Shown: positions 1 to 60,269 of the stretch, piece by piece
Position numbering within the stretch: position 1 is the stretch's first letter
How the letters are laid out: each line of letters begins with the position of its first letter
NCBI GenBank assembly: GCA_029856435.1
Contig: JAHQXB010000123.1
Coordinates: 1-60,269, forward strand
Length of the DNA: 60,269 bases
Reading direction: 5' to 3'
Source: Candidatus Jordarchaeia archaeon
Lineage (GTDB): Archaea > Asgardarchaeota > Jordiarchaeia > Jordiarchaeales > Jordiarchaeaceae
The notes under the pieces: generated by a model
The model's input: only the letters and a program-made list of their open reading frames with translations
The model's database searches: none
Told to the model about the DNA's origin: nothing
Translations under genes and position numbers: made by a program

Positions 1-196
1 ATTTGGTGTCCCGGGCATAAACGGTTAATGAAGTCTTCTTTTCCCCAAAAAAAGCGTTTTTTGCCCTCTTTTTCACGGAGACCAATATAACTAATGATAA
101 AAAACTTTTACAATTTCTTACGCGGGAACAGTTGGGTCGCGCCACTACAACGAATAAGTCAAACTTAAAGGAGTCAAAATTGAACATATGGAAGAT

Positions 197-721
197 TCAA
201 AATGAAACTTTGGGAGGCTTTCTCAATGATGTAGGGCTTTTTGGGTTTGGCTTTTGCTCTCTTCTGAGGAAGTCTCCCAGATCAAAAATGTTTTTTACCA
301 CTACGCCTTTCTCCGCTTCTTGAGGAGGTTGTTTTAATACGCCCAAGCCTAAACATTCATTATGCTTGTTTAAAATTAGTGTGTAATCGCCCTTTTTTGG
401 TGAACCCTCAATACGTGTGATGCCTTCTTTGAATATGTCCCTTCCGCATATGAAAAGCCAGGCAGTCTTATCGTTTACGAAGATTCTGTTTCTGACTTTT
501 TCGGCAATCATTGAAATTAGCGGGAAGCTTGGGAGGAAAACATTATTCCTCAACGCTCCAAGTAGAACACCAGCGTAATAGTATTTTTGGGGGATTCTAG
601 TAGTTAAGTCCTTCAGTGTGTCGTTTAGTAGGAAGAACTTTTCTCCTGCCACATCGATTAAAGCTTCGTTCAAGTCTATTTGGGCGCCAATTTTTTCTAG
701 GAAAATTTTCAAGGGCTTCAC
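197..721 (-). CDS. nip7: Nip7-like ribosome biogenesis protein (pre-PUA + PUA domain)
   Basis: C-terminal PUA-like segment FICGRDIFKEGI...KKGDYTLILNKHNECLGLG; 174 aa; directly downstream of an RNA m5C methyltransferase. Confidence 0.75.
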   Translation of the reverse strand: MKPLKIFLEKIGAQIDLNEALIDVAGEKFFLLNDTLKDLTTRIPQKYYYAGVLLGALRNNVFLPSFPLISMIAEKVRNRIFVNDKTAWLFICGRDIFKEGITRIEGSPKKGDYTLILNKHNECLGLGVLKQPPQEAEKGVVVKNIFDLGDFLRREQKPNPKSPTSLRKPPKVSF

Positions 722-725
722 TAAG

Positions 726-1610
726 CTATCCCCTCTTCTTGAGTTTGCATATGAAAAAGCCTTGGGTTTCTTCGCTAGGCCATATTCGCTTACAGTTGTT
801 TATCATGCTGTCTAATTTTTTGCCAAAAATTTTTGTGGGAGACGCTTCGCCAATACAATTTATGGGTACTGTTTCAAGTTTGAGGTTTTCCAAAGCCCAG
901 TTTATGTTGAACTCATTTTCCTCAGGTTCCAGGGAACACGTGGCATAAACTATTTCGCCGTCATCATTGAGGGTTTTTGTGGCTTCAGCTAAGATTTCCC
1001 TTTGCAGCCTTACGTTCCGTTCAACATCTGTGACGGTTCTCCTCTCAAACCACTGCTTGTCCGTGGCGAAATTGCCGGAGCAAGGTACATCAAGCAGTAT
1101 CCTATCAAAAGTTAAACCAAGTTTCGATGCCTGCGTCGCGTCCAGATGGTATACAATGACGTTTTTCACTCTGCAGCGTTCCAGCTGGTTTGAGAGAGCG
1201 TTAAGCCTTCGCCTCTTAACATCTAAAGCCACTATAGCTCCAGTGTTGTCCATTAAGTCGGCGAGCTGAATGGTTTTTCCACCGGGAGCTGCACAGGCAT
1301 CCAAAACCATGCAGTTCTTTAAGTCAGTGAAGAGAGTTGCGGGAATCTGCGCCGCAGCCTCCTGAATTGAGTAATATCCCAAGAGGTATTCAAATGTCGC
1401 CCCTATGCTGAATTCTGCTTCCGCAACCCAGTAGCCGTTTTCTAGGAAGGGAATTTTTTCAAGCTTGAAACCCAAACCTTCAAGTCTATCAACAATGTTA
1501 ATGCCTTTAGCGTTCATAGTGTTTATTCTAATGGCTTGTTTTGGGGTAACTTCTCTAAAAGGCCAACCCAACTCTATGTAGCGACTAGCAAAAAACTCCT
1601 TTCCAGACAT
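726..1610 (-). CDS. NOL1/NOP2/Sun family RNA cytosine-C5 methyltransferase
   Basis: Motifs IQEAAAQIP, VLDACAAPGGKT, ILLDVPCSGN and VYATCSLEPEENE (both catalytic Cys). Confidence 0.95.
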   Translation of the reverse strand: MSGKEFFASRYIELGWPFREVTPKQAIRINTMNAKGINIVDRLEGLGFKLEKIPFLENGYWVAEAEFSIGATFEYLLGYYSIQEAAAQIPATLFTDLKNCMVLDACAAPGGKTIQLADLMDNTGAIVALDVKRRRLNALSNQLERCRVKNVIVYHLDATQASKLGLTFDRILLDVPCSGNFATDKQWFERRTVTDVERNVRLQREILAEATKTLNDDGEIVYATCSLEPEENEFNINWALENLKLETVPINCIGEASPTKIFGKKLDSMINNCKRIWPSEETQGFFICKLKKRG

Positions 1611-1969
1611 TAAACCAACGAAGGCAGCGGGCTAATAAAAGCTTTGCGAATATGAATCTGAAGAGGGTTAAACAATTTCGAGATGGATTCAAGGTATGGA
1701 AACTAAAGTTACTAGGAAAGGATAAGCAGAACTTGTGTTCTGTGTTGATATCAGTCTGTGGATTAACTGCGATGTGAAAAATTTTTCATAAAGGGTACTT
1801 TTGGTGGTCGTCATAATTTTTTCAGCATACCTTTTTTGGAAAATATTTATTTTCGTAAAAGGAAAGATTAGACACCAATTGGCTAGGGAAGTAATCAGAA
1901 ACAATAAAAAAGGGTAGAAATTATTGTTCATGGGCTTCTATTTGAAATATTTTTGGAGTGGTGATTTAC

Positions 1970-2479
1970 ATGGCGAAAGCTGACGCAGAAAAAACAGTTG
2001 TAGATACAGAAAATCTGGACTCCTCATTTCTAAGAAAGGTGCTTAAACATCCAGGCGGCGAACAAATTCTCGTCTGTTTCCAGTGTGGAGTCTGCAGCTC
2101 CAGCTGTCCTTTAAGGCTCATAAATCCCGAGTATAATCCTAGAAAAATTGTAAAGAAAACCATTCTAGGTATGAAGGACCAGGTGATTTCCAGCGATTTT
2201 ATCTGGTTCTGTGCGGATTGCAACGCTTGTACCGAACGTTGCCCTCAGGGAGTTAACCCTTCTGAGGTTATGAGGGCTATTAAGAATGTGGCTGTGGAGG
2301 AGGGAATCGTTCCAGCGGCGGTTAAGAAAATTGTGGAGAACTTGGAGGAGCATGGAAGGGTTTATCCTTTGGAGGAGTTCACTCAGGAGGAGAGGGAGAT
2401 GCTGGATTTACCTAAACTTGAACCAGATGTTAAGATTTTCAAAATTGACAGAAAAAAATTGCTGGGTGAAAATTCTTGA
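1970..2479 (+). CDS. hdrC: Heterodisulfide reductase subunit C-like (2x[4Fe-4S])
   Basis: CFQCGVCSSSCP and WFCADCNACTERCPQG; ATG at 1970 after GGAGTGGTGA; overlaps hdrB. Confidence 0.92.
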   Translation: MAKADAEKTVVDTENLDSSFLRKVLKHPGGEQILVCFQCGVCSSSCPLRLINPEYNPRKIVKKTILGMKDQVISSDFIWFCADCNACTERCPQGVNPSEVMRAIKNVAVEEGIVPAAVKKIVENLEEHGRVYPLEEFTQEEREMLDLPKLEPDVKIFKIDRKKLLGENS

Positions 2480-3360
2480 GTGAGAGAGAGTTTGCACTGT
2501 TTTTAGGGTGCACCATACCTGTGAGGTGCCTAGGCTACGAGGTATCTACTAGGAGAGTGGCGGAGGAGCTGGGAATTAAACTTGTTGATCTTAACTTTTC
2601 CTGTTGCGGTTATCCCTTAAAAAATGTGGATGTGATTGCCGCTAAATCTATGGCTACGGCGAACCTAGCTCTTGCAGAATCCAAGAAGCTTAACATACTT
2701 ACCATTTGCAGCGCCTGCGCCGGAACATTGGCTGAGGCTAGTATTAATAGAGAGAATCCGGTGAGTGAACAGGTAAAAAAGGAGTTGGAAAAGCAGGGGT
2801 TAACCTTTAAGGGATTGATTTGGGTCAAGCACTTTGCGAGATACCTGTATGAGGATTACGGTGTAGATAAAATAAGGGAACATGTGAAAAGCCCTCTGAA
2901 GGGTCTCAGGGTGGCTATACACTATGGCTGCCACTACCTTAGACCGTCTGAAATATATGATGAATTTGATGATCCGGAACATCCCAAAAGCGTGAAGGAG
3001 ATTATTGAGGCTCTTGGTGCCACAGTAGTAAATTATGTGGGTCAGCTTGATTGTTGTGGTGGGGGGACTTTGACTTTCGATCAAAAGTTGGGTGTTATGT
3101 TGGCTAAGAAGAAACTGGACAATGTCAGGAAGGCTAATGTGGATGCTTTGGTTTTATTCTGTCCCTTCTGCTCCATAATGTATGACGGTCACCAAAGGTT
3201 TATTGAGGAACAGTTTGGCTGCGAGCCTTACAACATTCCAGTTCTCTTCCTGCCTCAGATTATGGGTTTAGCTTTTGGCATTGATCCGAAAGAGTTGGGA
3301 TTCGAATACAACAAGGTGGATGTACAACCCTTACTGGACAAAGTAGGGGTGAAGGGGTGA
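2476..3360 (+). CDS. hdrB: Heterodisulfide reductase subunit B-like (two CCG domains)
   Basis: LGC...SCCG...CSAC and HYGCH...DCCG...CPFC motifs. Confidence 0.93.
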   Translation: MSEREFALFLGCTIPVRCLGYEVSTRRVAEELGIKLVDLNFSCCGYPLKNVDVIAAKSMATANLALAESKKLNILTICSACAGTLAEASINRENPVSEQVKKELEKQGLTFKGLIWVKHFARYLYEDYGVDKIREHVKSPLKGLRVAIHYGCHYLRPSEIYDEFDDPEHPKSVKEIIEALGATVVNYVGQLDCCGGGTLTFDQKLGVMLAKKKLDNVRKANVDALVLFCPFCSIMYDGHQRFIEEQFGCEPYNIPVLFLPQIMGLAFGIDPKELGFEYNKVDVQPLLDKVGVKG

Positions 3361-3366
3361 TTCAAA

Positions 3367-5700
3367 ATGATTGGCGTCTATATTTGTGAGTGTGGTGGAA
3401 ACATTGGAGATGTGGTTGACGTTAACGCAGTGAAGGAAGCCATCCAAAAAATTCCCGACGTGAAAACCGTACGAATAAACAGGTTTCTATGTTCTAAACT
3501 AGGTCTTAAAATGATAGTGGACTCTGTCAAAAAACAGAACTTGGACCGGGTGGTAGTTGCATCGTGTTCCCCACACATGCATGAGGAGACCTTTAGAGAG
3601 ACAGTGGTTGAAGCGGGACTAAACCCCTACATGTTTGTACACACAAATATTCGAGAGCAGGATTCTTGGGTCACCAAGGATAAAAAGAAGGCTACAGAAA
3701 AGGCCATAGCCATAATATCGGGGGCAGTGGGCAGAGCGAGAAAATTGGAGCCCCTCCAAAAGACCAGAGTAGAAATCTCTAAGGATGTTATGGTCATCGG
3801 CGGCGGAATAGCGGGGATAACAGCGGCGCTACAGCTGGCAAACTCTGGATACCGCGTCATAATGGTGGAAAAAAAGCCGAGCATAGGAGGCAGAATGGCT
3901 CAGCTCAGTAAGGTTTTCCCCACCCTAGACTGTGCACCCTGCATCCTCAGCCCCAGAATGGCAGACGTGGACAAAAACCCCAACATCACACTACTAACCA
4001 ACTCAGAAGTGGAAAAGGTATCAGGCGGACCGGGAAACTATGAGGTGCAAGTTAGGATTAAGCCCCGAGGAGTGGATGTTGAGAAGTGTTTAAGATGTGG
4101 CAAGTGTGAGAAGGTATGTGAGGTGGAGGTCCCAGACGAGTATGAGGCGGGACTCTATAAACGCAAAGCAATATATTTACCATTTGCACAAGCTGTTCCC
4201 GCCGCTTACACCATAGACTTCGAAAACTGTAAAAAATGCGGGGCCTGTCAAAAGGAGTGCCCCGCCGAGGCCATAAACATCAACCAAGAGGAGAGAGAGG
4301 AGATCTTCAATGTGGGGGCAATAATAGTTACTACTGGCTATGACCTCCTAGATAAGGGTGAGATAGAAAGATACAAGATTGACGAGGAATCTACAATAAC
4401 TTCACTCCAGCTGGAGAGACTTATAGAGAATGAGCTTGCAGCGGGAGAAGTTCTTAAAAATTCCAAGGGTAAACGCATAAAAGACGTAGCATTTATTCTC
4501 TGCGTAGGCTCCAGAAATCCACATAAGGGAGTTTCCTACTGCAGCAAAGTCTGTTGTCCCTACGCGGTTAAGGAAGCGATACTGCTGAAGAAGACTCTAC
4601 CCTATCTCCGCATATGGATCTACTACATTGATTTGAGGATGGCTGGCCGAGGATACGAAGAACTCTACAGACAGGCGCGGGAAATGAACATAAACTTCAT
4701 CCATGGCAAGCCCGCAGAAGTGAGCCTAGACCCAGAATCTGGAAGACTCCAAATTGTGTCTGAGGACATTGACACAGGCCAAATAATAAGAAACTCTTTG
4801 GATCTCGTTGTTTTATGCCCAGCTATGATTCCTTCAAGAGACTTGGGAGAACTGGCGGGCAAGCTCAACATTTCCACGGGTGAGGATGGCTTTATCGCAG
4901 AAAAGCACATTAAACTTAATCCAGTTTCCACCCTAAGGGAGGGTATATACGCTGCGGGAACAGCTCTTGGCCCAAAGGATATCAGAGAATCCGTGGTAGA
5001 CGCCAGGTCCACTGCAGCCCAAGCAATAGAATTTTTGGGAGAGGGATACAAGGATATTTCACCGATAAAAGCTAGACTGGTAGGTGAATGTCGGGGCGCG
5101 GGGGAGTGTGTGAAAGTATGCCCCCACAACGCCATAACATTAAGCGAGAAAACTGGTAAAGCGGAGATAAATATACTGGCCTGTAATGGTTGTGGAGCAT
5201 GTGTCCCCGCATGCCCTAACAAAGCTTTACAGTTGGCTCACTATACAAAGGAGCAAATAATGGAGGAAGTAAAGGGTCTTCTATCTGTACCAACAGAGGA
5301 TATTAGAATAATTGGATTCTTTGGAGACTCTACAGCTTATCCCGCTGCAGACGCTGCCGGCGTATCGCGGCTAAACTATCCCCCAAACCTACTGATTGTA
5401 AGAGTGCCATCTACTGCGCTTATAGATACAGAGACGCTGATAAAAACTTTGGAGATGGGCGCAGATGGAATTATGCTTTGTGAAAATGGAGACACTAAGG
5501 AGGGAGAGTTAACCGAGGAGAATGTGAAGAAAACACAGATGGAGCTTGAAAAGAGGGGAATAGAGAAGGAAAGAGTGTTTTACCAGCCCCTAGCAATTCC
5601 GGCATACAAGTCTCTGCCATACTTGGTAGAAACATACCTTTCAAGGATCAAAAAAGTTGGAAAAATAGGCGTCAAAACTGCGCCTCTCTCTAAAGGCTAA
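3367..5700 (+). CDS. hdrA: HdrA-like flavoprotein with a C-terminal degenerate MvhD-like domain
   Basis: N-terminal YICECGGNI, GGGIAG, KVFPTLDCAPC, ferredoxin insert, CVGSR...YCSKVCC, C-terminal ferredoxin. The last ~140 aa align with MvhD (AADAAGVSRLNYPPN...GADG) but lack its Cys motifs. Confidence 0.92.
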   Translation: MIGVYICECGGNIGDVVDVNAVKEAIQKIPDVKTVRINRFLCSKLGLKMIVDSVKKQNLDRVVVASCSPHMHEETFRETVVEAGLNPYMFVHTNIREQDSWVTKDKKKATEKAIAIISGAVGRARKLEPLQKTRVEISKDVMVIGGGIAGITAALQLANSGYRVIMVEKKPSIGGRMAQLSKVFPTLDCAPCILSPRMADVDKNPNITLLTNSEVEKVSGGPGNYEVQVRIKPRGVDVEKCLRCGKCEKVCEVEVPDEYEAGLYKRKAIYLPFAQAVPAAYTIDFENCKKCGACQKECPAEAININQEEREEIFNVGAIIVTTGYDLLDKGEIERYKIDEESTITSLQLERLIENELAAGEVLKNSKGKRIKDVAFILCVGSRNPHKGVSYCSKVCCPYAVKEAILLKKTLPYLRIWIYYIDLRMAGRGYEELYRQAREMNINFIHGKPAEVSLDPESGRLQIVSEDIDTGQIIRNSLDLVVLCPAMIPSRDLGELAGKLNISTGEDGFIAEKHIKLNPVSTLREGIYAAGTALGPKDIRESVVDARSTAAQAIEFLGEGYKDISPIKARLVGECRGAGECVKVCPHNAITLSEKTGKAEINILACNGCGACVPACPNKALQLAHYTKEQIMEEVKGLLSVPTEDIRIIGFFGDSTAYPAADAAGVSRLNYPPNLLIVRVPSTALIDTETLIKTLEMGADGIMLCENGDTKEGELTEENVKKTQMELEKRGIEKERVFYQPLAIPAYKSLPYLVETYLSRIKKVGKIGVKTAPLSKG

Positions 5701-5778
5701 GCCTCACCCAACGCAGATATTCCCATTGAAGCTTTTCATTAGCACTAAGGTTATTAGGGCTGCTATTATAGGAGATTT

Positions 5779-6720
5779 TTATATTGGTTCAAAGGCATTT
5801 ATTTTCTCTAGATAGTCCAGCATTTTAAGGTATAGCCTATCTCTTTTTTTGAGAATTTCTTCTTCACTCCGTCCGCCATAATCGTAGAATCCTTTAGATG
5901 TCTTAGCTCCAAGGTGTCCCTTTTTTACCTTTTCCTCAAATATGGGGTGGCTCACTCCGTAACTCTTCATTATGTCAAGCACCAAATCTAATCCGGTAAA
6001 GTCATAAGTTTGAACTACCCCCACTATAGGAAGTCTGATTCCTAGACTGCTCTTCACTGCTAGATCAATTTCCGTAGGGGTGGCCCAGCCCTTCTCCAAA
6101 ATCTCTAAAACTGCAAGGGAGATTTGGTTTTGGATGCGGTTTACAATGAAGGAACGCACAAATTCCCTCAATACTATTGGCCTTTTACCTAGCCTTTCCA
6201 TTAATTCCTTGGCAAATGCGACCACGTCTCCAGATGTCTTTGGCCCGGGAACCACCTCAACTAGGGGAATTATGTGTGGTGGGGCAAACCAGTGGGTTAT
6301 GATCAGTCTTGCGGGCTTTTTGACCTCCGCAATGCTGAATATATCCAACCCTGAAGTGTTGCTGGCCAAAACTATGTCTTCTGGGCACAGTTCATCGAGT
6401 TGAGCGAATACCTTTTTCTTAACCTCGGCGACTTCAGACACCACCTCAATTGCAAAGTCTGCCCCCTGAGCCCCTTCAGCTAGACTGGTTGTGGGATGGA
6501 TGCGTCTCAAAATGGTGGAAATCTCTTTTCTGGGTACACGTTTAAACTCTGCCAGAATACTCAGATTAGACTTTATGAGATTAGTTGCGTGTTCCAGAAT
6601 CTTTTCATTTAAATCTACAAGGCTAACCTCAATCCCCGCTTGTGCAAAAACCTGTGCGATAGAGTGCCCCATTACGCCGGCACCAACAACCAGAGCCTTC
6701 TTAACATTCTTTGCATCCAT
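5779..6720 (-). CDS. 3-hydroxyacyl-CoA dehydrogenase family protein
   Basis: GAGVMG Rossmann motif, EVKKKVF, SNTSG, HWFAPP...PLVEVV, FIVNRI. Confidence 0.92.
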   Translation of the reverse strand: MDAKNVKKALVVGAGVMGHSIAQVFAQAGIEVSLVDLNEKILEHATNLIKSNLSILAEFKRVPRKEISTILRRIHPTTSLAEGAQGADFAIEVVSEVAEVKKKVFAQLDELCPEDIVLASNTSGLDIFSIAEVKKPARLIITHWFAPPHIIPLVEVVPGPKTSGDVVAFAKELMERLGKRPIVLREFVRSFIVNRIQNQISLAVLEILEKGWATPTEIDLAVKSSLGIRLPIVGVVQTYDFTGLDLVLDIMKSYGVSHPIFEEKVKKGHLGAKTSKGFYDYGGRSEEEILKKRDRLYLKMLDYLEKINAFEPI

Positions 6721-6859
6721 AACACATCTTTCCTGACTAACTCATAAAAGAAGCGAAAAGCCCGACCAAATTTTTATTCCCATTTTAGAATCTTAATGTT
6801 TCTAAAAAGGTGGGAGGGAGAATTTACCTTCCCAACGCCGTCCAAGGAGCATTGTAATA

Positions 6860-7771
6860 TTATTTCTTCTTGGGCTTGATAAACTCTGGAGATGTGAAAT
6901 CGAGAGAGCCTTTCCAGTCGTAGAAACCCTTGCCAGTCTTCATCCCTAGCTCTCCTCTATCGATCATGTCCTTTAGAGCTTGTGGTGGTTTATCATCAGG
7001 GTTGCCGCTCTCATTATAGTAGGACATTTCAATATCATATACTACATCAAGACCTACCGCGTCCATTAATGCGAATGGCCCCATGTTCATACCTGTGAAT
7101 ATTCTCCATCCACGGTCAACGTCTCTGAAGTCTGCGTATCCTCCAGCCCAGATTTTTAGGCACTCCTTTTTTACCGCTCGCCATACCCTGTTAAACACAA
7201 AGCCCAAGCACTCCTTTTTAACCACGAGGGGAACACAATCTATGCTTTCAATCCACGCCTTGCCAGTCTCGAACGTTTCATCGCTAGTTTGGGTTCCTCT
7301 CATAATGTCAACCATGGGTCTCTGGTATATAGGAGCGTAGAAGTGGATGTTTAACACCTTATCTTTTCGCTTTACGGCATCCTCTATTTTTGAAACTGGA
7401 ATTGAGGAACTGTTAGTAGCAATGATTGCGTGGGGTGGGGCGAATCTATCTATCTCTGCGAAAACCTTCTTCTTTAACTCCAAATTTTCTGGCACAGCCT
7501 CTATTATTAGGTCTGCATCCCTCACTGATTCAGCAAGTTTATCGTGGTAAGTGATTTTTTCAAGAATCTTTTTCAGCTTTCCTTTATCTTCTGGCGACAT
7601 GAAGGTAAGTTCAACTGTCTGGGTCACAAATTCCTTTGCGGCTTTGAGGGCCTCAGGACTAATGTCATAGATGCGTAAAGCATAACCCTTGGTTGCCACC
7701 CAAGAAGAAATCTGTTTTCCCATCCATCCTGCACCAATCATAGCAACTACTTTAATCTCCTTACCCAACAT
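6860..7771 (-). CDS. 3-hydroxyacyl-CoA dehydrogenase family protein (paralog 2)
   Basis: GAGWMG, EAVPENLELKKKVF, TNSSS, GFVFNRV, MGPFALMDAVGLD, GMKTGKGFY; ATG at 7771 after GGAGG. Confidence 0.92.
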   Translation of the reverse strand: MLGKEIKVVAMIGAGWMGKQISSWVATKGYALRIYDISPEALKAAKEFVTQTVELTFMSPEDKGKLKKILEKITYHDKLAESVRDADLIIEAVPENLELKKKVFAEIDRFAPPHAIIATNSSSIPVSKIEDAVKRKDKVLNIHFYAPIYQRPMVDIMRGTQTSDETFETGKAWIESIDCVPLVVKKECLGFVFNRVWRAVKKECLKIWAGGYADFRDVDRGWRIFTGMNMGPFALMDAVGLDVVYDIEMSYYNESGNPDDKPPQALKDMIDRGELGMKTGKGFYDWKGSLDFTSPEFIKPKKK

Positions 7772-7861
7772 ATCAGCCTCCAACAAACTTAATTAACAAA
7801 TACGTGTTGCGAGCTATTCACAAGCTGTCCAAATCAACCTAGTATTAGGATGGAAACTAAT

Positions 7862-7879
7862 TTAAATGTTGACATTTAA
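7862..7879. promoter_or_regulatory. Palindrome TTAAATGT-TG-ACATTTAA, candidate operator
   Basis: Perfect 8-bp arms about 90 bp upstream of the dehydrogenase pair. Confidence 0.35.
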
Positions 7880-8160
7880 TTCGCAGCACCAGTTAAAATT
7901 AAAACTCTTGAATGTGTTCTATATACCTGCCAATTGTTCTTGGAGTGACTTTTATGCCTACAAAATTTACCGATTCGGAGATTGATTCTGTTATTGTGTT
8001 TAGAGGCCCGCCCGCGTGACTCGTGTGGCAAGAGAGACGCTTGAATCTGGAACTCATGTTTTGCTGCTTGAAGTTCTCAATCCATATATTGACCCTAACT
8101 CGGAAGGGCGAAGGGGAAGAGTAAAGGAACGCCGTCGAATATAACTTTTTATTCCCTCTT

Positions 8161-8347
8161 GCGAATTTGTTAAAAAATAAGTCTTTTTCGCGGTTTGGTT
8201 GCGATGTCTTCAAGGGTTGGTGGGATGTGTGGTGCAAAGCCTTCCTTCATGGTACATTTCTGCCTTGGAACTCCCAGAGTCACCCATTTAAACCCTGTGG
8301 AAAAGCCAACCAGAACCCCTGAAACAACAATTTTTTAACAAGTTCGC
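8161..8347. repeat. Fold-back / MITE-like element with 18-bp terminal inverted repeats
   Basis: GCGAATTTGTTAAAAAAT (8161-8178) vs reverse complement of 8330-8347 (GCGAACTTGTTAAAAAAT), 17/18 identical, with weaker complementarity further inside. No TSD seen. Confidence 0.55.
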
Positions 8348-8555
8348 GAAGCCCAGAAAGATTATTAGGGACTTCGAGTAGTGTAGGGGGCGCCAACCTT
8401 CCCCTCATTCATTTCTTCCACCTCTTTTTTCTAGGACTCCATGAAGTCCAGTGAGATGTACACCTCGCCCCTTTTCACCAGCTTCTCGTTGTATTCTCGC
8501 CAGTTAAGCTTATCCTCTTAGTGTCCCACCTCTTTTTCTTCTTTCCACCTCTCAT
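8348..8555 (-). pseudogene. IS5-like transposase N-terminal remnant
   Basis: Minus frame reads NWREYNEKLVKRGEVYISLDFMES*KKEVEEMNEGKVGAPY, then SKSLIIFLG after a frameshift. This matches the NWxxYN..L..RG start of IS5/IS903-type DDE transposases. In-frame TAG at 8431-8433. Confidence 0.75.
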
Positions 8556-9040
8556 ACTGTGTTTTGGGAGCCTCTTGTTGGATGGTGCTTTTGTCTTGCC
8601 CGCTCCTTTTCCCACTTTTCTCCCCCTGGGTTCTGCACCTTCCGCCCGCTTCATGAGTGTCTCCTTCTCCTGTCCTTCCCCCACTCACTAGGTCCAAAAA
8701 AGGTTTTTCATACAGTCACAGCAGCAAGTTCATCACTAGGCAGAGTACTCCGAAGCCACATGGAAAACACTGGAAGAGGGGCGAATACCAAAGAAGGCAT
8801 CTCAAGTATGAATACAAAAAACTCTTACGCTCGTAGACCACGTTGTTGGATCCACCTATAAACTTGAACAAGCCCCTGAGTAAGTGGTGGATGTGTTGAG
8901 AAAACTGCTCAGATTTGGGTGGGCATCCATCCCGTACGGGAAGGAAGTTTGAGAGGGAGAAGCTAACAAGCCGCAAGAGGTATTATACTTACAAGAAGAG
9001 AATTTGGGCTTAATGCCATTGGGCCTTCGCGGGGTGTCAA

Positions 9041-9904
9041 CTACTTTGAAAATTTTTTGATTACTGAGGCATCTATGCGGTTTTCGTTGAGGGCTAAATC
9101 TTGGTAGTCGATTCCCATCGCTAAACCTAAGAGCTGAGAATAATGAACTATGGGAATATCAATGGGTTTGTTTGGGGGCATTTGGCTCTGCTCATACATT
9201 AAGTAGCAAAATGGACACGCAGTGACCATTATATCAGCGTACCTTTTAACTGTTGAAAGCTTTTCCCTAGCTATTTCAGTGGCTAATTCGTTCCTCCGTT
9301 TTATTGTCAGCAATGGAGCGGAGCAACAGTCCAGCTTGCCTGGATAATCTATGCTAACTGCTCCTGCAATGTTAACTAGTTCATCTAGGGAAGTGGGGTC
9401 TTCAGGGTCATCAAAATTCATTATCTTGAAAGGCTTTAATAAGTGGCATCCGTAATGCACCGCTACCCTTAAACCCTCCAGAGGGTTCGAAACATGGGCG
9501 CGAATTCTGTCAATTCCCAAATCCTCCAAAAACATTCGCACAAAATGTTTAACCTCCACCTTTCCCCTAAACTCTCGATCTACCTCCGCAAGAATGTTGT
9601 TCACATCGTCTCTCAGTTCAACTTCCTTTTTCAGCGTGTTGTTGGCGTCTGTGAGGACTTCTGTGCAACCATTACACAAAGTAACAATGTTAACCCCCAT
9701 ATCCTCTGCTATGGATATGTTCCGAGCAGCCAAGGCAAGCGCGGTTCTGGGGTCTATACACTTTAAATAGGTAGTTCCACAACATCCCGCCCCCTCCATA
9801 TCCAAGAGCTCCACACCTAAAGCCTCAGCTACTTTTCTCGTGGAAACCTCATAGCTCGGAAGCCTAGCTAATGTCGTGCACCCCACAAAAAATGCATATC
9901 TCAT
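9041..9904 (-). CDS. hdrB: HdrB-like
   Basis: VGC...GCCG...CNGC and HYGCH...DCCS...CPFC. Confidence 0.92.
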   Translation of the reverse strand: MRYAFFVGCTTLARLPSYEVSTRKVAEALGVELLDMEGAGCCGTTYLKCIDPRTALALAARNISIAEDMGVNIVTLCNGCTEVLTDANNTLKKEVELRDDVNNILAEVDREFRGKVEVKHFVRMFLEDLGIDRIRAHVSNPLEGLRVAVHYGCHLLKPFKIMNFDDPEDPTSLDELVNIAGAVSIDYPGKLDCCSAPLLTIKRRNELATEIAREKLSTVKRYADIMVTACPFCYLMYEQSQMPPNKPIDIPIVHYSQLLGLAMGIDYQDLALNENRIDASVIKKFSK

Positions 9905-9910
9905 AAATTT

Positions 9911-10456
9911 TCAATCCTCCGCCAGTTCTATTCCCACAAGTTTGTCAAGGCCCGTCATTCTCATAATTTTTCTAACCTCATCAATGTCAACTTTGGGTAC
10001 AGGTGGGAGCTCCCTCATTTCCCTATCTTCCTCTATGAATTCAGTCATCTCATAAATATAACCATGACTAGCTAGGGCTTCAATAACCTTCTTCAAAGAA
10101 GGATGCAGGTAACCTTCCCTAGCCGCGACTCCTCGCAGAGCTGAAATTATCTCCGCCAGCTCCACATTCTGGGGGCAACGCTCAAGGCACGTGTAACACT
10201 GGGTGCACAGCCACAATAGATCTCCCTTAAAGAGCGCCTGCTTCATTCCAAGCTTGGTCATCATAGCTATCAATCTGGGCTTGTACTCCTTAAGGTGTCT
10301 CCCAACTGTGCAGTCAGCACTGCATGTGCCGCACTGGAAGCAGAGCATAAGCTTTTCGCATCCCGGAATTTTGCTAATCTCCTTCTGTAGGCTGGTATCC
10401 AAATCCTTGAGTTTTATGACTGTTTGCTTTTCATCAGAAGAATTTGCTTCAGTCAT
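9911..10456 (-). CDS. hdrC: HdrC-like
   Basis: CFQCGTCSADC and WLCTQCYTCLERCPQ. Confidence 0.92.
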   Translation of the reverse strand: MTEANSSDEKQTVIKLKDLDTSLQKEISKIPGCEKLMLCFQCGTCSADCTVGRHLKEYKPRLIAMMTKLGMKQALFKGDLLWLCTQCYTCLERCPQNVELAEIISALRGVAAREGYLHPSLKKVIEALASHGYIYEMTEFIEEDREMRELPPVPKVDIDEVRKIMRMTGLDKLVGIELAED

Positions 10457-10490
10457 TTTGAATCACTACTCTTCAATTTTATTCTCCCCA

Positions 10491-10835
10491 TCATCTAACC
10501 AACTCATATAGATACATGTTCTCTTTCTCACCCGCAAAGGTAACCCTTCCCATTCTTCTTAGGGCTAATAGGTGCTTAACTACTGCTTGTTCTGGAAGTC
10601 GGGTTGCCTTGGAAAGGTCTTTTACTGATAATGGGCCCTGTCCTTCGATTTCATTCATAATAAGCCATCTCTCCATCTCCTCTCTCATAATCTTCCTCAT
10701 AAGTTGCTCCAAACCTTCCTCGGTGATGGTTCCTGATTCCAAAAGGGCTTGGCTTCGCCCAATCAGCCATCTGACACGAATGTCTCCCAGAACTCCAACA
10801 GCCGCCTCTAATCTTTTTCTTAAATCTTCAGACAA
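10491..10835 (-). CDS. Stand-alone winged-helix protein homologous to the C-terminal extension of MvhD 15685-16455
   Basis: TTG at 10835 after GGAGG. GPLSVKDLSKATRLPEQAVVKHLLALRRMGRV is an HTH-wing pattern that aligns with HPLSVRELSERLNLRPQRVLSHIAAMRRKNLV. Confidence 0.75.
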   Translation of the reverse strand: MSEDLRKRLEAAVGVLGDIRVRWLIGRSQALLESGTITEEGLEQLMRKIMREEMERWLIMNEIEGQGPLSVKDLSKATRLPEQAVVKHLLALRRMGRVTFAGEKENMYLYELVR

Positions 10836-10842
10836 TCTGAGT

Positions 10843-11742
10843 TCAGCCTCCCGAACCACCTTCCAATATTTTTGAAATCCTAACCCTGTGATCATTTAAA
10901 GCCAGCTCGTCTGGTTCAATGCCTAAAGCCAGCGCTAGAAGCTCAGGATAGTGAAGCACTGGGAGCTCAAATTTCTCACCAAAAAGTTTCTCTATCCGGG
11001 ACTGATTAAGGTCGAAGGCCAGATAGCAAGAAGGACAAATAGTAATTAGGGCATCGGCTCCCACTTCCTTCATATGTCTAAGTTTGTCCCCCGCTAGTCT
11101 AAAAGGAATTTTTTCATCTATGGCCATAATTGGGTAGCCGCAACACTCCCTTTTATTCACGTAATCCAGACACGTGGCTCCCGTAGGTTCAATTAATTGT
11201 CTCAAAATTGTGGGATTCTCAGAGTCATCAAATTTCATGTACTCCCTTGGCCGCAGAATATGGCAACCATAATGCTCCACCACTTTGAGACCTCTATGTG
11301 GTTTTACAATTTTCTCCTTAAGTTTCTCAATGCCTACATTCTCCACCAATACCTGAACCAGATGTTTAACCTCTCTATTTCCCTTATACTCCATTCCATC
11401 CCGTTTCAAGAAATTGTTAATTTTCTCCCTAACTTTTTCATCCTCTCTAAGGATAGTGTTCACCTTGTGTAGAGTACCACTGCAGCCGGGACAGAGAGTC
11501 AATATATCAAGTTCCTCTCTTTCCGCTAAACAAAGGTTCCAAGCAGCCAAAACCATCATAACCTCGTGACTAATGGGATCTATGGGAAGACCACAGCAGT
11601 TAAACTCGGGCATATCCACTAACTCGACATCCAACCTGCTAAGAACCTTTCTTGCTGCAACCTCATAGCTGGGAACCCTATAGGGAATTAGACAGCCTAA
11701 ATACAGCAAGTAAGTTGAATCCGAAATTTTACTTCCCTCCAT
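10843..11742 (-). CDS. hdrB: HdrB-like
   Basis: LGC...NCCG...CPGC and HYGCH...ECCG...CPSC. Confidence 0.93.
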   Translation of the reverse strand: MEGSKISDSTYLLYLGCLIPYRVPSYEVAARKVLSRLDVELVDMPEFNCCGLPIDPISHEVMMVLAAWNLCLAEREELDILTLCPGCSGTLHKVNTILREDEKVREKINNFLKRDGMEYKGNREVKHLVQVLVENVGIEKLKEKIVKPHRGLKVVEHYGCHILRPREYMKFDDSENPTILRQLIEPTGATCLDYVNKRECCGYPIMAIDEKIPFRLAGDKLRHMKEVGADALITICPSCYLAFDLNQSRIEKLFGEKFELPVLHYPELLALALGIEPDELALNDHRVRISKILEGGSGG

Positions 11743-12250
11743 CCTTCTTTTTTGCCTTTTTTAGGAATCCAGCAATTTCTGCGAGTCTAGCAAGCTTTCT
11801 GGGGTTAGCCTTTGGTAATGGAGGAAGCCCTGCAGCCTCCCTCCTCTTCATTCTGGACTCCGATATTTCATAAGCGTAACCCGTTTCTAGAATGTTAAAA
11901 GCTAATTCCCTAAAACCATCTGGAATATATCCCTCTTCCACAGCAATGTTTCTAAGCATCCTCAGTAAGCTGGAAAACCTCACACCCCTCGGACAGCGGT
12001 CGGTACAAGTATAACAAGAAGCGCAAAGCCAAAGTTCACCAGCTGAAAGAACATCTGATTTTAACCCCAAAAGAACCATTCTCAATATCTTAAGAGGCCT
12101 GTATGCCCCGCTGAAGCGAGCCACGGGACAGTCCGCGGTACATGTCCCACACTGCATACAGAGCATGAGGTTCTCTATTTCTGGCACATGGCTGAGCTCA
12201 TATTTGAATTGGCGATCCGCCTCCGACAGTTTAATGACTTCTTCAGTCAT
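11729..12250 (-). CDS. hdrC: HdrC-like
   Basis: [12 protein letters not shown] and [16 protein letters not shown]. Confidence 0.93.
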
Positions 12251-12684
12251 TTCCCATCACCTCCACCACTGAGTGGACTTGGACCCAGTTCCTTTATCTT
12301 TTGAGTCATTTCCTTCACAACCGCCGCAAATTTGTCTCCCTCCGAGGCAGAAATCCACTCCAACCTTAACCTTTCCGGCTCTATTCCTAGCTGTTTCAAA
12401 AGATTTCGGGTCAGGGCTATTCTACGCTGGGCTCTCAGGTTTCCTGTTAAGTAGTGGCAATCAGATGGTATGTGACATCCTGCCACTAGTACTGCGTCAG
12501 CACCGTTTTTGAAGGCTTCAAGTACAAATGTGGGGTCTATTCTGCCACTGCACATAACCCTGATTATTTTAACATTTGTGGGATACTGAAACCTACTCAC
12601 TCCCGCCAAATCGGCGCCAGCGTAGCTACACCAACTACAGCAAAAAGCCACTATCTTGGGTTCAAACTCAGCCACATCATCCAC
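12247..12684 (-). CDS. mvhD: MvhD/FlpD [2Fe-2S] subunit
   Basis: [15 protein letters not shown]...RVMCSGRID...[10 protein letters not shown]. Confidence 0.95.
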
Positions 12685-15600
12685 CTCCCAGTAAGGCTCT
12701 AATCTGAGCCAGAATCTGTTTATCAGTAAAATGCTCTATGGTTATCGCTCCCGAGGGACACGCGGCGCTACACAGCCCGCACCCCTTACAGAGGGCCTCT
12801 ATTATGTTTGAAACATTTCTCCCATTCTTTTCCACAATTTGCGCAGCTCCACTCTCACAGATGGATACACAGACTTTGCACGCAGCGCAGAGATCTTCGT
12901 CAACCTTAGCTATTGCACCCTCTATTTCCAGTGCTTCTTTGGATAGAATGGTGGCCGCTCGAGCAGCCGCGCCACAGGCTTGAGATATGCATTCATCCAT
13001 GAATTTTGGTGACTGTGCCAGCCCACAGAGAAAAATTCCCTCCGTGGCAAAATCAACTGGGCGAAGCTTCATATGTGCCTCCAGGAAAAATCCCTCCTTG
13101 CTTAAGGGTACTTTTAGCATCTGAGCCAAATTTTTGTTATCGGGGTTTGGATAGATCCCTGCACTTAACACAATTAGGTCGGGCTCAATTTCGATTTTCT
13201 TCTTAATTATGGGATCCCTGACCAGTACCCTGAGTGTCCCCTCATTTGCCACCTCAGGTTTGTGCTCTTCATCGTAGCGAATAAATATTACTCCCCTCCT
13301 TTGAGCTTCCTGATAGTATTTCTCCCGGAAACCATAAGTTCTCATATCCCTATATAGCACATAGACCTCTGTTTCTGGTTTTGACTCCTTAATTTTTAAA
13401 GCGTTCTTAATTGCACCAGAACAACAAACTCTGGAGCAGCTTGGGTGTTCACCATTTCTGGAGCCGATACACTGTATCATAACCACGGTATCCGCGCTGA
13501 ATTCCCCGTTTGCCAACTTCTCCTCTAATTCTAACTGGGTTAACACCCGGTCATCCATTCCATAAAAATACTCAGTGGGTTTATACTCAGTTCCACCCGT
13601 AGCTACAATTATTACCCCATGCTGAATCTCCCTCCTCTCCCCATTAACTAGTACAGTTGTCTTAAAGTTTCCAACATATCCCTCAACACCCACCACTTCC
13701 GCCTCTGTGTAAACATGTATTTTCCCGTTACCTTCTACTCTCCTTATCAAAGATTCAAGTCTCTCGCTGGGTTTGTCGCCGTTGAGAAGAAATTTTATTC
13801 TACGGAGATTTCCTCCAAGCTGTTTCTCCCTCTCCACCAAGTGTACCTCAAATCCCTGCTCTGCAAGCTCCAAAGCCGCAATCATTCCCGATAATCCCCC
13901 ACCAATGACTAAACCAACTGGTGTAATCTTTATCATTGGTTTTTGAAGGGGTTTAAGTAGTCTGGCTTTTGCCACAGCACTCCTCACTAGGTCTACGGCT
14001 TTCTGTGTTGCCTTCTCAGGCTCGTGCATGTGTACCCAGGAGCATTGGTCTCTTATGTTTGCCATTTCAAAGAGGTAGGGATTTAAGCCTCCTTCCCGAA
14101 TTGTGTCTCTGAAAAGAGGCTCATGTGTTCTTGGTGTACATGATGCCACCACAACACGGTTAAGGTCATGTTCCTTTATGGCTTCCACTATGCGTGCACC
14201 AGTGTCTTGAGAGCAAGTGTAAAGGTTGTGCTCCGCATATACCACGTTTGGAAGTGTTTTGGCATATTCCACTACTCTGGGTACGTCAACTACTCCACCA
14301 ATGTTTATCCCACAGTGGCAAACGAAAACTCCAATTCGAGGCTCCTTTCCCTCCACATTTTTCTCAGGTGGGTATTGCTTTTTAGCGATTAGTTTTCCCC
14401 TGGCCGAGGATATGATGCCTCCCGCTTTGGCGGCAGCACCGCTTGCTTGCGCTACACTGTCTGGAATGTCCTTGGGGGAAGAGAATGCTCCACAAACGTA
14501 GACACCTGGCACCGAGCTTTCAAGTGGGGCAAAATCGTCTGTTTTGCAGAACCCATACTCGTTAAGATCTATGCCCAGTTTTTCCGCTATTTCCCGGGAA
14601 TTTCTAGGTGGTTTCATTCCAACTGAGAGTACTACAAGGTCAAATTCTTCCTCTTTAGGCTCGCCGTCTTCAATATACTTTACAAGAAGATTGTGCGACT
14701 TGGGCACTTCCTCTACGCTGGCAACCCTTGATCTGACAAATCTCACCCCATATTCTTCCTCAGCCCTTTTATAGTAATCGTCGAACTCTTTTCCATAGGA
14801 ACGCATATCTATGAAAAATATGGTGCAATCTAGGGGGCTCTGAGTATGTTCCTTAGCAATCACCGCTTCCTTGATTGCAAACATACAACATACAGCGGAG
14901 CAGTAACTGTTCCCCAGACGGGTGTCACGAGAGCCAACACACTGTATAAACGCAATATTTTTGGGAATCTCACCATCGTAGGGACGTATGACTAAACCAC
15001 CATAGGGTCCGGAAGCACTAAGGATACGTTCAAACTCTATACTTGACACTACATTAGGGAAGCGCCCATAACCATATTCCGGGAGGGCTTCCGCCTCAAA
15101 TTCCTCAAATCCCGGTGCAAGTATTATGGAGCCTACATCCAAAACTATATCTTGCTCCTTTTGCTCATATTCGATTGCCTTCGCCCTGCATACCTCGCTA
15201 CATATCCCACATCCTATACATTTTTCTTTATCAATTGAGTATACTAAAGGAACAGCCTGTGGGTACCTAACGAATATTCCCCCCCGATTACCCAATCCTT
15301 CATTGAACTCATCAATAGCCTCAACAGGACACCACCTAGCACACACCCCACACCCCGTACACTTCCCCTCATTAACACGTCTAGGCCTCTTAGTAATTGA
15401 AACTTTGAAGTGGCCTGCACCACCTTCTACGCTCTTTATTGAGGCATTAGTTAAAAGTTGAATATTGGGGTGTCTCCCACAACCAACCAGCTTTGGCGCA
15501 AGAATACACATAGCGCAATCATTTGTGGGGAAGGTCTTATCCAGTTGAGCCATCACACCCCCAATTGAAGGCGTTTCATCCATCAAATAAACTTTGAAGC

Positions 15601-15688
15601 CAGAGTCTCCCAAATCAAGAGCGGCCTGAATTCCAGCTATTCCACCTCCCACAACTAGTACCGCCCCAACCTTATCCTCCACATTCAC
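12677..15688 (-). CDS. hdrA: Large HdrA-like flavoprotein with two FAD domains (1003 aa)
   Basis: Two GxGxxG/CxGSR/CSxxCC units, [11 protein letters not shown], ferredoxin insert, internal [13 protein letters not shown] domain, C-terminal ferredoxin. Confidence 0.94.
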
Positions 15689-16455
15689 ACCTCCAAAGCT
15701 GTATATAGAGGAGACGTTCCCTCAATTCTTTCGACCGCCACCAAGTTTTTCCGCCGCATAGCTGCAATGTGGCTCAGCACCCTTTGGGGGCGCAGATTCA
15801 GTCTTTCAGAAAGCTCCCTAACTGAGAGGGGATGGTCTTTTAACATACGGAGTATTCTGTGTCGGTCAAATTCGTCATTCATGTACTCAGCTAATCTCTT
15901 CTCAAACTCTTCCTTTGATACCACTTCTCCATACACGTTTCCCTTCTCGGTAATCTGTCTCTTCTTACCAACCAGTTCTCGTAAACGTACATCAGCAACA
16001 GTATCCCTGACCACTTCCAATAGTTCCAGTACGTTTTTGTCCGGGTTTTCTCCAGCTAAGGGCGATGGACCTAAATGTATTAGCTGGTTTGTGAAGTCTT
16101 TGACAACATCTGCAAAAAGAGCTCCGCCCGAAGCTGGGATCCATTCCAGACGTAGTCTTTCTGGCTCCAAACCGGTTTTGGCTATCAAATTTTTCAAAAT
16201 TTTTATTCTAACTTCTGCGTTGAGGTTGCCCTCCACGTAGTGGCAGTCGCCCGGAAGGCACCCTGCAATTAAAACTCCATCAGCGCCATTAATGAGAGTG
16301 TCCACTACGATTACTGGGTCAATTCTGCCACTACACATCAACCTCACAATGCGTATGGTTGGAGGGTAACTAATTCTACTCATGCCCGCTAAGTCGGCGG
16401 CCGAGTAGGCACACCAATTGCACAGAAACCCAACTATTTTCGGCTCATAACTCAT
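15685..16455 (-). CDS. mvhD: MvhD fused to a C-terminal winged-helix domain
   Basis: FLCNWCAYSAADLAG...RLMCSGRID...GCLPGDCHY, followed by a ~120-aa extension ending in a wHTH pattern. Confidence 0.9.
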   Translation of the reverse strand: MSYEPKIVGFLCNWCAYSAADLAGMSRISYPPTIRIVRLMCSGRIDPVIVVDTLINGADGVLIAGCLPGDCHYVEGNLNAEVRIKILKNLIAKTGLEPERLRLEWIPASGGALFADVVKDFTNQLIHLGPSPLAGENPDKNVLELLEVVRDTVADVRLRELVGKKRQITEKGNVYGEVVSKEEFEKRLAEYMNDEFDRHRILRMLKDHPLSVRELSERLNLRPQRVLSHIAAMRRKNLVAVERIEGTSPLYTALEV

Positions 16456-18401
16456 AGTTCTCCCCTTCCTAATGCGGCGAGTGATTGGGCGAGAATTTGT
16501 TCATCAGTAAAATGAAATATGGTGATAGCTCTTGCTGGGCAACTTGCGGCGCAGGCGCCACAACCCTTACATAGAATCTCTGTGACTTGCGCTTTTCCCT
16601 TCTCACCCTTCTTTATTGCTCCATAAGGACATATACCCTGGCAAGTTCCGCACTCAATACAAAGATCTTCATTAACCGAGGCTACTATGGGCTCTACGTC
16701 CACTTTCCCTTTGGACATAGGAATAGAGGCCCTTGCTGCGGCTCCACATGCCTGAACTATGCACTCGGTAATATCCTTGGGAAATTGGGCGGCGCCAGCA
16801 AGATATATCCCCTCAGAGTTTGTGTCGAGAGGCTTGAGCTTAGGATGTGCTTCACGGAAAAAGCCATCTGGTGTACGTGTGACCCCTATTTTTGAGCCCA
16901 ACTCGGCGGAGTCCTTTCTGGGAGTCATAGCTTCAGCAAGAATCAGGAGATCAGTGGGAATCTTAATAGTCATTCCCAGTGTGGGATCATAGACCACTAC
17001 CTGAATCCGTGAGTCGTCTGGTCTGGAAACCTTTGGGGGGTTATCTGGTGTGTACCTGAAGAAATTTATTCCTGCTAGTCGCGCTTCTCCATAAAGTTCT
17101 TCTTGTCCTTCACCAAAGCTTCTTATATCTCGGTAAAGAATGGAGACCTGCGTTTCCGGATAATCTTTTTTGATGAGCATGGCGTTTTTTAATGCCACCG
17201 AGCAGCAGACTCTGGAGCAATATTGCCTATGGGGGTTTCTGGAACCCACACAAAGAATAAAAACTATGTTCTTGGGCACCTGTCCATTGGAAGGTTTTAC
17301 TAACCGCCCATTGGTGGGACCATTGTTGCTGAGCATTCTTTCCAGTTGGAATTGAGTGATTACATCTTCGTACTCTCCGAAGCCATACTCACCTTGTGGC
17401 AAATAGGGATCATAACCGGTGGCAAGAATAATTGTTCCCACCGAAATGTTTTTGCTTTGGGGTTTGCTGTCCAAAGAAATGGCACCTTGCTTGCAGACCT
17501 TGACGCACTCCCCGCAGCGTGTGCAACTATCCTCATCAATAGTAAGAATTCTGGGCACAGCGTCATTGTAGGGGATATATATGGCCTTCCTAGTGTTTAG
17601 TCCAAAGTTAAACTCGTCTGGCACCTCTACGCGGCATACCTCTAAGCATTTCCCGCACAGGTTGCAGTTCTGGTTAACGAAGCGGGGTGTTATCTTTAAC
17701 TTTATTTCAAAGTTGCCAATATAGCCGCCTACTTCCTCGACTTCCGTGTTAGTGAATACTTCAATATTCGGATGGCCCGTTAATGCGTTCAACATCGGTT
17801 TCAGAATTTCTGACGCTCTTTCATTGGTTAAAATTACCCTGTTTAACTGTGCCACTCTTCCTCCAAGATAGGGAGACCTCTCCACAAGATATGTAGAAAA
17901 CCCTCTATTGGCCATTTCCAAAGCTGCCCGTATTCCAGTTATTCCTCCACCCACGATTAGAGTTGCGGGTTTAACTTGAACTTCCCTTTTCTCTAAGGGT
18001 TGAAGCAGTCGAGCCTTAGCAACAGCCATTCTTAATATATCCTTTGCCTTCTCAGTGGCCTTTACGGGATTATTTGCATGGGCCCACGAACACTGCTCTC
18101 GAAGATTAGCCATTTCAAAAAGATACCGGTTTAAACCAGCCTCCTCAACAACGGAGCGGAATGTGGATTCATGCATTTGAGGAGAACAGGAAGCCACAAC
18201 AACCCTATTTAAATTGTAGTCTTTGATATCCTTTTTTATTAGTTCCTGGCCGGGCTCCGAACACATGTAAACGTAGTGCCTCGCAATCACAACATCCGGA
18301 AGTTTTCCCGTGGCTTCCGCCACCTTTTCAACGTCAATTACTCCCGCAATATTCAATCCACAATGGCAAATATAGCACCCAACACGTAATTCTTCCTCCA
18401 T
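16452..18401 (-). CDS. hdrA: HdrA-like flavoprotein, half-B type with ferredoxin insert (649 aa)
   Basis: YICHCGLNI, GGGITG, no DCxxC motif, CNLCGKC/CTRCGEC insert, YCSRVCC, C-terminal ferredoxin. Confidence 0.93.
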   Translation of the reverse strand: MEEELRVGCYICHCGLNIAGVIDVEKVAEATGKLPDVVIARHYVYMCSEPGQELIKKDIKDYNLNRVVVASCSPQMHESTFRSVVEEAGLNRYLFEMANLREQCSWAHANNPVKATEKAKDILRMAVAKARLLQPLEKREVQVKPATLIVGGGITGIRAALEMANRGFSTYLVERSPYLGGRVAQLNRVILTNERASEILKPMLNALTGHPNIEVFTNTEVEEVGGYIGNFEIKLKITPRFVNQNCNLCGKCLEVCRVEVPDEFNFGLNTRKAIYIPYNDAVPRILTIDEDSCTRCGECVKVCKQGAISLDSKPQSKNISVGTIILATGYDPYLPQGEYGFGEYEDVITQFQLERMLSNNGPTNGRLVKPSNGQVPKNIVFILCVGSRNPHRQYCSRVCCSVALKNAMLIKKDYPETQVSILYRDIRSFGEGQEELYGEARLAGINFFRYTPDNPPKVSRPDDSRIQVVVYDPTLGMTIKIPTDLLILAEAMTPRKDSAELGSKIGVTRTPDGFFREAHPKLKPLDTNSEGIYLAGAAQFPKDITECIVQACGAAARASIPMSKGKVDVEPIVASVNEDLCIECGTCQGICPYGAIKKGEKGKAQVTEILCKGCGACAASCPARAITIFHFTDEQILAQSLAALGRGEL

Positions 18402-18402
18402 A

Positions 18403-19719
18403 CTACTTCCTCCTTCTCAGAAAAGTTACCGCCTTCATGGCAGCCGCGCTAGCTTCGGATACACTGTCTGGGACATCCTTGGGACTCAAAGCTGTTCCCG
18501 CCACAAAAATGCCCGGAACTTTTGTTGAAACAGTATCAACCTTGGCGTCTGCCTCCTCTATGTAACCATACTCATCCAGAGGCACTTCCAATATTTTGCT
18601 CAACTCTGCTATTCCGTCCGGTGGCGCTAAACCCACAGAAAGAACCACCATCTCGAATTCCTCCTGTAAAATCTCCCCAGTTTCGGTGTCCTCAGCTCTC
18701 ACTATCAGATTCTGGTTTTCTGGAATCTCGTAAATTCTTGCCACCCTTCCCCGCTTGAATTGCACCTTGAACTCTTCCTTAGCCCTTTGGTATAGTTCTT
18801 CAAAACCTTTACCGTAGGTTCTAATATCCATGTAAAAGATGGTGACGTCAACATCAGGTATATGCTCCTTAAGCAGTATACTGTCCTTTATAGCATACAT
18901 ACAACAGACTCTGGAACAGTAGGGATACCCATGGTGCGAGTCCCTTGAACCCACACACTGAACAAAAGCCACTCTTTTAGGTATGCAGCCATCTGAGCGT
19001 CTCAAAATATGTCCCGCAGTCGGCCCAGCGGCAGAGAGCAGTCTCTCAAGCTCCAAGGCTGTTAAAACATTCGCATATTTTCCGTAGCCGTAAGCCTTCT
19101 TTCTTTTAGCGTCAAAAGGTTTATAGCCAGTAGCAATAATAATCGCCCCCACATTGAGGTTAACCTCCTCAGGCACCTGATCCAAGTTTACTGCCCCCGC
19201 CCCTATGGATTCACATATCCTTTTGCAGAGCTCACACCTAATACAGTGCTCTTCATCTATCGTGTATTTTAGTGGAACTGCCTGAGGAAAAGGCACATAA
19301 ATCGCCTTCCGAACATCCATCCCAGCGTTAAAATCGTCAGAAACTTCCACTGGGCAGTGTCTGGCGCAAACCCCACACCCCGTACACTTGGATACGTCAA
19401 CATACCTTGGCTTTTTCACAATCTTTACTTCAAAACCTCTATCGTTTCTCTTAACTCTTTTTACTTCGGAATAAGTTAGAAGCTCAACATTGGGATGCCT
19501 GCCGACGTCCACCATTTTTGGGGTAAGGATACAAGCTGAGCAGTCAAGTGTGGGAAAAGTCTTATCTAACATAGCCATATGTCCTCCCACACTGGGTGTA
19601 CTCTCAACCACATAGGCTTTTACTCCCTGGTCAGCTACGTCTAGTGCGGCCTGAATTCCCGCTATGCCTCCACCTATTATGAGAACAACTTCTTTCTCAT
19701 TCAAGCAGTTTGCCCCCAT
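18403..19719 (-). CDS. hdrA: HdrA-like flavoprotein, half-A type (438 aa)
   Basis: GGGIAG, DKTFPTLDCSAC, ferredoxin insert, YCSRVCCMYAIK. Lacks the N-terminal CxCG domain and the C-terminal ferredoxin. Confidence 0.92.
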   Translation of the reverse strand: MGANCLNEKEVVLIIGGGIAGIQAALDVADQGVKAYVVESTPSVGGHMAMLDKTFPTLDCSACILTPKMVDVGRHPNVELLTYSEVKRVKRNDRGFEVKIVKKPRYVDVSKCTGCGVCARHCPVEVSDDFNAGMDVRKAIYVPFPQAVPLKYTIDEEHCIRCELCKRICESIGAGAVNLDQVPEEVNLNVGAIIIATGYKPFDAKRKKAYGYGKYANVLTALELERLLSAAGPTAGHILRRSDGCIPKRVAFVQCVGSRDSHHGYPYCSRVCCMYAIKDSILLKEHIPDVDVTIFYMDIRTYGKGFEELYQRAKEEFKVQFKRGRVARIYEIPENQNLIVRAEDTETGEILQEEFEMVVLSVGLAPPDGIAELSKILEVPLDEYGYIEEADAKVDTVSTKVPGIFVAGTALSPKDVPDSVSEASAAAMKAVTFLRRRK

Positions 19720-20147
19720 TATTTTCTTAAAAGTAGCGGTCCCATTTTTTTAAGCTCCTCAACCATCTCTTGAACTACTTGTGCAAATCTTCCCCCCTCC
19801 AAAGCGGATATCCATTCTATCCGCAGCCGCGCCGGATTAACGCCAATCTCTTCCATGAGCATTTTCAAAAACTTGACCCTGGCTTCTGCCTGTCTATTTC
19901 CCCCATTGTATCGGCAATAGTTGGGGTGGCATCCAGCAATGATCACCCCATCAGCTCCATTTAAGAAAGCCTTCACCACAAATAGTGGATCCACTCGGCC
20001 AGTGCACATAACTCTAATTATGTGAACGTTAGGTGGATAAAATGTTCTACTTATTCCCGCCTGGTCAGCACTAAAATAACTGCTCCAATTACAGGTAAAA
20101 GCCACTATTTTTGGCTCAAACTCCTTTATTCCCTCTTCTTCCTCCAC
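19719..20147 (-). CDS. mvhD: MvhD-like subunit with CNWS variant
   Basis: FTCNWSSYFSADQAG...RVMCTGRVD...GCHPNYCRY. Confidence 0.92.
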   Translation of the reverse strand: MEEEEGIKEFEPKIVAFTCNWSSYFSADQAGISRTFYPPNVHIIRVMCTGRVDPLFVVKAFLNGADGVIIAGCHPNYCRYNGGNRQAEARVKFLKMLMEEIGVNPARLRIEWISALEGGRFAQVVQEMVEELKKMGPLLLRK

Positions 20148-20170
20148 TTTGCCAACCTCTTCTTATTCTT

Positions 20171-21865
20171 TTATTTAAGAGCTGCCTCCACCTCCGCAAG
20201 TATCTGTTCATCCTTAAAGCCCTTCATGATTATTGCTTTTGAGGGGCAAGCGGCGGCACATGTACCGCAGCCTCGGCATGTGGCTTCTATCACCATAGAT
20301 TTTCCCTCCGCAAAGGTGATGGCGTGAACTGGGCAAAGGTCTAGGCACAGTTGGCATCCAATGCATAAATCTTCATTAACCTCAGCGGTTATGGCCGGTA
20401 TCTTTACTTTTTTATGTAGCATGGGAGTCGCTGCCAGCGCTGCTGCGGCATATGCTTGGGTTATACTTTCATCGATACTTTTGGGTCCCTGGGCGGTTCC
20501 ACAAACATATATGCCATTAACACCTAAGGTTGTTGACCGCATTTCCATGTAGGCTTCTCTGAAGAAGCCGTCGGAACCCAAAGGAACTTTGAGAATTTTT
20601 GCAATTTCTTTTACGTCCACGTTGGGAACAAGTGGTGTGGATAGGACAACCAAATCACTATCAATGGTTAAGGTCTCACCCAGTAAAGCGTGATAAATCT
20701 TAACTTCTAATTTGCCGTTCCCATTAGGAACTACTTCTGGGCGGCGCTCCGGGGTGTATTCTATAAATTTTATTCCCAGCTCTCTTGCCTTTGACTGGTA
20801 TTCCTCGTTCTCCTTACCGTAGGTTTGTAGATCACGGTAAATTATGTAGACCTCACAGTCGGGATACATTTTTTTTATCAGAGTGGCGTTTTTAATTGCA
20901 ACCATACAGCATATTCTGGAACAGTAGGTTAATCCTTTTTCTTCCCGGGCTCCTACGCACTGTATCATAACAACTTTCTGGGGGTGTTTCAATTTTCCTT
21001 GTTTTAGAATCTGCTCCAATTCCAGCTGAGTAACAATTCCCTCATGTTTCCCGTAACCATACATTCCAAAGGGTTCAAATGCCTCTGCTCCCGTTGCCAG
21101 AATTATGGTTCCCGCTCTAAATTTTTCTGTTCCTCCATTAAAGGAAACTGTAACTTCAAAGTCACCGAAGTATCCCTCTACCTCCTTTACAGATGCTGAT
21201 GTGAGGATTCTAATGTTTTTATGGTTTCTCACCGACTGGATTACTGGATTCAGAATTTCCGAAACTTCCTGATTGGTAAGATATAGCTTATAGAGTTTCT
21301 TTAACATGCCACCGATGTCCGGCTCCTTCTCAACTATGAGTACATTGAAGCCCTGATTGGCTAGGCAGAGGGCTGCTGTCATTCCCGATATCCCGCCTCC
21401 AATAATCAGTGTGGAAGGGTGTACCTCTATTTCCAATTCCTGCAGAGGCTCCGATTTTTGAAGCCACGCCACAGCCATTCGCACAGTATTAATAGCTTTC
21501 ATAGTGGCTTCCTTTGGCTTGTCCTGATGCGCCCAGGCGCACTGTTCCCTGATGTTTGCAAAGGCAACAAGATACCTGTTAATCCCTGCTTTTTGGCAAA
21601 CAGATTCGAAAAGTGAACCATAGTTTTTGGGAGAGCAACCCGCGAAGACAACCCGATTCACTCCGCTCTTCTTTATAATTTCCTTTATCTTTCTTGTTCC
21701 AGCGGTGGAGCAGAGTGAATTATCTCTTTCCACAAATACAACCCCGGATATTCCTTTTGAAGCTTCGATGACTTGGGGAACATCAATGATGCCACTGATA
21801 TTTGCTCCACAATCACAGAGGAATACTCCAATTCTTGACTCTTGGTTAAGGCTAGCTTCACTCAT
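20171..21865 (-). CDS. hdrA: HdrA-like flavoprotein, half-B type (564 aa)
   Basis: RIGVFLCDCGANI, GGGISG, no ferredoxin insert, YCSRICC, C-terminal CIGCQLC/CRGCGTC. Confidence 0.92.
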   Translation of the reverse strand: MSEASLNQESRIGVFLCDCGANISGIIDVPQVIEASKGISGVVFVERDNSLCSTAGTRKIKEIIKKSGVNRVVFAGCSPKNYGSLFESVCQKAGINRYLVAFANIREQCAWAHQDKPKEATMKAINTVRMAVAWLQKSEPLQELEIEVHPSTLIIGGGISGMTAALCLANQGFNVLIVEKEPDIGGMLKKLYKLYLTNQEVSEILNPVIQSVRNHKNIRILTSASVKEVEGYFGDFEVTVSFNGGTEKFRAGTIILATGAEAFEPFGMYGYGKHEGIVTQLELEQILKQGKLKHPQKVVMIQCVGAREEKGLTYCSRICCMVAIKNATLIKKMYPDCEVYIIYRDLQTYGKENEEYQSKARELGIKFIEYTPERRPEVVPNGNGKLEVKIYHALLGETLTIDSDLVVLSTPLVPNVDVKEIAKILKVPLGSDGFFREAYMEMRSTTLGVNGIYVCGTAQGPKSIDESITQAYAAAALAATPMLHKKVKIPAITAEVNEDLCIGCQLCLDLCPVHAITFAEGKSMVIEATCRGCGTCAAACPSKAIIMKGFKDEQILAEVEAALK

Positions 21866-23208
21866 GCTTTACTCCTCCCCATTTTTGCCAAAGTAATGGC
21901 TTCTGTAACCCTCCCCGCAGCGGCACTGGCTTGAGTGGCAGATTCAGATATCCCTCTAGGTCCCCTACAGTAACCGCAGGTAAAAACACCTTTTAGGGTG
22001 GTGTCAAAGGGCTGTGACACTGGATTTGGACTTTTAAAGAAACCATGTTCATCTAATTCCAGACCTAAAAACTCAGCTAATCTTCTATTATTAGGGTGGG
22101 GCAGTAGGGCAGGAGATAGAACCACCATTTCCACTCTTAACTTCTCCGCCCTCTGGGTGAGCGTATTTTCAAAACTAATGATAAGATCCCTTGTTTCTGG
22201 ATCCTCCCATATTCCCCCTGGGCGGCCCCTAATATAGTTTACACCTAGACTGTTTCTAACCTTGTTGAAAAGTTCTTGGTAACCCTTTCCAAAAACTCGG
22301 AGATCTATGTAGAAAACATAAACCTCTGTTTCTGGTTTTAAAATTTTTACTAGGGCGGCGTCCTTAGCAGTGTACATACAACATATTCCGGAGCAGAAAT
22401 TGTTATTTGTCCTTCTACTTCTTGACCCCACGCATTGAATGAAGGCTATACTTTTTGGCTCTTTTTTGTCTGAAATTCTAACAATTTTACCTCGTGTGGG
22501 GCCGTGTATACTGGTCATTTGTTCAAGGTCAAGGATGGTGATGACATTCTTGTACCTCTTGTATCCATATTCTTTTATTCTGCTTGGATCAAAGAGAGAA
22601 AGCCCAGTTGCAAGGATTATGGCTTCACTTTTAATCCCAATCATCATTTCTTCGTCATTGAAATTTATTGCCGCAGAGGGACAGGCCTCTGAACATTTTT
22701 CGCAAGTTCCACTCCTAAAATGTAAGCAATCCTCTCTATCAATGATTGGAACTTGAGGGAATGCTTGGGGAAGAGGGAAGTGGATAGCCTTCTTTCTCCC
22801 TTTAACCATGTTGAATGCATCAAAAATTTCAACTGGGCACTTTTCGGTACAGGCACCGCACCCAGTGCATTTATCTTCATTAACAAAACGTGGCCTTTTT
22901 AAAACATTTAGCTGGAAGTTTCCAGCAGAACCAGAAATACCCATAATTTCGGCATTTGTAAGAATCTTAATATTTGGGTGGTGGTAGCACTCAACTATCT
23001 TAGGTATAACCGGACAGATGGAACAATCCATAGGAACTTCTAGGCGGCAGGAGGAGCAGTTTAGTTCGATAATCCGCCCCCCTATACTGGGTTTTTCCTC
23101 AACCAAATAGACAAGTATTCCTAAATTTGCCATTTCTAATGCTGCCTGTATTCCCGCAACTCCCCCACCAATTATAGTGACAGAACCCGCTTTTTCCAAA
23201 TGAATCAT
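21862..23208 (-). CDS. hdrA: HdrA-like flavoprotein, half-A type with extra CxxC motif
   Basis: GGGVAG, NCSSCRLEVPMDCSIC, ferredoxin insert, FCSGICCMYTAK; ATG at 23208 after GGAGGGGG. Confidence 0.9.
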   Translation of the reverse strand: MIHLEKAGSVTIIGGGVAGIQAALEMANLGILVYLVEEKPSIGGRIIELNCSSCRLEVPMDCSICPVIPKIVECYHHPNIKILTNAEIMGISGSAGNFQLNVLKRPRFVNEDKCTGCGACTEKCPVEIFDAFNMVKGRKKAIHFPLPQAFPQVPIIDREDCLHFRSGTCEKCSEACPSAAINFNDEEMMIGIKSEAIILATGLSLFDPSRIKEYGYKRYKNVITILDLEQMTSIHGPTRGKIVRISDKKEPKSIAFIQCVGSRSRRTNNNFCSGICCMYTAKDAALVKILKPETEVYVFYIDLRVFGKGYQELFNKVRNSLGVNYIRGRPGGIWEDPETRDLIISFENTLTQRAEKLRVEMVVLSPALLPHPNNRRLAEFLGLELDEHGFFKSPNPVSQPFDTTLKGVFTCGYCRGPRGISESATQASAAAGRVTEAITLAKMGRSKA

Positions 23209-23224
23209 TCCCCCTCCTTCAAAT

Positions 23225-24115
23225 TTACTTAATTTTTTCAAGAAGCGGAGATGGGTCTATCTTATGGATATTCATTCCTAGTTCTCGGGACTCAATTCCC
23301 AGCGCTAACCCCAACAAATCTGTGTAATTAAGCACAGGTATATTGTACGATTCTCCTGTTCTTCTTTTGAAAAGAAGCTGCCCCATCTCAATCTGTAGAA
23401 AACAGTAGGGACACGTTACAACCACACAATCCGCCTTAGCTTCCAACGCGCTTTCCAGAATATCTACACTTAATTTTAGGGCGGCTTCCTCCGCCACCTC
23501 TCCGAAAAAGCTCCCACATCCTATGCAGCACCCCGTCCTCTCCCTATGCAGGACACTAGTAGCCCCCGTAATATTGATAAGCTCATCAAGCTTTTCAGGA
23601 AACTCTGTATCATCAAAGGACAAGTATTCTCGGGGTCTAATAAGGTGGCAACCGTAAAAAGGAGCAGCCTTGATCCCCTTAAGTGGTTTAGAAACTTGGT
23701 TTTTTAGGTTTTTAGGGCCGATGTCTTCGTACAGGGCAGTGGTTGAATGTTTAATGCCCACTTCACCTTGATAAGATCTTCCTACGGTGGCTAGGAGCTC
23801 ATCTACCCGACGCCTAAGATCTCCATTTTCAGACATGAGTTTCTTTGCCCGCCAAAGATTACCGTAACAGCTCACACAAAGTGTCAAAACATCCCTATCA
23901 AGTTCATCGGCAACGCAGAGATTTCTAGAAGTTAGTGCAAGTCCAGTCGTATAGTCGAAGGAATGAACCAAACAAGCGGGCATACAGCAAGTAAAATCCT
24001 CCACATCGTAAAGTTCCACATCTAAAACTTCAAAAACCTTCCGAGCGGAGACTTCGCAGCTAAATTCCCTAGCTGAGGTTACGCATCCTGGAAAAAGCGA
24101 ATATTCCAAATTCAC
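23225..24115 (-). CDS. hdrB: HdrB-like, divergent CCG motifs
   Basis: PGC...TCCMPAC...CVSC and FYGCH...GCCIGCG...CPYC. Confidence 0.9.
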   Translation of the reverse strand: MNLEYSLFPGCVTSAREFSCEVSARKVFEVLDVELYDVEDFTCCMPACLVHSFDYTTGLALTSRNLCVADELDRDVLTLCVSCYGNLWRAKKLMSENGDLRRRVDELLATVGRSYQGEVGIKHSTTALYEDIGPKNLKNQVSKPLKGIKAAPFYGCHLIRPREYLSFDDTEFPEKLDELINITGATSVLHRERTGCCIGCGSFFGEVAEEAALKLSVDILESALEAKADCVVVTCPYCFLQIEMGQLLFKRRTGESYNIPVLNYTDLLGLALGIESRELGMNIHKIDPSPLLEKIK

Positions 24116-24609
24116 CCTCTAACCCTCCAGGTTGAGCTTTTCTCAGTTATAATATTAATCTCTCTTAATGCCTTCTTTGAAACAGTTTCCCCAATCTTAG
24201 GCAGTCCCAGCGCTTCCCGTTTCCTGTCCCGCGCCGGTGTGACCTCCAGTGTCCGTCCAGACCTCAAAATCTGCTTTATTAGGTTAGTGGGCTGCTTAGG
24301 GAAATATCCCCTCTCAACAGCTAGGTTTCGGGTCAAGAGAAAAATTTCCGTAGTTTTTATACCTTGAGGGCATCGTTCATAGCATGAGTAGCACCAAGCG
24401 CACAGCCAAAGTTCATCCTCAGTTAATGTTTTGCTCAAGTCAAAGAAAATTTTCTGCAGCAATCCCCTAGGGTTAAAGCTCTCAGGGATCACCTTTGCCA
24501 CAGGGCAGCTAGCTGTACAAGTACCACACCCGTAACAGTACCTCAGTTTTTCAGCGTCTATTGACTTCTGTAAGATTTCTTTTGAAATACTTGCTATTTC
24601 CGCCTTCAA
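24112..24609 (-). CDS. hdrC: HdrC-like, first gene of the large operon
   Basis: CYGCGTCTASCP and WLCAWCYSCYERCPQG; TTG start after GGAGG. Confidence 0.9.
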   Translation of the reverse strand: MKAEIASISKEILQKSIDAEKLRYCYGCGTCTASCPVAKVIPESFNPRGLLQKIFFDLSKTLTEDELWLCAWCYSCYERCPQGIKTTEIFLLTRNLAVERGYFPKQPTNLIKQILRSGRTLEVTPARDRKREALGLPKIGETVSKKALREINIITEKSSTWRVRG

Positions 24610-24675
24610 TTACCCTTTTTTCCTCCTTGAAAATTTATGGTGAATGAATGTGATAGGATAAATTAGTTATACTTT

Positions 24676-24687
24676 CTTATATATTTT
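24676..24687 (-). promoter_or_regulatory. Putative TATA box of the hdr operon (AAAATATATAAG)
   Basis: TATA-like element about 70 bp upstream of hdrC in an AT-rich divergent intergenic region. Confidence 0.35.
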
Positions 24688-25026
24688 ACTTAATAGTACT
24701 AATAACGGATTTTTTTAGGAAAAAATATTCGCTTTTAGGAAAAAAAAGTTTAAAAATGTTCAAAAAAAGTACAAAAAGGGACTAAGACCTCAATTTTGCT
24801 TGTCTTCTATAGATTGTTTTGGAGAACCTTTTGACCGAAATAATAATATTGTTAGGTGTTTCGACGAGCTTTTTCTGAATCTCTTTTTAAAGTGAATTAT
24901 TCTAATTCGGATTTTTTAGGACAGCAAAATTTTTTAATAAATAGTATATTATTACAACATATAATAACAATACATTTTTCTTAATAAGTATTCAAATTGT
25001 AAATTTTTTTAAGGAGGCGTCAAGGA

Positions 25027-25512
25027 ATGAGATCACTAACTGAAGAAATTCCCATCGAAATAGAACAGGTGACAGAGTACGATTATGATGATGTGACAAA
25101 GTTAATGCTCTGTTTATGCGAATTTATGGGAACAAAATTCGACGAAGATCGCTGGCAGAACACCTTCGAAAAACATGTTCTCGAGCCAGAAAATTGTGCG
25201 GGATTCATTGCAAGAAGAGGGGACACCCCCGTAGGTATGGTTTTTGTGGAGATTAAAGGCAAATCAGGTCTCATAAAAAACGTGTACATTATCCCTGAGG
25301 AAAGAAACACTGTGACTATTGGACCCGCTAGATTTCCCAAGTCAGATACATCCTTAGGAGAGCTTCTCCTGCAAAAGGCCATTGATTTTATACGCGAAAA
25401 GGGAGGCAAAGAAGCACTAATTAATCTAAAGAAAGGTGTGAAACCCGCAGAGAAACTATACCAAAGAATGGGATTCACGGAGAAATACGTAGTCCTATCC
25501 AAAAAAGTATAA
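25027..25512 (+). CDS. GNAT family acetyltransferase
   Basis: FIARRGDTPVGMV, IKNVYIIPEER...LGELLLQKA, PAEKLYQRMGF. Confidence 0.85.
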   Translation: MRSLTEEIPIEIEQVTEYDYDDVTKLMLCLCEFMGTKFDEDRWQNTFEKHVLEPENCAGFIARRGDTPVGMVFVEIKGKSGLIKNVYIIPEERNTVTIGPARFPKSDTSLGELLLQKAIDFIREKGGKEALINLKKGVKPAEKLYQRMGFTEKYVVLSKKV

Positions 25513-25567
25513 AAAGAACAACTCTCCCTCAATATTCCAAAAATTTTTCATTCAATATCCTTAGTAA

Positions 25568-25701
25568 CTTGACAATGTCAAATTTGGTTCGTTGCTGCTT
25601 GTTTCTCACTGTTTTTTATCTTTTAAGTAAGGAAAAGTGCTTTCCCCGCCGCTCTTAGTGGCACTAAAAATGGGAATCGGCTCAAATTTAACATTGTCAA
25701 G
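25568..25701. mobile_element. 134-bp MITE with 19-bp TIRs and 4-bp TSD (GTAA)
   Basis: CTTGACAATGTCAAATTTG vs reverse complement CTTGACAATGTTAAATTTG (18/19). GTAA lies immediately on both sides (25564-67, 25702-05). Confidence 0.8.
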
Positions 25702-25966
25702 GTAAGGAAGCTTCATTAAACCGTGTGGAGGTTAAATAATAGAAAAATAAGAAAGAACAATAAATTTTATCCAACCCAGAAAAGGTGTTGCGGAAGACAC
25801 CAACGGATGGATAGACTTTACAAATAATAGTGTGGACCTCCGAAATGTAGCCAAAAATCTAGTAGTAGATGCATTTCTTTTTGATATCATCAATTTTTGA
25901 CTTCCAAAAACCTTTTATTTATGAATTTTGTAATTATACTACAGAAAATTTTAAGATAATAAAAAT

Positions 25967-26428
25967 GTGGTGAACCTTTTGATTCACGCCATATACATAC
26001 TTTCAAGCGAGGGAAAACCACTATTCATTAAAGAAAACTCCAAGAGAGACATAAATATCAATGAACTTGTCAACTTCGTCTCCGCACTCTCAGACTTCTC
26101 CAGCGTTTTCACAGAAAAAAAGAGCGACAATGGCCTCTCCTCATTCGTCATAGGCGAAAATGGATTCATATTCCACAAAGACACAAACTTCACAATGATA
26201 GCACTAATTGACCCCCAACAGGAGCCATCAGACATTTCCAAATTCAAAAAAATCTACAAAAAATTCCAAGAGAAGTACGACACTCTATTCAAGGATGGAA
26301 AAAACAACAAAAAAGAACTAGAATACCTAGAAAGTGAAATCCAAAAAATACTTGAGGGAAACAATCTAGATCGCATAATAAACTTCAAAGCCATAGAAGA
26401 CCTTCTCTGGAGTAACCTGAAAAACTAA
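25967..26428 (+). CDS. Longin-like domain protein
   Basis: IHAIYILSSEGKPLF beta-hairpin, helix LVNFVSALSDFS, three strands (SFVIG, FIFHK, TMIALI), then C-terminal helices: longin-type topology. Pattern-based only. Confidence 0.65.
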   Translation: MVNLLIHAIYILSSEGKPLFIKENSKRDININELVNFVSALSDFSSVFTEKKSDNGLSSFVIGENGFIFHKDTNFTMIALIDPQQEPSDISKFKKIYKKFQEKYDTLFKDGKNNKKELEYLESEIQKILEGNNLDRIINFKAIEDLLWSNLKN

Positions 26429-26535
26429 TAAACAGAAATCAACAAAAAATTACGCATGAAACGTGTAACCCTAATAGAGAGAGGGAAAGCGAAAAAACCC
26501 GCAAAAATCCGGATCCAACAACCCCCATTCAAGCT

Positions 26536-27105
26536 CTAACCTAGATTTATAATCCCGCTTCTTATAATAGCTCTAGAAAGTAGGCGTGCGGTCTTCAAGG
26601 GTTCAGGAACAGAGCCCTGAAGAGTAAACTTGTTCAAAACCCTCACCGCCTCCTCCCTACTCAGCCCCAAGTAACGCACAAAAATCTCATAACCCGTATT
26701 AAGCCTAAGGGGCTCCCTATCCCCCAGTCTACTATAAATCTTCAGCCTTTCCTCCCAATCTGAAAAGTATTCTTTAAAGTATTTCTCTAATCCCTCAGAC
26801 TCCTCGTAAGTCACACACACCAAAGGTATACCCAGCTCGCCATACACCCGATTCAAATCCACAATGTTAAACCAACTAATGACACAACCATTCAAAAACA
26901 AAAACCTAATATCACTTCTATCAAGCACCCGATAAAGATTAAGCACTCCCTCAGTGGCGTCCAATCCTCCCACAGTAACTTTCGAGAAGGCAAAGCCATC
27001 AATCTGAAGATCCCCCCTCATAACCACACCTGCGAGAACTGAATGCTTGCTAGCACCCTTAACAAAACTCTCCGCCACACCCAAAACCCTAACACCAGTC
27101 TTCAA
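26536..27105 (-). CDS. DUF99 family (endonuclease V-like) protein
   Basis: RVLGVAESF...LAGVVMRGDLQIDG...TVGGLDAT...GCVISWFNIVD...GSVPEPLKTARL; probable TTG start at 27105. Confidence 0.88.
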   Translation of the reverse strand: MKTGVRVLGVAESFVKGASKHSVLAGVVMRGDLQIDGFAFSKVTVGGLDATEGVLNLYRVLDRSDIRFLFLNGCVISWFNIVDLNRVYGELGIPLVCVTYEESEGLEKYFKEYFSDWEERLKIYSRLGDREPLRLNTGYEIFVRYLGLSREEAVRVLNKFTLQGSVPEPLKTARLLSRAIIRSGIINLG

Positions 27106-27183
27106 AAAAATCAACCCCAAAACAAAAGAAGTAAAAAACAAAAATAAACCTTTCACCCCCTAAAAGCCGCCACAAAAACCAGT

Positions 27184-27543
27184 TCACTCACCCGGAACCT
27201 TAGAATCAGAAGTCACAATTTTAGTTAAAGCATTCTTAGCATACCAAACACATTCATAAGTCAAAAAATAATCCCCGCTGCAAAAAGCCCGCTGAGCCTC
27301 CCTAACCTTCTCCTCAGCCAAATTCAAAAGCTTCAAATCCCTATTCGGCTCCCCCCTCTTCACATTAGGTCCAGAAGGCGGTTCCATCTCCTCCAAATCA
27401 TGCAGGAGAACCAACTTAATGAGAAAAAGCTCCAAACTGGCTCGAGCCATCCAAGCCTCTAGCTTCAAACCCTCAACATCATCAGCAGACCTAGCCCTAC
27501 CGATATGCTCCAGAACTTCCCCCAACAACTCTTCCATAAACAT
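27184..27543 (-). CDS. Hypothetical all-helical protein
   Basis: 119-aa ORF with amphipathic helices, co-oriented with DUF99. Confidence 0.65.
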   Translation of the reverse strand: MFMEELLGEVLEHIGRARSADDVEGLKLEAWMARASLELFLIKLVLLHDLEEMEPPSGPNVKRGEPNRDLKLLNLAEEKVREAQRAFCSGDYFLTYECVWYAKNALTKIVTSDSKVPGE

Positions 27544-28005
27544 TTCACTCCAACTATTGCCTAGGGTTAAACACGGTAATTACTAAAACCATATAAAATT
27601 TGCTTCTAAAAGAATAAAAATAGGAAGGAATGCAGACATCACAGAATATTCAAGCTACCCTTTCTAGAATTTTTTTGATTTTTTTGACAAAACCCTATAC
27701 ACTAAGCGTCCCAGATGAAATAGGAAAAAAGTTTTTTTATAGTAAATGCCCATACGCTCCGCGGTTCAGATAAAGGGCGAAAATTTTTTCAAAGCAAAAT
27801 GTTAGATGTAGAAAAATTAGAGAACCGTCCTCCCACTAACGAAAAGAGCCAGTAAAAAAGAAATACATGAAACTTTTACCTTATACGAAAAACAAATATT
27901 ACACCCTACTAACATATTTACACAAAAGATAAAATCTTGAAAAAAGTGTAAAGCAAAACCAAAACCAAAGCGGTTCCAAAACAACTAAACACAGGATGTG
28001 GAAAA

Positions 28006-28545
28006 ATGTCCAAAGAAGTAAAAACAGCAAAAGAACTAATGTACAAAGTAATTCTAGCAGGCGACGGAGCCGTAGGCAAAACTAGCCTAATTGAAAAATT
28101 CGTCACTGGAAAATTCGAGACAGATTACAGGATGACTCTGGGAACAAATATTTTCGCAAAAAGTCTCACTGTTGAAGGCGCCTCCGTTAAACTCATCATT
28201 TGGGACCTGGCGGGGCAGCCCCACTTTAAACATGTAAGATCGGGATTCTATTTGGGTGCGGTTGGTGCACTTTTAGTTTATGATGTTACCCGTAGGTCAA
28301 CTTTGGACAATCTTGAGAATTGGAGAACTGAAATGATGAATAATACAGATGATGTTGCATCAGTGGTGGTTGTCGGCAACAAGTGTGATTTGAAGAATCT
28401 CAGGGAAGTTAAAAGGAGTGAAGGGGAAGAGTACGCGAAGAGTTTGGGTGCGCCATTCTTTGAAACTTCAGCCAAGGAAGGAGATAATGTAGAAGCTGCT
28501 TTTTTGGCACTAGCTAAGGGTATTATTCAAAGTAAGGGCGTCTGA
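28006..28545 (+). CDS. Rab-like small GTPase
   Basis: G1 GDGAVGKT, G2 YRMT, G3 WDLAGQ, FYLGA, LVYDVT, G4 NKCD, G5 ETSAK; no C-terminal prenylation Cys. Confidence 0.93.
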   Translation: MSKEVKTAKELMYKVILAGDGAVGKTSLIEKFVTGKFETDYRMTLGTNIFAKSLTVEGASVKLIIWDLAGQPHFKHVRSGFYLGAVGALLVYDVTRRSTLDNLENWRTEMMNNTDDVASVVVVGNKCDLKNLREVKRSEGEEYAKSLGAPFFETSAKEGDNVEAAFLALAKGIIQSKGV

Positions 28546-28717
28546 TTCTATCCAACGTTTTTGTTGCATTTGGCTTCCTCTACGCATTTTTGACCTCTCT
28601 GCTTATTAAGTGTGCCTCTTGGGTTTTTGGTTAATCTTTATTCAGGATTCGCTTCGTTGTAGCTTGTTGTTTTGTTGATGTGGGTCGTGAAAAGGTTTGC
28701 TAAAGGGGTTATTTGAA

Positions 28718-29251
28718 GTGGCGTCTGATAAAGAGTTGATGCTTAAAGTGGTTTTGGTTGGTGACACTGGGGTTGGTAAAACGAGTATCACTCGTAGGTT
28801 TGTTCATGGGGTTTTCGTTGAGGGCTACAAAGAAGCTGATTTTACTCGCATATCGAATAGGGAGCTGGATGTTGGTGGTAGGCGTGTTAGTTTGAGTATT
28901 TTTGAGATTGGGGGTCAGGAGAAGTTCCGCTTTGGGGAGAACATACTCTATAGGGGTTCTGACGGAATTATGCTAGTTTTTGATATTACTAGTGAGGAGA
29001 GTTTTGAGGGTTTGGGAGATTGGTTTGAGCAGATTAGGTCTAGTTTGAGTAAAGATGTTCCTTTACTTCTTGTGGGCAACAAGTACGATTTGGCTGTTTT
29101 GCGTAGGGTGCCTAAGGAGAAGGCTGTTGACTATGCTAGAAATATTAGGGTTGATTACCTGGAGTCCTCGGCCAAGACGGGCAAAAATGTGATAATGGCT
29201 TTTTATAAACTAGCGGAAAAGATTCTTAGCACTCCAAAATATCGCATGTAA
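28718..29251 (+). CDS. Rab-like small GTPase with degenerate G2/G3
   Basis: G1 GDTGVGKT, G4 NKYD and G5 ESSAK intact; G2 Thr replaced (YKEADF) and G3 reads FEIGGQ. Probable GTG start at 28718 (ORF open from 28697). Confidence 0.88.
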   Translation: MASDKELMLKVVLVGDTGVGKTSITRRFVHGVFVEGYKEADFTRISNRELDVGGRRVSLSIFEIGGQEKFRFGENILYRGSDGIMLVFDITSEESFEGLGDWFEQIRSSLSKDVPLLLVGNKYDLAVLRRVPKEKAVDYARNIRVDYLESSAKTGKNVIMAFYKLAEKILSTPKYRM

Positions 29252-29325
29252 ATTAGAGATGTGTTGGCTTACTTTTCCCCTCTTTTGGTTCCATAGCTCT
29301 CCTTAGCTTTCCGCAATTTTTTTAT

Positions 29326-29988
29326 TCAAGTTAGGAAAGTTTTTAATGTTTCCGACATTTTTTTGATTAGGGCGTCGAATATTTTCTTCCCTTTTTCAGG
29401 TGTGGCTTTTGTGGGATCTCCAATTACTCCTGACTGGGAGTAGTTTATGGTTTTCCAGCCGTTTGGGAGGGGTGATTTTGATTGGGGGTCAAGCTGGGGA
29501 ACATATTTAACTATGTCCTCGGTTATCTTTTCCTTTCTCACTAGGTCAGGTGTAAGATATAGCATGAGGGAGGTTTCTGCTTCACATGCATGGCAGACTC
29601 CTCCCACATCTGTTTCTCTTAAGTTTTCCAGTATTCCTTTTAAGGTGTGAAATAGGTCGACGATTATAATTTTCCCGTTTTTTAACTTTTGAAGTGTTGA
29701 GGTGTTTCCTCCATGAGTGTTAATAATTATGACTTTTTGGTAGTGCCTAAATAGACTTTCACTAATGCCCTCCACGTTTTTCAACATTGTTTCGGGTTGG
29801 ATGCCGATTGTTCCGGGGAAACCTACGTGTTCTGCTGAGACCCCGTAACTCAGTGTGGGCGCTAGGTCGACTCTTAACTCTGTGGCTAGAGCTTCAGATA
29901 TTCTTCTTGCAATATAGGTGTCGGTGCCTAGTGGCAGGTGGGGCCCATGTTGTTCCGTGCTTCCAATGGGCAATATGACGTGCTTCAA
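29326..29988 (-). CDS. arfB: Creatininase-family formamide hydrolase, probable FAPy-nucleotide deformylase
   Basis: LPIGSTEQHGPHLPLGTD, NTHGGN, HACEAETS; located in the riboflavin operon. Confidence 0.8.
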   Translation of the reverse strand: MKHVILPIGSTEQHGPHLPLGTDTYIARRISEALATELRVDLAPTLSYGVSAEHVGFPGTIGIQPETMLKNVEGISESLFRHYQKVIIINTHGGNTSTLQKLKNGKIIIVDLFHTLKGILENLRETDVGGVCHACEAETSLMLYLTPDLVRKEKITEDIVKYVPQLDPQSKSPLPNGWKTINYSQSGVIGDPTKATPEKGKKIFDALIKKMSETLKTFLT

Positions 29989-30654
29989 TTATTCCTCCCT
30001 CCTAGTATTCAGGACTTTGTATGTGAGGACTATGCATTTGCCTACCTGTTCGGAGTTAACCTGTTCTAGTTTTACACCTTCACTTACTTTGGTATATCCT
30101 TCTCCTTCCACCAAGGTTGTGGCTTTTTTGCCTCCTACTATTACTGGAGCTATTGCAATTCTGATTTCATCTACGAGTCCTTTGCTAAGCATTCCCCAGT
30201 TTAAGTTTCCTCCTCCTTCAAGCAGTAAATTTCTAATGCCTCTCTCGTAAAGCTTTTCCATGAGTATTTCTAGGTCTACCTTTTCTCCATCTCCGCAAAT
30301 CATTATTTTTACTCCCTTTTTTTGCAAGTTGGCGATGTTTTCTGGAGGAGCTCTACCTGTGACTGCGATTATTGTTTCTATTTCGGGTCTCACTGTGATT
30401 ACTCTAGCATTGGGGGGTGTTCTTGCTTTACTGTCCACAACCACTCTTATGGGACTTCTTCCCTCTTTTGAAGTGAGCTTGGAGTCGTCCAAGAGAATGG
30501 TGTTTATGCCAACCATTATGGCGTCCACTTGGGATCTGAGTTTGTGTACTCTCTTCCAGTCCTCTTCATCAGAAAATGCGGAGTCTCCTCCTCGAGTTGC
30601 AATTTTTCCGTCAAGGCTCATAGCGGAGTTCAGAATAACATAGGGTTTTTTCAA
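29989..30654 (-). CDS. arfC: 2,5-diamino-6-ribosylamino-4(3H)-pyrimidinone 5'-phosphate reductase
   Basis: AMSLDGKIAT, LRSQVDAIMVG, LLEGGGNL (RibD reductase domain only). Confidence 0.92.
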   Translation of the reverse strand: MKKPYVILNSAMSLDGKIATRGGDSAFSDEEDWKRVHKLRSQVDAIMVGINTILLDDSKLTSKEGRSPIRVVVDSKARTPPNARVITVRPEIETIIAVTGRAPPENIANLQKKGVKIMICGDGEKVDLEILMEKLYERGIRNLLLEGGGNLNWGMLSKGLVDEIRIAIAPVIVGGKKATTLVEGEGYTKVSEGVKLEQVNSEQVGKCIVLTYKVLNTRREE

Positions 30655-30669
30655 TTACTAACCCTCTTT

Positions 30670-31830
30670 TCACAAATAATCTCTCTCGAAAACCTTTTTT
30701 CCTCTAATATAGACGAATTCAATGTTCTCAGAGTTTGCTCTGTGAACCACAGAGTGGTAAATGTCATTTACTGGTCTAATATTTGGGGCATCCAGATTTA
30801 GAACAATAAAGTCTGCACTTCGCCCCGAGGCTATCCAACCCGAATCAAGATTAAACAATTTTGCGGGGTTAACTGTAACCATTTCTATGATTTTCTTGGA
30901 GTGCAGCGCGTTTTTACCATATTTTCCTCTGAGTGTTTTTCCCAAAAACTCCATCTCTCTAAAAAGGTCTAAGGAATTAGCCATAACATTGTCCGTTCCA
31001 ATACAGACACTTACTTCCTTCTCCACCAAATTTTCTATTGGTGGAAACCCCACACCAAAATAAGCATTGGCGCGCGGACAGCAAACAACACTTCTGCCCC
31101 GAAGCAGCTTCATGTCCTCCTCATCTATGTGAGTCAAGTGCACCAAGATGTCTGCCCCTAAAATGTCTATGGCTCTCTTTACATCTGAGACGCCGAATTT
31201 CTCAAATGCAATTTTTCTCTCCCCCACTGTTTCTGAGACATGCACTGCGATTAGTTTATTTTCCCTTTTACATTTTTCCGAAATCTGTTTTAGTTCCATG
31301 TCACTATAGATGTTTGTGGAGCTTAACCCCACACCTTCCACGTTGGGAAGTAGTTCCTCTAGGGATGTTTCTTGGTTTGGCCGTCCAAACTTTATGGCTC
31401 TAATTGGAAAGCTACTTGTTACCTGGCTGAGAAGATTTATTCCCTTCAGTCCTCCCTCCCTAAAATCGGCAAATGTGGATGTGCCAGAAGATAACATTTC
31501 CAAGCAGGCGTTACGAATCCCGAAAGTCAACTCTTCCTCGGAAGCCTCCGCCAAAAGTCTGTGCTTAAGTCCCCGTGGGGGTTCCACCACTTCCTCTATG
31601 GAATATTGATACCCCATCTCCTTAGCGAAGGAGTCGCCCACATGGGTATGCGCATTTATAAATGCGGGGAGTATGAGGCAGTCCTCAAAAATCGAGTAGA
31701 CTTTAAACTTCGGGGCCTCCTTCGAGACGTTCACAAATTTGCCCTCATCTGAAATCGTAATGTACACATCTTCAAGTAGCTGAAGTTCCTTCCCCACCAA
31801 GCAGAAGTCCGCGTAGATGGCGTACGACAT
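30670..31830 (-). CDS. Metal-dependent amidohydrolase, candidate pyrimidine deaminase
   Basis: FINAHTHVGD, HVSET, VHLTH, CPRAN, IGTDN amidohydrolase motifs; lies between arfA and arfC. Confidence 0.85.
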   Translation of the reverse strand: MSYAIYADFCLVGKELQLLEDVYITISDEGKFVNVSKEAPKFKVYSIFEDCLILPAFINAHTHVGDSFAKEMGYQYSIEEVVEPPRGLKHRLLAEASEEELTFGIRNACLEMLSSGTSTFADFREGGLKGINLLSQVTSSFPIRAIKFGRPNQETSLEELLPNVEGVGLSSTNIYSDMELKQISEKCKRENKLIAVHVSETVGERKIAFEKFGVSDVKRAIDILGADILVHLTHIDEEDMKLLRGRSVVCCPRANAYFGVGFPPIENLVEKEVSVCIGTDNVMANSLDLFREMEFLGKTLRGKYGKNALHSKKIIEMVTVNPAKLFNLDSGWIASGRSADFIVLNLDAPNIRPVNDIYHSVVHRANSENIEFVYIRGKKVFERDYL

Positions 31831-31833
31831 AGC

Positions 31834-32598
31834 CTAGAGCATCTCTTCTTCGTTAAGGAATATTACATCATTTACCTTCTTCTCCCTAATCAGAGAGAGG
31901 CCTATATTCGCCCTTGACAAGGCGTCCAGAGCGTTTTTACCAAAACCTATGCCTGCTTTAAGCCTCAGGTTCATGCTTATCTCAAACCTATCAAATATTT
32001 CTTTGAAGTCAGGCTTCTTCAAACCATTACAAACCGCAATAAAATTATCACCCCCATTAAAAAAGAGGAGGGCGCCCTTATCCCCAAACATTCTCATAAG
32101 AATAGAGGTAGAGGAATATATGAGATAAGTACTCTGGTAAGCAGATTCCCGATCCGTGACTTTCGACGTGAAACCATTTATGTCTATGTGGGCAATCTGA
32201 ACATACTCCTGACCACCGTTATCATTAGACTTTTGCGCCAGAATCGCTTTGCGGGTCTCCGACTGGGCGCTACCCGTCTCCTGCAAAACTTTTGTTGCCA
32301 GAACTTGAGCCTCATAAGGAGTTTCAGCAGAGCCAATGCCCATACTAATGGAAACCGGATACCTTCTAGTCACACTCCTTAAAATCATCTCATGCTCCTT
32401 GACCGATATGCCATTAGACACCGCAAGCATGTTATCAAAACGATTATAGAAAACCAGCCCCCTTCTCAGGGCAAACATCCTTTGGAGATCCGCATAAAGC
32501 TCTGATTGTAAAATCTGCAAATCGGACTCGCGATCCACCCCTAGGAGCTCAGTGAATCGACCATAATTGTCAAGCTGTATTAAAGTTAGTTGAATCAT
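31834..32598 (-). CDS. arfA: GTP cyclohydrolase III
   Basis: IQLDNYG...RESDLQILQ...RFDNMLA; second half IAHIDIN...GGDNF. Confidence 0.92.
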   Translation of the reverse strand: MIQLTLIQLDNYGRFTELLGVDRESDLQILQSELYADLQRMFALRRGLVFYNRFDNMLAVSNGISVKEHEMILRSVTRRYPVSISMGIGSAETPYEAQVLATKVLQETGSAQSETRKAILAQKSNDNGGQEYVQIAHIDINGFTSKVTDRESAYQSTYLIYSSTSILMRMFGDKGALLFFNGGDNFIAVCNGLKKPDFKEIFDRFEISMNLRLKAGIGFGKNALDALSRANIGLSLIREKKVNDVIFLNEEEML

Positions 32599-32636
32599 AC
32601 TGGTACGCCTCTACGTGACACCACCAAAACTATTAC

Positions 32637-33053
32637 CTATTTCAGACGCCGAACCATTTTTACGGCAGCTTCAACGCCTCTCTTTGCGTATTCCTCAATT
32701 CTTTCCGTTGCTTCCATTCTGGTCATTCCCGGCCCCGATACTCCTAGAGCCACCGGCTTATTATACTCTAAGGCGAGATCCATCATTTTCCGCGCCGCAT
32801 GCTGAGCCACCACCTGATCATGGTCGGTGTCCCCCTTAAGAATGGCGCCTATAGTGACCACAGCATCAATATTATCCATTTGGAGAAGCTTTTTGATGGC
32901 CAGAGGCATATCAAAAGATCCAGGAACCTTAATCACCTTCTCTACTGTGGCGCCCAGAAACTCAGCATGATCAAGGGCTCTTTGGAGCATCAGATATGTA
33001 ATATCATAATTAAATTCTGCTACCACAATTCCCAGTCTCACTTTTTCTTCCAT
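32637..33053 (-). CDS. ribH: 6,7-dimethyl-8-ribityllumazine synthase
   Basis: [33 protein letters not shown]; ATG at 33053 after GAGGAG. Confidence 0.95.
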
Positions 33054-33074
33054 AAAATTAACACTCCTCACAAT

Positions 33075-34257
<1,183 letters not shown>

Positions 34258-34707
34258 TTTGAGGCCACCTAGATTTCGATGTAAACACATCCACTCACAC
34301 ATATAAGAGTTGCTACTAAAAAATGAGTAACCTTCTCTCTCACCCACAATTTCAACGAGAAACCAGAACAACAAATAAAAACCCAAAAATAAAAACGTTT
34401 CTACAACTATGCTTTGTTGCATAATTTTACTTTTTAAATCTATTCCTTAAATTGTTGAAAATTTTTCAAATTAACACTGTAAAATTATAAAAAACATCAA
34501 ATGTATAAAGAAATTAAAAAAATAAAATTATACAACACAGCATAACAACTATAATTCAGCAAACACGCCATCTTATTCGATACGTAAGAATGATTTTCAA
34601 TCTCATCAAATGAACCCTGTTGTTTGAAGGTCTGGGCACCGCTTATTTTGTAAAGCAACGAGCTCAAGAGCCTATTCAACGAGTTATTTCGATACAAATT
34701 TTATTTT

Positions 34708-35493
34708 TTATTTCACTTGTTTTGATTTAAGTCTCTTCTCTTTCTTCATTGCTGAGATTACTTTTGCTAGTTTCTCGCCCTTATCCTGCAAAATAGTTTT
34801 TTCTATGAATGTTCCTTGCACCAGCATGTCGGCGCCCGCGCGTATCACCTCAACTGCCTGTTCCGGAGATTCTACTCCTCCCCCCACTATGAGGGGGACA
34901 TCGATTGTCGAAGAAACGGCTGAAATCATTTCAAGTGGCGCTTTTTCTTCCGCCCCTGAACCTGCCTCTAGGTAAACCAACTTGAAACCAATATACTGGG
35001 CTGCTAAAGCATAGGCAGCAGCTATCTGGGGTTTGTTGCGGGGGATAAGTTGAGCCTCGCCCATATAGCCAGCTGTGCCTCCGGGCTCTAAAATTAAATA
35101 AGCCATGCCTATTGGTTCCAGGCCAAATATTTTAATGGCTTGAGCGCCTGTGAGTTGGGCTCGAATAATATAGTAGGGATTTCTGGAATTCAAAACGCTC
35201 ATAAAAAATACTGCATCTGCGTATTTTGAAATACCCGCGACATTCCCAGGAAAGAGTATTACTGGCAGATCAGTTTGCTTTTTTATTTCAAGGATGGTTT
35301 CGTCCAAAATTCCGAATGCGGTGGAACCACCTAACATAAAAGCATCTGTCCCTGCCTCAGCAGCATACTTAGCCATAATACCTGCTACCTCAGCTGACTG
35401 CCTCAGTGGGTCGGGGTCTATCAGTGTTAAGTGTACCGCCCTACCATCATTAATAATATTCATTAAGTAGTTCCAAACCTTTGTCTTTCCCAT
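34708..35493 (-). CDS. Geranylgeranylglyceryl phosphate synthase
   Basis: HLTLIDPD, FMLGGS, PVILFPGN, FFMSVLNSRN, AYLILEPG, YLEAGSG, IVGGG; probable ATG at 35493. Confidence 0.93.
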   Translation of the reverse strand: MGKTKVWNYLMNIINDGRAVHLTLIDPDPLRQSAEVAGIMAKYAAEAGTDAFMLGGSTAFGILDETILEIKKQTDLPVILFPGNVAGISKYADAVFFMSVLNSRNPYYIIRAQLTGAQAIKIFGLEPIGMAYLILEPGGTAGYMGEAQLIPRNKPQIAAAYALAAQYIGFKLVYLEAGSGAEEKAPLEMISAVSSTIDVPLIVGGGVESPEQAVEVIRAGADMLVQGTFIEKTILQDKGEKLAKVISAMKKEKRLKSKQVK

Positions 35494-35912
35494 TATGCCG
35501 CCTTCTTTTCGATTCTTAATTTTTAGTAGCACGCAATCAAGAAACAAATGAGTTTTCAAGCAAAATCCAAGATTGAAAGGTTCAAAGATAAATCTAAATA
35601 GCTATTTAAAAATTTTTGCCTTATTTATCCTTCCATCCATATTCCCTCTCAAGTTACCAAAATGGGAGAGGTTAACTATTGGGAGGTGAGTGTTTTTGCT
35701 TGCTTCTACAGACAAACGTAGCATTTTTTTATACACAAAGATGTTAAAGAAGTGGGAATCTAGGTTTTACAATATTTGCAAAAGCTCCCAAAAATAGAAG
35801 CATATTTAAACCTGAAGGTTATTGTTCACAAATATTTATTAGGAAATTATTTGATTTTTGAACCAAGCAAGTTAGATTAAAACCATTAATTAATTGATTA
35901 GGAGGAAAAAGA

Positions 35913-36314
35913 ATGCCTAGAAGAAGAGCTTCAAGAAGTAGGTCTAGAAGCACAGCATTACTCGGCGCTCTTCTTTTACTGGTAACGCCTTTTGTACCCA
36001 GCTTTGCGATAGGAATATACTATGGACATGGTCAGATTTTTCCATCGTTTTCGGGAGGTATACTATGGCCTTGGCTTGACCTTGTGTCAATTCTCATTTT
36101 GATAATGGGTGTATTTGCGTTAATCGGTCTCCTAATTGATGGTGGGGACGTGTCTATGGTTCTTTTGGTTCTTGCCGGGGTAATCGGTTTGATTCTGGGC
36201 ATCGTCGGTTTGATCAGCTTCTGGGGATCTAGTATAATATTTGCTTTCGCGCCTGCTAGTGCGATTTTAGGTGGACTTCTAGCTTTATTTGGTGCATTAA
36301 GAGTCAGAGTTTAA
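35913..36314 (+). CDS. Small membrane protein with four TM helices
   Basis: GGAGG RBS; basic N-terminus MPRRRASRSRSR followed by four hydrophobic segments. Confidence 0.8.
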   Translation: MPRRRASRSRSRSTALLGALLLLVTPFVPSFAIGIYYGHGQIFPSFSGGILWPWLDLVSILILIMGVFALIGLLIDGGDVSMVLLVLAGVIGLILGIVGLISFWGSSIIFAFAPASAILGGLLALFGALRVRV

Positions 36315-36628
36315 AAAGCGCTGGCTCCTTTCTTTTTTTGGCTAATTTCTAAGTAGATTTGGAAAAGTTTGTTTTAAAAACTAGTTTTGGTTGTTTTTCT
36401 CGCGTTTGGTGGTTTTCGGGTCGTGATATATGCGTATATATTTGAAGAATAGATATTGAAATATAGGTGCTATTACCATTATGTTATTTGCGAGATATTT
36501 ATTTTTACAGATTTATGTTTATTTACATGAAAATTAATAAAAAATTTTATATTGAACGTGTTTATTAGTTGAGGTTGTCCAGCTTTAGGCTTCCACGTAT
36601 CACCCAAAATATGTTGTGGGGCAGAAAA

Positions 36629-37381
36629 ATGTCCGAGTGCGAAGGCAAAGTTCTTTCTGAAGGTAAAACCAAGATAGTGCGCGAAACTAAAGACAGAAAC
36701 ATCGTCCTTTTAGAATTTAAAGACAGTATTACGGCCCTCGATGGGGAAAAAAAAGATGTTTTAAAAGGAAAATCTATAATAAACTCGCAAATATCCGCTC
36801 ACTTTTTCAAGCTACTAGCAAAGAAGGGTGTCCCTACTCACTTTGTGGAATTTGTTGAGCCGAATATGATGAAAGTAAAGAAGCTTAAAATGTTGCCTGT
36901 AGAGGTTGTTTGCAGAAACATTGCTGCAGGACATTTAGTTAAAAATTTTCCCATAAAAGAGGGCACCCCCCTGAACCCCCCGGTGGTTGAGTTTTACCTC
37001 AAGGACGATGCACGCCACGATCCCATGCTAAACGAGGACCACTTTGTGATCCTTGGAATAGCCCCAAGAAATGAGGTTAAAAAAATAAAGGAACTCACAC
37101 TCAAAACCAATAAAATTCTGAGCGAGTATCTAAAGTCCAAGAATCTTGTACTTGTGGATTTCAAGATAGAAGTTGGACGAGGGGAAGACGGCAAGATTTA
37201 TGTGGGAGACGAAATTAATGGCGACTCGATGAGAATTTGGGAAGCCGGCACCAACAAAATTCTAGATAAAGATGTTTATAGAAAGGGCGCATCCATAGAA
37301 GATGTTATGAGTACCTATATACAACTTTACCAGAAACTCTTAGGAAAAACGCCCCCAATTAGAGGAAACCAAAATGAATAA
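36629..37381 (+). CDS. purC: SAICAR synthetase
   Basis: EGKTK, FKDSITALDG, PVEVVCRN, KDDARHDP, VDFKIEVG, DEINGDSMRIW, DKDVYR. Confidence 0.96.
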   Translation: MSECEGKVLSEGKTKIVRETKDRNIVLLEFKDSITALDGEKKDVLKGKSIINSQISAHFFKLLAKKGVPTHFVEFVEPNMMKVKKLKMLPVEVVCRNIAAGHLVKNFPIKEGTPLNPPVVEFYLKDDARHDPMLNEDHFVILGIAPRNEVKKIKELTLKTNKILSEYLKSKNLVLVDFKIEVGRGEDGKIYVGDEINGDSMRIWEAGTNKILDKDVYRKGASIEDVMSTYIQLYQKLLGKTPPIRGNQNE

Positions 37382-37631
37382 TTACACGCTAGAAGTCATA
37401 ATTGAAAACAAGCCAGCCGCAAGAGACCCCGAAGGAGAAACCATTCTTAAAGACTTAATTAACCAGAACGGATTCGAAATGGTCAAAAGCGTGCGCTCTG
37501 GGAAATATCTCCGCATAAACCTAGAGGCGGAGAGCAAAGAGGAAGCCAAGAACATCGTTTATAGAATGTGTAATGATTTGAGAATTTACAACCCCATCAT
37601 ACATGTTGTTAATATAAATGTGAAGGATTAA
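37374..37631 (+). CDS. purS: FGAM synthase subunit PurS
   Basis: KPAARDPEG, VRSGK; 85 aa between purC and purQ. Confidence 0.92.
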   Translation: MNNYTLEVIIENKPAARDPEGETILKDLINQNGFEMVKSVRSGKYLRINLEAESKEEAKNIVYRMCNDLRIYNPIIHVVNINVKD

Positions 37632-37770
37632 CCAAATCTGAGTAATTTATGAGGCCCAATCTTATGAGTAAACTGGTTTCGGCAAGTTCCAAGGAGGAAG
37701 TCTATGATGAGGCTTCTTTGCCGAAAATTTGTTTCTTCAATAATTTGGAGGAATATTTGAGGCGATAATT

Positions 37771-38487
37771 GTGAGGGTCGCTGTTATCCGTTTTCCAGGT
37801 TCGAATTGTGATCTGGATACTGTGTATGTGTTTAGAAGTGTGGTGGGTTTGGAAACAGAACTGGTGTGGCACAAGCATTTTAACGACGGCGATTTTGATG
37901 CGGTTGTGCTTCCCGGCGGCTTCTCTTACGGCGATGCTCTGAGGGCTGGAGTTATAGCTGCATATAGCCCGGCCATGAAGCGGGTGAAGGAGATGGCCAA
38001 GGAGGGCAAGCCGGTTTTAGGTATATGTAATGGTTTCCAAATTCTCGTTGAGTCAGAATTGCTCAGCGGGGCCTTACTGAAAAATGATTGTCTCACGTTT
38101 ATATGTAAATGGGTCACGCTCCGTGTTGATAATGATAAAACTGCATTCACCAATACGATGAAAAAAGGCCAAATTCTCAAAATGCCAATAGCCCACAATG
38201 AAGGTCGATACTACAATGACATAGAAGCTATTCGGGAGATGGAGGAAAACAACCAGATTGTTTTTCGATACTCCAACGACAACGGTGAATTAACATCTGA
38301 ATCCAATCCTAATGGGTCTCTTGAGAATATTGCGGGTATATGCAACTTGGAGGGCAATGTGGTAGGCTTAATGCCCCATCCTGAGAGAGCTTCTGAACCA
38401 ATCCTCAGTCCATTTAAAACAGACCACGGAAAACTAGTTTTCGAATCCATGGTTAACGCAATCAGAAATGGGGGAAAATACAGGTGA
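37771..38487 (+). CDS. purQ: FGAM synthase glutaminase subunit
   Basis: FPGSNCD, PGGFSYGD, LGICNGFQ, MPHPER. Confidence 0.96.
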   Translation: MRVAVIRFPGSNCDLDTVYVFRSVVGLETELVWHKHFNDGDFDAVVLPGGFSYGDALRAGVIAAYSPAMKRVKEMAKEGKPVLGICNGFQILVESELLSGALLKNDCLTFICKWVTLRVDNDKTAFTNTMKKGQILKMPIAHNEGRYYNDIEAIREMEENNQIVFRYSNDNGELTSESNPNGSLENIAGICNLEGNVVGLMPHPERASEPILSPFKTDHGKLVFESMVNAIRNGGKYR

Positions 38488-40700
38488 CAATAGTTGAAGG
38501 AGTGCAGGTGGATTTAAAGCCCGAGGAGCTAAGCCAAGCCGTAAAAATGTTGGGGAAAAAACCCAACGCTTTAGAAGTGGGTATGATAGATGTTATGTGG
38601 TCCGAGCACTGTTCCTACAAATCTTCAAGGCCAATTTTAAAGTTACTGCCCTGGAGTGGACCGAGGGTTGTGTGTGGACCGGGAAACGATGCGGGCGCCG
38701 TTGACATTGGAAATGGCTATGTTGCTGTTTTCAAAATTGAATCACACAATCACCCGTCAGCAATTGAGCCCTACAATGGGGCGGCGACTGGAATTGGAGG
38801 AATAATTCGGGACATCTTATGTATGGGCGCGCGTCCCATAGCGCTCCTTGATCCTCTACGTTTCGGCTCTATTAGGAGCCCTCGTTCACGTTGGCTCTTT
38901 AAGTATGTGGTGAAGGGCATTGCTGATTATGGAAATTGCGTGGGCATTCCAACAGTAGGGGGAGAAGTAGAATTCGATGAGAGCTTTGAATCAAACTGCC
39001 TGGTAAACGTGGCTTGCGTGGGCATAGCAAAAAGGAACGAAATAGTGTTAGCCGAAGCCAAGTATCCAGGTGATGTGGCGATTCTGGCGGGAGGCTCAAC
39101 TGGGAGAGACGGTATTCATGGTGTCACATTCGCCTCCCGAACTCTAACCGAAGAATCGGAAGAAGACCGACCTGCGGTTCAAGTAGGAGACCCATTCACA
39201 AAAAAGCTTATCATTGATGCTACACTCGAGATTTTGAAAACAGGTTTTGTGCATGGTTTGAAGGATCTGGGTGGTGGAGGTTTAACCTGCGCTTCTTCAG
39301 AGATGGCTAACAAGGGAGGCAGGGGTATTGACATTGAGCTCTCAAAAGTTCATCTCAGAGAAAAGGGTCTTTCGCCATTCGAAATAATGCTGTCTGAGTC
39401 GCAGGAACGTATGCTTTTCATTGTAGATCCAAAGGGTGTAGAAACTGTAACTGGAATACTTGACAAGTACGGTCTGTCTTGGAGTATTCCGGGCAAGGTC
39501 ACCGACTCCAAAAATGTACGGGTTTTTCTGAATGGTTCATTGGTGGCTGAGGTACCAGCAAAGCTTTTGGCGGAATCTCCCATAATAGAGAGAAAAGCGG
39601 AGAAGCCCTCCTACATTGATGAGCTGAAGAAGGTTGAAAGGCCCCCGATGCCCAACGATTTGTCAGAGGTACTGGTTCATCTAATGGCTTCGGAAAACAT
39701 TGCAAGCAAGGAATGGGTCTATAGACAATATGATCACGAGGTAGGTGTAAGAAGCGTAGTGAAGTGTGGAGAGGCGGATGCGGCGGTGCTTAGAATACTT
39801 GGTGAGGATAAAGGCATTGCGGTCTCAAGTGATTGCAACTCTAAACACTGTTACCTTGACCCATTTAATGGTGGAGCGGGTGCTGTCGCTGAAGCCTGCA
39901 GAAATGTTGCCTGTGTGGGAGCTGTTCCCCTAGCCATTGTGGACTGTTTGAATTTTGGCAATCCCGAAAAGGCCGATGTTTTCTGGCAGTTCAAAGAAAC
40001 GGTGCGTGGAATGTCCGAAATGTGTAAGGTTATGCAGACGCCCTGTGTGGGTGGTAACGTGAGTTTTTATAATGAGGATGAGGTTACCAAAAAGGCGGTG
40101 AAACCTTCTCCAGTGGTGGTAGCTCTTGGTGTTTTGAAATCGCTTAAAAATGTGGTAACATTAACATTCAAAAATGTCGGCGATTGTATTGTTTTACTTG
40201 GAAAAACATTTCCCGAAATGGGTGGCTCAGAATACTACTATACTATCCATCAAATTGAGGGAGGAATCGCTCCCAAAGTGGATATGAAGACAGAGAAAAG
40301 AACCATTGACTTTCTACTGTTAGCTATGAAGAAAGGCTATATTAATGCAGCTCACGACTGCTCAAAGGGTGGTCTCGGTGTGGCTCTATCCCTGATGAGT
40401 GTTAAAAGCAATCTTGGGCTGGAAGCTGAACTCCGAGAAACTAATACCGAGAACCTGAGATTTGATGAGCTTCTGTTTTCCGAAAGCCATTCCCGATTCA
40501 TTGTTACCACAAAAAAATCTAATCTTGACAACCTTTTGGAACTCGCCCAAAGTCGAGGCGTTTTTGCATGTCATTTAGGAACTGTTATTAGTTCACCTCG
40601 AATCGTATTTCGCTATGAAGATAATGAAATTGTGAAATGTGATTTAATGGAGATAAAGCAGGCTTGGGAGAGTACAATACCCTCATATATGAGGCTTTAA
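38484..40700 (+). CDS. purL: FGAM synthase subunit PurL
   Basis: MWSEHCSYKSS, ESHNHPS, GGIIRDI, DLGGGG, SESQERM, GGNVSFYNE, FSESHSR. Confidence 0.97.
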   Translation: MTIVEGVQVDLKPEELSQAVKMLGKKPNALEVGMIDVMWSEHCSYKSSRPILKLLPWSGPRVVCGPGNDAGAVDIGNGYVAVFKIESHNHPSAIEPYNGAATGIGGIIRDILCMGARPIALLDPLRFGSIRSPRSRWLFKYVVKGIADYGNCVGIPTVGGEVEFDESFESNCLVNVACVGIAKRNEIVLAEAKYPGDVAILAGGSTGRDGIHGVTFASRTLTEESEEDRPAVQVGDPFTKKLIIDATLEILKTGFVHGLKDLGGGGLTCASSEMANKGGRGIDIELSKVHLREKGLSPFEIMLSESQERMLFIVDPKGVETVTGILDKYGLSWSIPGKVTDSKNVRVFLNGSLVAEVPAKLLAESPIIERKAEKPSYIDELKKVERPPMPNDLSEVLVHLMASENIASKEWVYRQYDHEVGVRSVVKCGEADAAVLRILGEDKGIAVSSDCNSKHCYLDPFNGGAGAVAEACRNVACVGAVPLAIVDCLNFGNPEKADVFWQFKETVRGMSEMCKVMQTPCVGGNVSFYNEDEVTKKAVKPSPVVVALGVLKSLKNVVTLTFKNVGDCIVLLGKTFPEMGGSEYYYTIHQIEGGIAPKVDMKTEKRTIDFLLLAMKKGYINAAHDCSKGGLGVALSLMSVKSNLGLEAELRETNTENLRFDELLFSESHSRFIVTTKKSNLDNLLELAQSRGVFACHLGTVISSPRIVFRYEDNEIVKCDLMEIKQAWESTIPSYMRL

Positions 40701-40702
40701 AT

Positions 40703-42148
40703 ATGTCCGAAAAATACTGTTTAGGCAAACCCCGCGAGCACTGCGGAGTAATAGGCGTTTATTCCCCAGACAAATCCATTCAAGTTTCAAGATACGCTTT
40801 TGACGGCTTAATTGCACTGCAACACCGGGGACAGGAATCCGCAGGAATATATGTACAGAATGGTAAAGGAATTACCGGCCACAAAGATATGGGTCTCGCC
40901 AGCACAGTCTTTACAAAAAAAATACTGTCCACACTTTATGGAAATAAAGCCATAGCCCACGTCAGGTACAGCACCACCTCAGACAGCAACATTGAAAATG
41001 CTCAGCCCAAAAAGTTCGTCTCCACCTTGGGATCATATGCCATCGCTTTTAATGGTACCATAACTAACTTTCTCAAACTGAGATCCATGTTGGAGGAGAA
41101 AGGACATGTTTTCCACACGGATTCAGACACCGAGACCATAGCCCACGTACTGGCAGCAAATCTGCTTGAGACAGATGATTACACACAAGCCATATTTAAA
41201 AGTATGAACGAGTTGAAGGGCTCCTATTCTATGGTTATTCTAAACGAGAAGGGCGATCTATATGCGGTGCGCGACCCACTAGGATTTAAACCACTGTGCA
41301 TAGGGCAGATCAACAACATTTTTATGGTGGCATCCGAAACTGCTGCCATCGAATCTCTAAACGGTACAGTTTTAGGAGACGTAGCGCCAGGGGAGGTGAT
41401 TCGAATTACCGATAGCGGGCCCGTAAAAGAAGGTGCCATTAAAGCCGAAAGGCACGCCCGCTGCATGTTCGAATTTGTTTACTTTTCAAGAACAGACTCC
41501 CGATTTGATGGAATCTCAATCTATAGGGTTCGAGAAAGATTAGGGAAAATATTAGCTCAAATACACCCCGTAGACGCAGACATCATCGTACCTGTTCCCG
41601 ATTCGGGTAGAACCGCTGCGGCGGGACTGGCGGCTGAGTCCGGCATACCTATGGTTGAGGGACTCATCAAAAACCGTTACGTTTGGCGAACCTTCATAAT
41701 GCCCGTACAGGCAGAAAGAGAAGACCAGGTTAAGTTGAAACTTAACCCCGTGAGAGAACTTATAAGCGGAAAGGACGTTGTACTCGTTGATGACTCCATA
41801 GTTCGCGCAACCACAATGAAGAGAATAGTGTGCCTTATACGAAACGCGGGAGCCAATAAAGTTCACGTCAGAGTTAGCTGCCCTCCCATCATAGCTCCCT
41901 GCTATATGGGAATAGACTTCCCCACCAGCCGTGAACTCATTGCTGCAAACCAAACAATAGAAGAAATCCGAAAATTCATTGGCGCGGACTCACTCGGATA
42001 CATGACGATTGATGGGTTAATGCAAGGCATAGGGCTGCCTGAAAACGAGCTCTGCCTTGCCTGCCTAAACAAAAAATATCCCATCGAAACCCTAGACACC
42101 GACTTCCTTGAGAGGCAACTCGGAGGACAAAAAAGAGTTGAAAATTAA
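40703..42148 (+). CDS. purF: Amidophosphoribosyltransferase, canonical copy
   Basis: Propeptide + CGVIG, QHRGQESAG, HVRYST, CMFEFVY, RTFIMP, DDSIVRATT, PCYMGID, CLAC. Confidence 0.93.
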   Translation: MSEKYCLGKPREHCGVIGVYSPDKSIQVSRYAFDGLIALQHRGQESAGIYVQNGKGITGHKDMGLASTVFTKKILSTLYGNKAIAHVRYSTTSDSNIENAQPKKFVSTLGSYAIAFNGTITNFLKLRSMLEEKGHVFHTDSDTETIAHVLAANLLETDDYTQAIFKSMNELKGSYSMVILNEKGDLYAVRDPLGFKPLCIGQINNIFMVASETAAIESLNGTVLGDVAPGEVIRITDSGPVKEGAIKAERHARCMFEFVYFSRTDSRFDGISIYRVRERLGKILAQIHPVDADIIVPVPDSGRTAAAGLAAESGIPMVEGLIKNRYVWRTFIMPVQAEREDQVKLKLNPVRELISGKDVVLVDDSIVRATTMKRIVCLIRNAGANKVHVRVSCPPIIAPCYMGIDFPTSRELIAANQTIEEIRKFIGADSLGYMTIDGLMQGIGLPENELCLACLNKKYPIETLDTDFLERQLGGQKRVEN

Positions 42149-43481
42149 AGAGAAATGTGGAGTATTTGGAATCTATGCCTTTGATCAGAAATGGAATGTT
42201 TCCAGATTCGTGTACTACGGGCTAATAGCATCACAAAACAGAGGACAGGAAACCTGTGGAATAGCCACCTACAACGGGAACGAAATCAAATGCATCAAAG
42301 GTAGAGGAATGGTGGAAGAATTCTTCACAGCAGAAAAACTAGAAAAAACACCGGGCTGGATAGGAATAGGAAATGTTTGCCCATTCAGCCCAGAATCCAC
42401 AAACAACATACAACCAGTAAGCGACAACAAAACCCAACTAGTCTTCAGCTACAATGGAAAAATACTAAACTTCAAAGAAATATCCCCCAACTCCAACACC
42501 GGACCAGACGAAGACCCAAACGTCGCCGCAAAACTACTATCCCAAGAACTAGAAAAAAGCGACCCCTTACAAGCCACCGAAACCGTTATGGAGAAATTCA
42601 AAGGAGCCTACTCATTCGTAGCCATCACAAAAAACGGCGAAATGATAGTGGCACGAGACCCTATGGGCATAAAACCCCTATGTATAGGAAGCTTCGGCTT
42701 CGACCACGGAGCCGTCGCCTCAGAAAGCGCCACCCTAGACATAATAGGCGCAGACTACAAAGCACCAATAAAACCCGGAGAAATCTACGTATTCACCCCA
42801 TACAGCATAGAGAGAAAACAAGCCTTCAAACCCCAACCCAAATACTGCGCCTTCGAATACGTCTACTTTGCACGCCCAGACTCCATAATAAACGACAAAT
42901 CCGTCTACGAAGCCCGAATGAAAATCGGAGAACACCTCGCCAAAGAATTCCCCGTAGAAGCCGACGCGGTAATAGGCGTACCCGAAACCGCCATACCATT
43001 CGCTATGGCCTACTCAAACTACACCGGCACACCCATAGAAATGGGATTTGTAAGAACCGGCCGCGCAGTGCGAACCGCAATAAAACCCACACAGTTCGAA
43101 CGACTTGTAGGAGTGCAACTCAAACTAAACCCCATACGCAGCGCCATCCGAGGAAAAAAAGTAGTCCTAATCGACGACAGCGTAGTAAGAGGAACCACAA
43201 CCAGAAACATCGTCAACCTTATGCGCAACCGCATAGGAGCCAAAGAAGTCCACGTAAGAATAGGCAGCCCCCGCCTAATCTCACCCTGCCCATTCGGTGT
43301 CGAAGTTCCAGAAAAAGACGAACTCATAGCAGCCAACCTAACACCCGAAGAAGTAAGCAAAGTAGTAGGCGCAGACACCTTCGCCTGGCTATCCCTCAAA
43401 GGCGTAATCGACTCAATAGGATTCCCCAAAGAAAAACTCTGCCTAGGATGCTTCACAGGAAAATATCCCATAGAAGAATAA
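42138..43481 (+). CDS. purF: Amidophosphoribosyltransferase paralog with degenerate glutamine site
   Basis: CGVFG, QNRGQETCG, GNVCPF in place of HVRY, CAFEYVY, DDSVVRGTT, CLGC; TTG start after GGAGG. Confidence 0.88.
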   Translation: MKIKEKCGVFGIYAFDQKWNVSRFVYYGLIASQNRGQETCGIATYNGNEIKCIKGRGMVEEFFTAEKLEKTPGWIGIGNVCPFSPESTNNIQPVSDNKTQLVFSYNGKILNFKEISPNSNTGPDEDPNVAAKLLSQELEKSDPLQATETVMEKFKGAYSFVAITKNGEMIVARDPMGIKPLCIGSFGFDHGAVASESATLDIIGADYKAPIKPGEIYVFTPYSIERKQAFKPQPKYCAFEYVYFARPDSIINDKSVYEARMKIGEHLAKEFPVEADAVIGVPETAIPFAMAYSNYTGTPIEMGFVRTGRAVRTAIKPTQFERLVGVQLKLNPIRSAIRGKKVVLIDDSVVRGTTTRNIVNLMRNRIGAKEVHVRIGSPRLISPCPFGVEVPEKDELIAANLTPEEVSKVVGADTFAWLSLKGVIDSIGFPKEKLCLGCFTGKYPIEE

Positions 43482-43500
43482 AACATAGGAGAATAAAAAA

Positions 43501-44979
43501 ATGGTAAAAATTCTGCTCGTAGGAAACGGAGCAAGAGAACACGCCATAGCCGACACACTAGCCAGAAGCACGCACCAACCGAAAATATACGCAGCGGCCG
43601 GTGAACGAAACCCCGGCATACTGAGAATATGCCAAAAAACTGGGGGAGAAATCATACTGGGAAAACCCACCGATCCCAAATTTGTAGCCCAAACCGCACA
43701 AAAATACTCCGTAGACTTCGTCTTCATAGGGCCCGAAGAACCACAATTCATGGGCGTAGCAGACGAGGTAGAAAATATGGGAATCCCCTGCATAGGAGCA
43801 AAAAAAGCCCCCTCAGAAATAGAAATGTCAAAAGCCTTTATGCGGAGACTCATGTGGAAATACAAAATCCCCGGAAGACTAAGATTCATGGCCTTTAAAA
43901 ACGTCGAAGACGCTATAGCCTACATAAACGAGTATGCAGAAAGCATAGCGCTAAAACCAGCAAGACAAGCAGGAGGAAAAGGAGTAAAAGTCATCGCAGA
44001 CCTCCAAGCATACCTCCAACAAGAAAAAGCGGAAGTAAAGAGAAAACACGCCCACGACATCTACGAAAAACACATGCAACCCTACACAGACATCGAAGAC
44101 AGAATACTAATAGAACAAAAAGTAGAAGGACCAGAATACACACTACAATGCTTCACAGACGGAAAAACCATAAAACCCCTACCACTAGTACAAGACAACA
44201 AAAACGCATACAATATGGATATTGGGCCCGAAACTGGTGGTATGGGTAGTATTGGTGGTCCGGGGTTGACTTTGCCCTTCATTAATGAGGAGGAGTATAA
44301 GCAGTCTGTTTCTATTGTGGAGAATGTTGTGAGGGCTATTGATAAGGAGTTGGGTGAGCCTTATCGTGGTGTTATTGCGGGTCAGATGATGTTGACTGCT
44401 CTGTGGGGTCCTACTATTATCGAGTTTTATTCACGGTTCGGTGATCCCGAGGCAGTGAATGTTCTTCCCATCCTTGAATCGGACTTGGTGGATGTTTCAG
44501 AGGCCATAATAAGTGGTAAACTTGGTAAAATTAATTTGAAGTTTAGAGATACAGCTACTGTTGTGAAGTGTATTGCTCCTAGAGGGTATCCTGATAGGAG
44601 GGATTTAGCTAGAGGTCATCCTTTGTATGTTGATGAGGCGGCTATTGAGAAGAGGGGTTGCAGGGTTTTCTATGGTTCTGTTGGCTTACAGGATGGTGAG
44701 ATGATTACTGGTGGGGCGCGCGCCGTGGAAATTTTGGCTGAGGCGGAATCTATTCCAGAGGCTTCAGAAATTGCGGAGAGCTGCATAGATTTTGTTAAAC
44801 TTAAGGATGACTGGAAACTATTCCATAGATCTGATATCGGCGGCGAGACGCTTTTAGAGAAGAGGATTGAGTTGGCTCAATTGATTAGGGAGATATATAA
44901 CTATCGCAGAGAAAAGGATCTTGTTGGGAGACAGGTGGACTGGATTCCGCTCAGGGGACGAATAGAGTACCAAGCCTAG
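43501..44979 (+). CDS. purD: Phosphoribosylamine-glycine ligase
   Basis: GNGAREHA, GPEEP, GGKGV, GPETGGMGS, EFYSRFGDPE. Confidence 0.95.
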   Translation: MVKILLVGNGAREHAIADTLARSTHQPKIYAAAGERNPGILRICQKTGGEIILGKPTDPKFVAQTAQKYSVDFVFIGPEEPQFMGVADEVENMGIPCIGAKKAPSEIEMSKAFMRRLMWKYKIPGRLRFMAFKNVEDAIAYINEYAESIALKPARQAGGKGVKVIADLQAYLQQEKAEVKRKHAHDIYEKHMQPYTDIEDRILIEQKVEGPEYTLQCFTDGKTIKPLPLVQDNKNAYNMDIGPETGGMGSIGGPGLTLPFINEEEYKQSVSIVENVVRAIDKELGEPYRGVIAGQMMLTALWGPTIIEFYSRFGDPEAVNVLPILESDLVDVSEAIISGKLGKINLKFRDTATVVKCIAPRGYPDRRDLARGHPLYVDEAAIEKRGCRVFYGSVGLQDGEMITGGARAVEILAEAESIPEASEIAESCIDFVKLKDDWKLFHRSDIGGETLLEKRIELAQLIREIYNYRREKDLVGRQVDWIPLRGRIEYQA

Positions 44980-45107
44980 CTACCTCTTTTTTAAACTATA
45001 CTGCTTTAGCTTCGCAAAGACTTTTTAGTTTAGGATGCTCTAAATGGATGTAGTTAGTAATTGGATTGTTTTTGTCATGGAATAATAGTGTAAAGTGGTG
45101 TAAAGCT

Positions 45108-45512
45108 ATGACTGAGAAGGAACCTTTGGTGTCAATTGTTATGGGCAGTGAATCTGATAGGGAGATAGCTTTAAAGGCTGTTGAGGTTTTGGACAGCAAT
45201 AATGTTCCTTATGAGGTTAGGGTGCTTTCCGCTCATAGAGATCCCAAAGAACTGGAGAAGTATATTACTGAGACGAAGTCTTTAGTGTTTATTGCGGTTG
45301 CCGGTTTGGCCGCTCACCTGCCCGGATTTATTGCTTCGAGGACGGAGAAGCCAGTTATCGGTGTGCCTGTTAGTTCCAAGCTGGGGGGTTTGGATGCCCT
45401 TCTTTCCATTGTTCAAATGCCTTCCGGTGTTCCTGTGGCTTGTGTGGGTATTGATAATGCGCGGAACGCTGCCTTTTTAGCGTTGAGGATACTTAAACTC
45501 TTGGGGCGATGA
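45108..45512 (+). CDS. purE: AIR carboxylase / N5-CAIR mutase
   Basis: [44 protein letters not shown]. Confidence 0.95.
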
Positions 45513-45540
45513 GTGTGTTTAGATGGAGGATCCGTGAAGG

Positions 45541-46908
45541 TTGAATTTTCAAGTGGTTATAGTGGGTGCTGGGCCGGCTGGGTTAGCGGCTGCCTACGAA
45601 CTTTCAAAAAGGAATGTCAGAGACATCTTGGTTATTGATCAAGGTAAAGCTGCCTCCAAAAGGCAGTGTCCCATGTCTAAGAATTATAATAATTGTGCTC
45701 GCTGTGATCCTTGTAGTATAATGTGTGGGATTGGTGGGGCGGGTACCTATTCCAGCGGGCTTTTAAACCTGAATCCGTATATTGGTGGTGATTTGACTGA
45801 ATTTACTAGTGATGAGAGGGAAGCGTGGGAGCTAGTTAACACGGTGGATCAGATGTTTCTGGAGAATGGTGCCCCTAATATTTTGTTTAAGCCAGATAGA
45901 GAGAGAGTGGAGGAGCTTGAGAGGAAGGCGTCCTCTGCGGATGTCAGGTTTATTCCCATAGATCAGAGGCTTATTGGTACAGACAATGCTTGTGCGGTGA
46001 TTGAGAGGATTCACTCTCGATTAGAAGGTTGGGGTGTGAAGTTTCTTCTCGAAACGAAGGTTGCCGAAGTAAAAGAGGGAGAATTATTACTGGAGGGGGG
46101 CGAGAAGGTGGGGTTCGAGTATTGTATTCTTGCTCCCGGAAGGTCGGGGATGAAGTGGTTGGAGGGACAGATGAGTAGGTTGGGTATCCAAACCCAGTAT
46201 TTGCCTGTAGATATAGGGGTAAGGGTGGAGGTGCCGGCGAGCATAATGGAGCCAGTTTGTAGTATAGAACATGACCCCAAGTTTCATATTCGCACCTCAA
46301 CGTTTGATGATTTTGTGAGAACCTTTTGTGTGAACCATAAGGGATTTGTGGTTATGGAAGTTTATGATGATCATGTGGGTGTCAATGGATACTCATTCAC
46401 TAATAAAGCGTCTGATAATACTAATTTTGCTTTGCTGGTGAGGGTGGGGCTTACTGAGCCTTTAGAAGATACAACGGCTTATGGTAGATCAATTGCTACG
46501 CAGATAACCATTCTGGGGGGTGGGAGACCTCTGCTTCAGCGTTTGGGAGACCTCAGAAGGGGAAGGAGATCCTATTGGTCTAGGATAGAGAGGGGAGCAG
46601 TTAAACCGACCCTGATGTCTGTAACTCCGGGGGATGTTTCAATTGGGATTCCCTACCGGCTTTTAACAGATATTCTTGAGGGTTTAGAGAAGCTGGACAG
46701 GGTTATTCCGGGAATTGCGGGTGATTCAACTTTGTTTTATGCTCCAGAAATTAAATACTCTGCAAAAAAGGTTCTCACCAATAAAAGCTTGGAAACAAGG
46801 ATACCTAACTTGTTTGTTGCGGGGGACGGCGCTGGGGTTTCGAGAGGTATAGTGACAGCAGCGGCTACCGGGATAGTGGCTGCAAGAGGTATTCTCAAAA
46901 AGATGTAG
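45541..46908 (+). CDS. FAD-dependent oxidoreductase (COG2509-like)
   Basis: GAGPAG, Cys cluster CPM...CARCDPC, GGAGTYSSG, RTFCVNHKG, AGDGAGVSRG. Confidence 0.85.
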   Translation: MNFQVVIVGAGPAGLAAAYELSKRNVRDILVIDQGKAASKRQCPMSKNYNNCARCDPCSIMCGIGGAGTYSSGLLNLNPYIGGDLTEFTSDEREAWELVNTVDQMFLENGAPNILFKPDRERVEELERKASSADVRFIPIDQRLIGTDNACAVIERIHSRLEGWGVKFLLETKVAEVKEGELLLEGGEKVGFEYCILAPGRSGMKWLEGQMSRLGIQTQYLPVDIGVRVEVPASIMEPVCSIEHDPKFHIRTSTFDDFVRTFCVNHKGFVVMEVYDDHVGVNGYSFTNKASDNTNFALLVRVGLTEPLEDTTAYGRSIATQITILGGGRPLLQRLGDLRRGRRSYWSRIERGAVKPTLMSVTPGDVSIGIPYRLLTDILEGLEKLDRVIPGIAGDSTLFYAPEIKYSAKKVLTNKSLETRIPNLFVAGDGAGVSRGIVTAAATGIVAARGILKKM

Positions 46909-47172
46909 GTTTCCCAATTTTCTCCTCTAGACTAATTGAAAAACTTTTGGTTTTTATATTTAGTGGGTGCGAGAAGGTTTCTGGCTTTTGTGGTGCTTGA
47001 TAAAATGTTTGGTTTGCTTGTTTGAGGTTGGTGGTTTGCCGGGGGAAATATGGTTGTGTTTGGTTGCTTTTTTGGGAATGCAATAATTCTATATACTCTG
47101 AAGGTAGATATTATGAAGGAGAGATATATACTGGTTTGCTTGTAGTGTTTAATTAAGGGAGGTATGTTTTGA

Positions 47173-47727
47173 GTGAGCTTTAAGGATTCTGGGTGGTCGG
47201 ATTTGGAAATTCTGCAAAATATCTCAGAATGCTTTAAGCTTTTGAAGAAGGGTTTGGAAAATTTGAAAAACAAAGAATTTGAAAACGCTTTATCTGTTTT
47301 GTCGGACGCCTCCACTCTTATGTATATAAGTCTTAGTCGAACTGTTACCCGTAATTTATCCTATAGGCATGCTTATGGTATTATTGTACAATTCAATATT
47401 TTAGTGGTTTCTCTTGCTATAAGTTTTCTTGTGCGTGCCAGTCAAGTTAAAGAGGAAGCAAGGGAGAGTTTGGGGGGAGCCACATCTCTTATAGCTTTAA
47501 TCACGGCGTTTCTGAACCCATTGTTGAGAAGCATTATAGAGCAAGAATCAAAGCCTGGCGGCTACAAGTTAACGGAAAAAGATAGATATCTTTTAGAAGA
47601 GATGATGGAGCTGAATGAAGTTATCCGAGATTTCAAAAAACAGTTTGAGGAGGAGAGAAAAGAGGTTTTGGAAGAAAAGCCAAAAAAGGTAACTGCAAAG
47701 ACTAAAAAAACGCGGGCCAAGAGGTAA
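47173..47727 (+). CDS. Hypothetical helical protein
   Basis: 184-aa ORF after a GGAGG RBS; hydrophobic core helices and basic tail. Confidence 0.7.
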   Translation: MSFKDSGWSDLEILQNISECFKLLKKGLENLKNKEFENALSVLSDASTLMYISLSRTVTRNLSYRHAYGIIVQFNILVVSLAISFLVRASQVKEEARESLGGATSLIALITAFLNPLLRSIIEQESKPGGYKLTEKDRYLLEEMMELNEVIRDFKKQFEEERKEVLEEKPKKVTAKTKKTRAKR

Positions 47728-49761
47728 CTATTTCGTAACAAATACTTCTTCCTGATTTTTTGAGAGCAATTTTCCTTCCTTTGTGAAAATCTCAGCTTTG
47801 GCCCAGATTTTTCCTTGGGGGCAGGATTTAAATTCGAACACGTGGTTGGTTTTACTTACACTGTCTGGCTCAATATTCAGTGTTGCCCGTTTTTCGTTAA
47901 ACCTTTTACCATCTTCGTCTTCTAACCAGTATACCAGCTGAACATTGGAATAACTTCTGTGCAGATCATTTATAATCCAAATAGTTCCCCTACCACCGGA
48001 TTTCACAACATCATTAACCTCTATACTGACTAGCACGGGTTGGTACCCTATTTTCAGGGCGTAGTAGCCTTTTTTGGGCTGGCGATAGTAGTCCAAAACG
48101 CTCCAAGTTATGGAAGGCCAGCAGTCCACGAACATGAACTGGAAGATTCCAGTCATTGGGTTGTATTTTGCCCGTCTATATGTTTCAATGGCGTACTTGA
48201 GAAGCTTATACTGATAGTTTTGGCTATTCTCCACAAACTCTTCCAAAGAATTTCCCAGCTCAATTTTTGCCATGTTAAAAGTCTGCATGTGTTGAAAGTC
48301 GTGGAAAGCCCACTTCTCCCAGTTGGGTGGCCAGAGATCCTCGTCAGACATCATCTTTTTCAGGGTATCTACATTTGGGAGGGCTTGGGCGCCAAATTCA
48401 GTACAGAGGGGCTGGGCGAGGAGCATAGAGTACTTTCTGTAGTCTTCCTCATACCAACCCGGGTAAATGTGGAACTCGGTGGTTGAAGCGATGTCCACAT
48501 AGCGTGTAGCATCCTCTTCTGACGCTGCAACCATTAGGAGGGTATCGAGACTCCTTAATTGGTGCAAGTCGGGTTCGTTGTGGCAGCACCAGACAACTAT
48601 GCTGGGGTGATTATAAAAGGTTCTAATCATGTCCCTAATTTGTCCCACGGCCTTTTCTGCAAAGTCATCGCACCTTGAATACCACCATTGCAGGGCAAAA
48701 TCCTGCCAGACCATTATGCCGTTCTCGTCGCAGGCGGAGTAGAATTCCTCCCTGTTGACATGTGCGTGCACCCTTACTGTGTTAACATTTGCTTCCTTTA
48801 GAAGCCGCATATCTTCCCGTATTTTTTCGGGAGTGTATTCTGAGAGCCACTGGGTGGGAATAATGTTAGTGCCCCTAACGAAAATTTTTAAACCGTTAAG
48901 ATACCAATTCCACCCCGAATCTATCCTGACTTCTCTAACACCGAATCGCTCCCTTAAAGAATCGAGAACATTTTTACTGTCTCGAACCGCAACCAGCAAA
49001 TAGTACAGGTTTTGTTCTCCATGATCCCAAGTGCACCAAAGTTGCGGCCTTTTCATACTCAGTACAAAGAATAGTTGGTTCTTCCCCCTAGATAAGAACA
49101 CGTGTTTAAACCTTGATATTTTGTCTCCCGAAGAAGAGTTTACAGGTTCTACTTCTATTTCGACCATTACCTCTTTAGGATAATCTAAATTCTCCAGTTC
49201 AACTTCAACAATTATTCTGGCAAGTTTTTCAGATTCAATTTTAGGCGATATTTTAACTCTGGAGATTCTTACTTTACTCGTTATTAGCAAGTCCACATCG
49301 TTCCATATGCCTCCAGTGTTATAGTCTTGGCCATGTTCTGGATCCCAGGAGCCTGGACGGCAATCATGGTGGCTGAGAACCCCCTTAATTAGTCTCTTGT
49401 AACATGGCCAAACTGGTTTTTCTTCCTTCGGAGAACTCACCTTGACAAGCAACGAATTCTCCTCCCTGATAACCTTAGTAACGTTAAACATGAAGGGTTG
49501 GAAATATCCCTCATGGTGGCCTACGAAGACTCCGTTTAGATAAACGTCTGCAAAATAGTCAACGCCTTTGAATCTAAGCCAAAACTCTTTATCTGCTGGT
49601 ACTTCTTCCAGCCTGAAGCTTTTTTGGAAGTAAACGTTTCCAGAGAAATCCACACCTCTAAGGTACCAGTTTGAGGGAAGCAACATTTCCCTCCAATCAG
49701 AGTCATTACTTGGAACAGACTCAAAACTGTATCTCCATTTTCCATTTAAGCTAATTCTCAT
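47728..49761 (-). CDS. Glycoside hydrolase family 2 (beta-mannosidase-like)
   Basis: FKGVDYFADVYLNG, FGVREV, RGTN, RVHAH, WQDF, WCCHNEP (acid/base), TEFGAQ (nucleophile). Confidence 0.92.
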   Translation of the reverse strand: MRISLNGKWRYSFESVPSNDSDWREMLLPSNWYLRGVDFSGNVYFQKSFRLEEVPADKEFWLRFKGVDYFADVYLNGVFVGHHEGYFQPFMFNVTKVIREENSLLVKVSSPKEEKPVWPCYKRLIKGVLSHHDCRPGSWDPEHGQDYNTGGIWNDVDLLITSKVRISRVKISPKIESEKLARIIVEVELENLDYPKEVMVEIEVEPVNSSSGDKISRFKHVFLSRGKNQLFFVLSMKRPQLWCTWDHGEQNLYYLLVAVRDSKNVLDSLRERFGVREVRIDSGWNWYLNGLKIFVRGTNIIPTQWLSEYTPEKIREDMRLLKEANVNTVRVHAHVNREEFYSACDENGIMVWQDFALQWWYSRCDDFAEKAVGQIRDMIRTFYNHPSIVVWCCHNEPDLHQLRSLDTLLMVAASEEDATRYVDIASTTEFHIYPGWYEEDYRKYSMLLAQPLCTEFGAQALPNVDTLKKMMSDEDLWPPNWEKWAFHDFQHMQTFNMAKIELGNSLEEFVENSQNYQYKLLKYAIETYRRAKYNPMTGIFQFMFVDCWPSITWSVLDYYRQPKKGYYALKIGYQPVLVSIEVNDVVKSGGRGTIWIINDLHRSYSNVQLVYWLEDEDGKRFNEKRATLNIEPDSVSKTNHVFEFKSCPQGKIWAKAEIFTKEGKLLSKNQEEVFVTK

Positions 49762-49866
49762 TGATGTTCGCCTTTGCCAGTTAAATCTAAAACCATTAAA
49801 AAGGCATCTTTTGGAATATACTGCTTCAGTTTCTGTTTAAAAAAGGTTTATGGTTATTTTAATTGG

Positions 49867-49974
49867 GGTGATGTAGAATCGTTCGGTTTCGCCTCAAAAA
49901 AGGGGTGTTTATAGGGCTTCTTTCACGATTTGGAGCCTTATTAGGAAGATGGAACCGAATAAATCTGCATCACC
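49867..49974. mobile_element. 108-bp MITE with 24-bp TIRs starting GGTGATG and 11-bp TSD
   Basis: TIRs 19/24 identical. ATTTTAATTGG is directly repeated at 49856-49866 and 49975-49985. Confidence 0.85.
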
Positions 49975-50024
49975 ATTTTAATTGGGAGGGGTGGCTTTAA
50001 ATATCAAATGCAAAAATTATACTA

Positions 50025-50597
50025 GTGCAGAATCAAAATCTTATTTCTCTGGAAAGGATTTTTAGAGAAGTGAAATATTTGAGGTTTTGGCTGGTTTCAC
50101 CAGAGGCTTTGAAACAGAAATGCTTGGAGTTTATCATCCTTGAAGGATATTTTAACCCGGAGACCTTTTCAGAGTTAGAATACTCTCTCCACAACCAAGA
50201 ATATCCAAGCAAAGTCCTCATCTCTGAATTGTGTAGAAATATTAGATGCCCAACCATTTGTGAAAAATGTCAAGCTGATTGCACGCACAAAGAATTTTGT
50301 AAGCAGGTGGCGAGGCTGCACATTGATAGAAGTCCACCATGTATAAGAAAAGCCTACAACTTGGGCGAGTTTCGAATAGTTAAAAACTATTTCAAGTCGC
50401 TAGGACTTCTACCCAATACAACGGAAGAACGCCTTGGAGTGAAATGCACATTTATGAGAAAAGTGGGGCTGTGCGAAACGGACAATTTCTGTAAAGGTAT
50501 GAAGACAGGAATTTTAACTGAATACTATAATATACGCTTAAAAAGAAAAATCACCGAAGAAATAAAGAGTAATAGGCCTCAAACCTTTGGGAAATAG
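50025..50597 (+). CDS. Cys-rich protein resembling the primase large-subunit (PriL) C-terminal Fe-S domain
   Basis: SPPC106...C141-x8-C150-x5-C156...YY pattern plus an upstream six-Cys cluster; judged by motif recognition only. Confidence 0.65.
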   Translation: MQNQNLISLERIFREVKYLRFWLVSPEALKQKCLEFIILEGYFNPETFSELEYSLHNQEYPSKVLISELCRNIRCPTICEKCQADCTHKEFCKQVARLHIDRSPPCIRKAYNLGEFRIVKNYFKSLGLLPNTTEERLGVKCTFMRKVGLCETDNFCKGMKTGILTEYYNIRLKRKITEEIKSNRPQTFGK

Positions 50598-50620
50598 AGT
50601 AGCCCTCCAACTGTTTTTTC

Positions 50621-51709
50621 CTATTTTTTCCAGAGCTTCTGGGCGATTTCAGATGCGCGGTGTTTCTGCCAAAGTTCTAGGTACCTCAATATGTTTTCAT
50701 CGTTTCGGTAAACGTCAAAAACAATGTTGTACTTTGCCTCCAGTACTGGGAGGAATGATCCCTGCAGTGCATCTCTATAAGTTCTAATACCTTCAGGATC
50801 TTCCTCATCAAGAACTTTGATTATCGTCTTCGCTGCTAATTCGCCCGACTCGAGGGCATAAGGAATTCCTTTGCCCGATATGGGATCCACTAGGCCAGCG
50901 GCGTCTCCTACTGCTACCACGCCCCCTTCGTGGAATTTTTCGCGAGTTTTTAGGGGAACCAAGTGGGCCGAGGTTCTGATGGTTTCCCCGCTGGATAAAA
51001 TTTTTTTTATAGGTTCGTAGTCTAGAAACTTTTGAAAAGAATTCCTCGTGTTACTAATATCTGATAGTCGGCAACCCCATCCCAAACTTATCACATTTCT
51101 TTTAGGAAAAGCCCACCCATAACCAAATTTACTTATGTCTTTGCCAAAATAAAAGTTGATGGTCTTTTCACCTATGATTTCCGCTATTTTTTCTTTTTTA
51201 GATAGAATCTCTTTTTGTACGGTCAGGTATACTTCATCTGCTTTGAAGGGCCTCCAACCAATAGACTTTAAAGTTGGAGAATTGACCCCATCAGCTGCAA
51301 CCACCATCCTAGTTTCAACATCACCCCTCTTTAGTTTAAGCTTATAATGATCGTTTCTCCACGTAACACTTTTCAGAGCTTGAGACTCCATAAGCTTTGC
51401 ACCGGCCGCAGCCGCAAGGTATTGAAAGTAACCATCAAACTTTAGCCTCCAAACCACGGCGCCGAAACCAAGCCTGTGAAAAACTTTCCCCGAAGTGTGA
51501 TAAGTTACAAGAGATTCCACTTCACGCTCAATTACCTCACTTGGAATTTTATATTTGCTCACGAGTGTTAATTCTATAGCTCCACCACAGGGTTTGTACC
51601 TCGGAATCTCATCCCTATCAATCAAAACTACCTTGTATCCCGCCTCCGCAATGTGAGCTGCGGACAATGAGCCTGAAGGTCCGGCGCCAACCACAGCAGC
51701 ATCATACAA
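50621..51709 (-). CDS. Geranylgeranyl reductase family flavoprotein
   Basis: GAGPSG, KPCGG, ADGVNS, YGWAFPK, VGDAAGLVDPISGKGI. Confidence 0.92.
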   Translation of the reverse strand: MYDAAVVGAGPSGSLSAAHIAEAGYKVVLIDRDEIPRYKPCGGAIELTLVSKYKIPSEVIEREVESLVTYHTSGKVFHRLGFGAVVWRLKFDGYFQYLAAAAGAKLMESQALKSVTWRNDHYKLKLKRGDVETRMVVAADGVNSPTLKSIGWRPFKADEVYLTVQKEILSKKEKIAEIIGEKTINFYFGKDISKFGYGWAFPKRNVISLGWGCRLSDISNTRNSFQKFLDYEPIKKILSSGETIRTSAHLVPLKTREKFHEGGVVAVGDAAGLVDPISGKGIPYALESGELAAKTIIKVLDEEDPEGIRTYRDALQGSFLPVLEAKYNIVFDVYRNDENILRYLELWQKHRASEIAQKLWKK

Positions 51710-51915
51710 ATATTTTAAACCTCACCTAATTTGTGTTATTCTGAATGGTCAACTCCACTCATAAATATTATCCCAAAAAACAGCATATATTGTTATTCCA
51801 TAAAAAACGGTTAAAAATATCTATTATTATTTATTTTCAATTTTAGAGCCGATGAAACCTTTTTATAGAAGAAAGAAGCATTCTAAAGATAAATTATTAA
51901 AAAGAGGAAAGTAAA

Positions 51916-52158
51916 ATGCCCAGAAAAAAAAGCGAAACAATCATACCAGTTGCACCAATCGATAGACTGATCAGAAACGCCGGCGCGGAAAGAGTTTCAG
52001 AAAGTGGAGCTGCAGCACTAGCCAAAATCTTAGAAGAACTTGGGACGGAAATAGCGCGACTAGCAGATGAGATGGCGAAGCACACTGGAAGAAAAACCAT
52101 AAAAGAAGAGGACATCGACTTGGCATACAAAACATGGAAAAAAACAAAATTCCCATAA
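51916..52158 (+). CDS. Archaeal histone (HMf family) with short basic extensions
   Basis: IPVAPIDRLIRNAGAERVS...HTGRKTIKEEDIDLA. Confidence 0.96.
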   Translation: MPRKKSETIIPVAPIDRLIRNAGAERVSESGAAALAKILEELGTEIARLADEMAKHTGRKTIKEEDIDLAYKTWKKTKFP

Positions 52159-52291
52159 CAAACCAATAAACATCTAGCAGATACGCACAAACTGGTATTT
52201 CAAATAGTACTACTTTGAACAAAAATTTTCCAAAGCGCTATCCTATTATTTTTAAAGCTGTTAGAATCTAAGTACGAAGTCAGAAATGCTT

Positions 52292-54514
52292 TTATCTTGA
52301 AACTCGCAGCTCATACCGGAGTACATCGCCTAGGTTCTCAATCTCTGAAATATTGTATATGCTGCCTCCACTTTTCTCTGCGATGCTTTGGCAAATCTTC
52401 TTCCGCCAATTCTTCATTAACGCGTGGCTTTCTGGACGGATAACAACAGTGCGAATGTTTTCCTTTTTTATCAATTTAGCTATCTCCTCAATCTCGTATA
52501 GTAACTGGTTGTAGGATTCCATCTCAGACCTCATCTGTTGAATGTAAGAGTAACGTTTTTCAGAAAAATTGCCGGCGTTTAGTGGCACATTTGCGCCCCC
52601 GTCACTAATAGTTACTAGGAAGGGTACTACCTTGTTATCTTTCATTTTCTCCCGTTTCAGTACTTCGAGTCCTTTGACCAGTCCTGCTGCTAGGGGAGTC
52701 CAACTTCCAGATTTTACGGTTAACAGTTTTGCAGTTACCGTTTGCAGGTTTACTGTGGGATATTGCATTACTTCGGCGTTGTAGCCTTTGAATACCACCA
52801 GTCCCACGCGGTCTCTTTGGCGATAGGCTTCATCGTGCAGGGAGAGTATCACCTGTTTGACTTTTTTTAGGTTTTTAAACATTGAGCCGCTGGCATCAAG
52901 TACAAAGACTATGGAGAGTGGGGCGCGGTACTCAAATATTTTTTCGCGAATATCTTGGGTTCGGATATTTACTGCCAGATTTTTGTTTTTTCTGCTTTTT
53001 TGGTAGGGTGAGGATGCTCTTATTGACGCATCCAATGCGATGTGCCTAGTTTTTTCTTTGGGGATTTTGTAGTAGATGTATCTTCCTTTGTCTGAGGAAC
53101 CTTTTGCTTTTAGCCTCCTTCCCAAAAAGCTGGGTTCATCCTTTCTGAAGTAGCTTTTATACTGCTGCCTAAAAAATTCTCCAAGAATGTTTGCCTTCTT
53201 GAGCTCTTCTAGTTCTTCTTCTGTTAAGGCATCAAATCTTGGGTCTCTGATATTTATCATTCCATCTCGGTCTTGGCCTTCTTGTTGCTGTGTGTAGCGG
53301 TTCAAGAGGTCTTGGTAGGGGATGTCCTGATTTGACGGAGCGGCTTGCATGCCTTCCTCAAATGAGATGTTTTGAATATCTTTTCCCGAGGCATCCTCAC
53401 TTTTGGTTTGTTGTTGACCATTCATTTCGGCGTCGTTACGAAAAAAACCCATGGCCTCTTGTTGCTTCACTTCGTTTAGTGTTTTTTCGAATGCTTCTGC
53501 TATCCTTTTGTTTACCGTTTCTGCATCTTCGAATTCAAATTTTCGAATTCTGTGACCTAGGGCTAATTCCGCAGCCTTTAGCACGTCTTGTTCGTTTACT
53601 TCTTTTCTTCCGTCCAAGGCTGCTAATGCTTTGGCGCAGCGCATAACCGTTATATCCCCTCTATGGGTGCCTACTCCCAGCTCCAGGCACAATCTTACAA
53701 TGGTTACCAGAAGGTACGTTGGTATTTTTACTTCTGGAAGAATTTCTTTAGCCTTCACTATCCTTTTCTGAAGATCCTCTTCTTCACTCTGCCACTTCTT
53801 CAGAAACTCTTCCTGGTTTTTATCAAATTCTTGGATGCGGTTTAGTATCTCCAGTCTTTGTTTAACATCCTTGAGAGGGGCCACCTCTACCTGTAGGCCT
53901 ATTCTGTCAAGTATTTGTGGTCTTAGTTCCCCCTCCTCAGGATTCATACTTCCCACTAACACGAAGCTTGAGGGGTGGGATACAGATACGCCTTCTCTTT
54001 CTACAGTGTTAACCCCAAAAGCTGCGGCGTCTAGAAGGTCGTCCACTATATGGTCACTTAGAAGGTTAATCTCGTCTACATATAGTATTTGCCGATTAGC
54101 TTCAGCTAGTATGCCTGGCTCCAGAGCTTTAACTCCTTCCTTTATTGCCCTTTCAATGTCTAGAGATCCCACAACTCTATCCTCTGTTACCCCCAAAGGA
54201 ATTTCAACAACCCTCATCCTCCTGACCTCATATTCTAAGGTATCGTTTTCCTTCAGTTTGGCTTTACACATTTCACACATAGTTGATGGATTTGCGGGAT
54301 CGCAGTTAAATGGGCAATTCTTAACGAATTCTATTTCTGGCAATAATGCAGCTAATGCTCTCACTGCAGTAGATTTCCCTGTGCCTTTCTCTCCACGGAT
54401 CAATACGCCACCGATTTTAGGATCTATAACGTTTAAAATTAGACCAAGCTTCATATTAGTTTGGCCGACTATTGCCGTGAAGGGAAAAACAACTTTTTTA
54501 TATCGAACAGACAT
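52292..54514 (-). CDS. ChlI/ChlD-type chelatase AAA+ ATPase with vWA domain
   Basis: [33 protein letters not shown], acidic/Gln-rich linker, MIDAS DASGS. Confidence 0.92.
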
Positions 54515-54630
54515 AGCTTTAGTCGCTCCGTGCTATTAAGTTATGTGGAACTAGAAATGAAGCTTCCTTCATATTGCACGCAACCATTTTAAGGTAATAG
54601 GGACAAATACTAGAAAACCAAAATACCTTT

Positions 54631-54651
54631 TTAACTTTATCATAAAGTTAA
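54631..54651. promoter_or_regulatory. Perfect 21-bp palindrome TTAACTTTAT-C-ATAAAGTTAA, candidate operator
   Basis: 10-bp perfect arms in a divergent intergenic region; an 11-nt partial copy (AACTTTATCAT) lies at 54908-54918. Confidence 0.6.
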
Positions 54652-55002
54652 CAGCATAGCTTTTTGTTCACCTTTCCATTTCTTTAAACTTTTATTTTCG
54701 CAATGGTCGCACATTCAATTTTTAGTTGTAATTATACTAATGAAACTGCACAAAAGATCCATGTACCATACCTTCCCTAAAAATTAAGGAAAAGCTTTTT
54801 TCCCATAGAAAGTTCACATAAAGAACGCTGCATATTACGATGAGTATGCAAATGAGTGGGTAGGCCAAGAAATTCTGCAAAGTACAGTAATTCTCCTCAG
54901 GAAAGGAAACTTTATCATTAGGTGCGAGAATAGGATAAACTAAAAACACTTTTAGGCGTCTATAGAATTAAATATAAATAAAATGTTGAGAGAAGGATTC
55001 CG

Positions 55003-55992
55003 GTGGCAAAAATGAAAACAATAATTTATGCAGGTGCAGAACTTCCCCCCATACTAAGAGTAATGTCTAAAGCGTATTCCCTGAGTGATGTTACCATAAT
55101 AGCAAATAACATACATGACTACTACTTTTCTGGTTTAAAAATTATGCATGAAACGGACAGTGCAATACTTCTTTTATCAAAAATCAAAGATGGTGTGGAC
55201 TCCTACACACTCCAAGGCATACTAGAAAAGTTTGGCGTTAAAACCAGCATACCTACATCAGACGCCAAGATTGGGATCACCTTGTATAGAGAAGGAAAAT
55301 TAAAAAATAACCAGGACCTTGTAAGCGTTCATCGGGATCTATGTAAAGCCCTACAGCTTAAAACAAACGTAATACCCTTTACGAATGGAGAAGTCGAAGC
55401 GACTGTCAAAACAGGGGAAGGCGAAATAAGCTTATTAGAATACTTTACTGCAAAAAAGGAATTTAACGTTAAAAAACTGGAATTAGAAGGAATGGAAAAA
55501 ATAAAGCCTTTTGATCAAGTGGTAAAAATCATAAAAGATAGTGAATCAATACTCATCACACCCAATGATCCAATAAGCATCATGCCAATCATAAAAAACA
55601 AAAATATTCAGGAAGCCATCGAAAACTGCCAGGGACACGTCACAGTAATTTGTCCTCCAATCACTAAAAGGTCAACCCTCCTTCTAGAAACGCTGGGCAT
55701 CGAACCAACGCCCCTAGGGGTAGCCAAAACCTTTGAAGAACACATAGACACCTTCATAATAAACCGCAACCATCAGGACCTCAAGCCGCAAATAGAAATC
55801 CTAAAAATGGAAGTCGTCGCCACGGACCTGTACGAAACAGAAGCCGAATATGGAAATACAATACCAAAACCAATACAAGAACGCTTCCAGCTGGAAACCA
55901 AAGCCCCACCAGTAATCACCGGATTAAAAAAGGGAGTCCAAAAAATAGGAAAAATATTAGGAACCCCCGAAAAAACCAAAGAACAAGAATAA
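55003..55992 (+). CDS. CofD/UPF0052-like protein with degenerate active site
   Basis: VTIIAN, VIPFTNGEVEATV, LLEYF, ILITPNDPISIMPI, VTVICPP, IDTFII occur in CofD order, but the GGxG, DxD and GPSNP/SGPA motifs are missing or altered. Confidence 0.7.
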   Translation: MAKMKTIIYAGAELPPILRVMSKAYSLSDVTIIANNIHDYYFSGLKIMHETDSAILLLSKIKDGVDSYTLQGILEKFGVKTSIPTSDAKIGITLYREGKLKNNQDLVSVHRDLCKALQLKTNVIPFTNGEVEATVKTGEGEISLLEYFTAKKEFNVKKLELEGMEKIKPFDQVVKIIKDSESILITPNDPISIMPIIKNKNIQEAIENCQGHVTVICPPITKRSTLLLETLGIEPTPLGVAKTFEEHIDTFIINRNHQDLKPQIEILKMEVVATDLYETEAEYGNTIPKPIQERFQLETKAPPVITGLKKGVQKIGKILGTPEKTKEQE

Positions 55993-56003
55993 TCACCAAA
56001 AAC

Positions 56004-56026
56004 CTACTCCTTTTTTCTAGGAGTAG
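56004..56026 (+). terminator. Hairpin CTACTCCT-loop-AGGAGTAG with T-run
   Basis: 8-bp stem starting about 11 nt after the stop codon. Confidence 0.45.
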
Positions 56027-56120
56027 AACGCTTGTAATTCCTCAATCGAAAAGGTAATATGTAAGTGTAGAAGATTAATTCATAGAACCTATTTTTTGGG
56101 TTAATGGGGATTGAAGAAAT

Positions 56121-57065
56121 ATGGATGGCGCAGACTATGGTACCCTAATAATTTTAATGGTGGTTGTAATCTTCATATTGTTGGCATTAATTGTGCCCAA
56201 CATAAAAATATTGAGGGAGTATGAGAGGGCCGTAATATTTAGGTTGGGAAGAGTATCTGGAACCAAAGGGCCAGGTATAGTGTTCCTTCTGCCCCTCATA
56301 GACCGAGCGGTTAAGGTGGACCTAAGGGAAAACTACTTCGAAATTCGGAGACAAATGTGCATAACAGGGGACAACAGCCCTTTGGACATTGACGTGTTGT
56401 TCTATTATAGAGTGATTAATCCTGAGGATAGCGTGGTTAAGATTAAAGACTTTCGGGGTGCAGCCATTGGCATTGCACAAACCACCCTAAGATCGGTAAT
56501 TGGGGACATTATGCTTGACGATGTGCTCGCCAAGAGAGAATACATCAATACCGTTCTCAGAGACAAGTTGGACGAGATGACTGAGCGGTGGGGTGTTAAG
56601 GTTACCAGTGTTGAGATCCGAGAGATTCTCCCTCCCAGTCGGGTTCAAAACGCTATGGTTCGCCAGATGGAGGCGGAACGGATTAGGCGAGCTATGGTCA
56701 TTGAGGCTGACGGTACCAAAGAAGCAGCGATTAAAGTGGCTGAAGGTGACGCACGCTCCGAGATTCTGAAGGCTGAGGGAGACCGTGAGGCGGCTATCTT
56801 AGAGGCGGAAGGTGTGAAGCAGAGCATTATTTTGGAGGCAGAGGGTGAAGCACTAGCTCTTGGTAAGGTTTTTGGAGTTGTAAAGGATATTGATAGTAAG
56901 ACCATGACTTTGCAGTATCTAAAGGCTCTGGATGCGCTCGGAAATAATGAACAAACACGTATGATATTTCCATTGGATTTCTCTTCTCTTACGGGAATGG
57001 TCTCGGAACATGTGGATAAAGCATCTGAAGAAGACGCTCGTAGTTCTAAGAAAAAGGTCAAATAG
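56121..57065 (+). CDS. SPFH/band-7 (stomatin/QmcA-like) membrane protein
   Basis: N-terminal TM helix, EYERAVIFRLG, GPG, TLRSVIG, WGVKVTSVEI, AERIRRA and EAEG coiled-coil repeats. Confidence 0.95.
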   Translation: MDGADYGTLIILMVVVIFILLALIVPNIKILREYERAVIFRLGRVSGTKGPGIVFLLPLIDRAVKVDLRENYFEIRRQMCITGDNSPLDIDVLFYYRVINPEDSVVKIKDFRGAAIGIAQTTLRSVIGDIMLDDVLAKREYINTVLRDKLDEMTERWGVKVTSVEIREILPPSRVQNAMVRQMEAERIRRAMVIEADGTKEAAIKVAEGDARSEILKAEGDREAAILEAEGVKQSIILEAEGEALALGKVFGVVKDIDSKTMTLQYLKALDALGNNEQTRMIFPLDFSSLTGMVSEHVDKASEEDARSSKKKVK

Positions 57066-57109
57066 AAGAGATTGAGTTAGGGCTAAAAACTGTAAGGATA
57101 ATTTGTGTT

Positions 57110-57427
57110 TCAAACTCCCTTAACCTTTTCTTTGACTTTGTCGAGGTCGCCGACTTCCAGCACAATAGGGAGCTGGGCATACCCTGGTAAGCCATGTGTG
57201 ATTTCTTCAAGCAAGTATACCAGCGCTTCTTTGGGTGTCAAATTTCTCTCCTCTAGATTTGCCTCAGGTAATGTTAACGATGCTTCCACCCATTTTTCCT
57301 TAGTTACGGAATCTGTTGGATACAGGCAGTAAATATAATCCTCGGTATTGATGATAATCGAGGGGGGTTTCGTCCAAGCCTCGTCGAGGTATTTAAGCAT
57401 TTTTTCAACATTTTTTTCCTTAGACAT
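57110..57427 (-). CDS. Hypothetical protein
   Basis: About 105-aa ORF with GGTGA RBS before the ATG at 57427. Confidence 0.65.
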   Translation of the reverse strand: MSKEKNVEKMLKYLDEAWTKPPSIIINTEDYIYCLYPTDSVTKEKWVEASLTLPEANLEERNLTPKEALVYLLEEITHGLPGYAQLPIVLEVGDLDKVKEKVKGV

Positions 57428-57648
57428 TAATTCACCAACCACTATTTGGGAGCGAGTTCTATAAATTCAACTATTTTAATTAGACAGAATTCACTAATAA
57501 AAATATGTCCTCTCTTAATTACGGATTGGCTGCACTTGTCTATTATTTAAAAGTCAATCCCTTAAAAGCATATTTTGTGGGTTTAGGGTATAATTTAAAT
57601 ATTTTTCAACGTACTATTTTAATCCAAAATGTGCTTGGTGGAGAATAA

Positions 57649-58884
57649 ATGAAGACTGTACAAGTAGTTGTGCCGACTGAAGAATCAGAGCGAATAACAA
57701 AGATTTTAAGTGATTCCGGAAGAGATTTCTCGACTGTTTCAGGGAAGGAGAATACCCTAATTTTAATCACCTCAGAAGACGACGATGTAGATGCGGTTCT
57801 ATACGAGTTAAAACGTCTGGGTGTAGGCAGGGAGTTCGGAAAAATCCAATTAACTCCTTTAACTGCTTCTCTGCCTTCGATAATTACAAAGAAACCCTTA
57901 ATTTCCTTCAAACGTTCATCCAGCGATGAAATCATCCAGATGGTGGAAAAGTCAGCCAAGATCAACATTAATTACATTGTGTTAACAATCCTTGCTGGAG
58001 TTTTGGCATCTTTGGGACTGCTAGGGAACAATGCCGCAGTAATAATTGGCAGTATGGTGGTATCCCCCCTTATGGGACCAATTACTGGTACCGCCATGGG
58101 AACGGTTCTCAGTAAAAGAGAAATGTTTATGAATAGTATTAAGGCAGAAGCTGTAGGTATTATCCTCGCTATAGCTCTTGGTTTATTCTTGACTTACTTA
58201 TTCCCGGGAGCTGCGCCAACTTCTGAGATTTTAGCCAGATCCCGACCAAACATAGCTGATATGGCGCTAGCTATAGCTTCAGGTTTTGCGGCTGGTGTGG
58301 CTCTCAGTGGTGGTCTAGAATCTACACTAGTGGGGGTAGCGGTGGCTGCTTCGCTTCTTCCACCGGCAGCAAACATTGGGGTCGGCATAGCTTTGGCTCA
58401 GTACGGTATTGCCGCAGGTTCGCTTGAACTATTATTAATCAACATTTTCAGTATAAATCTGTGCTGCACTGCACTGTTCTGGATTCAGGGAATAAGACCT
58501 GCGGTGTCTGTAAGGAAAGAAAGAGTGGCTGCAAGGGTTTTACGTAGAAGGCTAGTTATCGTTTTAATCGCTCTATTAGTTTTGGCGATACCAATAGGCA
58601 TCACAACCCAGAGCCTGTACAAACAAGCAAAGTACACGAATGTTGTCAACACAGCTGTTTACTCTCTAGCTCTACCACCAAATAATGCTCTCCCCGGAAA
58701 TATTTGGACCCTATATGACCCCACAACAAACACACTCTGGGTTACTGCCCTAATCTTTACGCCGTCGGGCGTTGTGCCACCGGATCTTGCTCAAACCCTC
58801 TCTCTAATCATATCCTTAGGTACAGGAATTCCAACAGTAACAGTTTTAGCAAGTGTACAAGCCACGGTACTGAGTCCAATATGA
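57649..58884 (+). CDS. TIGR00341/DUF389 family membrane protein
   Basis: N-terminal PII-like region; LASLGLL.NN.AVIIGSMVVSPLMGP, SRPN, GVAVAASLLPPA. Confidence 0.92.
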   Translation: MKTVQVVVPTEESERITKILSDSGRDFSTVSGKENTLILITSEDDDVDAVLYELKRLGVGREFGKIQLTPLTASLPSIITKKPLISFKRSSSDEIIQMVEKSAKININYIVLTILAGVLASLGLLGNNAAVIIGSMVVSPLMGPITGTAMGTVLSKREMFMNSIKAEAVGIILAIALGLFLTYLFPGAAPTSEILARSRPNIADMALAIASGFAAGVALSGGLESTLVGVAVAASLLPPAANIGVGIALAQYGIAAGSLELLLINIFSINLCCTALFWIQGIRPAVSVRKERVAARVLRRRLVIVLIALLVLAIPIGITTQSLYKQAKYTNVVNTAVYSLALPPNNALPGNIWTLYDPTTNTLWVTALIFTPSGVVPPDLAQTLSLIISLGTGIPTVTVLASVQATVLSPI

Positions 58885-59059
58885 TGCTCTTCAGTAAAAA
58901 CTTAATATTTCCTCATTCCCCTTTTTTCCTTAAAAAGTACTTTTATATGTGGCTGGTTCCTAATTACCCTATAGAACTTCTTTCTTTGTTGGATAGTTAC
59001 AGATTCTATACATAAAAAACTCAATGTATTGACTGATTCTAAAGAAGAGGCTGAGAGAA

Positions 59060-59824
59060 ATGAGTGAGAAGGTTTGTCCAAGTTGCGGGAAGACCGCTAG
59101 GGCGGGTATGAAATACTGTATGTACTGCGGGGAAAAGCTAGAGGAAAAGGATGAGTGGTTCAGCGAAGAAAAACCAGAAGAATCGCAGCTGGAATCTTTT
59201 CATGAAGCCGTTGAAGAGATTTCTGGCAAAGAAGAGATTCCCGAGGATATTAAGTATCAGTTAGAGTTGAGAACAAAACTGGAAGAACTCATTGGGGAAA
59301 GGTCTGAGCTTACAAGGGAGATAGATAAGATGATGGAGGGATTGTCAGGCGATATATCTATCGAAGAGTACAGAAACAAAATAAAGAATTTAAAAAACCG
59401 GGTAGCCGAACTCAAGAAGGAAGAGAAAGATATAGAGAAGCTAATAAAACCTTTACCATTGGAGAAAATATCCAAAGAAAAAGAAGAATTGAAGGCGCGA
59501 TTAGATAAACTTAAGGAAGTTTACAGATCTAAAGAAATCAGCAATGAAACATTCGAAAAGCTACGTAAAGAATACGAAAAAGAACTCGAAGGAGTAAAGA
59601 AAAAACACAGAATCGAAAAAGACAGGGTGGAGAGCTGGATTGCACAGCTAGAAAAAGAGAGAAAAAACATCCAAGAAACATTAGAGCTACTATACGCAAG
59701 ACACAAAACAGGAGAAATGTCTGAAGAGGAATACCAAAAAAAGAAGGAGGAGCTGGAAAAAAACCTTAACAGAACCCAAATAAGCCTAGAAAATTTAAGG
59801 ATAGAGGTACGCCAGTGGGGCTAA
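59060..59824 (+). CDS. Double Zn-ribbon plus CdvA-like coiled-coil protein
   Basis: CPSCG...YCMYCG, then coiled coil with three G/S-x-[IM]S-xE-x-[YF] repeats, including LELLYARHKTGEMSEEEY. Confidence 0.7.
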   Translation: MSEKVCPSCGKTARAGMKYCMYCGEKLEEKDEWFSEEKPEESQLESFHEAVEEISGKEEIPEDIKYQLELRTKLEELIGERSELTREIDKMMEGLSGDISIEEYRNKIKNLKNRVAELKKEEKDIEKLIKPLPLEKISKEKEELKARLDKLKEVYRSKEISNETFEKLRKEYEKELEGVKKKHRIEKDRVESWIAQLEKERKNIQETLELLYARHKTGEMSEEEYQKKKEELEKNLNRTQISLENLRIEVRQWG

Positions 59825-59960
59825 AAAACAGAAAGTAACCTTCTCCTGCTAAAAAACGCGTTTGCCTTTTCGTCTGAGGCACAAAACTCATGCAAGTCTA
59901 CCTTGCAAATATCAAAAGTAAGAAATTAATATATTAAAAGCTCGTAGAAATCGGTCTATA

Positions 59961-60185
59961 CTTTTATGTCTTCTCTCAAAATTATTGGCACAATTAATTT
60001 GGTGCCGCCTGCTGCGTGTTGTTTGTTTTTCGGCCTTCACCATCCCTTTTTGGGGTGCCCTTTTCGGCTTTTTACCCTGCAGAATAACTCATAATGGGCT
60101 TCAATATGGGGACACAGGACACGACATAAACGTACACCCAAAAGGCGACGCCCAGTTAATTGTGCCGTTGGGAGAAACGTAAAAT
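59961..60185. repeat. Long imperfect fold-back (MITE-like or structured RNA)
   Basis: Perfect GGCACAATTAA/TTAATTGTGCC core (59987-59997, 60156-60166). Pairing extends about 30 nt inwards and about 20 nt outwards with an indel. Confidence 0.6.
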
Positions 60186-60269
60186 TTATTACAACCCTAG
60201 AACAAAACAGTAGGCATGTATCCCATCACCGCTGCTCTCAGGAGATTCTCCGAAGAACCAATATACATG

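Follow-up and report, generated by a model that had tools for sequence, protein, structure and literature searches.

The window (the whole 60,269-nucleotide stretch that was analyzed, GCA_029856435.1 JAHQXB010000123.1:1-60269, from a Candidatus Jordarchaeia archaeon) encodes, among other proteins, HdrA, a DUF99/Endo_dU protein, a Ras-family GTPase, an ArfB/creatininase protein, a RibD_C protein, an amidophosphoribosyltransferase-like protein and PurD. Superimposed on the gene map are zones in which the plus strand is rich in A and C, followed after a switch point by zones in which it is rich in G and T (Table 1). Keto skew (G+T-A-C) calculated per 500 nt has extremes of -0.40 and +0.33 in the window. 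Plus-strand values are -0.24 to -0.40 over 26000-28250 and +0.25 to +0.33 over 28250-29750, either side of the switch in the GTPase gene. Around the switch in purD, they are -0.21 to -0.32 over 42000-44250, then +0.30, dropping to +0.16, over 44250-47500. In purD, the third positions, nearly all A or C up to 44213, become nearly all G or T there in the space of a few codons.

A sequence-only reading of the window had proposed six switches. Five could be refined, to 28198 (placed near 28230 in that reading, inside the first GTPase gene), 37645, 44213, 52330 and 56010. The sixth, at 4030 in hdrA, was not recovered; the sole change in that area, near 3400-3500, has the reverse direction (G/T to A/C). 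The peak in G/T seen at 36000-36500 has another source, codon position 2 of a hydrophobic protein. A small 8-bp hairpin is present at the 56010 junction.

Table 1. Arms and switch points of the skew zones in the window.
Feature	Coordinates	Strand	Description
Left arm, site 1	25750..28198		Plus strand A/C-rich, keto skew -0.16 to -0.40 (position 3, -0.57; positions 1+2, -0.15); contains a + gene (25967-26428), two - genes (26536-27543) and intergenic DNA
Switch point 1, ~28198	28190..28240	+	In Ras-family GTPase gene 28006-28545, at the WDLAGQ (DxxGQ) motif
Right arm, site 1	28199..30750		Plus strand G/T-rich, +0.33, decaying; contains the + GTPase gene and - genes arfB and RibD_C
Weaker bipolar site	37000..38250		Switch ~37645 in intergenic gap 37382-37770; D = 0.44
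Left arm, site 3	40500..44213		Plus strand A/C-rich, peak 42000-44213; contains amidophosphoribosyltransferase-like gene 42108-43481 and first half of purD
Switch point 3, 44213	44205..44225	+	Inside purD (43501-44979), directly before the conserved MDIGPETGGMG block
Right arm, site 3	44214..47500		Plus strand G/T-rich
Bipolar site 4	51250..53750		Switch ~52330 at 3' end of - gene 52292-54514
Bipolar site 5	55000..57000		Switch 56010 in gap between + genes 55003-55992 and 56121-57065; D = 0.53
Claimed hdrA switch	3900..4150	+	No sharp A/C-to-G/T change; D = 0.16, within shuffle range

Silent and intergenic sites carry the skew

The skew is carried by third codon positions and intergenic DNA, and amino acid composition is not responsible for it. 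Keto values in the zones are -0.74 and +0.43 at third positions, compared to -0.06 and +0.08 at positions 1 and 2. In gene 42108-43481, for example, the base frequencies at fourfold sites are A.46, C.44, G.05 and T.05, and values for positions 1 and 2 are about zero. When codons were resampled according to genome-wide synonymous usage, the standard deviation of the 1-kb skew was 0.055 (0.112 observed), the maximum absolute skew was 0.20 (0.33 observed) and 0 to 0.8% of windows had skew above 0.2 (9.2% observed). Intragenic steps vanish when synonymous codons are shuffled within genes: the switch at 44213 has D = 0.74, versus at most 0.34 in 100 shuffles, and that at 28198, also beyond its shuffles, has D = 0.41 versus at most 0.32. 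Intergenic skew tracks the third-position skew of the flanking genes (r = 0.64, n = 697), and where flanks are strongly skewed the intergenic DNA has the same sign in 91% of cases.

Genes encoded on the minus strand follow the chromosome strand rather than their own sense strand, as had been noted from the sequence. The DUF99/Endo_dU gene (26536-27156, -) has a sense fourfold keto skew of +0.53 inside a plus-strand A/C zone, and the arfB/creatininase gene (29326-29988, -) has -0.48 inside a G/T zone. Sense skews of adjacent genes are positively correlated if the genes are co-oriented (+0.31) and negatively correlated if they are opposed (-0.20). Outward- and inward-pointing genes have equal skew amplitude, and 60% of coding bases in the arms point inwards. 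Codon usage and amino acid composition effects do not explain the zones, as judged from the codon resampling, the within-gene shuffles, the intergenic correlation and the opposed-neighbor skew. Transcription-associated asymmetry, which would follow the sense strand and start at promoters, also does not account for the zones, given the orientation and intergenic-site data. The analysis supports a skew that is tied to the chromosome strand and, because it is located in silent and intergenic sites, mutational in kind.

Genome-wide occurrence and location of switches

Across the genome there is a strong excess of sharp up-switches (A/C to G/T): 83 up versus 18 down at D > 0.5, and 32 versus 2 at D > 0.6. 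The same comparison for purine skew, a control, gave 12 up versus 29 down. Intragenic steps above 1.2 comprise 25 up and 0 down. The suggestions that such switches recur regardless of gene orientation and that reverse transitions are gradual hold for the genome as well as the window. Events that all begin at one point but stop at variable distances from it would produce such an excess. The number of sites is about 80-250 (roughly one hundred) in the 3.5 Mb genome. Baseline-corrected third-position skew is approximately 0.38 at 0-300 nt from the switch, approximately 0.1 at 1.5-2 kb and close to zero by 3-4 kb. The decay, over about 1-3 kb, is symmetric on both sides, and amplitude at fourfold sites can be as high as approximately 0.8. 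These data support zones that are bipolar around sharp points. We found no earlier description of such mirror-image skew zones in the literature.

The majority of switch sites are intergenic, and many others are inside genes. Intergenic switches favor convergent gene ends (11.8%, versus 4-5% of intergenic regions), and sites are depleted per kb at divergent promoters. Intragenic switches occur at hyperconserved motifs, including Walker B of seven ABC ATPases and motifs in V-ATPase and RtcB. The anchoring at hyperconserved motifs, the preference for convergent ends and the recent erosion described below are new findings of the present analysis. Anchors of this type, repeated in seven ancient ABC paralogues, are unpredicted by an origin model; the convergent-end preference is only loosely origin-like. 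A motif search of the switch points identified no shared motif, in line with the sequence-only reading, and neither a TATA-like signal nor G-cluster enrichment was found at switch sites.

Conservation, substitution spectrum and time course

The genome is that of an Asgard archaeon (Freyarchaeia), and its zones recur in five congeneric assemblies (G001-G005), one of which is a manually curated complete Freyarchaeia genome. The 28198 switch is kept in all five genomes of the genus (its left arm is present in G001, G002, G003 and G004), as is site 52330; both sites are kept across about 25% nucleotide divergence. Site 37645 was found in G003 and G004 and is missing from G005. A switch site in VatB is also present in Atabeyarchaeia. 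The 44213 switch is common to G001, G003 and G004 and is missing from G005 and from same-order genomes; it is lineage-specific and arose once the G005 lineage had diverged. In several ABC paralogues, a Walker B switch was acquired in a single lineage. The zones are real and heritable.

From G005 to G000, substitutions in the right arm of the purD site include 103 A>G, 96 C>T and 57 A>T (reverse changes, 28 and 16), and those in the left arm include 98 T>C, 73 G>A and 27 T>A. The strand that runs 5' to 3' away from the switch has thus undergone A>G, C>T and A>T changes, in mirror image across the switch. Plain hydrolytic deamination should affect C at a rate greatly exceeding that of A. Because the near-equal A>G and C>T counts do not fit this, damage and misincorporation are indistinguishable. 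Genes for EndoV, UDG and NucS are all present in the genome, so there is no obvious repair gap.

The zones are not at a mutational equilibrium maintained by an ongoing process. Recent substitutions among four close species erode them (474 keto>amino versus 259 amino>keto in the arms), and we therefore conclude that zone building was episodic. Given this loss of keto bases and the weak per-site strand asymmetry among these species (1.1-2.1 fold), the process is below its former strength. Activity may have been strong in the past (for site 44213, on the stem of the G000/G001/G003/G004 clade, for example) and may now be weak or off. The skew is thus not a steady feature of genome maintenance.

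Relationship to a putative replication origin

We identified a putative oriC, an AT-rich stretch that has inverted TTTTTTTGACATC repeats and is largely devoid of ORFs (a single one of 161 aa is present), followed by orc1/cdc6 and the gene for PolD-DP1. It has the same A/C-to-G/T polarity as the switches, centered between the inverted repeats. For the complete congeneric genome, its authors describe a cumulative GC skew that agrees with bidirectional replication (PMC11291895). The oriC-type repeat has seven matches in the genome, three on the cdc6 contig, two of which flank the putative origin. In a genome-wide repeat search this repeat was not dispersed, and switch sites lack ORB-like repeats as well as an adjacent initiator gene. 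The polarity of the switches, with the G/T-rich strand running 5' to 3' away from the point, is that of the putative cdc6-linked origin, and therefore fixed initiation or nick sites, as proposed from the sequence, remain the best class of explanation for bipolar zones tied to the chromosome strand. The corollary that they exist rather than one origin does not stand, as there is a classical origin-like locus. Replicon-scale forks are not supported, as their skew would persist to the terminus or next origin and would not fade so close to the switch.

Comparison with other strand asymmetries

GC/keto skew jumps at bacterial oriC, and mammalian N-domains are bounded by upward jumps of T-A plus G-C skew. 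These jumps share with the zones the G+T versus A+C composite skew, the polarity, the abrupt change at the initiation point, the gradual return, the orientation independence and the visibility at silent sites. Unlike them, the zones have an amplitude that is an order of magnitude larger, extend over 1-3 kb and not over an entire replichore or domain, are often intragenic at conserved motifs, lack origin repeats and are now eroding. In vertebrate mitochondria, the heavy strand undergoes C>T and A>G changes graded by the time spent single-stranded. In the zones, too, silent sites of one strand have a near-saturating A/C versus G/T bias, and the spectrum, C>T together with A>G, forms a gradient away from the start. 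However, mitochondria have one replicon with one polarity, whereas the chromosome studied here contains many bipolar zones, and we know of no report of strand-displacement replication for archaeal chromosomes. Other archaeal skews, also local departures from strand symmetry, have been attributed to gene-orientation bias and not to mutation (bioRxiv 10.1101/2023.11.15.567178); in contrast, the zones are orientation-independent and involve silent and intergenic sites.

Possible explanations

The reading that we favor, with a probability of roughly 0.4, is that the zones are evolutionary traces of mutation that is strand-asymmetric and anchored at fixed points, left by short tracts of DNA unwinding or synthesis that run in both directions with the polarity of an origin, beside the cdc6-linked origin. 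The pattern is observed, together with its polarity, spectrum, decay, orientation independence, conservation and present erosion; the kind of DNA transaction and its anchor are what we infer. Unwinding or synthesis would start at each point and proceed outwards both ways for about 1 kb, with about 3 kb as the upper limit. In either arm, the outward (5' to 3') strand would gain G and T via A>G and C>T, with some A>T. It could be left single-stranded and become deaminated or depurinated, like a lagging-strand template or displaced strand, or it could be newly made at low fidelity, like initiator DNA from a primase or polymerase. Purifying selection would purge amino acid-changing hits and leave the bias visible at silent and intergenic sites only. 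A bidirectional replication origin has this same polarity, and the sites may therefore act as short-range origin-like or restart/nick-primed initiation points. Due to the 1-3 kb decay, origin-type events would need to be abortive or short-tract, and to our knowledge there is no archaeal precedent for such events.

Recurrent double-strand breaks or paired nicks at fixed sites, with 5' to 3' resection of about 1 kb and error-prone fill-in, are an unlikely source of the zones. A site- or guide-specific nuclease, homing-endonuclease-like activity or topoisomerase would make the breaks, and G.T, T.G and T.T mispairs would add G and T to the refilled outward strands. Bipolar kilobase-scale tracts with a sharp center have the typical scale of resection tracts, and misincorporation fits the similar counts of A>G and C>T and the accompanying A>T. 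Hyperconserved motifs, where intragenic sites occur, are typical cutting places of homing endonucleases, and VatB, RtcB and RpoA' carry inteins in related genomes, although at other positions. Gain and loss are episodic and lineage-specific, and the start of an rtcB fragment in G002 coincides exactly with the switch codon, as could result from breakage there. Strand-coordinated mutation clusters form at breaks (kataegis, break-induced replication), and there is mutation asymmetry at meiotic break hot spots. These also involve strand-specific transitions flanking a point over kilobases, and the hot spots are episodic and self-eroding. However, they are single somatic events or weak population signals, whereas the zones are fixed, selection-filtered and near saturation. 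As to polarity, errors in the refilled strand would match the zones, and damage to resected 3' single-stranded tails would produce the reverse. Some 100-250 motif-less sites would require many nucleases or guides, a genome search found no Piwi/Argonaute gene, the Cas1 contig has no CRISPR array, and saturation of silent sites demands very many break-repair cycles per site. Abortive strand invasion by diverged homologous DNA (paralogues or related species), pairing stably only in the most conserved blocks, is improbable. Outward extension of the invading 3' end within a D-loop would expose the displaced host strand (5' to 3' outward), which would be mutated before the loop collapses. This accounts for the hyperconserved intragenic anchors, the lineage-restricted Walker B switches and the recurrence of the VatB site in a second class; polarity and sharp start fit, and C29 and C138 have a 22-nt identical block in common at the junction. 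Yet exact repeats of at least 16 nt elsewhere in the host genome are in no general excess (2 of 33 genic junctions versus 9% of controls; 21% versus 14% for all sites, p = 0.03), and the intergenic majority of sites is left unexplained.

We give little credence to divergent, often non-coding, transcription from switch points, with R-loops exposing a non-template strand to deamination and reinforced by its G-richness. Outward transcripts would fit the polarity, the process would be self-reinforcing and it would not need a motif. R-loop-linked GC skew is reported at eukaryotic promoters and terminators, including CpG-island promoters (PMC3787257), and is likewise a local, kilobase-scale strand skew that flips at a defined point. 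It follows transcription direction and promoters, whereas the zones are blind to orientation and favor convergent ends; the inward-pointing majority of arm coding bases, the many intragenic sites, the depletion at divergent promoters and the lack of a TATA-like signal and of G-cluster enrichment noted above also argue against this idea. Selection acting on synonymous codon choice, or on the structure of mRNA or DNA (e.g., translational selection, or a long hairpin centered on the switch) is very improbable. It would fit only the concentration of most signal at third positions, and has for the most part been refuted by the results for intergenic DNA and for opposed genes; further, ten junctions showed no excess folding (z from -2.0 to +1.5), and the zones are eroding, not maintained. 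An assembly or sequencing artefact, stemming from chimeric assembly at conserved k-mers or from chemical conversion specific to one strand, has a negligible probability. Conserved-motif junctions are possible crossing places of assembly graphs, but identical zones and junctions are found in five independent assemblies, including the curated closed genome. Also, open reading frames and synteny continue through junctions, codon positions 1 and 2 are spared and sharpness is confined to up-switches.

Returning to bidirectional short-tract unwinding or synthesis, we propose tentatively, and with the odds against it, that Freyarchaeia and at least some Atabeyarchaeia have or had a hitherto unknown DNA transaction. 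It would initiate bidirectionally from fixed points spaced about 15-40 kb apart, which is comparable to the spacing of yeast origins. These points would lie preferentially at convergent gene ends and at coding motifs protected by selection, and one strand on each side would be mutated heavily enough to saturate silent sites. If this is true, these archaea would have either initiation sites dispersed in a eukaryote-like manner or a pathway of strand-specific hypermutation or repair synthesis that is anchored at particular sites and toggles over evolutionary time.

Skew zones in the window

The window (contig C3 of a 3.54 Mb assembly of 181 contigs) carries genes for Ras-family GTPases and for a longin-domain protein. 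Keto skew (G+T-A-C) of its forward strand is -0.24 to -0.40 over 26000-28250 and +0.25 to +0.33 over 28250-29750; it is -0.21 to -0.32 over 42000-44250, then +0.30 falling to +0.16 over 44250-47500. Weaker bipolar pairs are centred at about 37645, 52330 and 56010. The bias is seated at codon position 3. In the gene at 42108-43481, positions 1 and 2 are near zero and fourfold sites are A.46, C.44, G.05 and T.05, and third positions of purD are nearly all A/C before 44213 and nearly all G/T beyond it. The standard deviation of 1-kb skew is 0.112, versus 0.055 after synonymous-codon resampling from genome-wide usage, and the maximum |skew| of 0.33 exceeds the ceiling of 0.204 in the resampled controls. 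The steps at 44213 and 28198 vanish when synonymous codons are shuffled within genes. Thus, the recurrent A/C-to-G/T switches noted in a sequence-only reading are real, and stronger than described there. One of them, a supposedly sharp switch at 4030 in hdrA, did not hold up, as its step size (D) of 0.16 is within the shuffle range. Only the G/T peak in the 36000-36500 bin is explained by amino-acid composition (35913-36314, codon position 2 at +0.48, a hydrophobic protein), and it is separate from the third-position process.

Skew follows the chromosome strand (as the sequence-only reading had proposed) and not the gene. The minus-strand DUF99/Endo_dU gene and the adjacent minus-strand gene have sense skews of +0.53 and +0.74, although they lie in a plus-strand A/C zone, whereas arfB and RibD_C (both minus) have -0.48 and -0.45 in a G/T zone. 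Between neighbouring genes genome-wide, fourfold skew in sense shows a correlation of +0.31 for co-oriented pairs and of -0.20 for opposed ones, and intergenic skew goes with that of the flanking third positions (r = 0.64). Because the sites sit between genes, the metagene profile drops from +0.07 (5' ends) to -0.22 (3' ends). A transcription-unit gradient breaks down at 26428/26536 and 29251/29326, since the convergent genes there have one common chromosome-strand skew.

Genome-wide anatomy and substitution spectrum

Across the genome, 7.2% of 1-kb windows lie beyond |0.2|. Sharp upward switches are in excess at every cut-off, with up:down ratios of 257:112, 83:18, 32:2 and 8:1 at D > 0.4, 0.5, 0.6 and 0.7, in keeping with the earlier impression of sharp upward and gradual reverse transitions. 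A purine-skew control lacked a comparable excess. Intragenic third-position steps > 1.2 number 25 up and 0 down. The mean profile is symmetric and dies away across ~1-3 kb. The zones are therefore bipolar domains, each with a sharp centre, that stand out from a mostly flat background about every 14-43 kb. Switches in the genome-wide lists include C104:15560, C29:2962, C39:19394 and C65:4941. A recombination mosaic of opposite-skew alleles is rejected, as sharp switches go up only.

Synonymous differences around 44213 were counted using the closed congeneric genome G005, which lacks this zone, as the ancestral-state proxy. The right arm gained A>G 103, C>T 96 and A>T 57 versus T>C 28 and G>A 16, and the left arm is its mirror image (T>C 98, G>A 73, T>A 27). 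Thus, the strand directed 5'>3' outward from the centre gains G and T on both sides.

Conservation, birth and erosion of sites

Zones recur in G001, G003 and G004 (91-95% identity), in G002 and in G005. Genome-wide statistics of G005 are alike (fourfold skew standard deviation 0.26, opposed-neighbour correlation -0.41); those of a same-order genome are weaker. Conservation of position between strains was found for part of the sites: 28198 and 52330 are kept in all five genomes at ~73-76% nucleotide identity, but 44213 and 37645 are missing from G005, in which both halves of purD are moderately A/C-rich. We infer that sites arise and then endure for long periods.

Derived singletons in the arms of four close species comprise 474 keto>amino versus 259 amino>keto changes, and per-site strand asymmetry among these species is only 1.1-2.1 fold. 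From this unbalanced flux, the zones of the window are now eroding, and building was formerly much stronger. The skew-building process is episodic, or was lost in this clade. Constraint at the residual A/C sites could mask some present activity, but is unable to explain the unbalanced flux.

Switch centres and the putative origin

About 70% of centres are intergenic. Those within genes coincide with hyperconserved motifs, which are listed below with the other located features.

Intragenic switch centres, putative origin and other features (G, genome, with G000 that of the window and G002 a congeneric assembly; C, contig; L, extracted locus; identities of the motifs at intragenic centres are presumed from general knowledge)
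Feature	Location	Motif or content	Gene or note
Putative chromosomal origin	G000:C176:9750-16750 (L215:3750-10750)	Repeats, orc1/cdc6 and PolD genes	
orc1/cdc6	L215:7819-9057		Follows putative origin
PolD small subunit (DP1)	L215:9128-10747		Follows orc1/cdc6
Intragenic centre		Walker B (DEPxxG)	Seven ABC ATPases, mutually only 30-52% identical
Intragenic centre		SKWVGESE	Two CDC48-type ATPases
Intragenic centre		GHFGHIEL	RNA polymerase A'
Intragenic centre		RFGEMERD	RNA polymerase subunit B
Intragenic centre		HIGH	LeuRS
Intragenic centre		GDGxNDxP	P-type ATPase
Intragenic centre		PDLTGYITEGQ	V-ATPase B
Intragenic centre		HGAGR	RtcB
Intragenic centre		DTPGH	EF-2
Intragenic centre		Actin motif	
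Intragenic centre		SAHH motif	
Intragenic centre	Window, 44213	GPETGGMG	purD
Intragenic centre	Window, 28198	WDLAGQ	GTPase
rtcB 3' fragment	L148:3402-3632 (G002:C39)		Preceded by unrelated AT-rich DNA
V-ATPase B, intein indicated	G038:C88:30027-33176		Near aa 255
~450-aa family	G000:C145:53074-54402		11 paralogues (L175-L189)
330-nt repeat	G000:C129:9444-9777 (L100:1445-1778)	G/T-rich on one strand	~45 copies, 76-96% identity
MITE-like repeat	Window, 34410-34543	~135 nt	~36 copies in G000; dozens in G003 and G004
MITE-like repeat	Window, 25565-25705		~5 copies

Such a step occurs at 6 of 28 Walker-B sites, versus 0.35% of random-position trials, and in 7 of 10 genes with DEPxxG versus none of 9 with another residue for the G. 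No Walker-B-type step was found in paralogues of G005, G006, G009, G021 and G034; thus, within one lineage the step was acquired by several paralogues. For V-ATPase B, G005 and three Atabeyarchaeia share the site (steps 1.1-1.2). Junction-window conservation percentiles in four proteins (92, 97, 50 and 73) are suggestive only, and recurrence among paralogues is the stronger evidence.

The lone G002 rtcB fragment starts exactly at the G000 switch codon (aa 343); the switch point has been the site of a rearrangement, or of a break in assembly. In relatives, inteins are indicated by ORF lengths and split matches for V-ATPase B, for RtcB (near aa 35; G013, G034, G042) and for RNA polymerase A' (G016, G021, G041), at positions other than those of the skew switches in these genes. 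The ~450-aa family has undergone a genus-specific expansion, with 12 copies in G000, one with an in-frame TAG, compatible with a pyrrolysine-type methyltransferase. Three paralogues have a switch at the same motif (GYGD...RRIEAETG).

The putative origin has ~3.8 kb of AT-rich and largely ORF-free DNA, with a single 161-aa ORF, between inverted arms of 29 nt that are made from a 13-nt unit, TTTTTTTGACATC. Skew switches from A/C to G/T near the middle of the putative origin, between the repeats, and does so again within cdc6, at its Walker A motif. The paper on a complete Freyarchaeia genome gives only cumulative GC skew, in line with bidirectional replication (PMC11291895).

Search for an anchor or missing factor

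As in the sequence-only reading, we did not identify a shared motif: 146-292 aligned arms gave nothing position-specific beyond alignment artefact, and no k-mer or dyad enrichment against composite pseudo-junctions was significant after multiple testing. G-clusters (R-loop initiation) are not enriched at switches, exact microhomology of junctions elsewhere in the genome shows no convincing excess, and ten junctions lack hairpin or cruciform potential. The suggested relation of switch points to origin repeats was not upheld, as no dispersed copies of the oriC-type repeat occur across the genome. Sequence common to junctions is mostly the 330-nt repeat, which is itself G/T-rich and yields false junctions only, so it is rejected as the source of kb-scale zones. 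This repeat has no Rfam family, and its upstream flank is slightly A/C-rich over ~1.2 kb.

Missing repair genes are rejected as the cause, given that EndoV, UDG (three copies) and NucS are all encoded. A Piwi domain for Argonaute guides was not found. With regard to CRISPR self-targeting, Cas1 is encoded, and no CRISPR array was found on its contig. Only 3 tRNA genes were predicted by aragorn in G000, which is rated 97.8% complete; others may be unassembled, masked or intron-rich.

Hot spots could erase their own cis-determinants unless purifying selection protects these, in which case only protected ones would persist until the flanking DNA is saturated. Conserved blocks could also be the only places where pairing with diverged homologous DNA is stable. 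Either could reconcile motif-less junctions with the conserved-motif association.

Mechanism

We tentatively favour (probability about 0.4) short-tract initiation, either origin-like or restart/nick-primed. Events would begin at one point, travel outward both ways and end at scattered distances, and the outward strand would then be exposed as single-stranded DNA or synthesised with low fidelity. This is favoured because of the polarity, the sharp start and scattered ends, and the matching polarity of the putative origin. Break and resection with error-prone fill-in would yield the same polarity and is a less likely source; abortive homeologous D-loops would do so too, and seem improbable.

Transcription or R-loops are a still poorer candidate. 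A centre occurs in 11.8% of convergent intergenic regions, 5.1% of tandem and 4.4% of divergent ones, and 60% of coding bases in arms are directed inward, which speaks against outward transcription as the source of the skew. Amplitude is also equal at every distance for genes directed outward or inward from the switch, after correction for mean sense bias. Selection is disfavoured by the tests run and very improbable, and an artefact can be set aside with near certainty because the zones are reproduced in G001-G005, including the closed genome.

Significance

In the literature searched (Asgard skew, Freyarchaeia/Jordarchaeia, keto/local skew and archaeal origins), we found no earlier account of bipolar skew at silent sites on the kb scale, either for Freyarchaeia or for other archaea. 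A preprint ascribes archaeal skews to gene orientation (bioRxiv 10.1101/2023.11.15.567178), but this explanation is inapplicable to the present zones.

If the zones are footprints of initiation, they would provide a sequence-only map of the starts of DNA synthesis or unwinding in uncultured kin of the eukaryotic ancestor, and would be relevant to dating the emergence of dispersed, sequence-poor initiation sites. Should they instead be footprints of breaks or hypermutation, they would represent a new endogenous mutagenic process in which hot spots pass from birth through saturation to erosion. On either reading, codon usage in these genomes is distorted by the zones, as are origin calls from GC skew, substitution models and phylogenies, synonymous sites of paralogues are driven towards the same bases, and the erosion state of the zones provides dated markers for lineage history.

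Follow-up and report, generated by a model that had tools for sequence, protein, structure and literature searches.

The window analysed here (60,269 nt of contig JAHQXB010000123.1, from a Jordarchaeia archaeon of the Asgard group) contains, on the minus strand between positions 9041 and 24609, 15 ORFs arranged in the order hdrC-hdrB-A'-A''-mvhD-A'-A''-mvhD/wHTH-fused A-mvhD-hdrC-hdrB-wHTH-hdrC-hdrB. The preliminary description had taken them for a superoperon of three HdrBC pairs and three HdrA/MvhD modules, and all of them were recovered at the positions and with the domains assigned to them there. The intergenic gaps range from −53 to +34 nt, and the 15 genes were shown to constitute one translationally coupled operon. 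As judged from the sequence, its products would be three asymmetric HdrA cores with one MvhD apiece, along with three disulfide-reductase modules of the HdrCB type and a pair of winged-helix adaptor modules.

The first gene, hdrC1 (24112..24609, 165 aa), is preceded by an SD-like GGAGG and an AT-rich intergenic region of 400 nt, and encodes two CxxCxxCxxxC motifs (TIGR03290, 111 bits). The following hdrB1 (23225..24115, 296 aa) has two CCG domains with 10/10 conserved Cys (TIGR03288, 276 bits, below the cut-off of 345). Domain content likewise identified hdrC2 (11729..12250, 173 aa), hdrB2 (10843..11742, 299 aa), hdrC3 (9911..10456, 181 aa), and the operon's last gene, hdrB3 (9041..9904, 287 aa). 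All three HdrC matched Fer4_8 and TIGR03290 (104–129 bits), and all three HdrB displayed two CCG domains and matched TIGR03288 (276–296 bits); HdrA, HdrB, and HdrC all remained below the NCBIfam equivalog cut-offs, and these scores do not fix the identity of the substrate.

Among the five HdrA-type chains of the operon, Aa1 (21862..23241, 459 aa) has neither the N-domain nor the C-terminal ferredoxin domain, retains the Cys pair, the inserted ferredoxin domain, the FAD motifs, and CCxxxxK, and bears an additional CxxC (NCSSC-x6-DCSIC), whereas Ab1 (20171..21865, 564 aa) has lost the Cys pair. Aa2 (18403..19719, 438 aa) is built as Aa1, with a canonical DCSAC, and Ab2 (16452..18401, 649 aa) has the full four-domain length, its Cys pair being lost with TNERASE in place of TLDCSxC. 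The fused type II HdrA, Af3 (12677..15688, 1003 aa), is Aa-like in its N half and Ab1-like in its C half, and was modelled as a single compact body (pTM 0.88). By its domain complement, each A'/A'' pair, and likewise Af3, is an asymmetric HdrA pseudo-dimer (a predicted pseudo-heterodimer). The Aa-type half (Aa1, Aa2, and the N half of Af3) combines the TrxR/FAD domain with the conserved DCxxC pair, the inserted ferredoxin domain, and a [4Fe-4S] site adjoining the flavin, whereas the other half of each core is devoid of the Cys pair and provides the "arm", N- and C-terminal, that binds MvhD. The losses are complementary, the N-domain alternating with the Cys pair and the inserted ferredoxin domain with the C-terminal one.

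By analogy with the structures of HdrABC-MvhAGD and BamDEF, each core would contain one fully wired bifurcating flavin, located on the Aa half. Mid-potential electrons would arrive by way of MvhD and the arm; those of the high-potential branch would leave through HdrC for HdrB's two non-cubane clusters, and those of the low-potential branch through the inserted ferredoxin domain. In agreement with the preliminary description, however, the Glu of LE[RQE] and the Lys of CCxxxxK, along with GGGxxG, are retained in 7/7 FAD domains of the window (operon and plus-strand cluster). Both FAD sites of every pair accordingly possess the two residues, Lys and Glu, that are regarded as signs of bifurcation, so that the proposal of one working flavin per core rests on the wiring and not on the flavin pocket; where the second FAD site of the operon has Lys, the structural FAD of BamE has Gln (Gln768) (10.64898/2026.04.10.717634).

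All three MvhD matched PF02662 (E 1e-49 to 1e-57). Inspection of domains and Cys residues showed mvhD1 (19719..20147, 142 aa) and mvhD3 (12247..12684, 145 aa) to be plain forms, the former having the four cluster Cys but Ser for the second Cys of CxxC, and the latter the full Cys set. The middle mvhD2 (D2w; 15685..16455, 256 aa) is the long BamF-type adaptor form, in which MvhD continues into a helical linker and then into an ArsR-like winged helix (model pLDDT 89, pTM 0.88; MvhD part TM 0.87–0.91). A free-standing winged-helix protein (10491..10895; HTH_5, E 6e-5), 134 aa as called and with its true start probably near 10835, is a paralogue of this extension (31% identical to D2w residues 146–235). 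The nearest folds of the D2w winged helix are ArsR/SmtB repressors, among them HlyU, NolR, and CzrA, and Pfam matches to MarR_2, HTH_5, and HTH_24 would also suit redox-sensing DNA-binding regulators of the operon, a role that would leave module 2 without a dedicated electron adaptor. We nevertheless consider such a role improbable, because up to four long MvhD genes occur per operon in a Methanomassiliicoccales genome, one behind each fused HdrA, Lokiarchaeial loci encode FrhB-like donors that bear the same module as a fusion, and in long MvhD preceding a fused HdrA the helical linker motif RLRxLVGRERxLTExxNVYGEK is best conserved and the recognition helix less so. Furthermore, the wHTH of BamF is a protein-docking element, which docks the donor subunit BamI and not another HdrA (10.64898/2026.04.10.717634).

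The preliminary description had also named the arrangement a candidate for an undescribed system, which the literature does not support. Complementary tandem or fused HdrA heterodimers were reported in ANME and Moorella (PMC9012536) and classed as type I A6/A12 and type II HdrA (PMC12054007, Microbiol Spectr 2025), and the asymmetric double HdrA structure was solved by cryo-EM for BamE/BamF of the class II benzoyl-CoA reductase from Geobacter metallireducens, in which bifurcation takes place at the N-half FAD of BamE, the C half having a structural role (preprint 10.64898/2026.04.10.717634). With all its part types already described and similar multi-core clusters widespread in other phyla, the operon is an unusual variant and not a new kind of system. 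As judged against the published description, Af3 has the same linear build as BamE, a fused double HdrA with the Cys pair and bifurcating FAD in the N half and the arm in the C half, and D2w that of BamF, a long MvhD adaptor ending in a winged helix. BamDEF also has an HdrBC-like high-potential exit and couples two energy-converting modules in one complex. The operon, however, lacks the BamBC tungsten module and the BamGHI donor, has separate HdrB and HdrC with both CCG sites full (BamD is fused, with one [3Fe-4S] site), and contains three cores in a row in place of one. Complementarity of the N-domain and Cys197 across two adjacent or fused HdrA units, as well as clusters of several HdrA with MvhD and HdrBC, are shared with the ANME and type II HdrA, for which two bifurcation events in one cluster have already been proposed (Chadwick et al., 2022, PMC9012536; PMC12054007). 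Those surveys concerned methane- and alkane-metabolising archaea, whereas the present host belongs to a non-methanogenic Asgard lineage; the operon has no FdhB or pseudo-molybdopterin partner in cis, and Af3 shows the reverse order, as in BamE, of the fused forms of Chadwick et al., whose N-domain lies on the N-terminal unit (PMC9012536). The cofactor-binding motifs of HdrA, HdrB, HdrC, and MvhD are common to the operon and HdrABC-MvhAGD of hydrogenotrophic methanogens (PDB 5ODC, 7BKB, 8RVU), Ab2 matching the HdrA chain 8rvu_a (E 5.5e-213; 5odc_A, 2.2e-209) and D2w matching MvhD (E 4e-44). That complex contains a symmetric HdrA homodimer, in contrast to the predicted asymmetric hetero-pairs, and the operon lacks MvhAG in cis, scores below the equivalog cut-offs, and resides in a genome without Mcr.

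As the assembly is a MAG of 181 contigs with 5.7% estimated contamination, duplicated or chimeric contig content might be suspected of inflating the Hdr gene count. This artefact was in practice refuted and has a negligible probability: the operon paralogues are mutually 33–57% identical, as expected from the earlier remark that the copies are divergent, the identical 15-gene order recurs in assemblies made independently from different samples (L008, L009, L040), and the genes around the operon, with Ras-like GTPases and longin among them, are of a kind typical of Asgard archaea and keep synteny with a complete genome from the same genus. Two further Jordarchaeia genomes carry 15/15 ORFs intact (76–99% identity). 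The operon is present in 5/6 genomes of the genus and missing at the exact locus in one complete genome, indicating an accessory island.

Bathyarchaeia, Thermoplasmata, Lokiarchaeia, and Bacillota possess multi-core clusters containing the MvhD-winged-helix adaptor, in most cases accompanied by a donor module in cis, and these Mvh/Flx/MetFV-Hdr clusters, like MetFV-HdrCBA-MvhD of Moorella thermoacetica, share the order hdrC-hdrB-A-mvhD with the operon. The multi-core clusters also share the unit (A pair)-MvhD/wHTH-fused A-MvhD, with Bathyarchaeia identities of up to 74% (Af3) and 77% (D3). Over its full length, Af3 is 55–74% identical to fused HdrA of Bathyarchaeia, Thermoplasmata, Lokiarchaeia, Bacillota, and Deltaproteobacteria; Af3-D3-C2-B2 is 56–77% identical to Bathyarchaeia Af-D-C-B-MvhG-MvhA clusters (mvhD3, 71–77%), and hdrB2 58–62% identical to Bathyarchaeia HdrB located before mvhG-mvhA. 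The multi-core clusters adjoin mvhGA, FrhB, MetFV, GcvH-like genes, or an AsrA/AsrB-like NAD(P)H module (putatively Flx-like), none of which adjoins the operon, and usually have one HdrCB per two cores, against three HdrCB pairs here.

From this comparison, Aa2-Ab2-MvhD/wHTH-Af3-MvhD-HdrC2-HdrB2 would represent the widespread two-core unit, in which the long MvhD would tether one core to the next, and C1-B1-Aa1-Ab1-D1 an additional one-core unit. wHTH-C3-B3 would occupy the place of the relatives' mvhGA, which would make the operon a donor-less derivative. The operon may yield three distinct cores or else a single larger assembly. Were every A pair to form, together with its MvhD and a single HdrCB, an autonomous bifurcating or confurcating enzyme for a different donor or disulfide, the three sharing no more than a transcript, the winged helices would dock external donors (MvhAG, FrhB-like) as BamF docks BamI. 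A 3:3:3 ratio between cores, MvhD, and HdrCB with no donor, found only in Jordarchaeia among 41 closed clusters compared, is consistent with such self-sufficiency, as are the age of the paralogues, each with its own closest Bathyarchaeia relatives, and the resemblance of module 1 to a C-B-Aa-Ab-D-wH operon that stands apart in Bathyarchaeia and is transcribed divergently. However, the commonest closed cluster comprises 2 cores, 1 HdrCB, and 1 donor (16 loci), so that cores there must share partners; a fused HdrA directly follows a long MvhD in 54/68 genes of related loci, against 5/58 for any HdrA after a plain MvhD, in a collection that was baited with Af3 and favours clusters containing fused HdrA; and the operon has no donor in cis. 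We therefore judge autonomous enzymes rather unlikely, and lean modestly toward a donor-less accessory operon of three asymmetric cores with one wired flavin each, its two-core unit tethered by the long MvhD and its donors acting in trans.

Whole-genome scans of this hot-spring-type archaeon (97.8% complete) detected no McrA, consistent with the non-methanogenic lifestyle suggested earlier. The reported absence of hydrogenase and Fdh stood for the window and its contig, where no NiFe hydrogenase, molybdopterin, or FrhB genes were detected, but not for the genome: Mvh hydrogenase, FrhB-like, and MetFV genes are present on other contigs, including hdrA-mvhD-mvhG-mvhA on contig C43 and MetFV adjoining another Hdr set on contig C123. 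With no donor in cis, the operon would have to draw electrons from modules encoded elsewhere, for example MvhAG on C43 or FrhB-like proteins, or else from reduced ferredoxin, if its enzymes run in reverse. The presumption of carriers other than CoM/CoB is opposed by a comD-comE-comA-comB cluster scoring above curated cut-offs; CoM use already figures in the published reading of Jordarchaeia (PMC9723677).

On the plus strand, hdrC4-hdrB4-hdrA4 (1958..5700) encodes in A4 an HdrA of the canonical four-domain type, extended at its C-terminus by an MvhD-like domain whose Fe-S ligands are lost. With this cluster, the window holds 4 HdrC, 4 HdrB, 6 HdrA chains (7 FAD domains), and 4 MvhD domains, the totals first counted, the ligand-free domain being the fourth. 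In Ca. Jordarchaeum madagascariense (L040), hdrC4-hdrB4-hdrA4 directly follows hdrB3 on the same strand.

Between positions 24609 and 9041 of the window, 15 minus-strand ORFs were arranged with intergenic gaps of -53 to +34 nt, including five overlaps of 4 nt. As assigned with Pfam and NCBIfam, their order was hdrC1, hdrB1, Aa1, Ab1, mvhD1, Aa2, Ab2, mvhD2-wHTH, Af3 (1003 aa), mvhD3, hdrC2, hdrB2, wHTH, hdrC3, and hdrB3, in which Aa1/Ab1 and Aa2/Ab2 are split pairs of HdrA halves, Af3 is a fused HdrA (12677..15688), mvhD2-wHTH encodes an MvhD with a winged-helix extension (D2w; 15685..16455), and wHTH is a free winged-helix gene (10491..10895). A fourth Hdr set, hdrC4-hdrB4-hdrA4, occupies positions 1958-5700 of the plus strand. 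The subunit counts of the preliminary description, including seven FAD domains that all carry the Glu and the Lys of CCxxxxK, were confirmed by the alignment. Because the paralogues within the operon share pairwise identities of only 33-57%, and the gene order is common to independent assemblies, near-identical copies generated by the assembler, the artefact against which that description had warned, were ruled out. The operon is real and intact, and is kept in three assemblies. Its host MAG comprises 3.54 Mb and is 97.8% complete, the window being one entire contig of it, and Af3 displayed 96% identity to a Candidatus Jordarchaeia MAG and 84% to Ca. Jordarchaeum madagascariense. Asgard signature proteins are encoded beside the operon, namely two tandem Ras/Rab-like GTPases (28006-29251) and a longin-domain protein (25967-26428), which fit an Asgard archaeon. 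The remaining genes of the window are of the housekeeping type (riboflavin synthesis, purine synthesis, and two 3-hydroxyacyl-CoA dehydrogenases), and an Rfam scan of the window returned no matches.

When the HdrA units were aligned with the other HdrA copies of the genome and placed on the numbering of solved HdrA, a strictly complementary pattern was revealed. In Aa1 and Aa2, as in the N half of Af3, the sequence begins at the FAD-binding fold and finishes ahead of the C-terminal ferredoxin domain; the inserted two-cluster ferredoxin domain is present, as is the DCxxC pair (Cys197 region). An asymmetric, type II HdrA, that is, two adjacent or fused TrxR/FAD units of which one keeps the Cys pair but has neither N-domain nor C-terminal ferredoxin domain while the other has this arm and lacks the Cys pair, was thus found three times, in Aa1/Ab1, Aa2/Ab2, and the two halves of Af3; Ab1 and the Af3 C half are also devoid of the inserted ferredoxin domain. 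The symmetric four-domain form, with N-domain and Cys pair in the same chain, was found in no HdrA chain of the operon (five in all) and is represented only by A4 of the neighbouring cluster. The structure model of Af3 was a single compact body (pLDDT 84, pTM 0.88), and across 79 loci the protein was collinear along its full length (residues ~5-1000) with the fused HdrA of other lineages at 55-74% identity, the mean column identity of the fused-HdrA alignment being 68%.

The idea that each Aa/Ab pair represents one HdrA interrupted by an in-frame Sec codon was rejected, as the genes differ in frame or share an ATGA overlap, the two products match different, overlapping parts of HdrA, and the fusion places the Aa part ahead of the Ab part. 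True Sec-HdrA is encoded elsewhere in the genome, by the selenocysteine-type hdrA-mvhD genes of contigs C180 (25822-28303) and C99 (618-3128), in which in-frame TGA codons stand at the CxC of the HdrA N-domain and at the HdrA Cys-pair position, with two further ones in MvhD; an FrhB-like gene lies 3' of the C180 genes. In addition, Aa1 (21862-23241, minus strand) bears an extra CxxC at residues ~60-80, just ahead of the Cys pair (NCSSC-x6-DCSIC), which is also kept in two other Jordarchaeia genomes. MvhD1-3 retain the four cluster cysteines, and the auxiliary CxxC Cys missing in MvhD1, the partner of Aa1, might be a compensation for this extra motif.

Complementarity of the N-domain and Cys197 has been described for the tandem and fused HdrA of ANME and Moorella, for which obligate heterodimers were proposed (Chadwick et al., 2022, PMC9012536). 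Such parts were classed as type I A6, A12, and type II HdrA in a 2025 survey, according to which clusters with extra HdrA might allow two bifurcation events (PMC12054007). In recent methanogen structures, HdrA's N- and C-terminal domains form with MvhD a mobile arm, which, across the Cys pair, serves the opposite protomer's flavin. Meanwhile, the cryo-EM analysis of class II benzoyl-CoA reductase, which provided the first fused-HdrA structure, identified BamE as a fused HdrA dimer with a bifurcating FAD in the N half and a second, structural FAD, and the HdrBC-like BamD as the subunit handing the high-potential electron to ETF; coupled energy-converting modules can drive electrons past the usual redox window (preprint 10.64898/2026.04.10.717634). 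In the window, all seven FAD domains possess GxGxxG, the Glu (E356), the Lys (K409), and the CxGSR...C...CC cluster site of HdrABC, and the flavin/cluster-site residues are invariant columns across 37 fused homologues. A degenerate second flavin site, in which BamE has Gln for Lys, was absent, with Lys and Glu still present in Ab1, Ab2, and the C half of Af3. Judging from this anatomy and the published structures, each pair would contain a single fully wired site of bifurcation, located on the Aa half, which would supply the flavin, the Cys pair, the cluster toward HdrC/HdrB, and the exit through the inserted ferredoxin domain, and the single Ab-half arm carrying MvhD would serve this site. 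The Lys and Glu kept at the Ab flavins, unlike in BamE, count against this reading.

The 10 CCG cysteines were all found in HdrB (10/10), as were the eight cysteines of HdrC (8/8). None of the HdrA, HdrB, or HdrC proteins of the operon reached the NCBIfam equivalog level for CoB-CoM heterodisulfide reductase, the scores being 276-296 bits against a cut-off of 345 for TIGR03288, 104-129 against 160 for TIGR03290, and 490-1031 against 1100 for NF040770. As for other known assemblies, QmoABC, in which the membrane-bound QmoC combines HdrC with a cytochrome b domain beside two HdrA-like proteins, was dismissed because the HdrC proteins here are only 165-181 aa long and match the qmoC model over at most positions 4-105 of 360, and the acetogen-type MetFV-HdrABC-MvhD because metF and metV are absent from the window and lie on contig C123 near another Hdr set. 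No hydrogenase or formate dehydrogenase subunit genes of an MvhADG-HdrABC or Fdh-Hdr supercomplex were present on the contig of the operon. In the neighbouring HdrA4 (3367-5700, plus strand), residues ~645-777 constitute an MvhD-like domain, and since it has lost CxxC, VMC, and most of the GCxxxDC cysteines, it cannot bind a [2Fe-2S] cluster.

Electron donors are encoded on other contigs of the genome: a canonical hdrA-mvhD-mvhG-mvhA operon on C43, the selenocysteine-containing hdrA-mvhD genes and FrhB-like gene of C180 and C99, and metV-metF near an HdrA/MvhD fusion with hdrCB on C123. Additional hdrCB pairs were also found outside the operon's contig. The operon is therefore donor-less only in cis; the earlier statement that hydrogenase is missing holds for its own contig, but not for the genome, where mvhDGA follows the canonical hdrA on C43. 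When mcr was searched for beyond the window, no McrA was found in the genome (97.8% complete). A coenzyme M cluster, consisting of comD, comE, a gene for a 424-aa threonine-synthase/cysteate-synthase-like protein, comA, and a comB-like gene, was detected on the minus strand of C65 (C65:6571-10724; L117:3572-7725), and three of its products, ComD, ComE, and ComA, scored above the NCBIfam equivalog cut-offs. Jordarchaeia have been credited with CoM-dependent methyl transfer without Mcr (PMC9723677). This cluster and the published use of CoM leave the proposal that the operon acts on carriers other than CoM/CoB unsupported. The presence of the com genes and the absence of McrA bear indirectly on a putative reduction of CoM-S-S-CoB with co-reduction of ferredoxin.

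In the benzoyl-CoA reductase, BamF belongs to the long MvhD forms and docks the donor subunit BamI through its winged helix (preprint 10.64898/2026.04.10.717634). A long adaptor of this type, taken as an MvhD [2Fe-2S] domain with an extension of at least ~100 residues and a winged helix at its end, was recognized in D2w (FlpD, residues 7-129; wHTH, residues 197-252), and in its model (pLDDT 89) an MvhD domain (TM 0.87-0.91 against solved MvhD) is joined through a helical linker to a winged helix of the ArsR/SmtB type. The BamE/BamF structure was not found in the PDB by sequence or fold search. Among the long MvhD forms preceding fused HdrA (n = 37), the linker motif was the best-conserved part of the extension and the recognition helix was less conserved, and as many as four long mvhD genes occur within one operon of a Methanomassiliicoccales genome (L032); because of these two features, docking rather than DNA binding is favoured as the putative role of the winged helix. 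As the sample of related loci was baited with Af3, only the internal contrast between long and plain MvhD counts, and here a fused HdrA lies directly 3' of 54 of the 68 long MvhD genes, whereas an HdrA gene comes next after only 5 of the 58 plain ones, the others preceding hdrC, donor genes, or free wH genes. FrhB-like proteins of Lokiarchaeial loci also carry, fused at the N-terminus, a winged-helix module like that of D2w, and the genes 3' of theirs encode a 425-aa HdrC-like protein, a fused HdrA, and a plain MvhD. These FrhB-like proteins, of ~506 aa with the helical and winged-helix module at the N-terminus, are exemplified by L064:7223-8743, with homologues in L047, L052, L062, and L070.

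A scan across species-representative genomes yielded more than 570 relatives of Af3. Among the best 79 loci, which were analysed, a two-core unit of the same build, namely an A pair or fused A, MvhD/wHTH, fused A, and MvhD, recurred in Bathyarchaeia, Thermoplasmata/Methanomassiliicoccales, Lokiarchaeia, Helarchaeota, Syntrophoarchaeum, Bacillota, and Deltaproteobacteria, a core being one split pair or one fusion. Its cis partners were mvhG-mvhA-hycI, FrhB-like, an AsrA/AsrB-like NAD(P)H module, MetV-MetF, or GcvH-like genes. The commonest make-up of clusters closed on both sides was two cores, one HdrCB pair, and one donor (n = 16 loci), and three cores with three HdrCB pairs were seen only in Jordarchaeia among the 41 closed clusters compared. 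Af3-D3-C2-B2 shares 56-77% identity with Bathyarchaeia genes upstream of mvhG-mvhA, and wHTH-hdrC3-hdrB3 occupies the place of the hydrogenase genes in the Bathyarchaeia clusters. GcvH-like genes (lipoyl-carrier fold) stand directly 5' of Hdr cores or hdrCB in six Bathyarchaeia loci (L012, L013, L022, L025, L030, and L038) and in five of Bacillota (L060, L066, L069, L075, and L078), and these neighbours hint that one Hdr substrate is a protein-bound dithiol. The window contains no GcvH-like gene, and the three GcvH genes of the genome stand apart from Hdr genes.

The operon reveals no new enzyme class. The view of it as an undescribed system is not supported, as its part types have all been described (ANME/Moorella, type I/II HdrA, and BamE/BamF) and multi-core clusters built alike are common in other phyla. 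Peculiar to it are three cores combined with three HdrCB pairs, the lack of a cis donor, and the Asgard host. We consider it rather unlikely that the three cores and HdrCB form a single supercomplex, in which the MvhD-winged-helix adaptor would join the low-potential exit of Af3, its inserted ferredoxin domain, to the Ab2/D2w entry arm, so that serial bifurcations would deliver electrons well below the ferredoxin potential. If such a supercomplex existed, each bifurcation would draw on disulfide reduction at an HdrCB of its own, and the electrons could drive acid or CO2 reduction in a non-methanogenic archaeon. With three cores, three MvhD, and three HdrCB, the operon surpasses the other compared clusters in completeness as a multi-core set, no cis donor obscures its core-to-core wiring, and in the Asgard host lineage Hdr genes reportedly rank with the most highly transcribed genes of metabolism. 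It is a good template for asking whether the cores operate in series, in parallel, or unwired, what partner the winged-helix adaptor has, and which disulfide non-methanogenic archaea cycle.

Of the 6 genomes of the genus, 5 encode a full-length D2w, against 0 of 5 in the sister family. Only HdrA of 630-810 aa, with no fused form, are encoded in the genus's complete, single-contig genome and in the three genomes of the sister family examined for this. In that complete genome, the flanking orthologues (endonuclease dU and longin) are directly followed by hdrC4-B4-A4, with hdrA4 conserved at 85% identity, and two hydroxyacyl-CoA dehydrogenase genes. Based on this patchy occurrence and the operon-free locus, the operon is an accessory island, and the identities of up to 77% point to a putative lateral transfer with Bathyarchaeia, in either direction. 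In Ca. J. madagascariense, hdrC4-B4-A4 comes next after the 15 genes on the same strand, giving a run of 18 genes. A transposase-like peptide at 8434-8517 had no Pfam support and was discarded, the nearby sequence being a dispersed repeat. This repeat (8170-8346) is ~106-180 nt long, and other contigs carry at least 20 copies that are 84-92% identical; it separates the operon from the hydroxyacyl-CoA dehydrogenase genes. A 112-aa ORF (7899-8237) that starts within it is probably spurious, and the repeat itself may mark the rearrangement that moved hdrC4-B4-A4.

Follow-up and report, generated by a model that had tools for sequence, protein, structure and literature searches.

The window analysed here, a stretch of 60,269 nt of DNA from a Candidatus Jordarchaeia archaeon, contains a gene, most likely at positions 50070-50597, that is under selection and whose product carries, in its C-terminal half (residues about 87-182), a paralogue of the C-terminal Fe-S domain of the primase large subunit (PriL-CTD). 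The protein looks like an undescribed replication accessory factor, and the reading we prefer, to which we assign a probability of roughly 0.45, is that it serves DNA replication or repair as an accessory factor beside the canonical PriS-PriL primase. In Jordarchaeia and in one Thorarchaeia-type family the gene belongs to the lineage-specific core. Its features are listed below; residue numbers here and throughout refer to the 190-aa form that begins at GTG 50025.

50025-50597, + strand: longest open reading frame, 190 codons open from GTG 50025 (ORF listing)
50070-50597, + strand: most likely coding sequence, 175 aa, GTG start (MKYLRFW...), judged from the ORF listing, homologue starts, pLDDT and dN/dS
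49996-50003, + strand: TTTAAATA, candidate archaeal TATA box about 25 nt 5' of 50025-50030 (direct sequence reading)
50082-50282, + strand: N-terminal helical module, residues about 20-86, HTH or winged-helix-like
50232-50282, + strand: first Cys4 site, C70-x8-C79-x2-C82-x3-C86, invariant in 45/45 members and also in the N-module alignment with the viral fusion and stand-alone forms
50283-50570, + strand: truncated PriL-CTD-like domain, residues about 87-182, basic, pI about 9.8
50340-50492, + strand: second Cys4 site, C106 (SPPC) and C141-x8-C150-x5-C156, predicted [4Fe-4S] ligands, aligned one-to-one with PriL C237, C310, C319 and C325
50373-50375, + strand: R117, basic residue (K/R/H in 40/45 members) aligned with an invariant PriL Arg (R256 of the own-genome PriL, H..RF motif)

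Reading frame, conservation and distribution of the gene

Annotated homologues begin at the counterpart of V16-K17 (MK...FWL), and ORF residues 1-15 were disordered in the AlphaFold2 model (pLDDT <50). Given these two observations and the position of the TTTAAATA box at 49996-50003, the true start is probably GTG 50070; from its letters, the box itself may be a promoter element. Comparison with same-genus orthologues gave a dN/dS of 0.07-0.11, implying strong purifying selection on the gene.

Word-indexed and exhaustive searches recovered 10 close relatives and several distant ones, and a profile search found 52 homologues of about 135-235 aa, with Thor-, Hod-, Jord- and Freyarchaeota among the named sources. 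The database name of all family members was "hypothetical protein", without a functional name. An earlier note on this DNA had listed the cysteines of the frame; its entries were all correct, and C33 alone had been overlooked (Cys at 33, 70, 75, 79, 82, 86, 92, 106, 141, 150 and 156). Counted in a 45-member family alignment, C70, C79, C82, C86 and C106 were invariant (45/45), C141 and C150 were each present in 44/45 members and C156 in 43/45, while C33, C75 and C92 occurred in a minority of members, chiefly Jordarchaeia relatives. Eight of the 11 cysteines are accordingly conserved, as two sets of four; the note had named non-conserved Cys as counting against its proposal. Where it had counted six further cysteines ahead of the PriL-like signature, four of these (C70, C79, C82 and C86) proved invariant across the 45 members, and C75 and C92 did not. 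By its ligand pattern, the C-terminal site is predicted to hold a [4Fe-4S] cluster, and the N-terminal site would hold either Zn or a second cluster.

We assessed phyletic distribution by scanning the family profile against 201 Asgard genomes, each at least 85% complete, and detected the family in 67 of them. Every genome of two families from the window's own order in Jordarchaeia was positive (f1, 5/5; f2, 3/3), as were 55 of the 56 genomes of a large Thorarchaeia-type family (f7) and the one genome of a further family (f8, 1/1). Family f7 includes a Thor-type orthologue (G005) whose neighbourhood equals that of the Thorarchaeota-named homologues. Two of three genomes in family f13 carried the N-terminal half only, and the remaining Asgard families in the 201-genome scan had no family member (e.g. 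0/51, 0/21, 0/15). Across positive genomes the copy number was nearly always one, the frame was intact in 55 of the 56 f7 genomes and in nearly all Jordarchaeia genomes, and the cysteines stayed invariant at between-class identities of 23-30%. The gene was absent from sampled genomes with a long, eukaryote-like PriL, and its bearing on eukaryogenesis is therefore limited.

One orthologue, in a Jordarchaeia-order genome (G006; L055:~4950-5456, G006:C1:799250-799734), contained three stops (TGA, TAG and TAA), with the C-terminal 110 codons alone staying open. This broken copy is a pseudogene unless the assembly is in error.

The C-terminal half and the primase large subunit

The elements of the PriL C-terminal signature that the earlier note had read in the frame (SPPC106, C141-x8-C150-x5-C156 and Y167-Y168) were all found, together with the short C1-C2 spacing that it had pointed out: 34 residues from C106 to C141, compared with 72 from C237 to C310 in the PriL of the same genome. 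The C2-C3-C4 spacing (x8, x5) was identical in the two proteins. BLASTP of the ORF against the own-genome PriL aligned residues 141-179 with 310-346 (E 2e-4), and the same comparison paired DRSPPCIRK with DSFPPCISK. For comparison between profiles, the C-terminal domains of twelve short-type Asgard PriL served as the reference. HHalign of the family profile against this PriL-CTD profile gave 94.6% (E 7e-8) over residues 101-174, from PPC to the PriL end, with all four Cys ligands aligned; a second hhalign, against full-length PriL, gave 88.6% (E 2.6e-6) over the C2-to-end part. The profile score was 51.7. Shuffling the columns of the PriL profile 100 times gave scores no higher than 22.3, and reversing the profile gave 9.7. 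The BLASTP match, the HHalign result and the shuffle controls together establish that the C-terminal half is homologous to the PriL-CTD Fe-S domain with its four ligands, as the note had proposed. The PriS-binding N-domain of PriL is indeed missing, since the full-length PriL profile aligned over PriL 245-354 only.

Pfam PF04104 matched neither the ORF nor any of the 45 members at E up to 10, while the same model found the true PriL of the genome at 4.5e-34. Pfam, NCBIfam and PDB sequence searches of the ORF likewise returned nothing usable, and the case for PriL homology is therefore made by profile-profile comparison and motif identity. The weak matches that did appear, among them LA_0364 lipoprotein (E 0.023), zf-HIT (E 0.067) and Ral, look like noise from Cys composition and were set aside. 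Separately, the family profile weakly matched residues 410-444 of PDB 30ie_B, a "virion nicking-joining enzyme" (E 0.14), with the same K-C-x8-C-x5-C spacing, and three members weakly matched the virion-protein domain PF11475 (VP_N-CPKC, E 0.038). These matches may be due to chance or may represent another carrier of the Fe-S_C motif.

A first AlphaFold2 model built from 11 close sequences was poor (pLDDT 61.6) and was replaced by a 45-sequence model (pLDDT 82.2, pTM 0.73; residues 20-130 mostly >90), which was nearly all-helical. In a structural search against 48,161 chains, the sole long matches to residues 87-177 were the human and yeast PriL-CTD, given here with their listed values.

5dqo_A, human p58C: 4.1; 4.7; 86
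6di2_A, yeast PriL-CTD: 3.5; not recorded; 84

Neither AlphaFold2 model matched a PDB entry in Foldseek at E <= 0.001, and the models suggest the PriL-CTD likeness less strongly than the sequence comparisons do.

Resemblance to PriL extends over motifs that occur in the same order and spacing in both: SPPCI; K-C-x2-[ML]-x3-GLC-E-x-[DN]-x-[FL]C; and a P/L-x-YY-x2-R basic helix. The C-domain has a median pI of 9.8, with R171 and K175 conserved in the last helix. In the terms of Kazlauskas et al. (PMC5862659), the family keeps Fe-S_C, the cluster ligands and two helices of Fe-S_N. Some 38 residues between C1 and C2, part of Fe-S_N, are gone relative to PriL; the lost segments comprise the His of the H..RF motif and PDF...RYQxEHxxG, and the PriL invariants H253, D282, F283, R289, Y290, E293, H294 and G297 have no counterpart in the family. 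Position 117 lies at the N-terminal turn of the second helix and may correspond to the initiation Arg of PriL, an equivalence that we regard as tentative because the alignment is gapped there. From our reading of the motif, the invariant PriL Arg of H..RF is presumably human R306. Human R306 is indispensable for initiating primers and, on superposition, coincides with R72 of PriX (PMC5700102).

The N-terminal module and the genomic setting

What the earlier note had described as a second Cys cluster is a Cys4 site within an autonomous N-terminal module, separate from the PriL-like domain. The module also exists alone, in the f13 proteins of 105-110 aa, with the Cys4 site kept. It exists in fused form as well: a 581-aa protein (P0014) begins with an N-module that has all four Cys, 48% identical to Jordarchaeia proteins (E 4e-11), and continues with D5_N and DUF5906. 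In a Thor-type genome, the first 60 residues of a 606-aa D5_N/DUF5906/Pox_D5 helicase (L066:4758-6578:+, G058:C27) correspond to the opening half of the N-module (hhalign 93%, E 3e-7), with the Cys4 site absent. The N-module is thus shared with D5-type helicases of Asgard mobile elements.

Several observations accompany these forms. The stand-alone N-module genes L056:4997-5314:- and L057:4958-5290:+ (G023, G034) adjoin a Peptidase_A24 gene. P0014 (L050:9805-11550:+) is encoded on ENA contig k141_266466, which is tailed-virus-like in carrying HK97 capsid, portal and dUTPase genes and is probably an Asgard virus sharing a host module. A match of the P0014 N-module in a high-GC phage contig, from the viral-contig scan, was out of frame and was rejected as spurious. 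A family-profile search for longer fused forms found none; this was a weak search, as it missed the known 581-aa fusion.

Structural searches of the N-module favoured HTH or winged-helix domains, a second PDB structure search repeated the HTH-like matches, and an Atlas shape search with residues 24-85 returned HTH-type rows only. The top matches of an ESM-Atlas feature search, GVIN1_C vertebrate clusters (0.91-0.93), were treated as chance, recognition being below the tool's mark. The module has a pI of ~7, and its helix 3, which carries a predicted metal ligand, is acidic in Thor-type members. There were also weak matches to CMD/AhpD-type proteins (PDB 1vke, E 0.65; 1p8c, E 1.5). The N-module profile matched a PF02627 protein in a genome scan (E 1e-5), and hhalign against CMD proteins gave 11-62% (P 7.5e-5 to 2.7e-3), with scores of 23-29 versus a shuffle maximum of 15. 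The ORF gets no score from the PF02627 model, and the structural-search lists for the N-module contained no CMD structure. Signals of kinship between the N-module and CMD/AhpD proteins are low-level but recurrent.

The genome has a regular primase elsewhere. A separate full-length priL, which the earlier note had suggested looking for, encodes 350 aa within a PCNA-priL-priS cluster on another contig; this PriL keeps a complete CTD, and each of 41 sampled Asgard genomes had exactly one PriL. The gene described here never adjoined priS or priL in the neighbourhoods examined. In Jordarchaeia it follows a purF-purD-purE-flavoprotein block, with convergent or divergent flanking genes and no operon. 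In Thor-type genomes it lies in a housekeeping region, 60-110 bp upstream of a co-oriented gene for an HD/HD_assoc_2 protein, and in f8 a co-oriented gene for a DEAD/Helicase_C/MZB (MrfA-like) helicase follows 74 bp downstream of it. None of these neighbourhoods in Jordarchaeia, Thor-type genomes or f8 resembles a mobile element. HD_assoc_2 was considered as a phyletic-profile partner and rejected, because its presence in 33/41 genomes makes it non-discriminating. A predicted complex of the ORF with its own PriS, PriL and two 4Fe-4S clusters scored 0.00 in a run without controls, which counts neither for nor against an interaction.

Further genes near these loci were recorded. The f8 helicase (L053:2294-4900:-, G007:C42) is 868 aa long, has an N-terminal Zn-ribbon-like CxxC pair and was seen in one lineage only. 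Within the window, a 184-aa ORF (47173-47727, + strand) with no Pfam match lies between the purine block and a GH2 glycosidase gene, and has a 180-aa counterpart in the same place in a Freyarchaeum genome (L045:5193-5735). Just downstream of the gene are an archaeal histone gene (51916-52158, + strand) and a gene for a 740-aa Mg-chelatase-like AAA+/VWA protein (52292-54514, - strand), an order kept in the same Freyarchaeum genome (L045).

Possible functions and comparison with known systems

Under the reading that we prefer, the gene would encode a small (~175 aa) two-module metalloprotein that works beside PriS-PriL without replacing PriL. Its first module (residues ~20-86) would be compact, helical and HTH-like, with the invariant Cys4 spread over its third helix and the loop that follows, and its second (residues ~87-182) would be a PriL-CTD paralogue with the four [4Fe-4S] ligands, Fe-S_C and the basic C-terminal helix. 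The cluster may staple the basic C-domain into a nucleic-acid-binding unit, and the N-module may dock the protein onto DNA or onto a replisome or repair partner; we infer the metal content, the DNA binding and the replication link alike. In favour of an accessory role are the canonical PCNA-priL-priS cluster elsewhere in the genome, the basic C-domain, the replication kin of the N-module and the link to PriL. Against it are the varied neighbourhoods, the want of linkage to priS or priL, the loss of most Fe-S_N contacts, the G006 copy with its three stop codons, and the acidic helix 3 of Thor-type members, which makes that helix a poor fit to a classical DNA-reading helix.

Rrf2- or SufR-type one-component regulators share a design of HTH plus cluster. 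The protein could likewise be an Fe-S or thiol redox-sensing DNA-binding regulator, with the HTH-like N-module on DNA and the cluster, perhaps together with the N-terminal Cys4 or CxxC site, sensing O2, redox or Fe-S status. We consider this doubtful. A small gene on its own that encodes an HTH-like domain joined to a Cys4 cluster domain, the lack of an operon with replication genes and the weak N-module matches to CMD/AhpD-type CxxC redox proteins are all consistent with it. However, PF02627 does not match the ORF, helix 3, acidic in the Thor-type proteins, bears a predicted metal ligand, the N-module has a pI of about 7, no divergent target gene is kept across lineages, and the recognisable kin of both modules are replication proteins.

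Could the protein instead be a genuine third subunit of the primase, analogous in function to PriX, which binds PriS-PriL and supplies or regulates a site for the initiating NTP or 5'-triphosphate? Descent from PriL-CTD, the precedent of PriX as a stand-alone PriL-CTD relative, and the basic residue (K/R/H, 40/45) aligned with PriL R256, with its tentative match to human R306, argue for such a subunit. We nevertheless think it unlikely: the His of the H..R motif and RYQxEHxxG are deleted, genomic linkage to priS or priL is lacking, and the gene is missing in most Asgard lineages with the same short PriL type. Moreover, the own-genome PriL keeps its complete CTD, so nothing needs replacing. Another improbable proposal is that Jordarchaeia and Thor-type Asgard archaea have a three-part primase/replisome module, to which the protein, as the extra subunit with a cluster-bearing minimal PriL-CTD and a docking module of helicase type, would contribute either a second site for the initiating NTP or 5'-triphosphate, by way of its basic residue at the PriL initiation-Arg position, or a [4Fe-4S] redox switch tying the hand-off of primase, helicase or polymerase to the redox state of the cell.

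If the protein were a Zn-binding structural protein, rich in Cys, that had come to resemble PriL-CTD by convergence, the missing PF04104 match would be accounted for, and Cys-rich sequences do draw spurious matches, such as those to zf-HIT and LA_0364 lipoprotein in this case. This reading is nonetheless very unlikely, as the likeness reaches beyond the cysteines to motifs in the same order and spacing, the profile score lies far above those of column shuffles, and the structural search, independently, had PriL-CTD as its best long match. Decay of a duplicated priL to a fragment, the outcome that the earlier note had named as counting against its proposal, would fit a short protein with no PriL N-domain and an orthologue with stop codons (G006), but is practically excluded for a conserved single-copy gene under selection (dN/dS 0.07-0.11, conserved cysteines, an unbroken frame in 55/56 f7 genomes and in nearly all those of Jordarchaeia, 23-30% identity between classes with invariant Cys) that has acquired its own N-terminal module and coexists with a regular priL.

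Archaeo-eukaryotic primases owe their ability to begin a chain to the PriL-CTD, and what its [4Fe-4S] cluster does is still a matter of dispute. Primer synthesis without a cluster has been demonstrated for PriSLX (PMC5700102). Two 2025 studies of Asgard primases and replisomes (PMC12770985, PMC12680538) describe PriS and PriL alone and treat PriX as crenarchaeal or Sulfolobus-specific; neither survey mentions the present family, which would add an unlisted component to Asgard replication inventories.

Compared with PriL-CTD (PF04104; human p58C 5dqo, yeast 3lgb/6di2), the family shares the ligand order, PPC, GLC-E and the P/L-x-YY basic helix, and lacks ~38 Fe-S_N residues along with the invariant His and RYQxEHxxG. 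PriL has its own N-terminal PriS-binding domain, which is absent from the family, whereas the N-terminal Cys4 module of the family is unrelated to PriL. In the genome studied, priL adjoins priS, and the family gene is on another contig.

Other likenesses concern the N-module. TFE-beta / RPC39 combines a winged helix with a [4Fe-4S] domain that acts as a protein-binding device (Blombach et al. 2015, PMC4495717). Like the family, TFE-beta is a small archaeal protein in which an HTH/winged-helix-type module is followed by Cys4 cluster chemistry, but its Cys spacing (C-x2-C-x5-C-x10-C) differs. Orthology to TFE-beta was excluded: hhalign of the N-module against TFE-beta gave 0.1%, and PF05158 and PF02186 did not match the ORF. 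A canonical TFE-beta of 125 aa is encoded elsewhere in the genome (L060:1309-1686:-, G000:C165), with a winged helix and exactly the C-x2-C-x5-C-x10-C of Saccharolobus TFE-beta; PF05158 scored this protein at E 0.48 only. The D5-type (D5_N + DUF5906) SF3 helicases have the N-module in common with the family, and in them a helicase takes the place of the PriL-like domain. Asgard CMD/AhpD-like (PF02627) proteins have the same C-x8-C-x2-C-x3-[H/C] spacing as the N-module and a similar helix pattern.

PriX (Saccharolobus solfataricus, PDB 4wyh, PriSLX) and the PriCT-1/PriCT-2 domains of mobile-element primases are already examples of PriL-CTD derivatives, stand-alone or shuffled, that coexist with a normal PriL (PMC5700102, PMC5862659). 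No PriX or PriCT match emerged in any sequence or structure search. PriX and PriCT lack a cluster; what they retain is the helical subdomain Fe-S_N with its NTP site (PMC5862659, PMC5700102). The earlier note, which had likened the protein to PriX, was right that PriX lacks the Fe-S cluster, but the relation is reversed, as the family keeps the cluster part that PriX lost. PriX, which is crenarchaeal, has an NTP site of the pattern D-x-R-K-R (D70/R72/R74), whereas the family, found in Jordarchaeia and Thor-type Asgard archaea, has instead the cluster ligands and Fe-S_C with a truncated Fe-S_N. The family thereby represents a natural dissection of PriL-CTD and the mirror image of PriX, in that the cluster ligands and small subdomain are kept and most of the NTP/template subdomain is dropped. 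Because the cluster part is kept, most of Fe-S_N is dropped and the gene is nearly universal and single-copy in two Asgard lineages, the family could show what the cluster part of PriL-CTD does alone.
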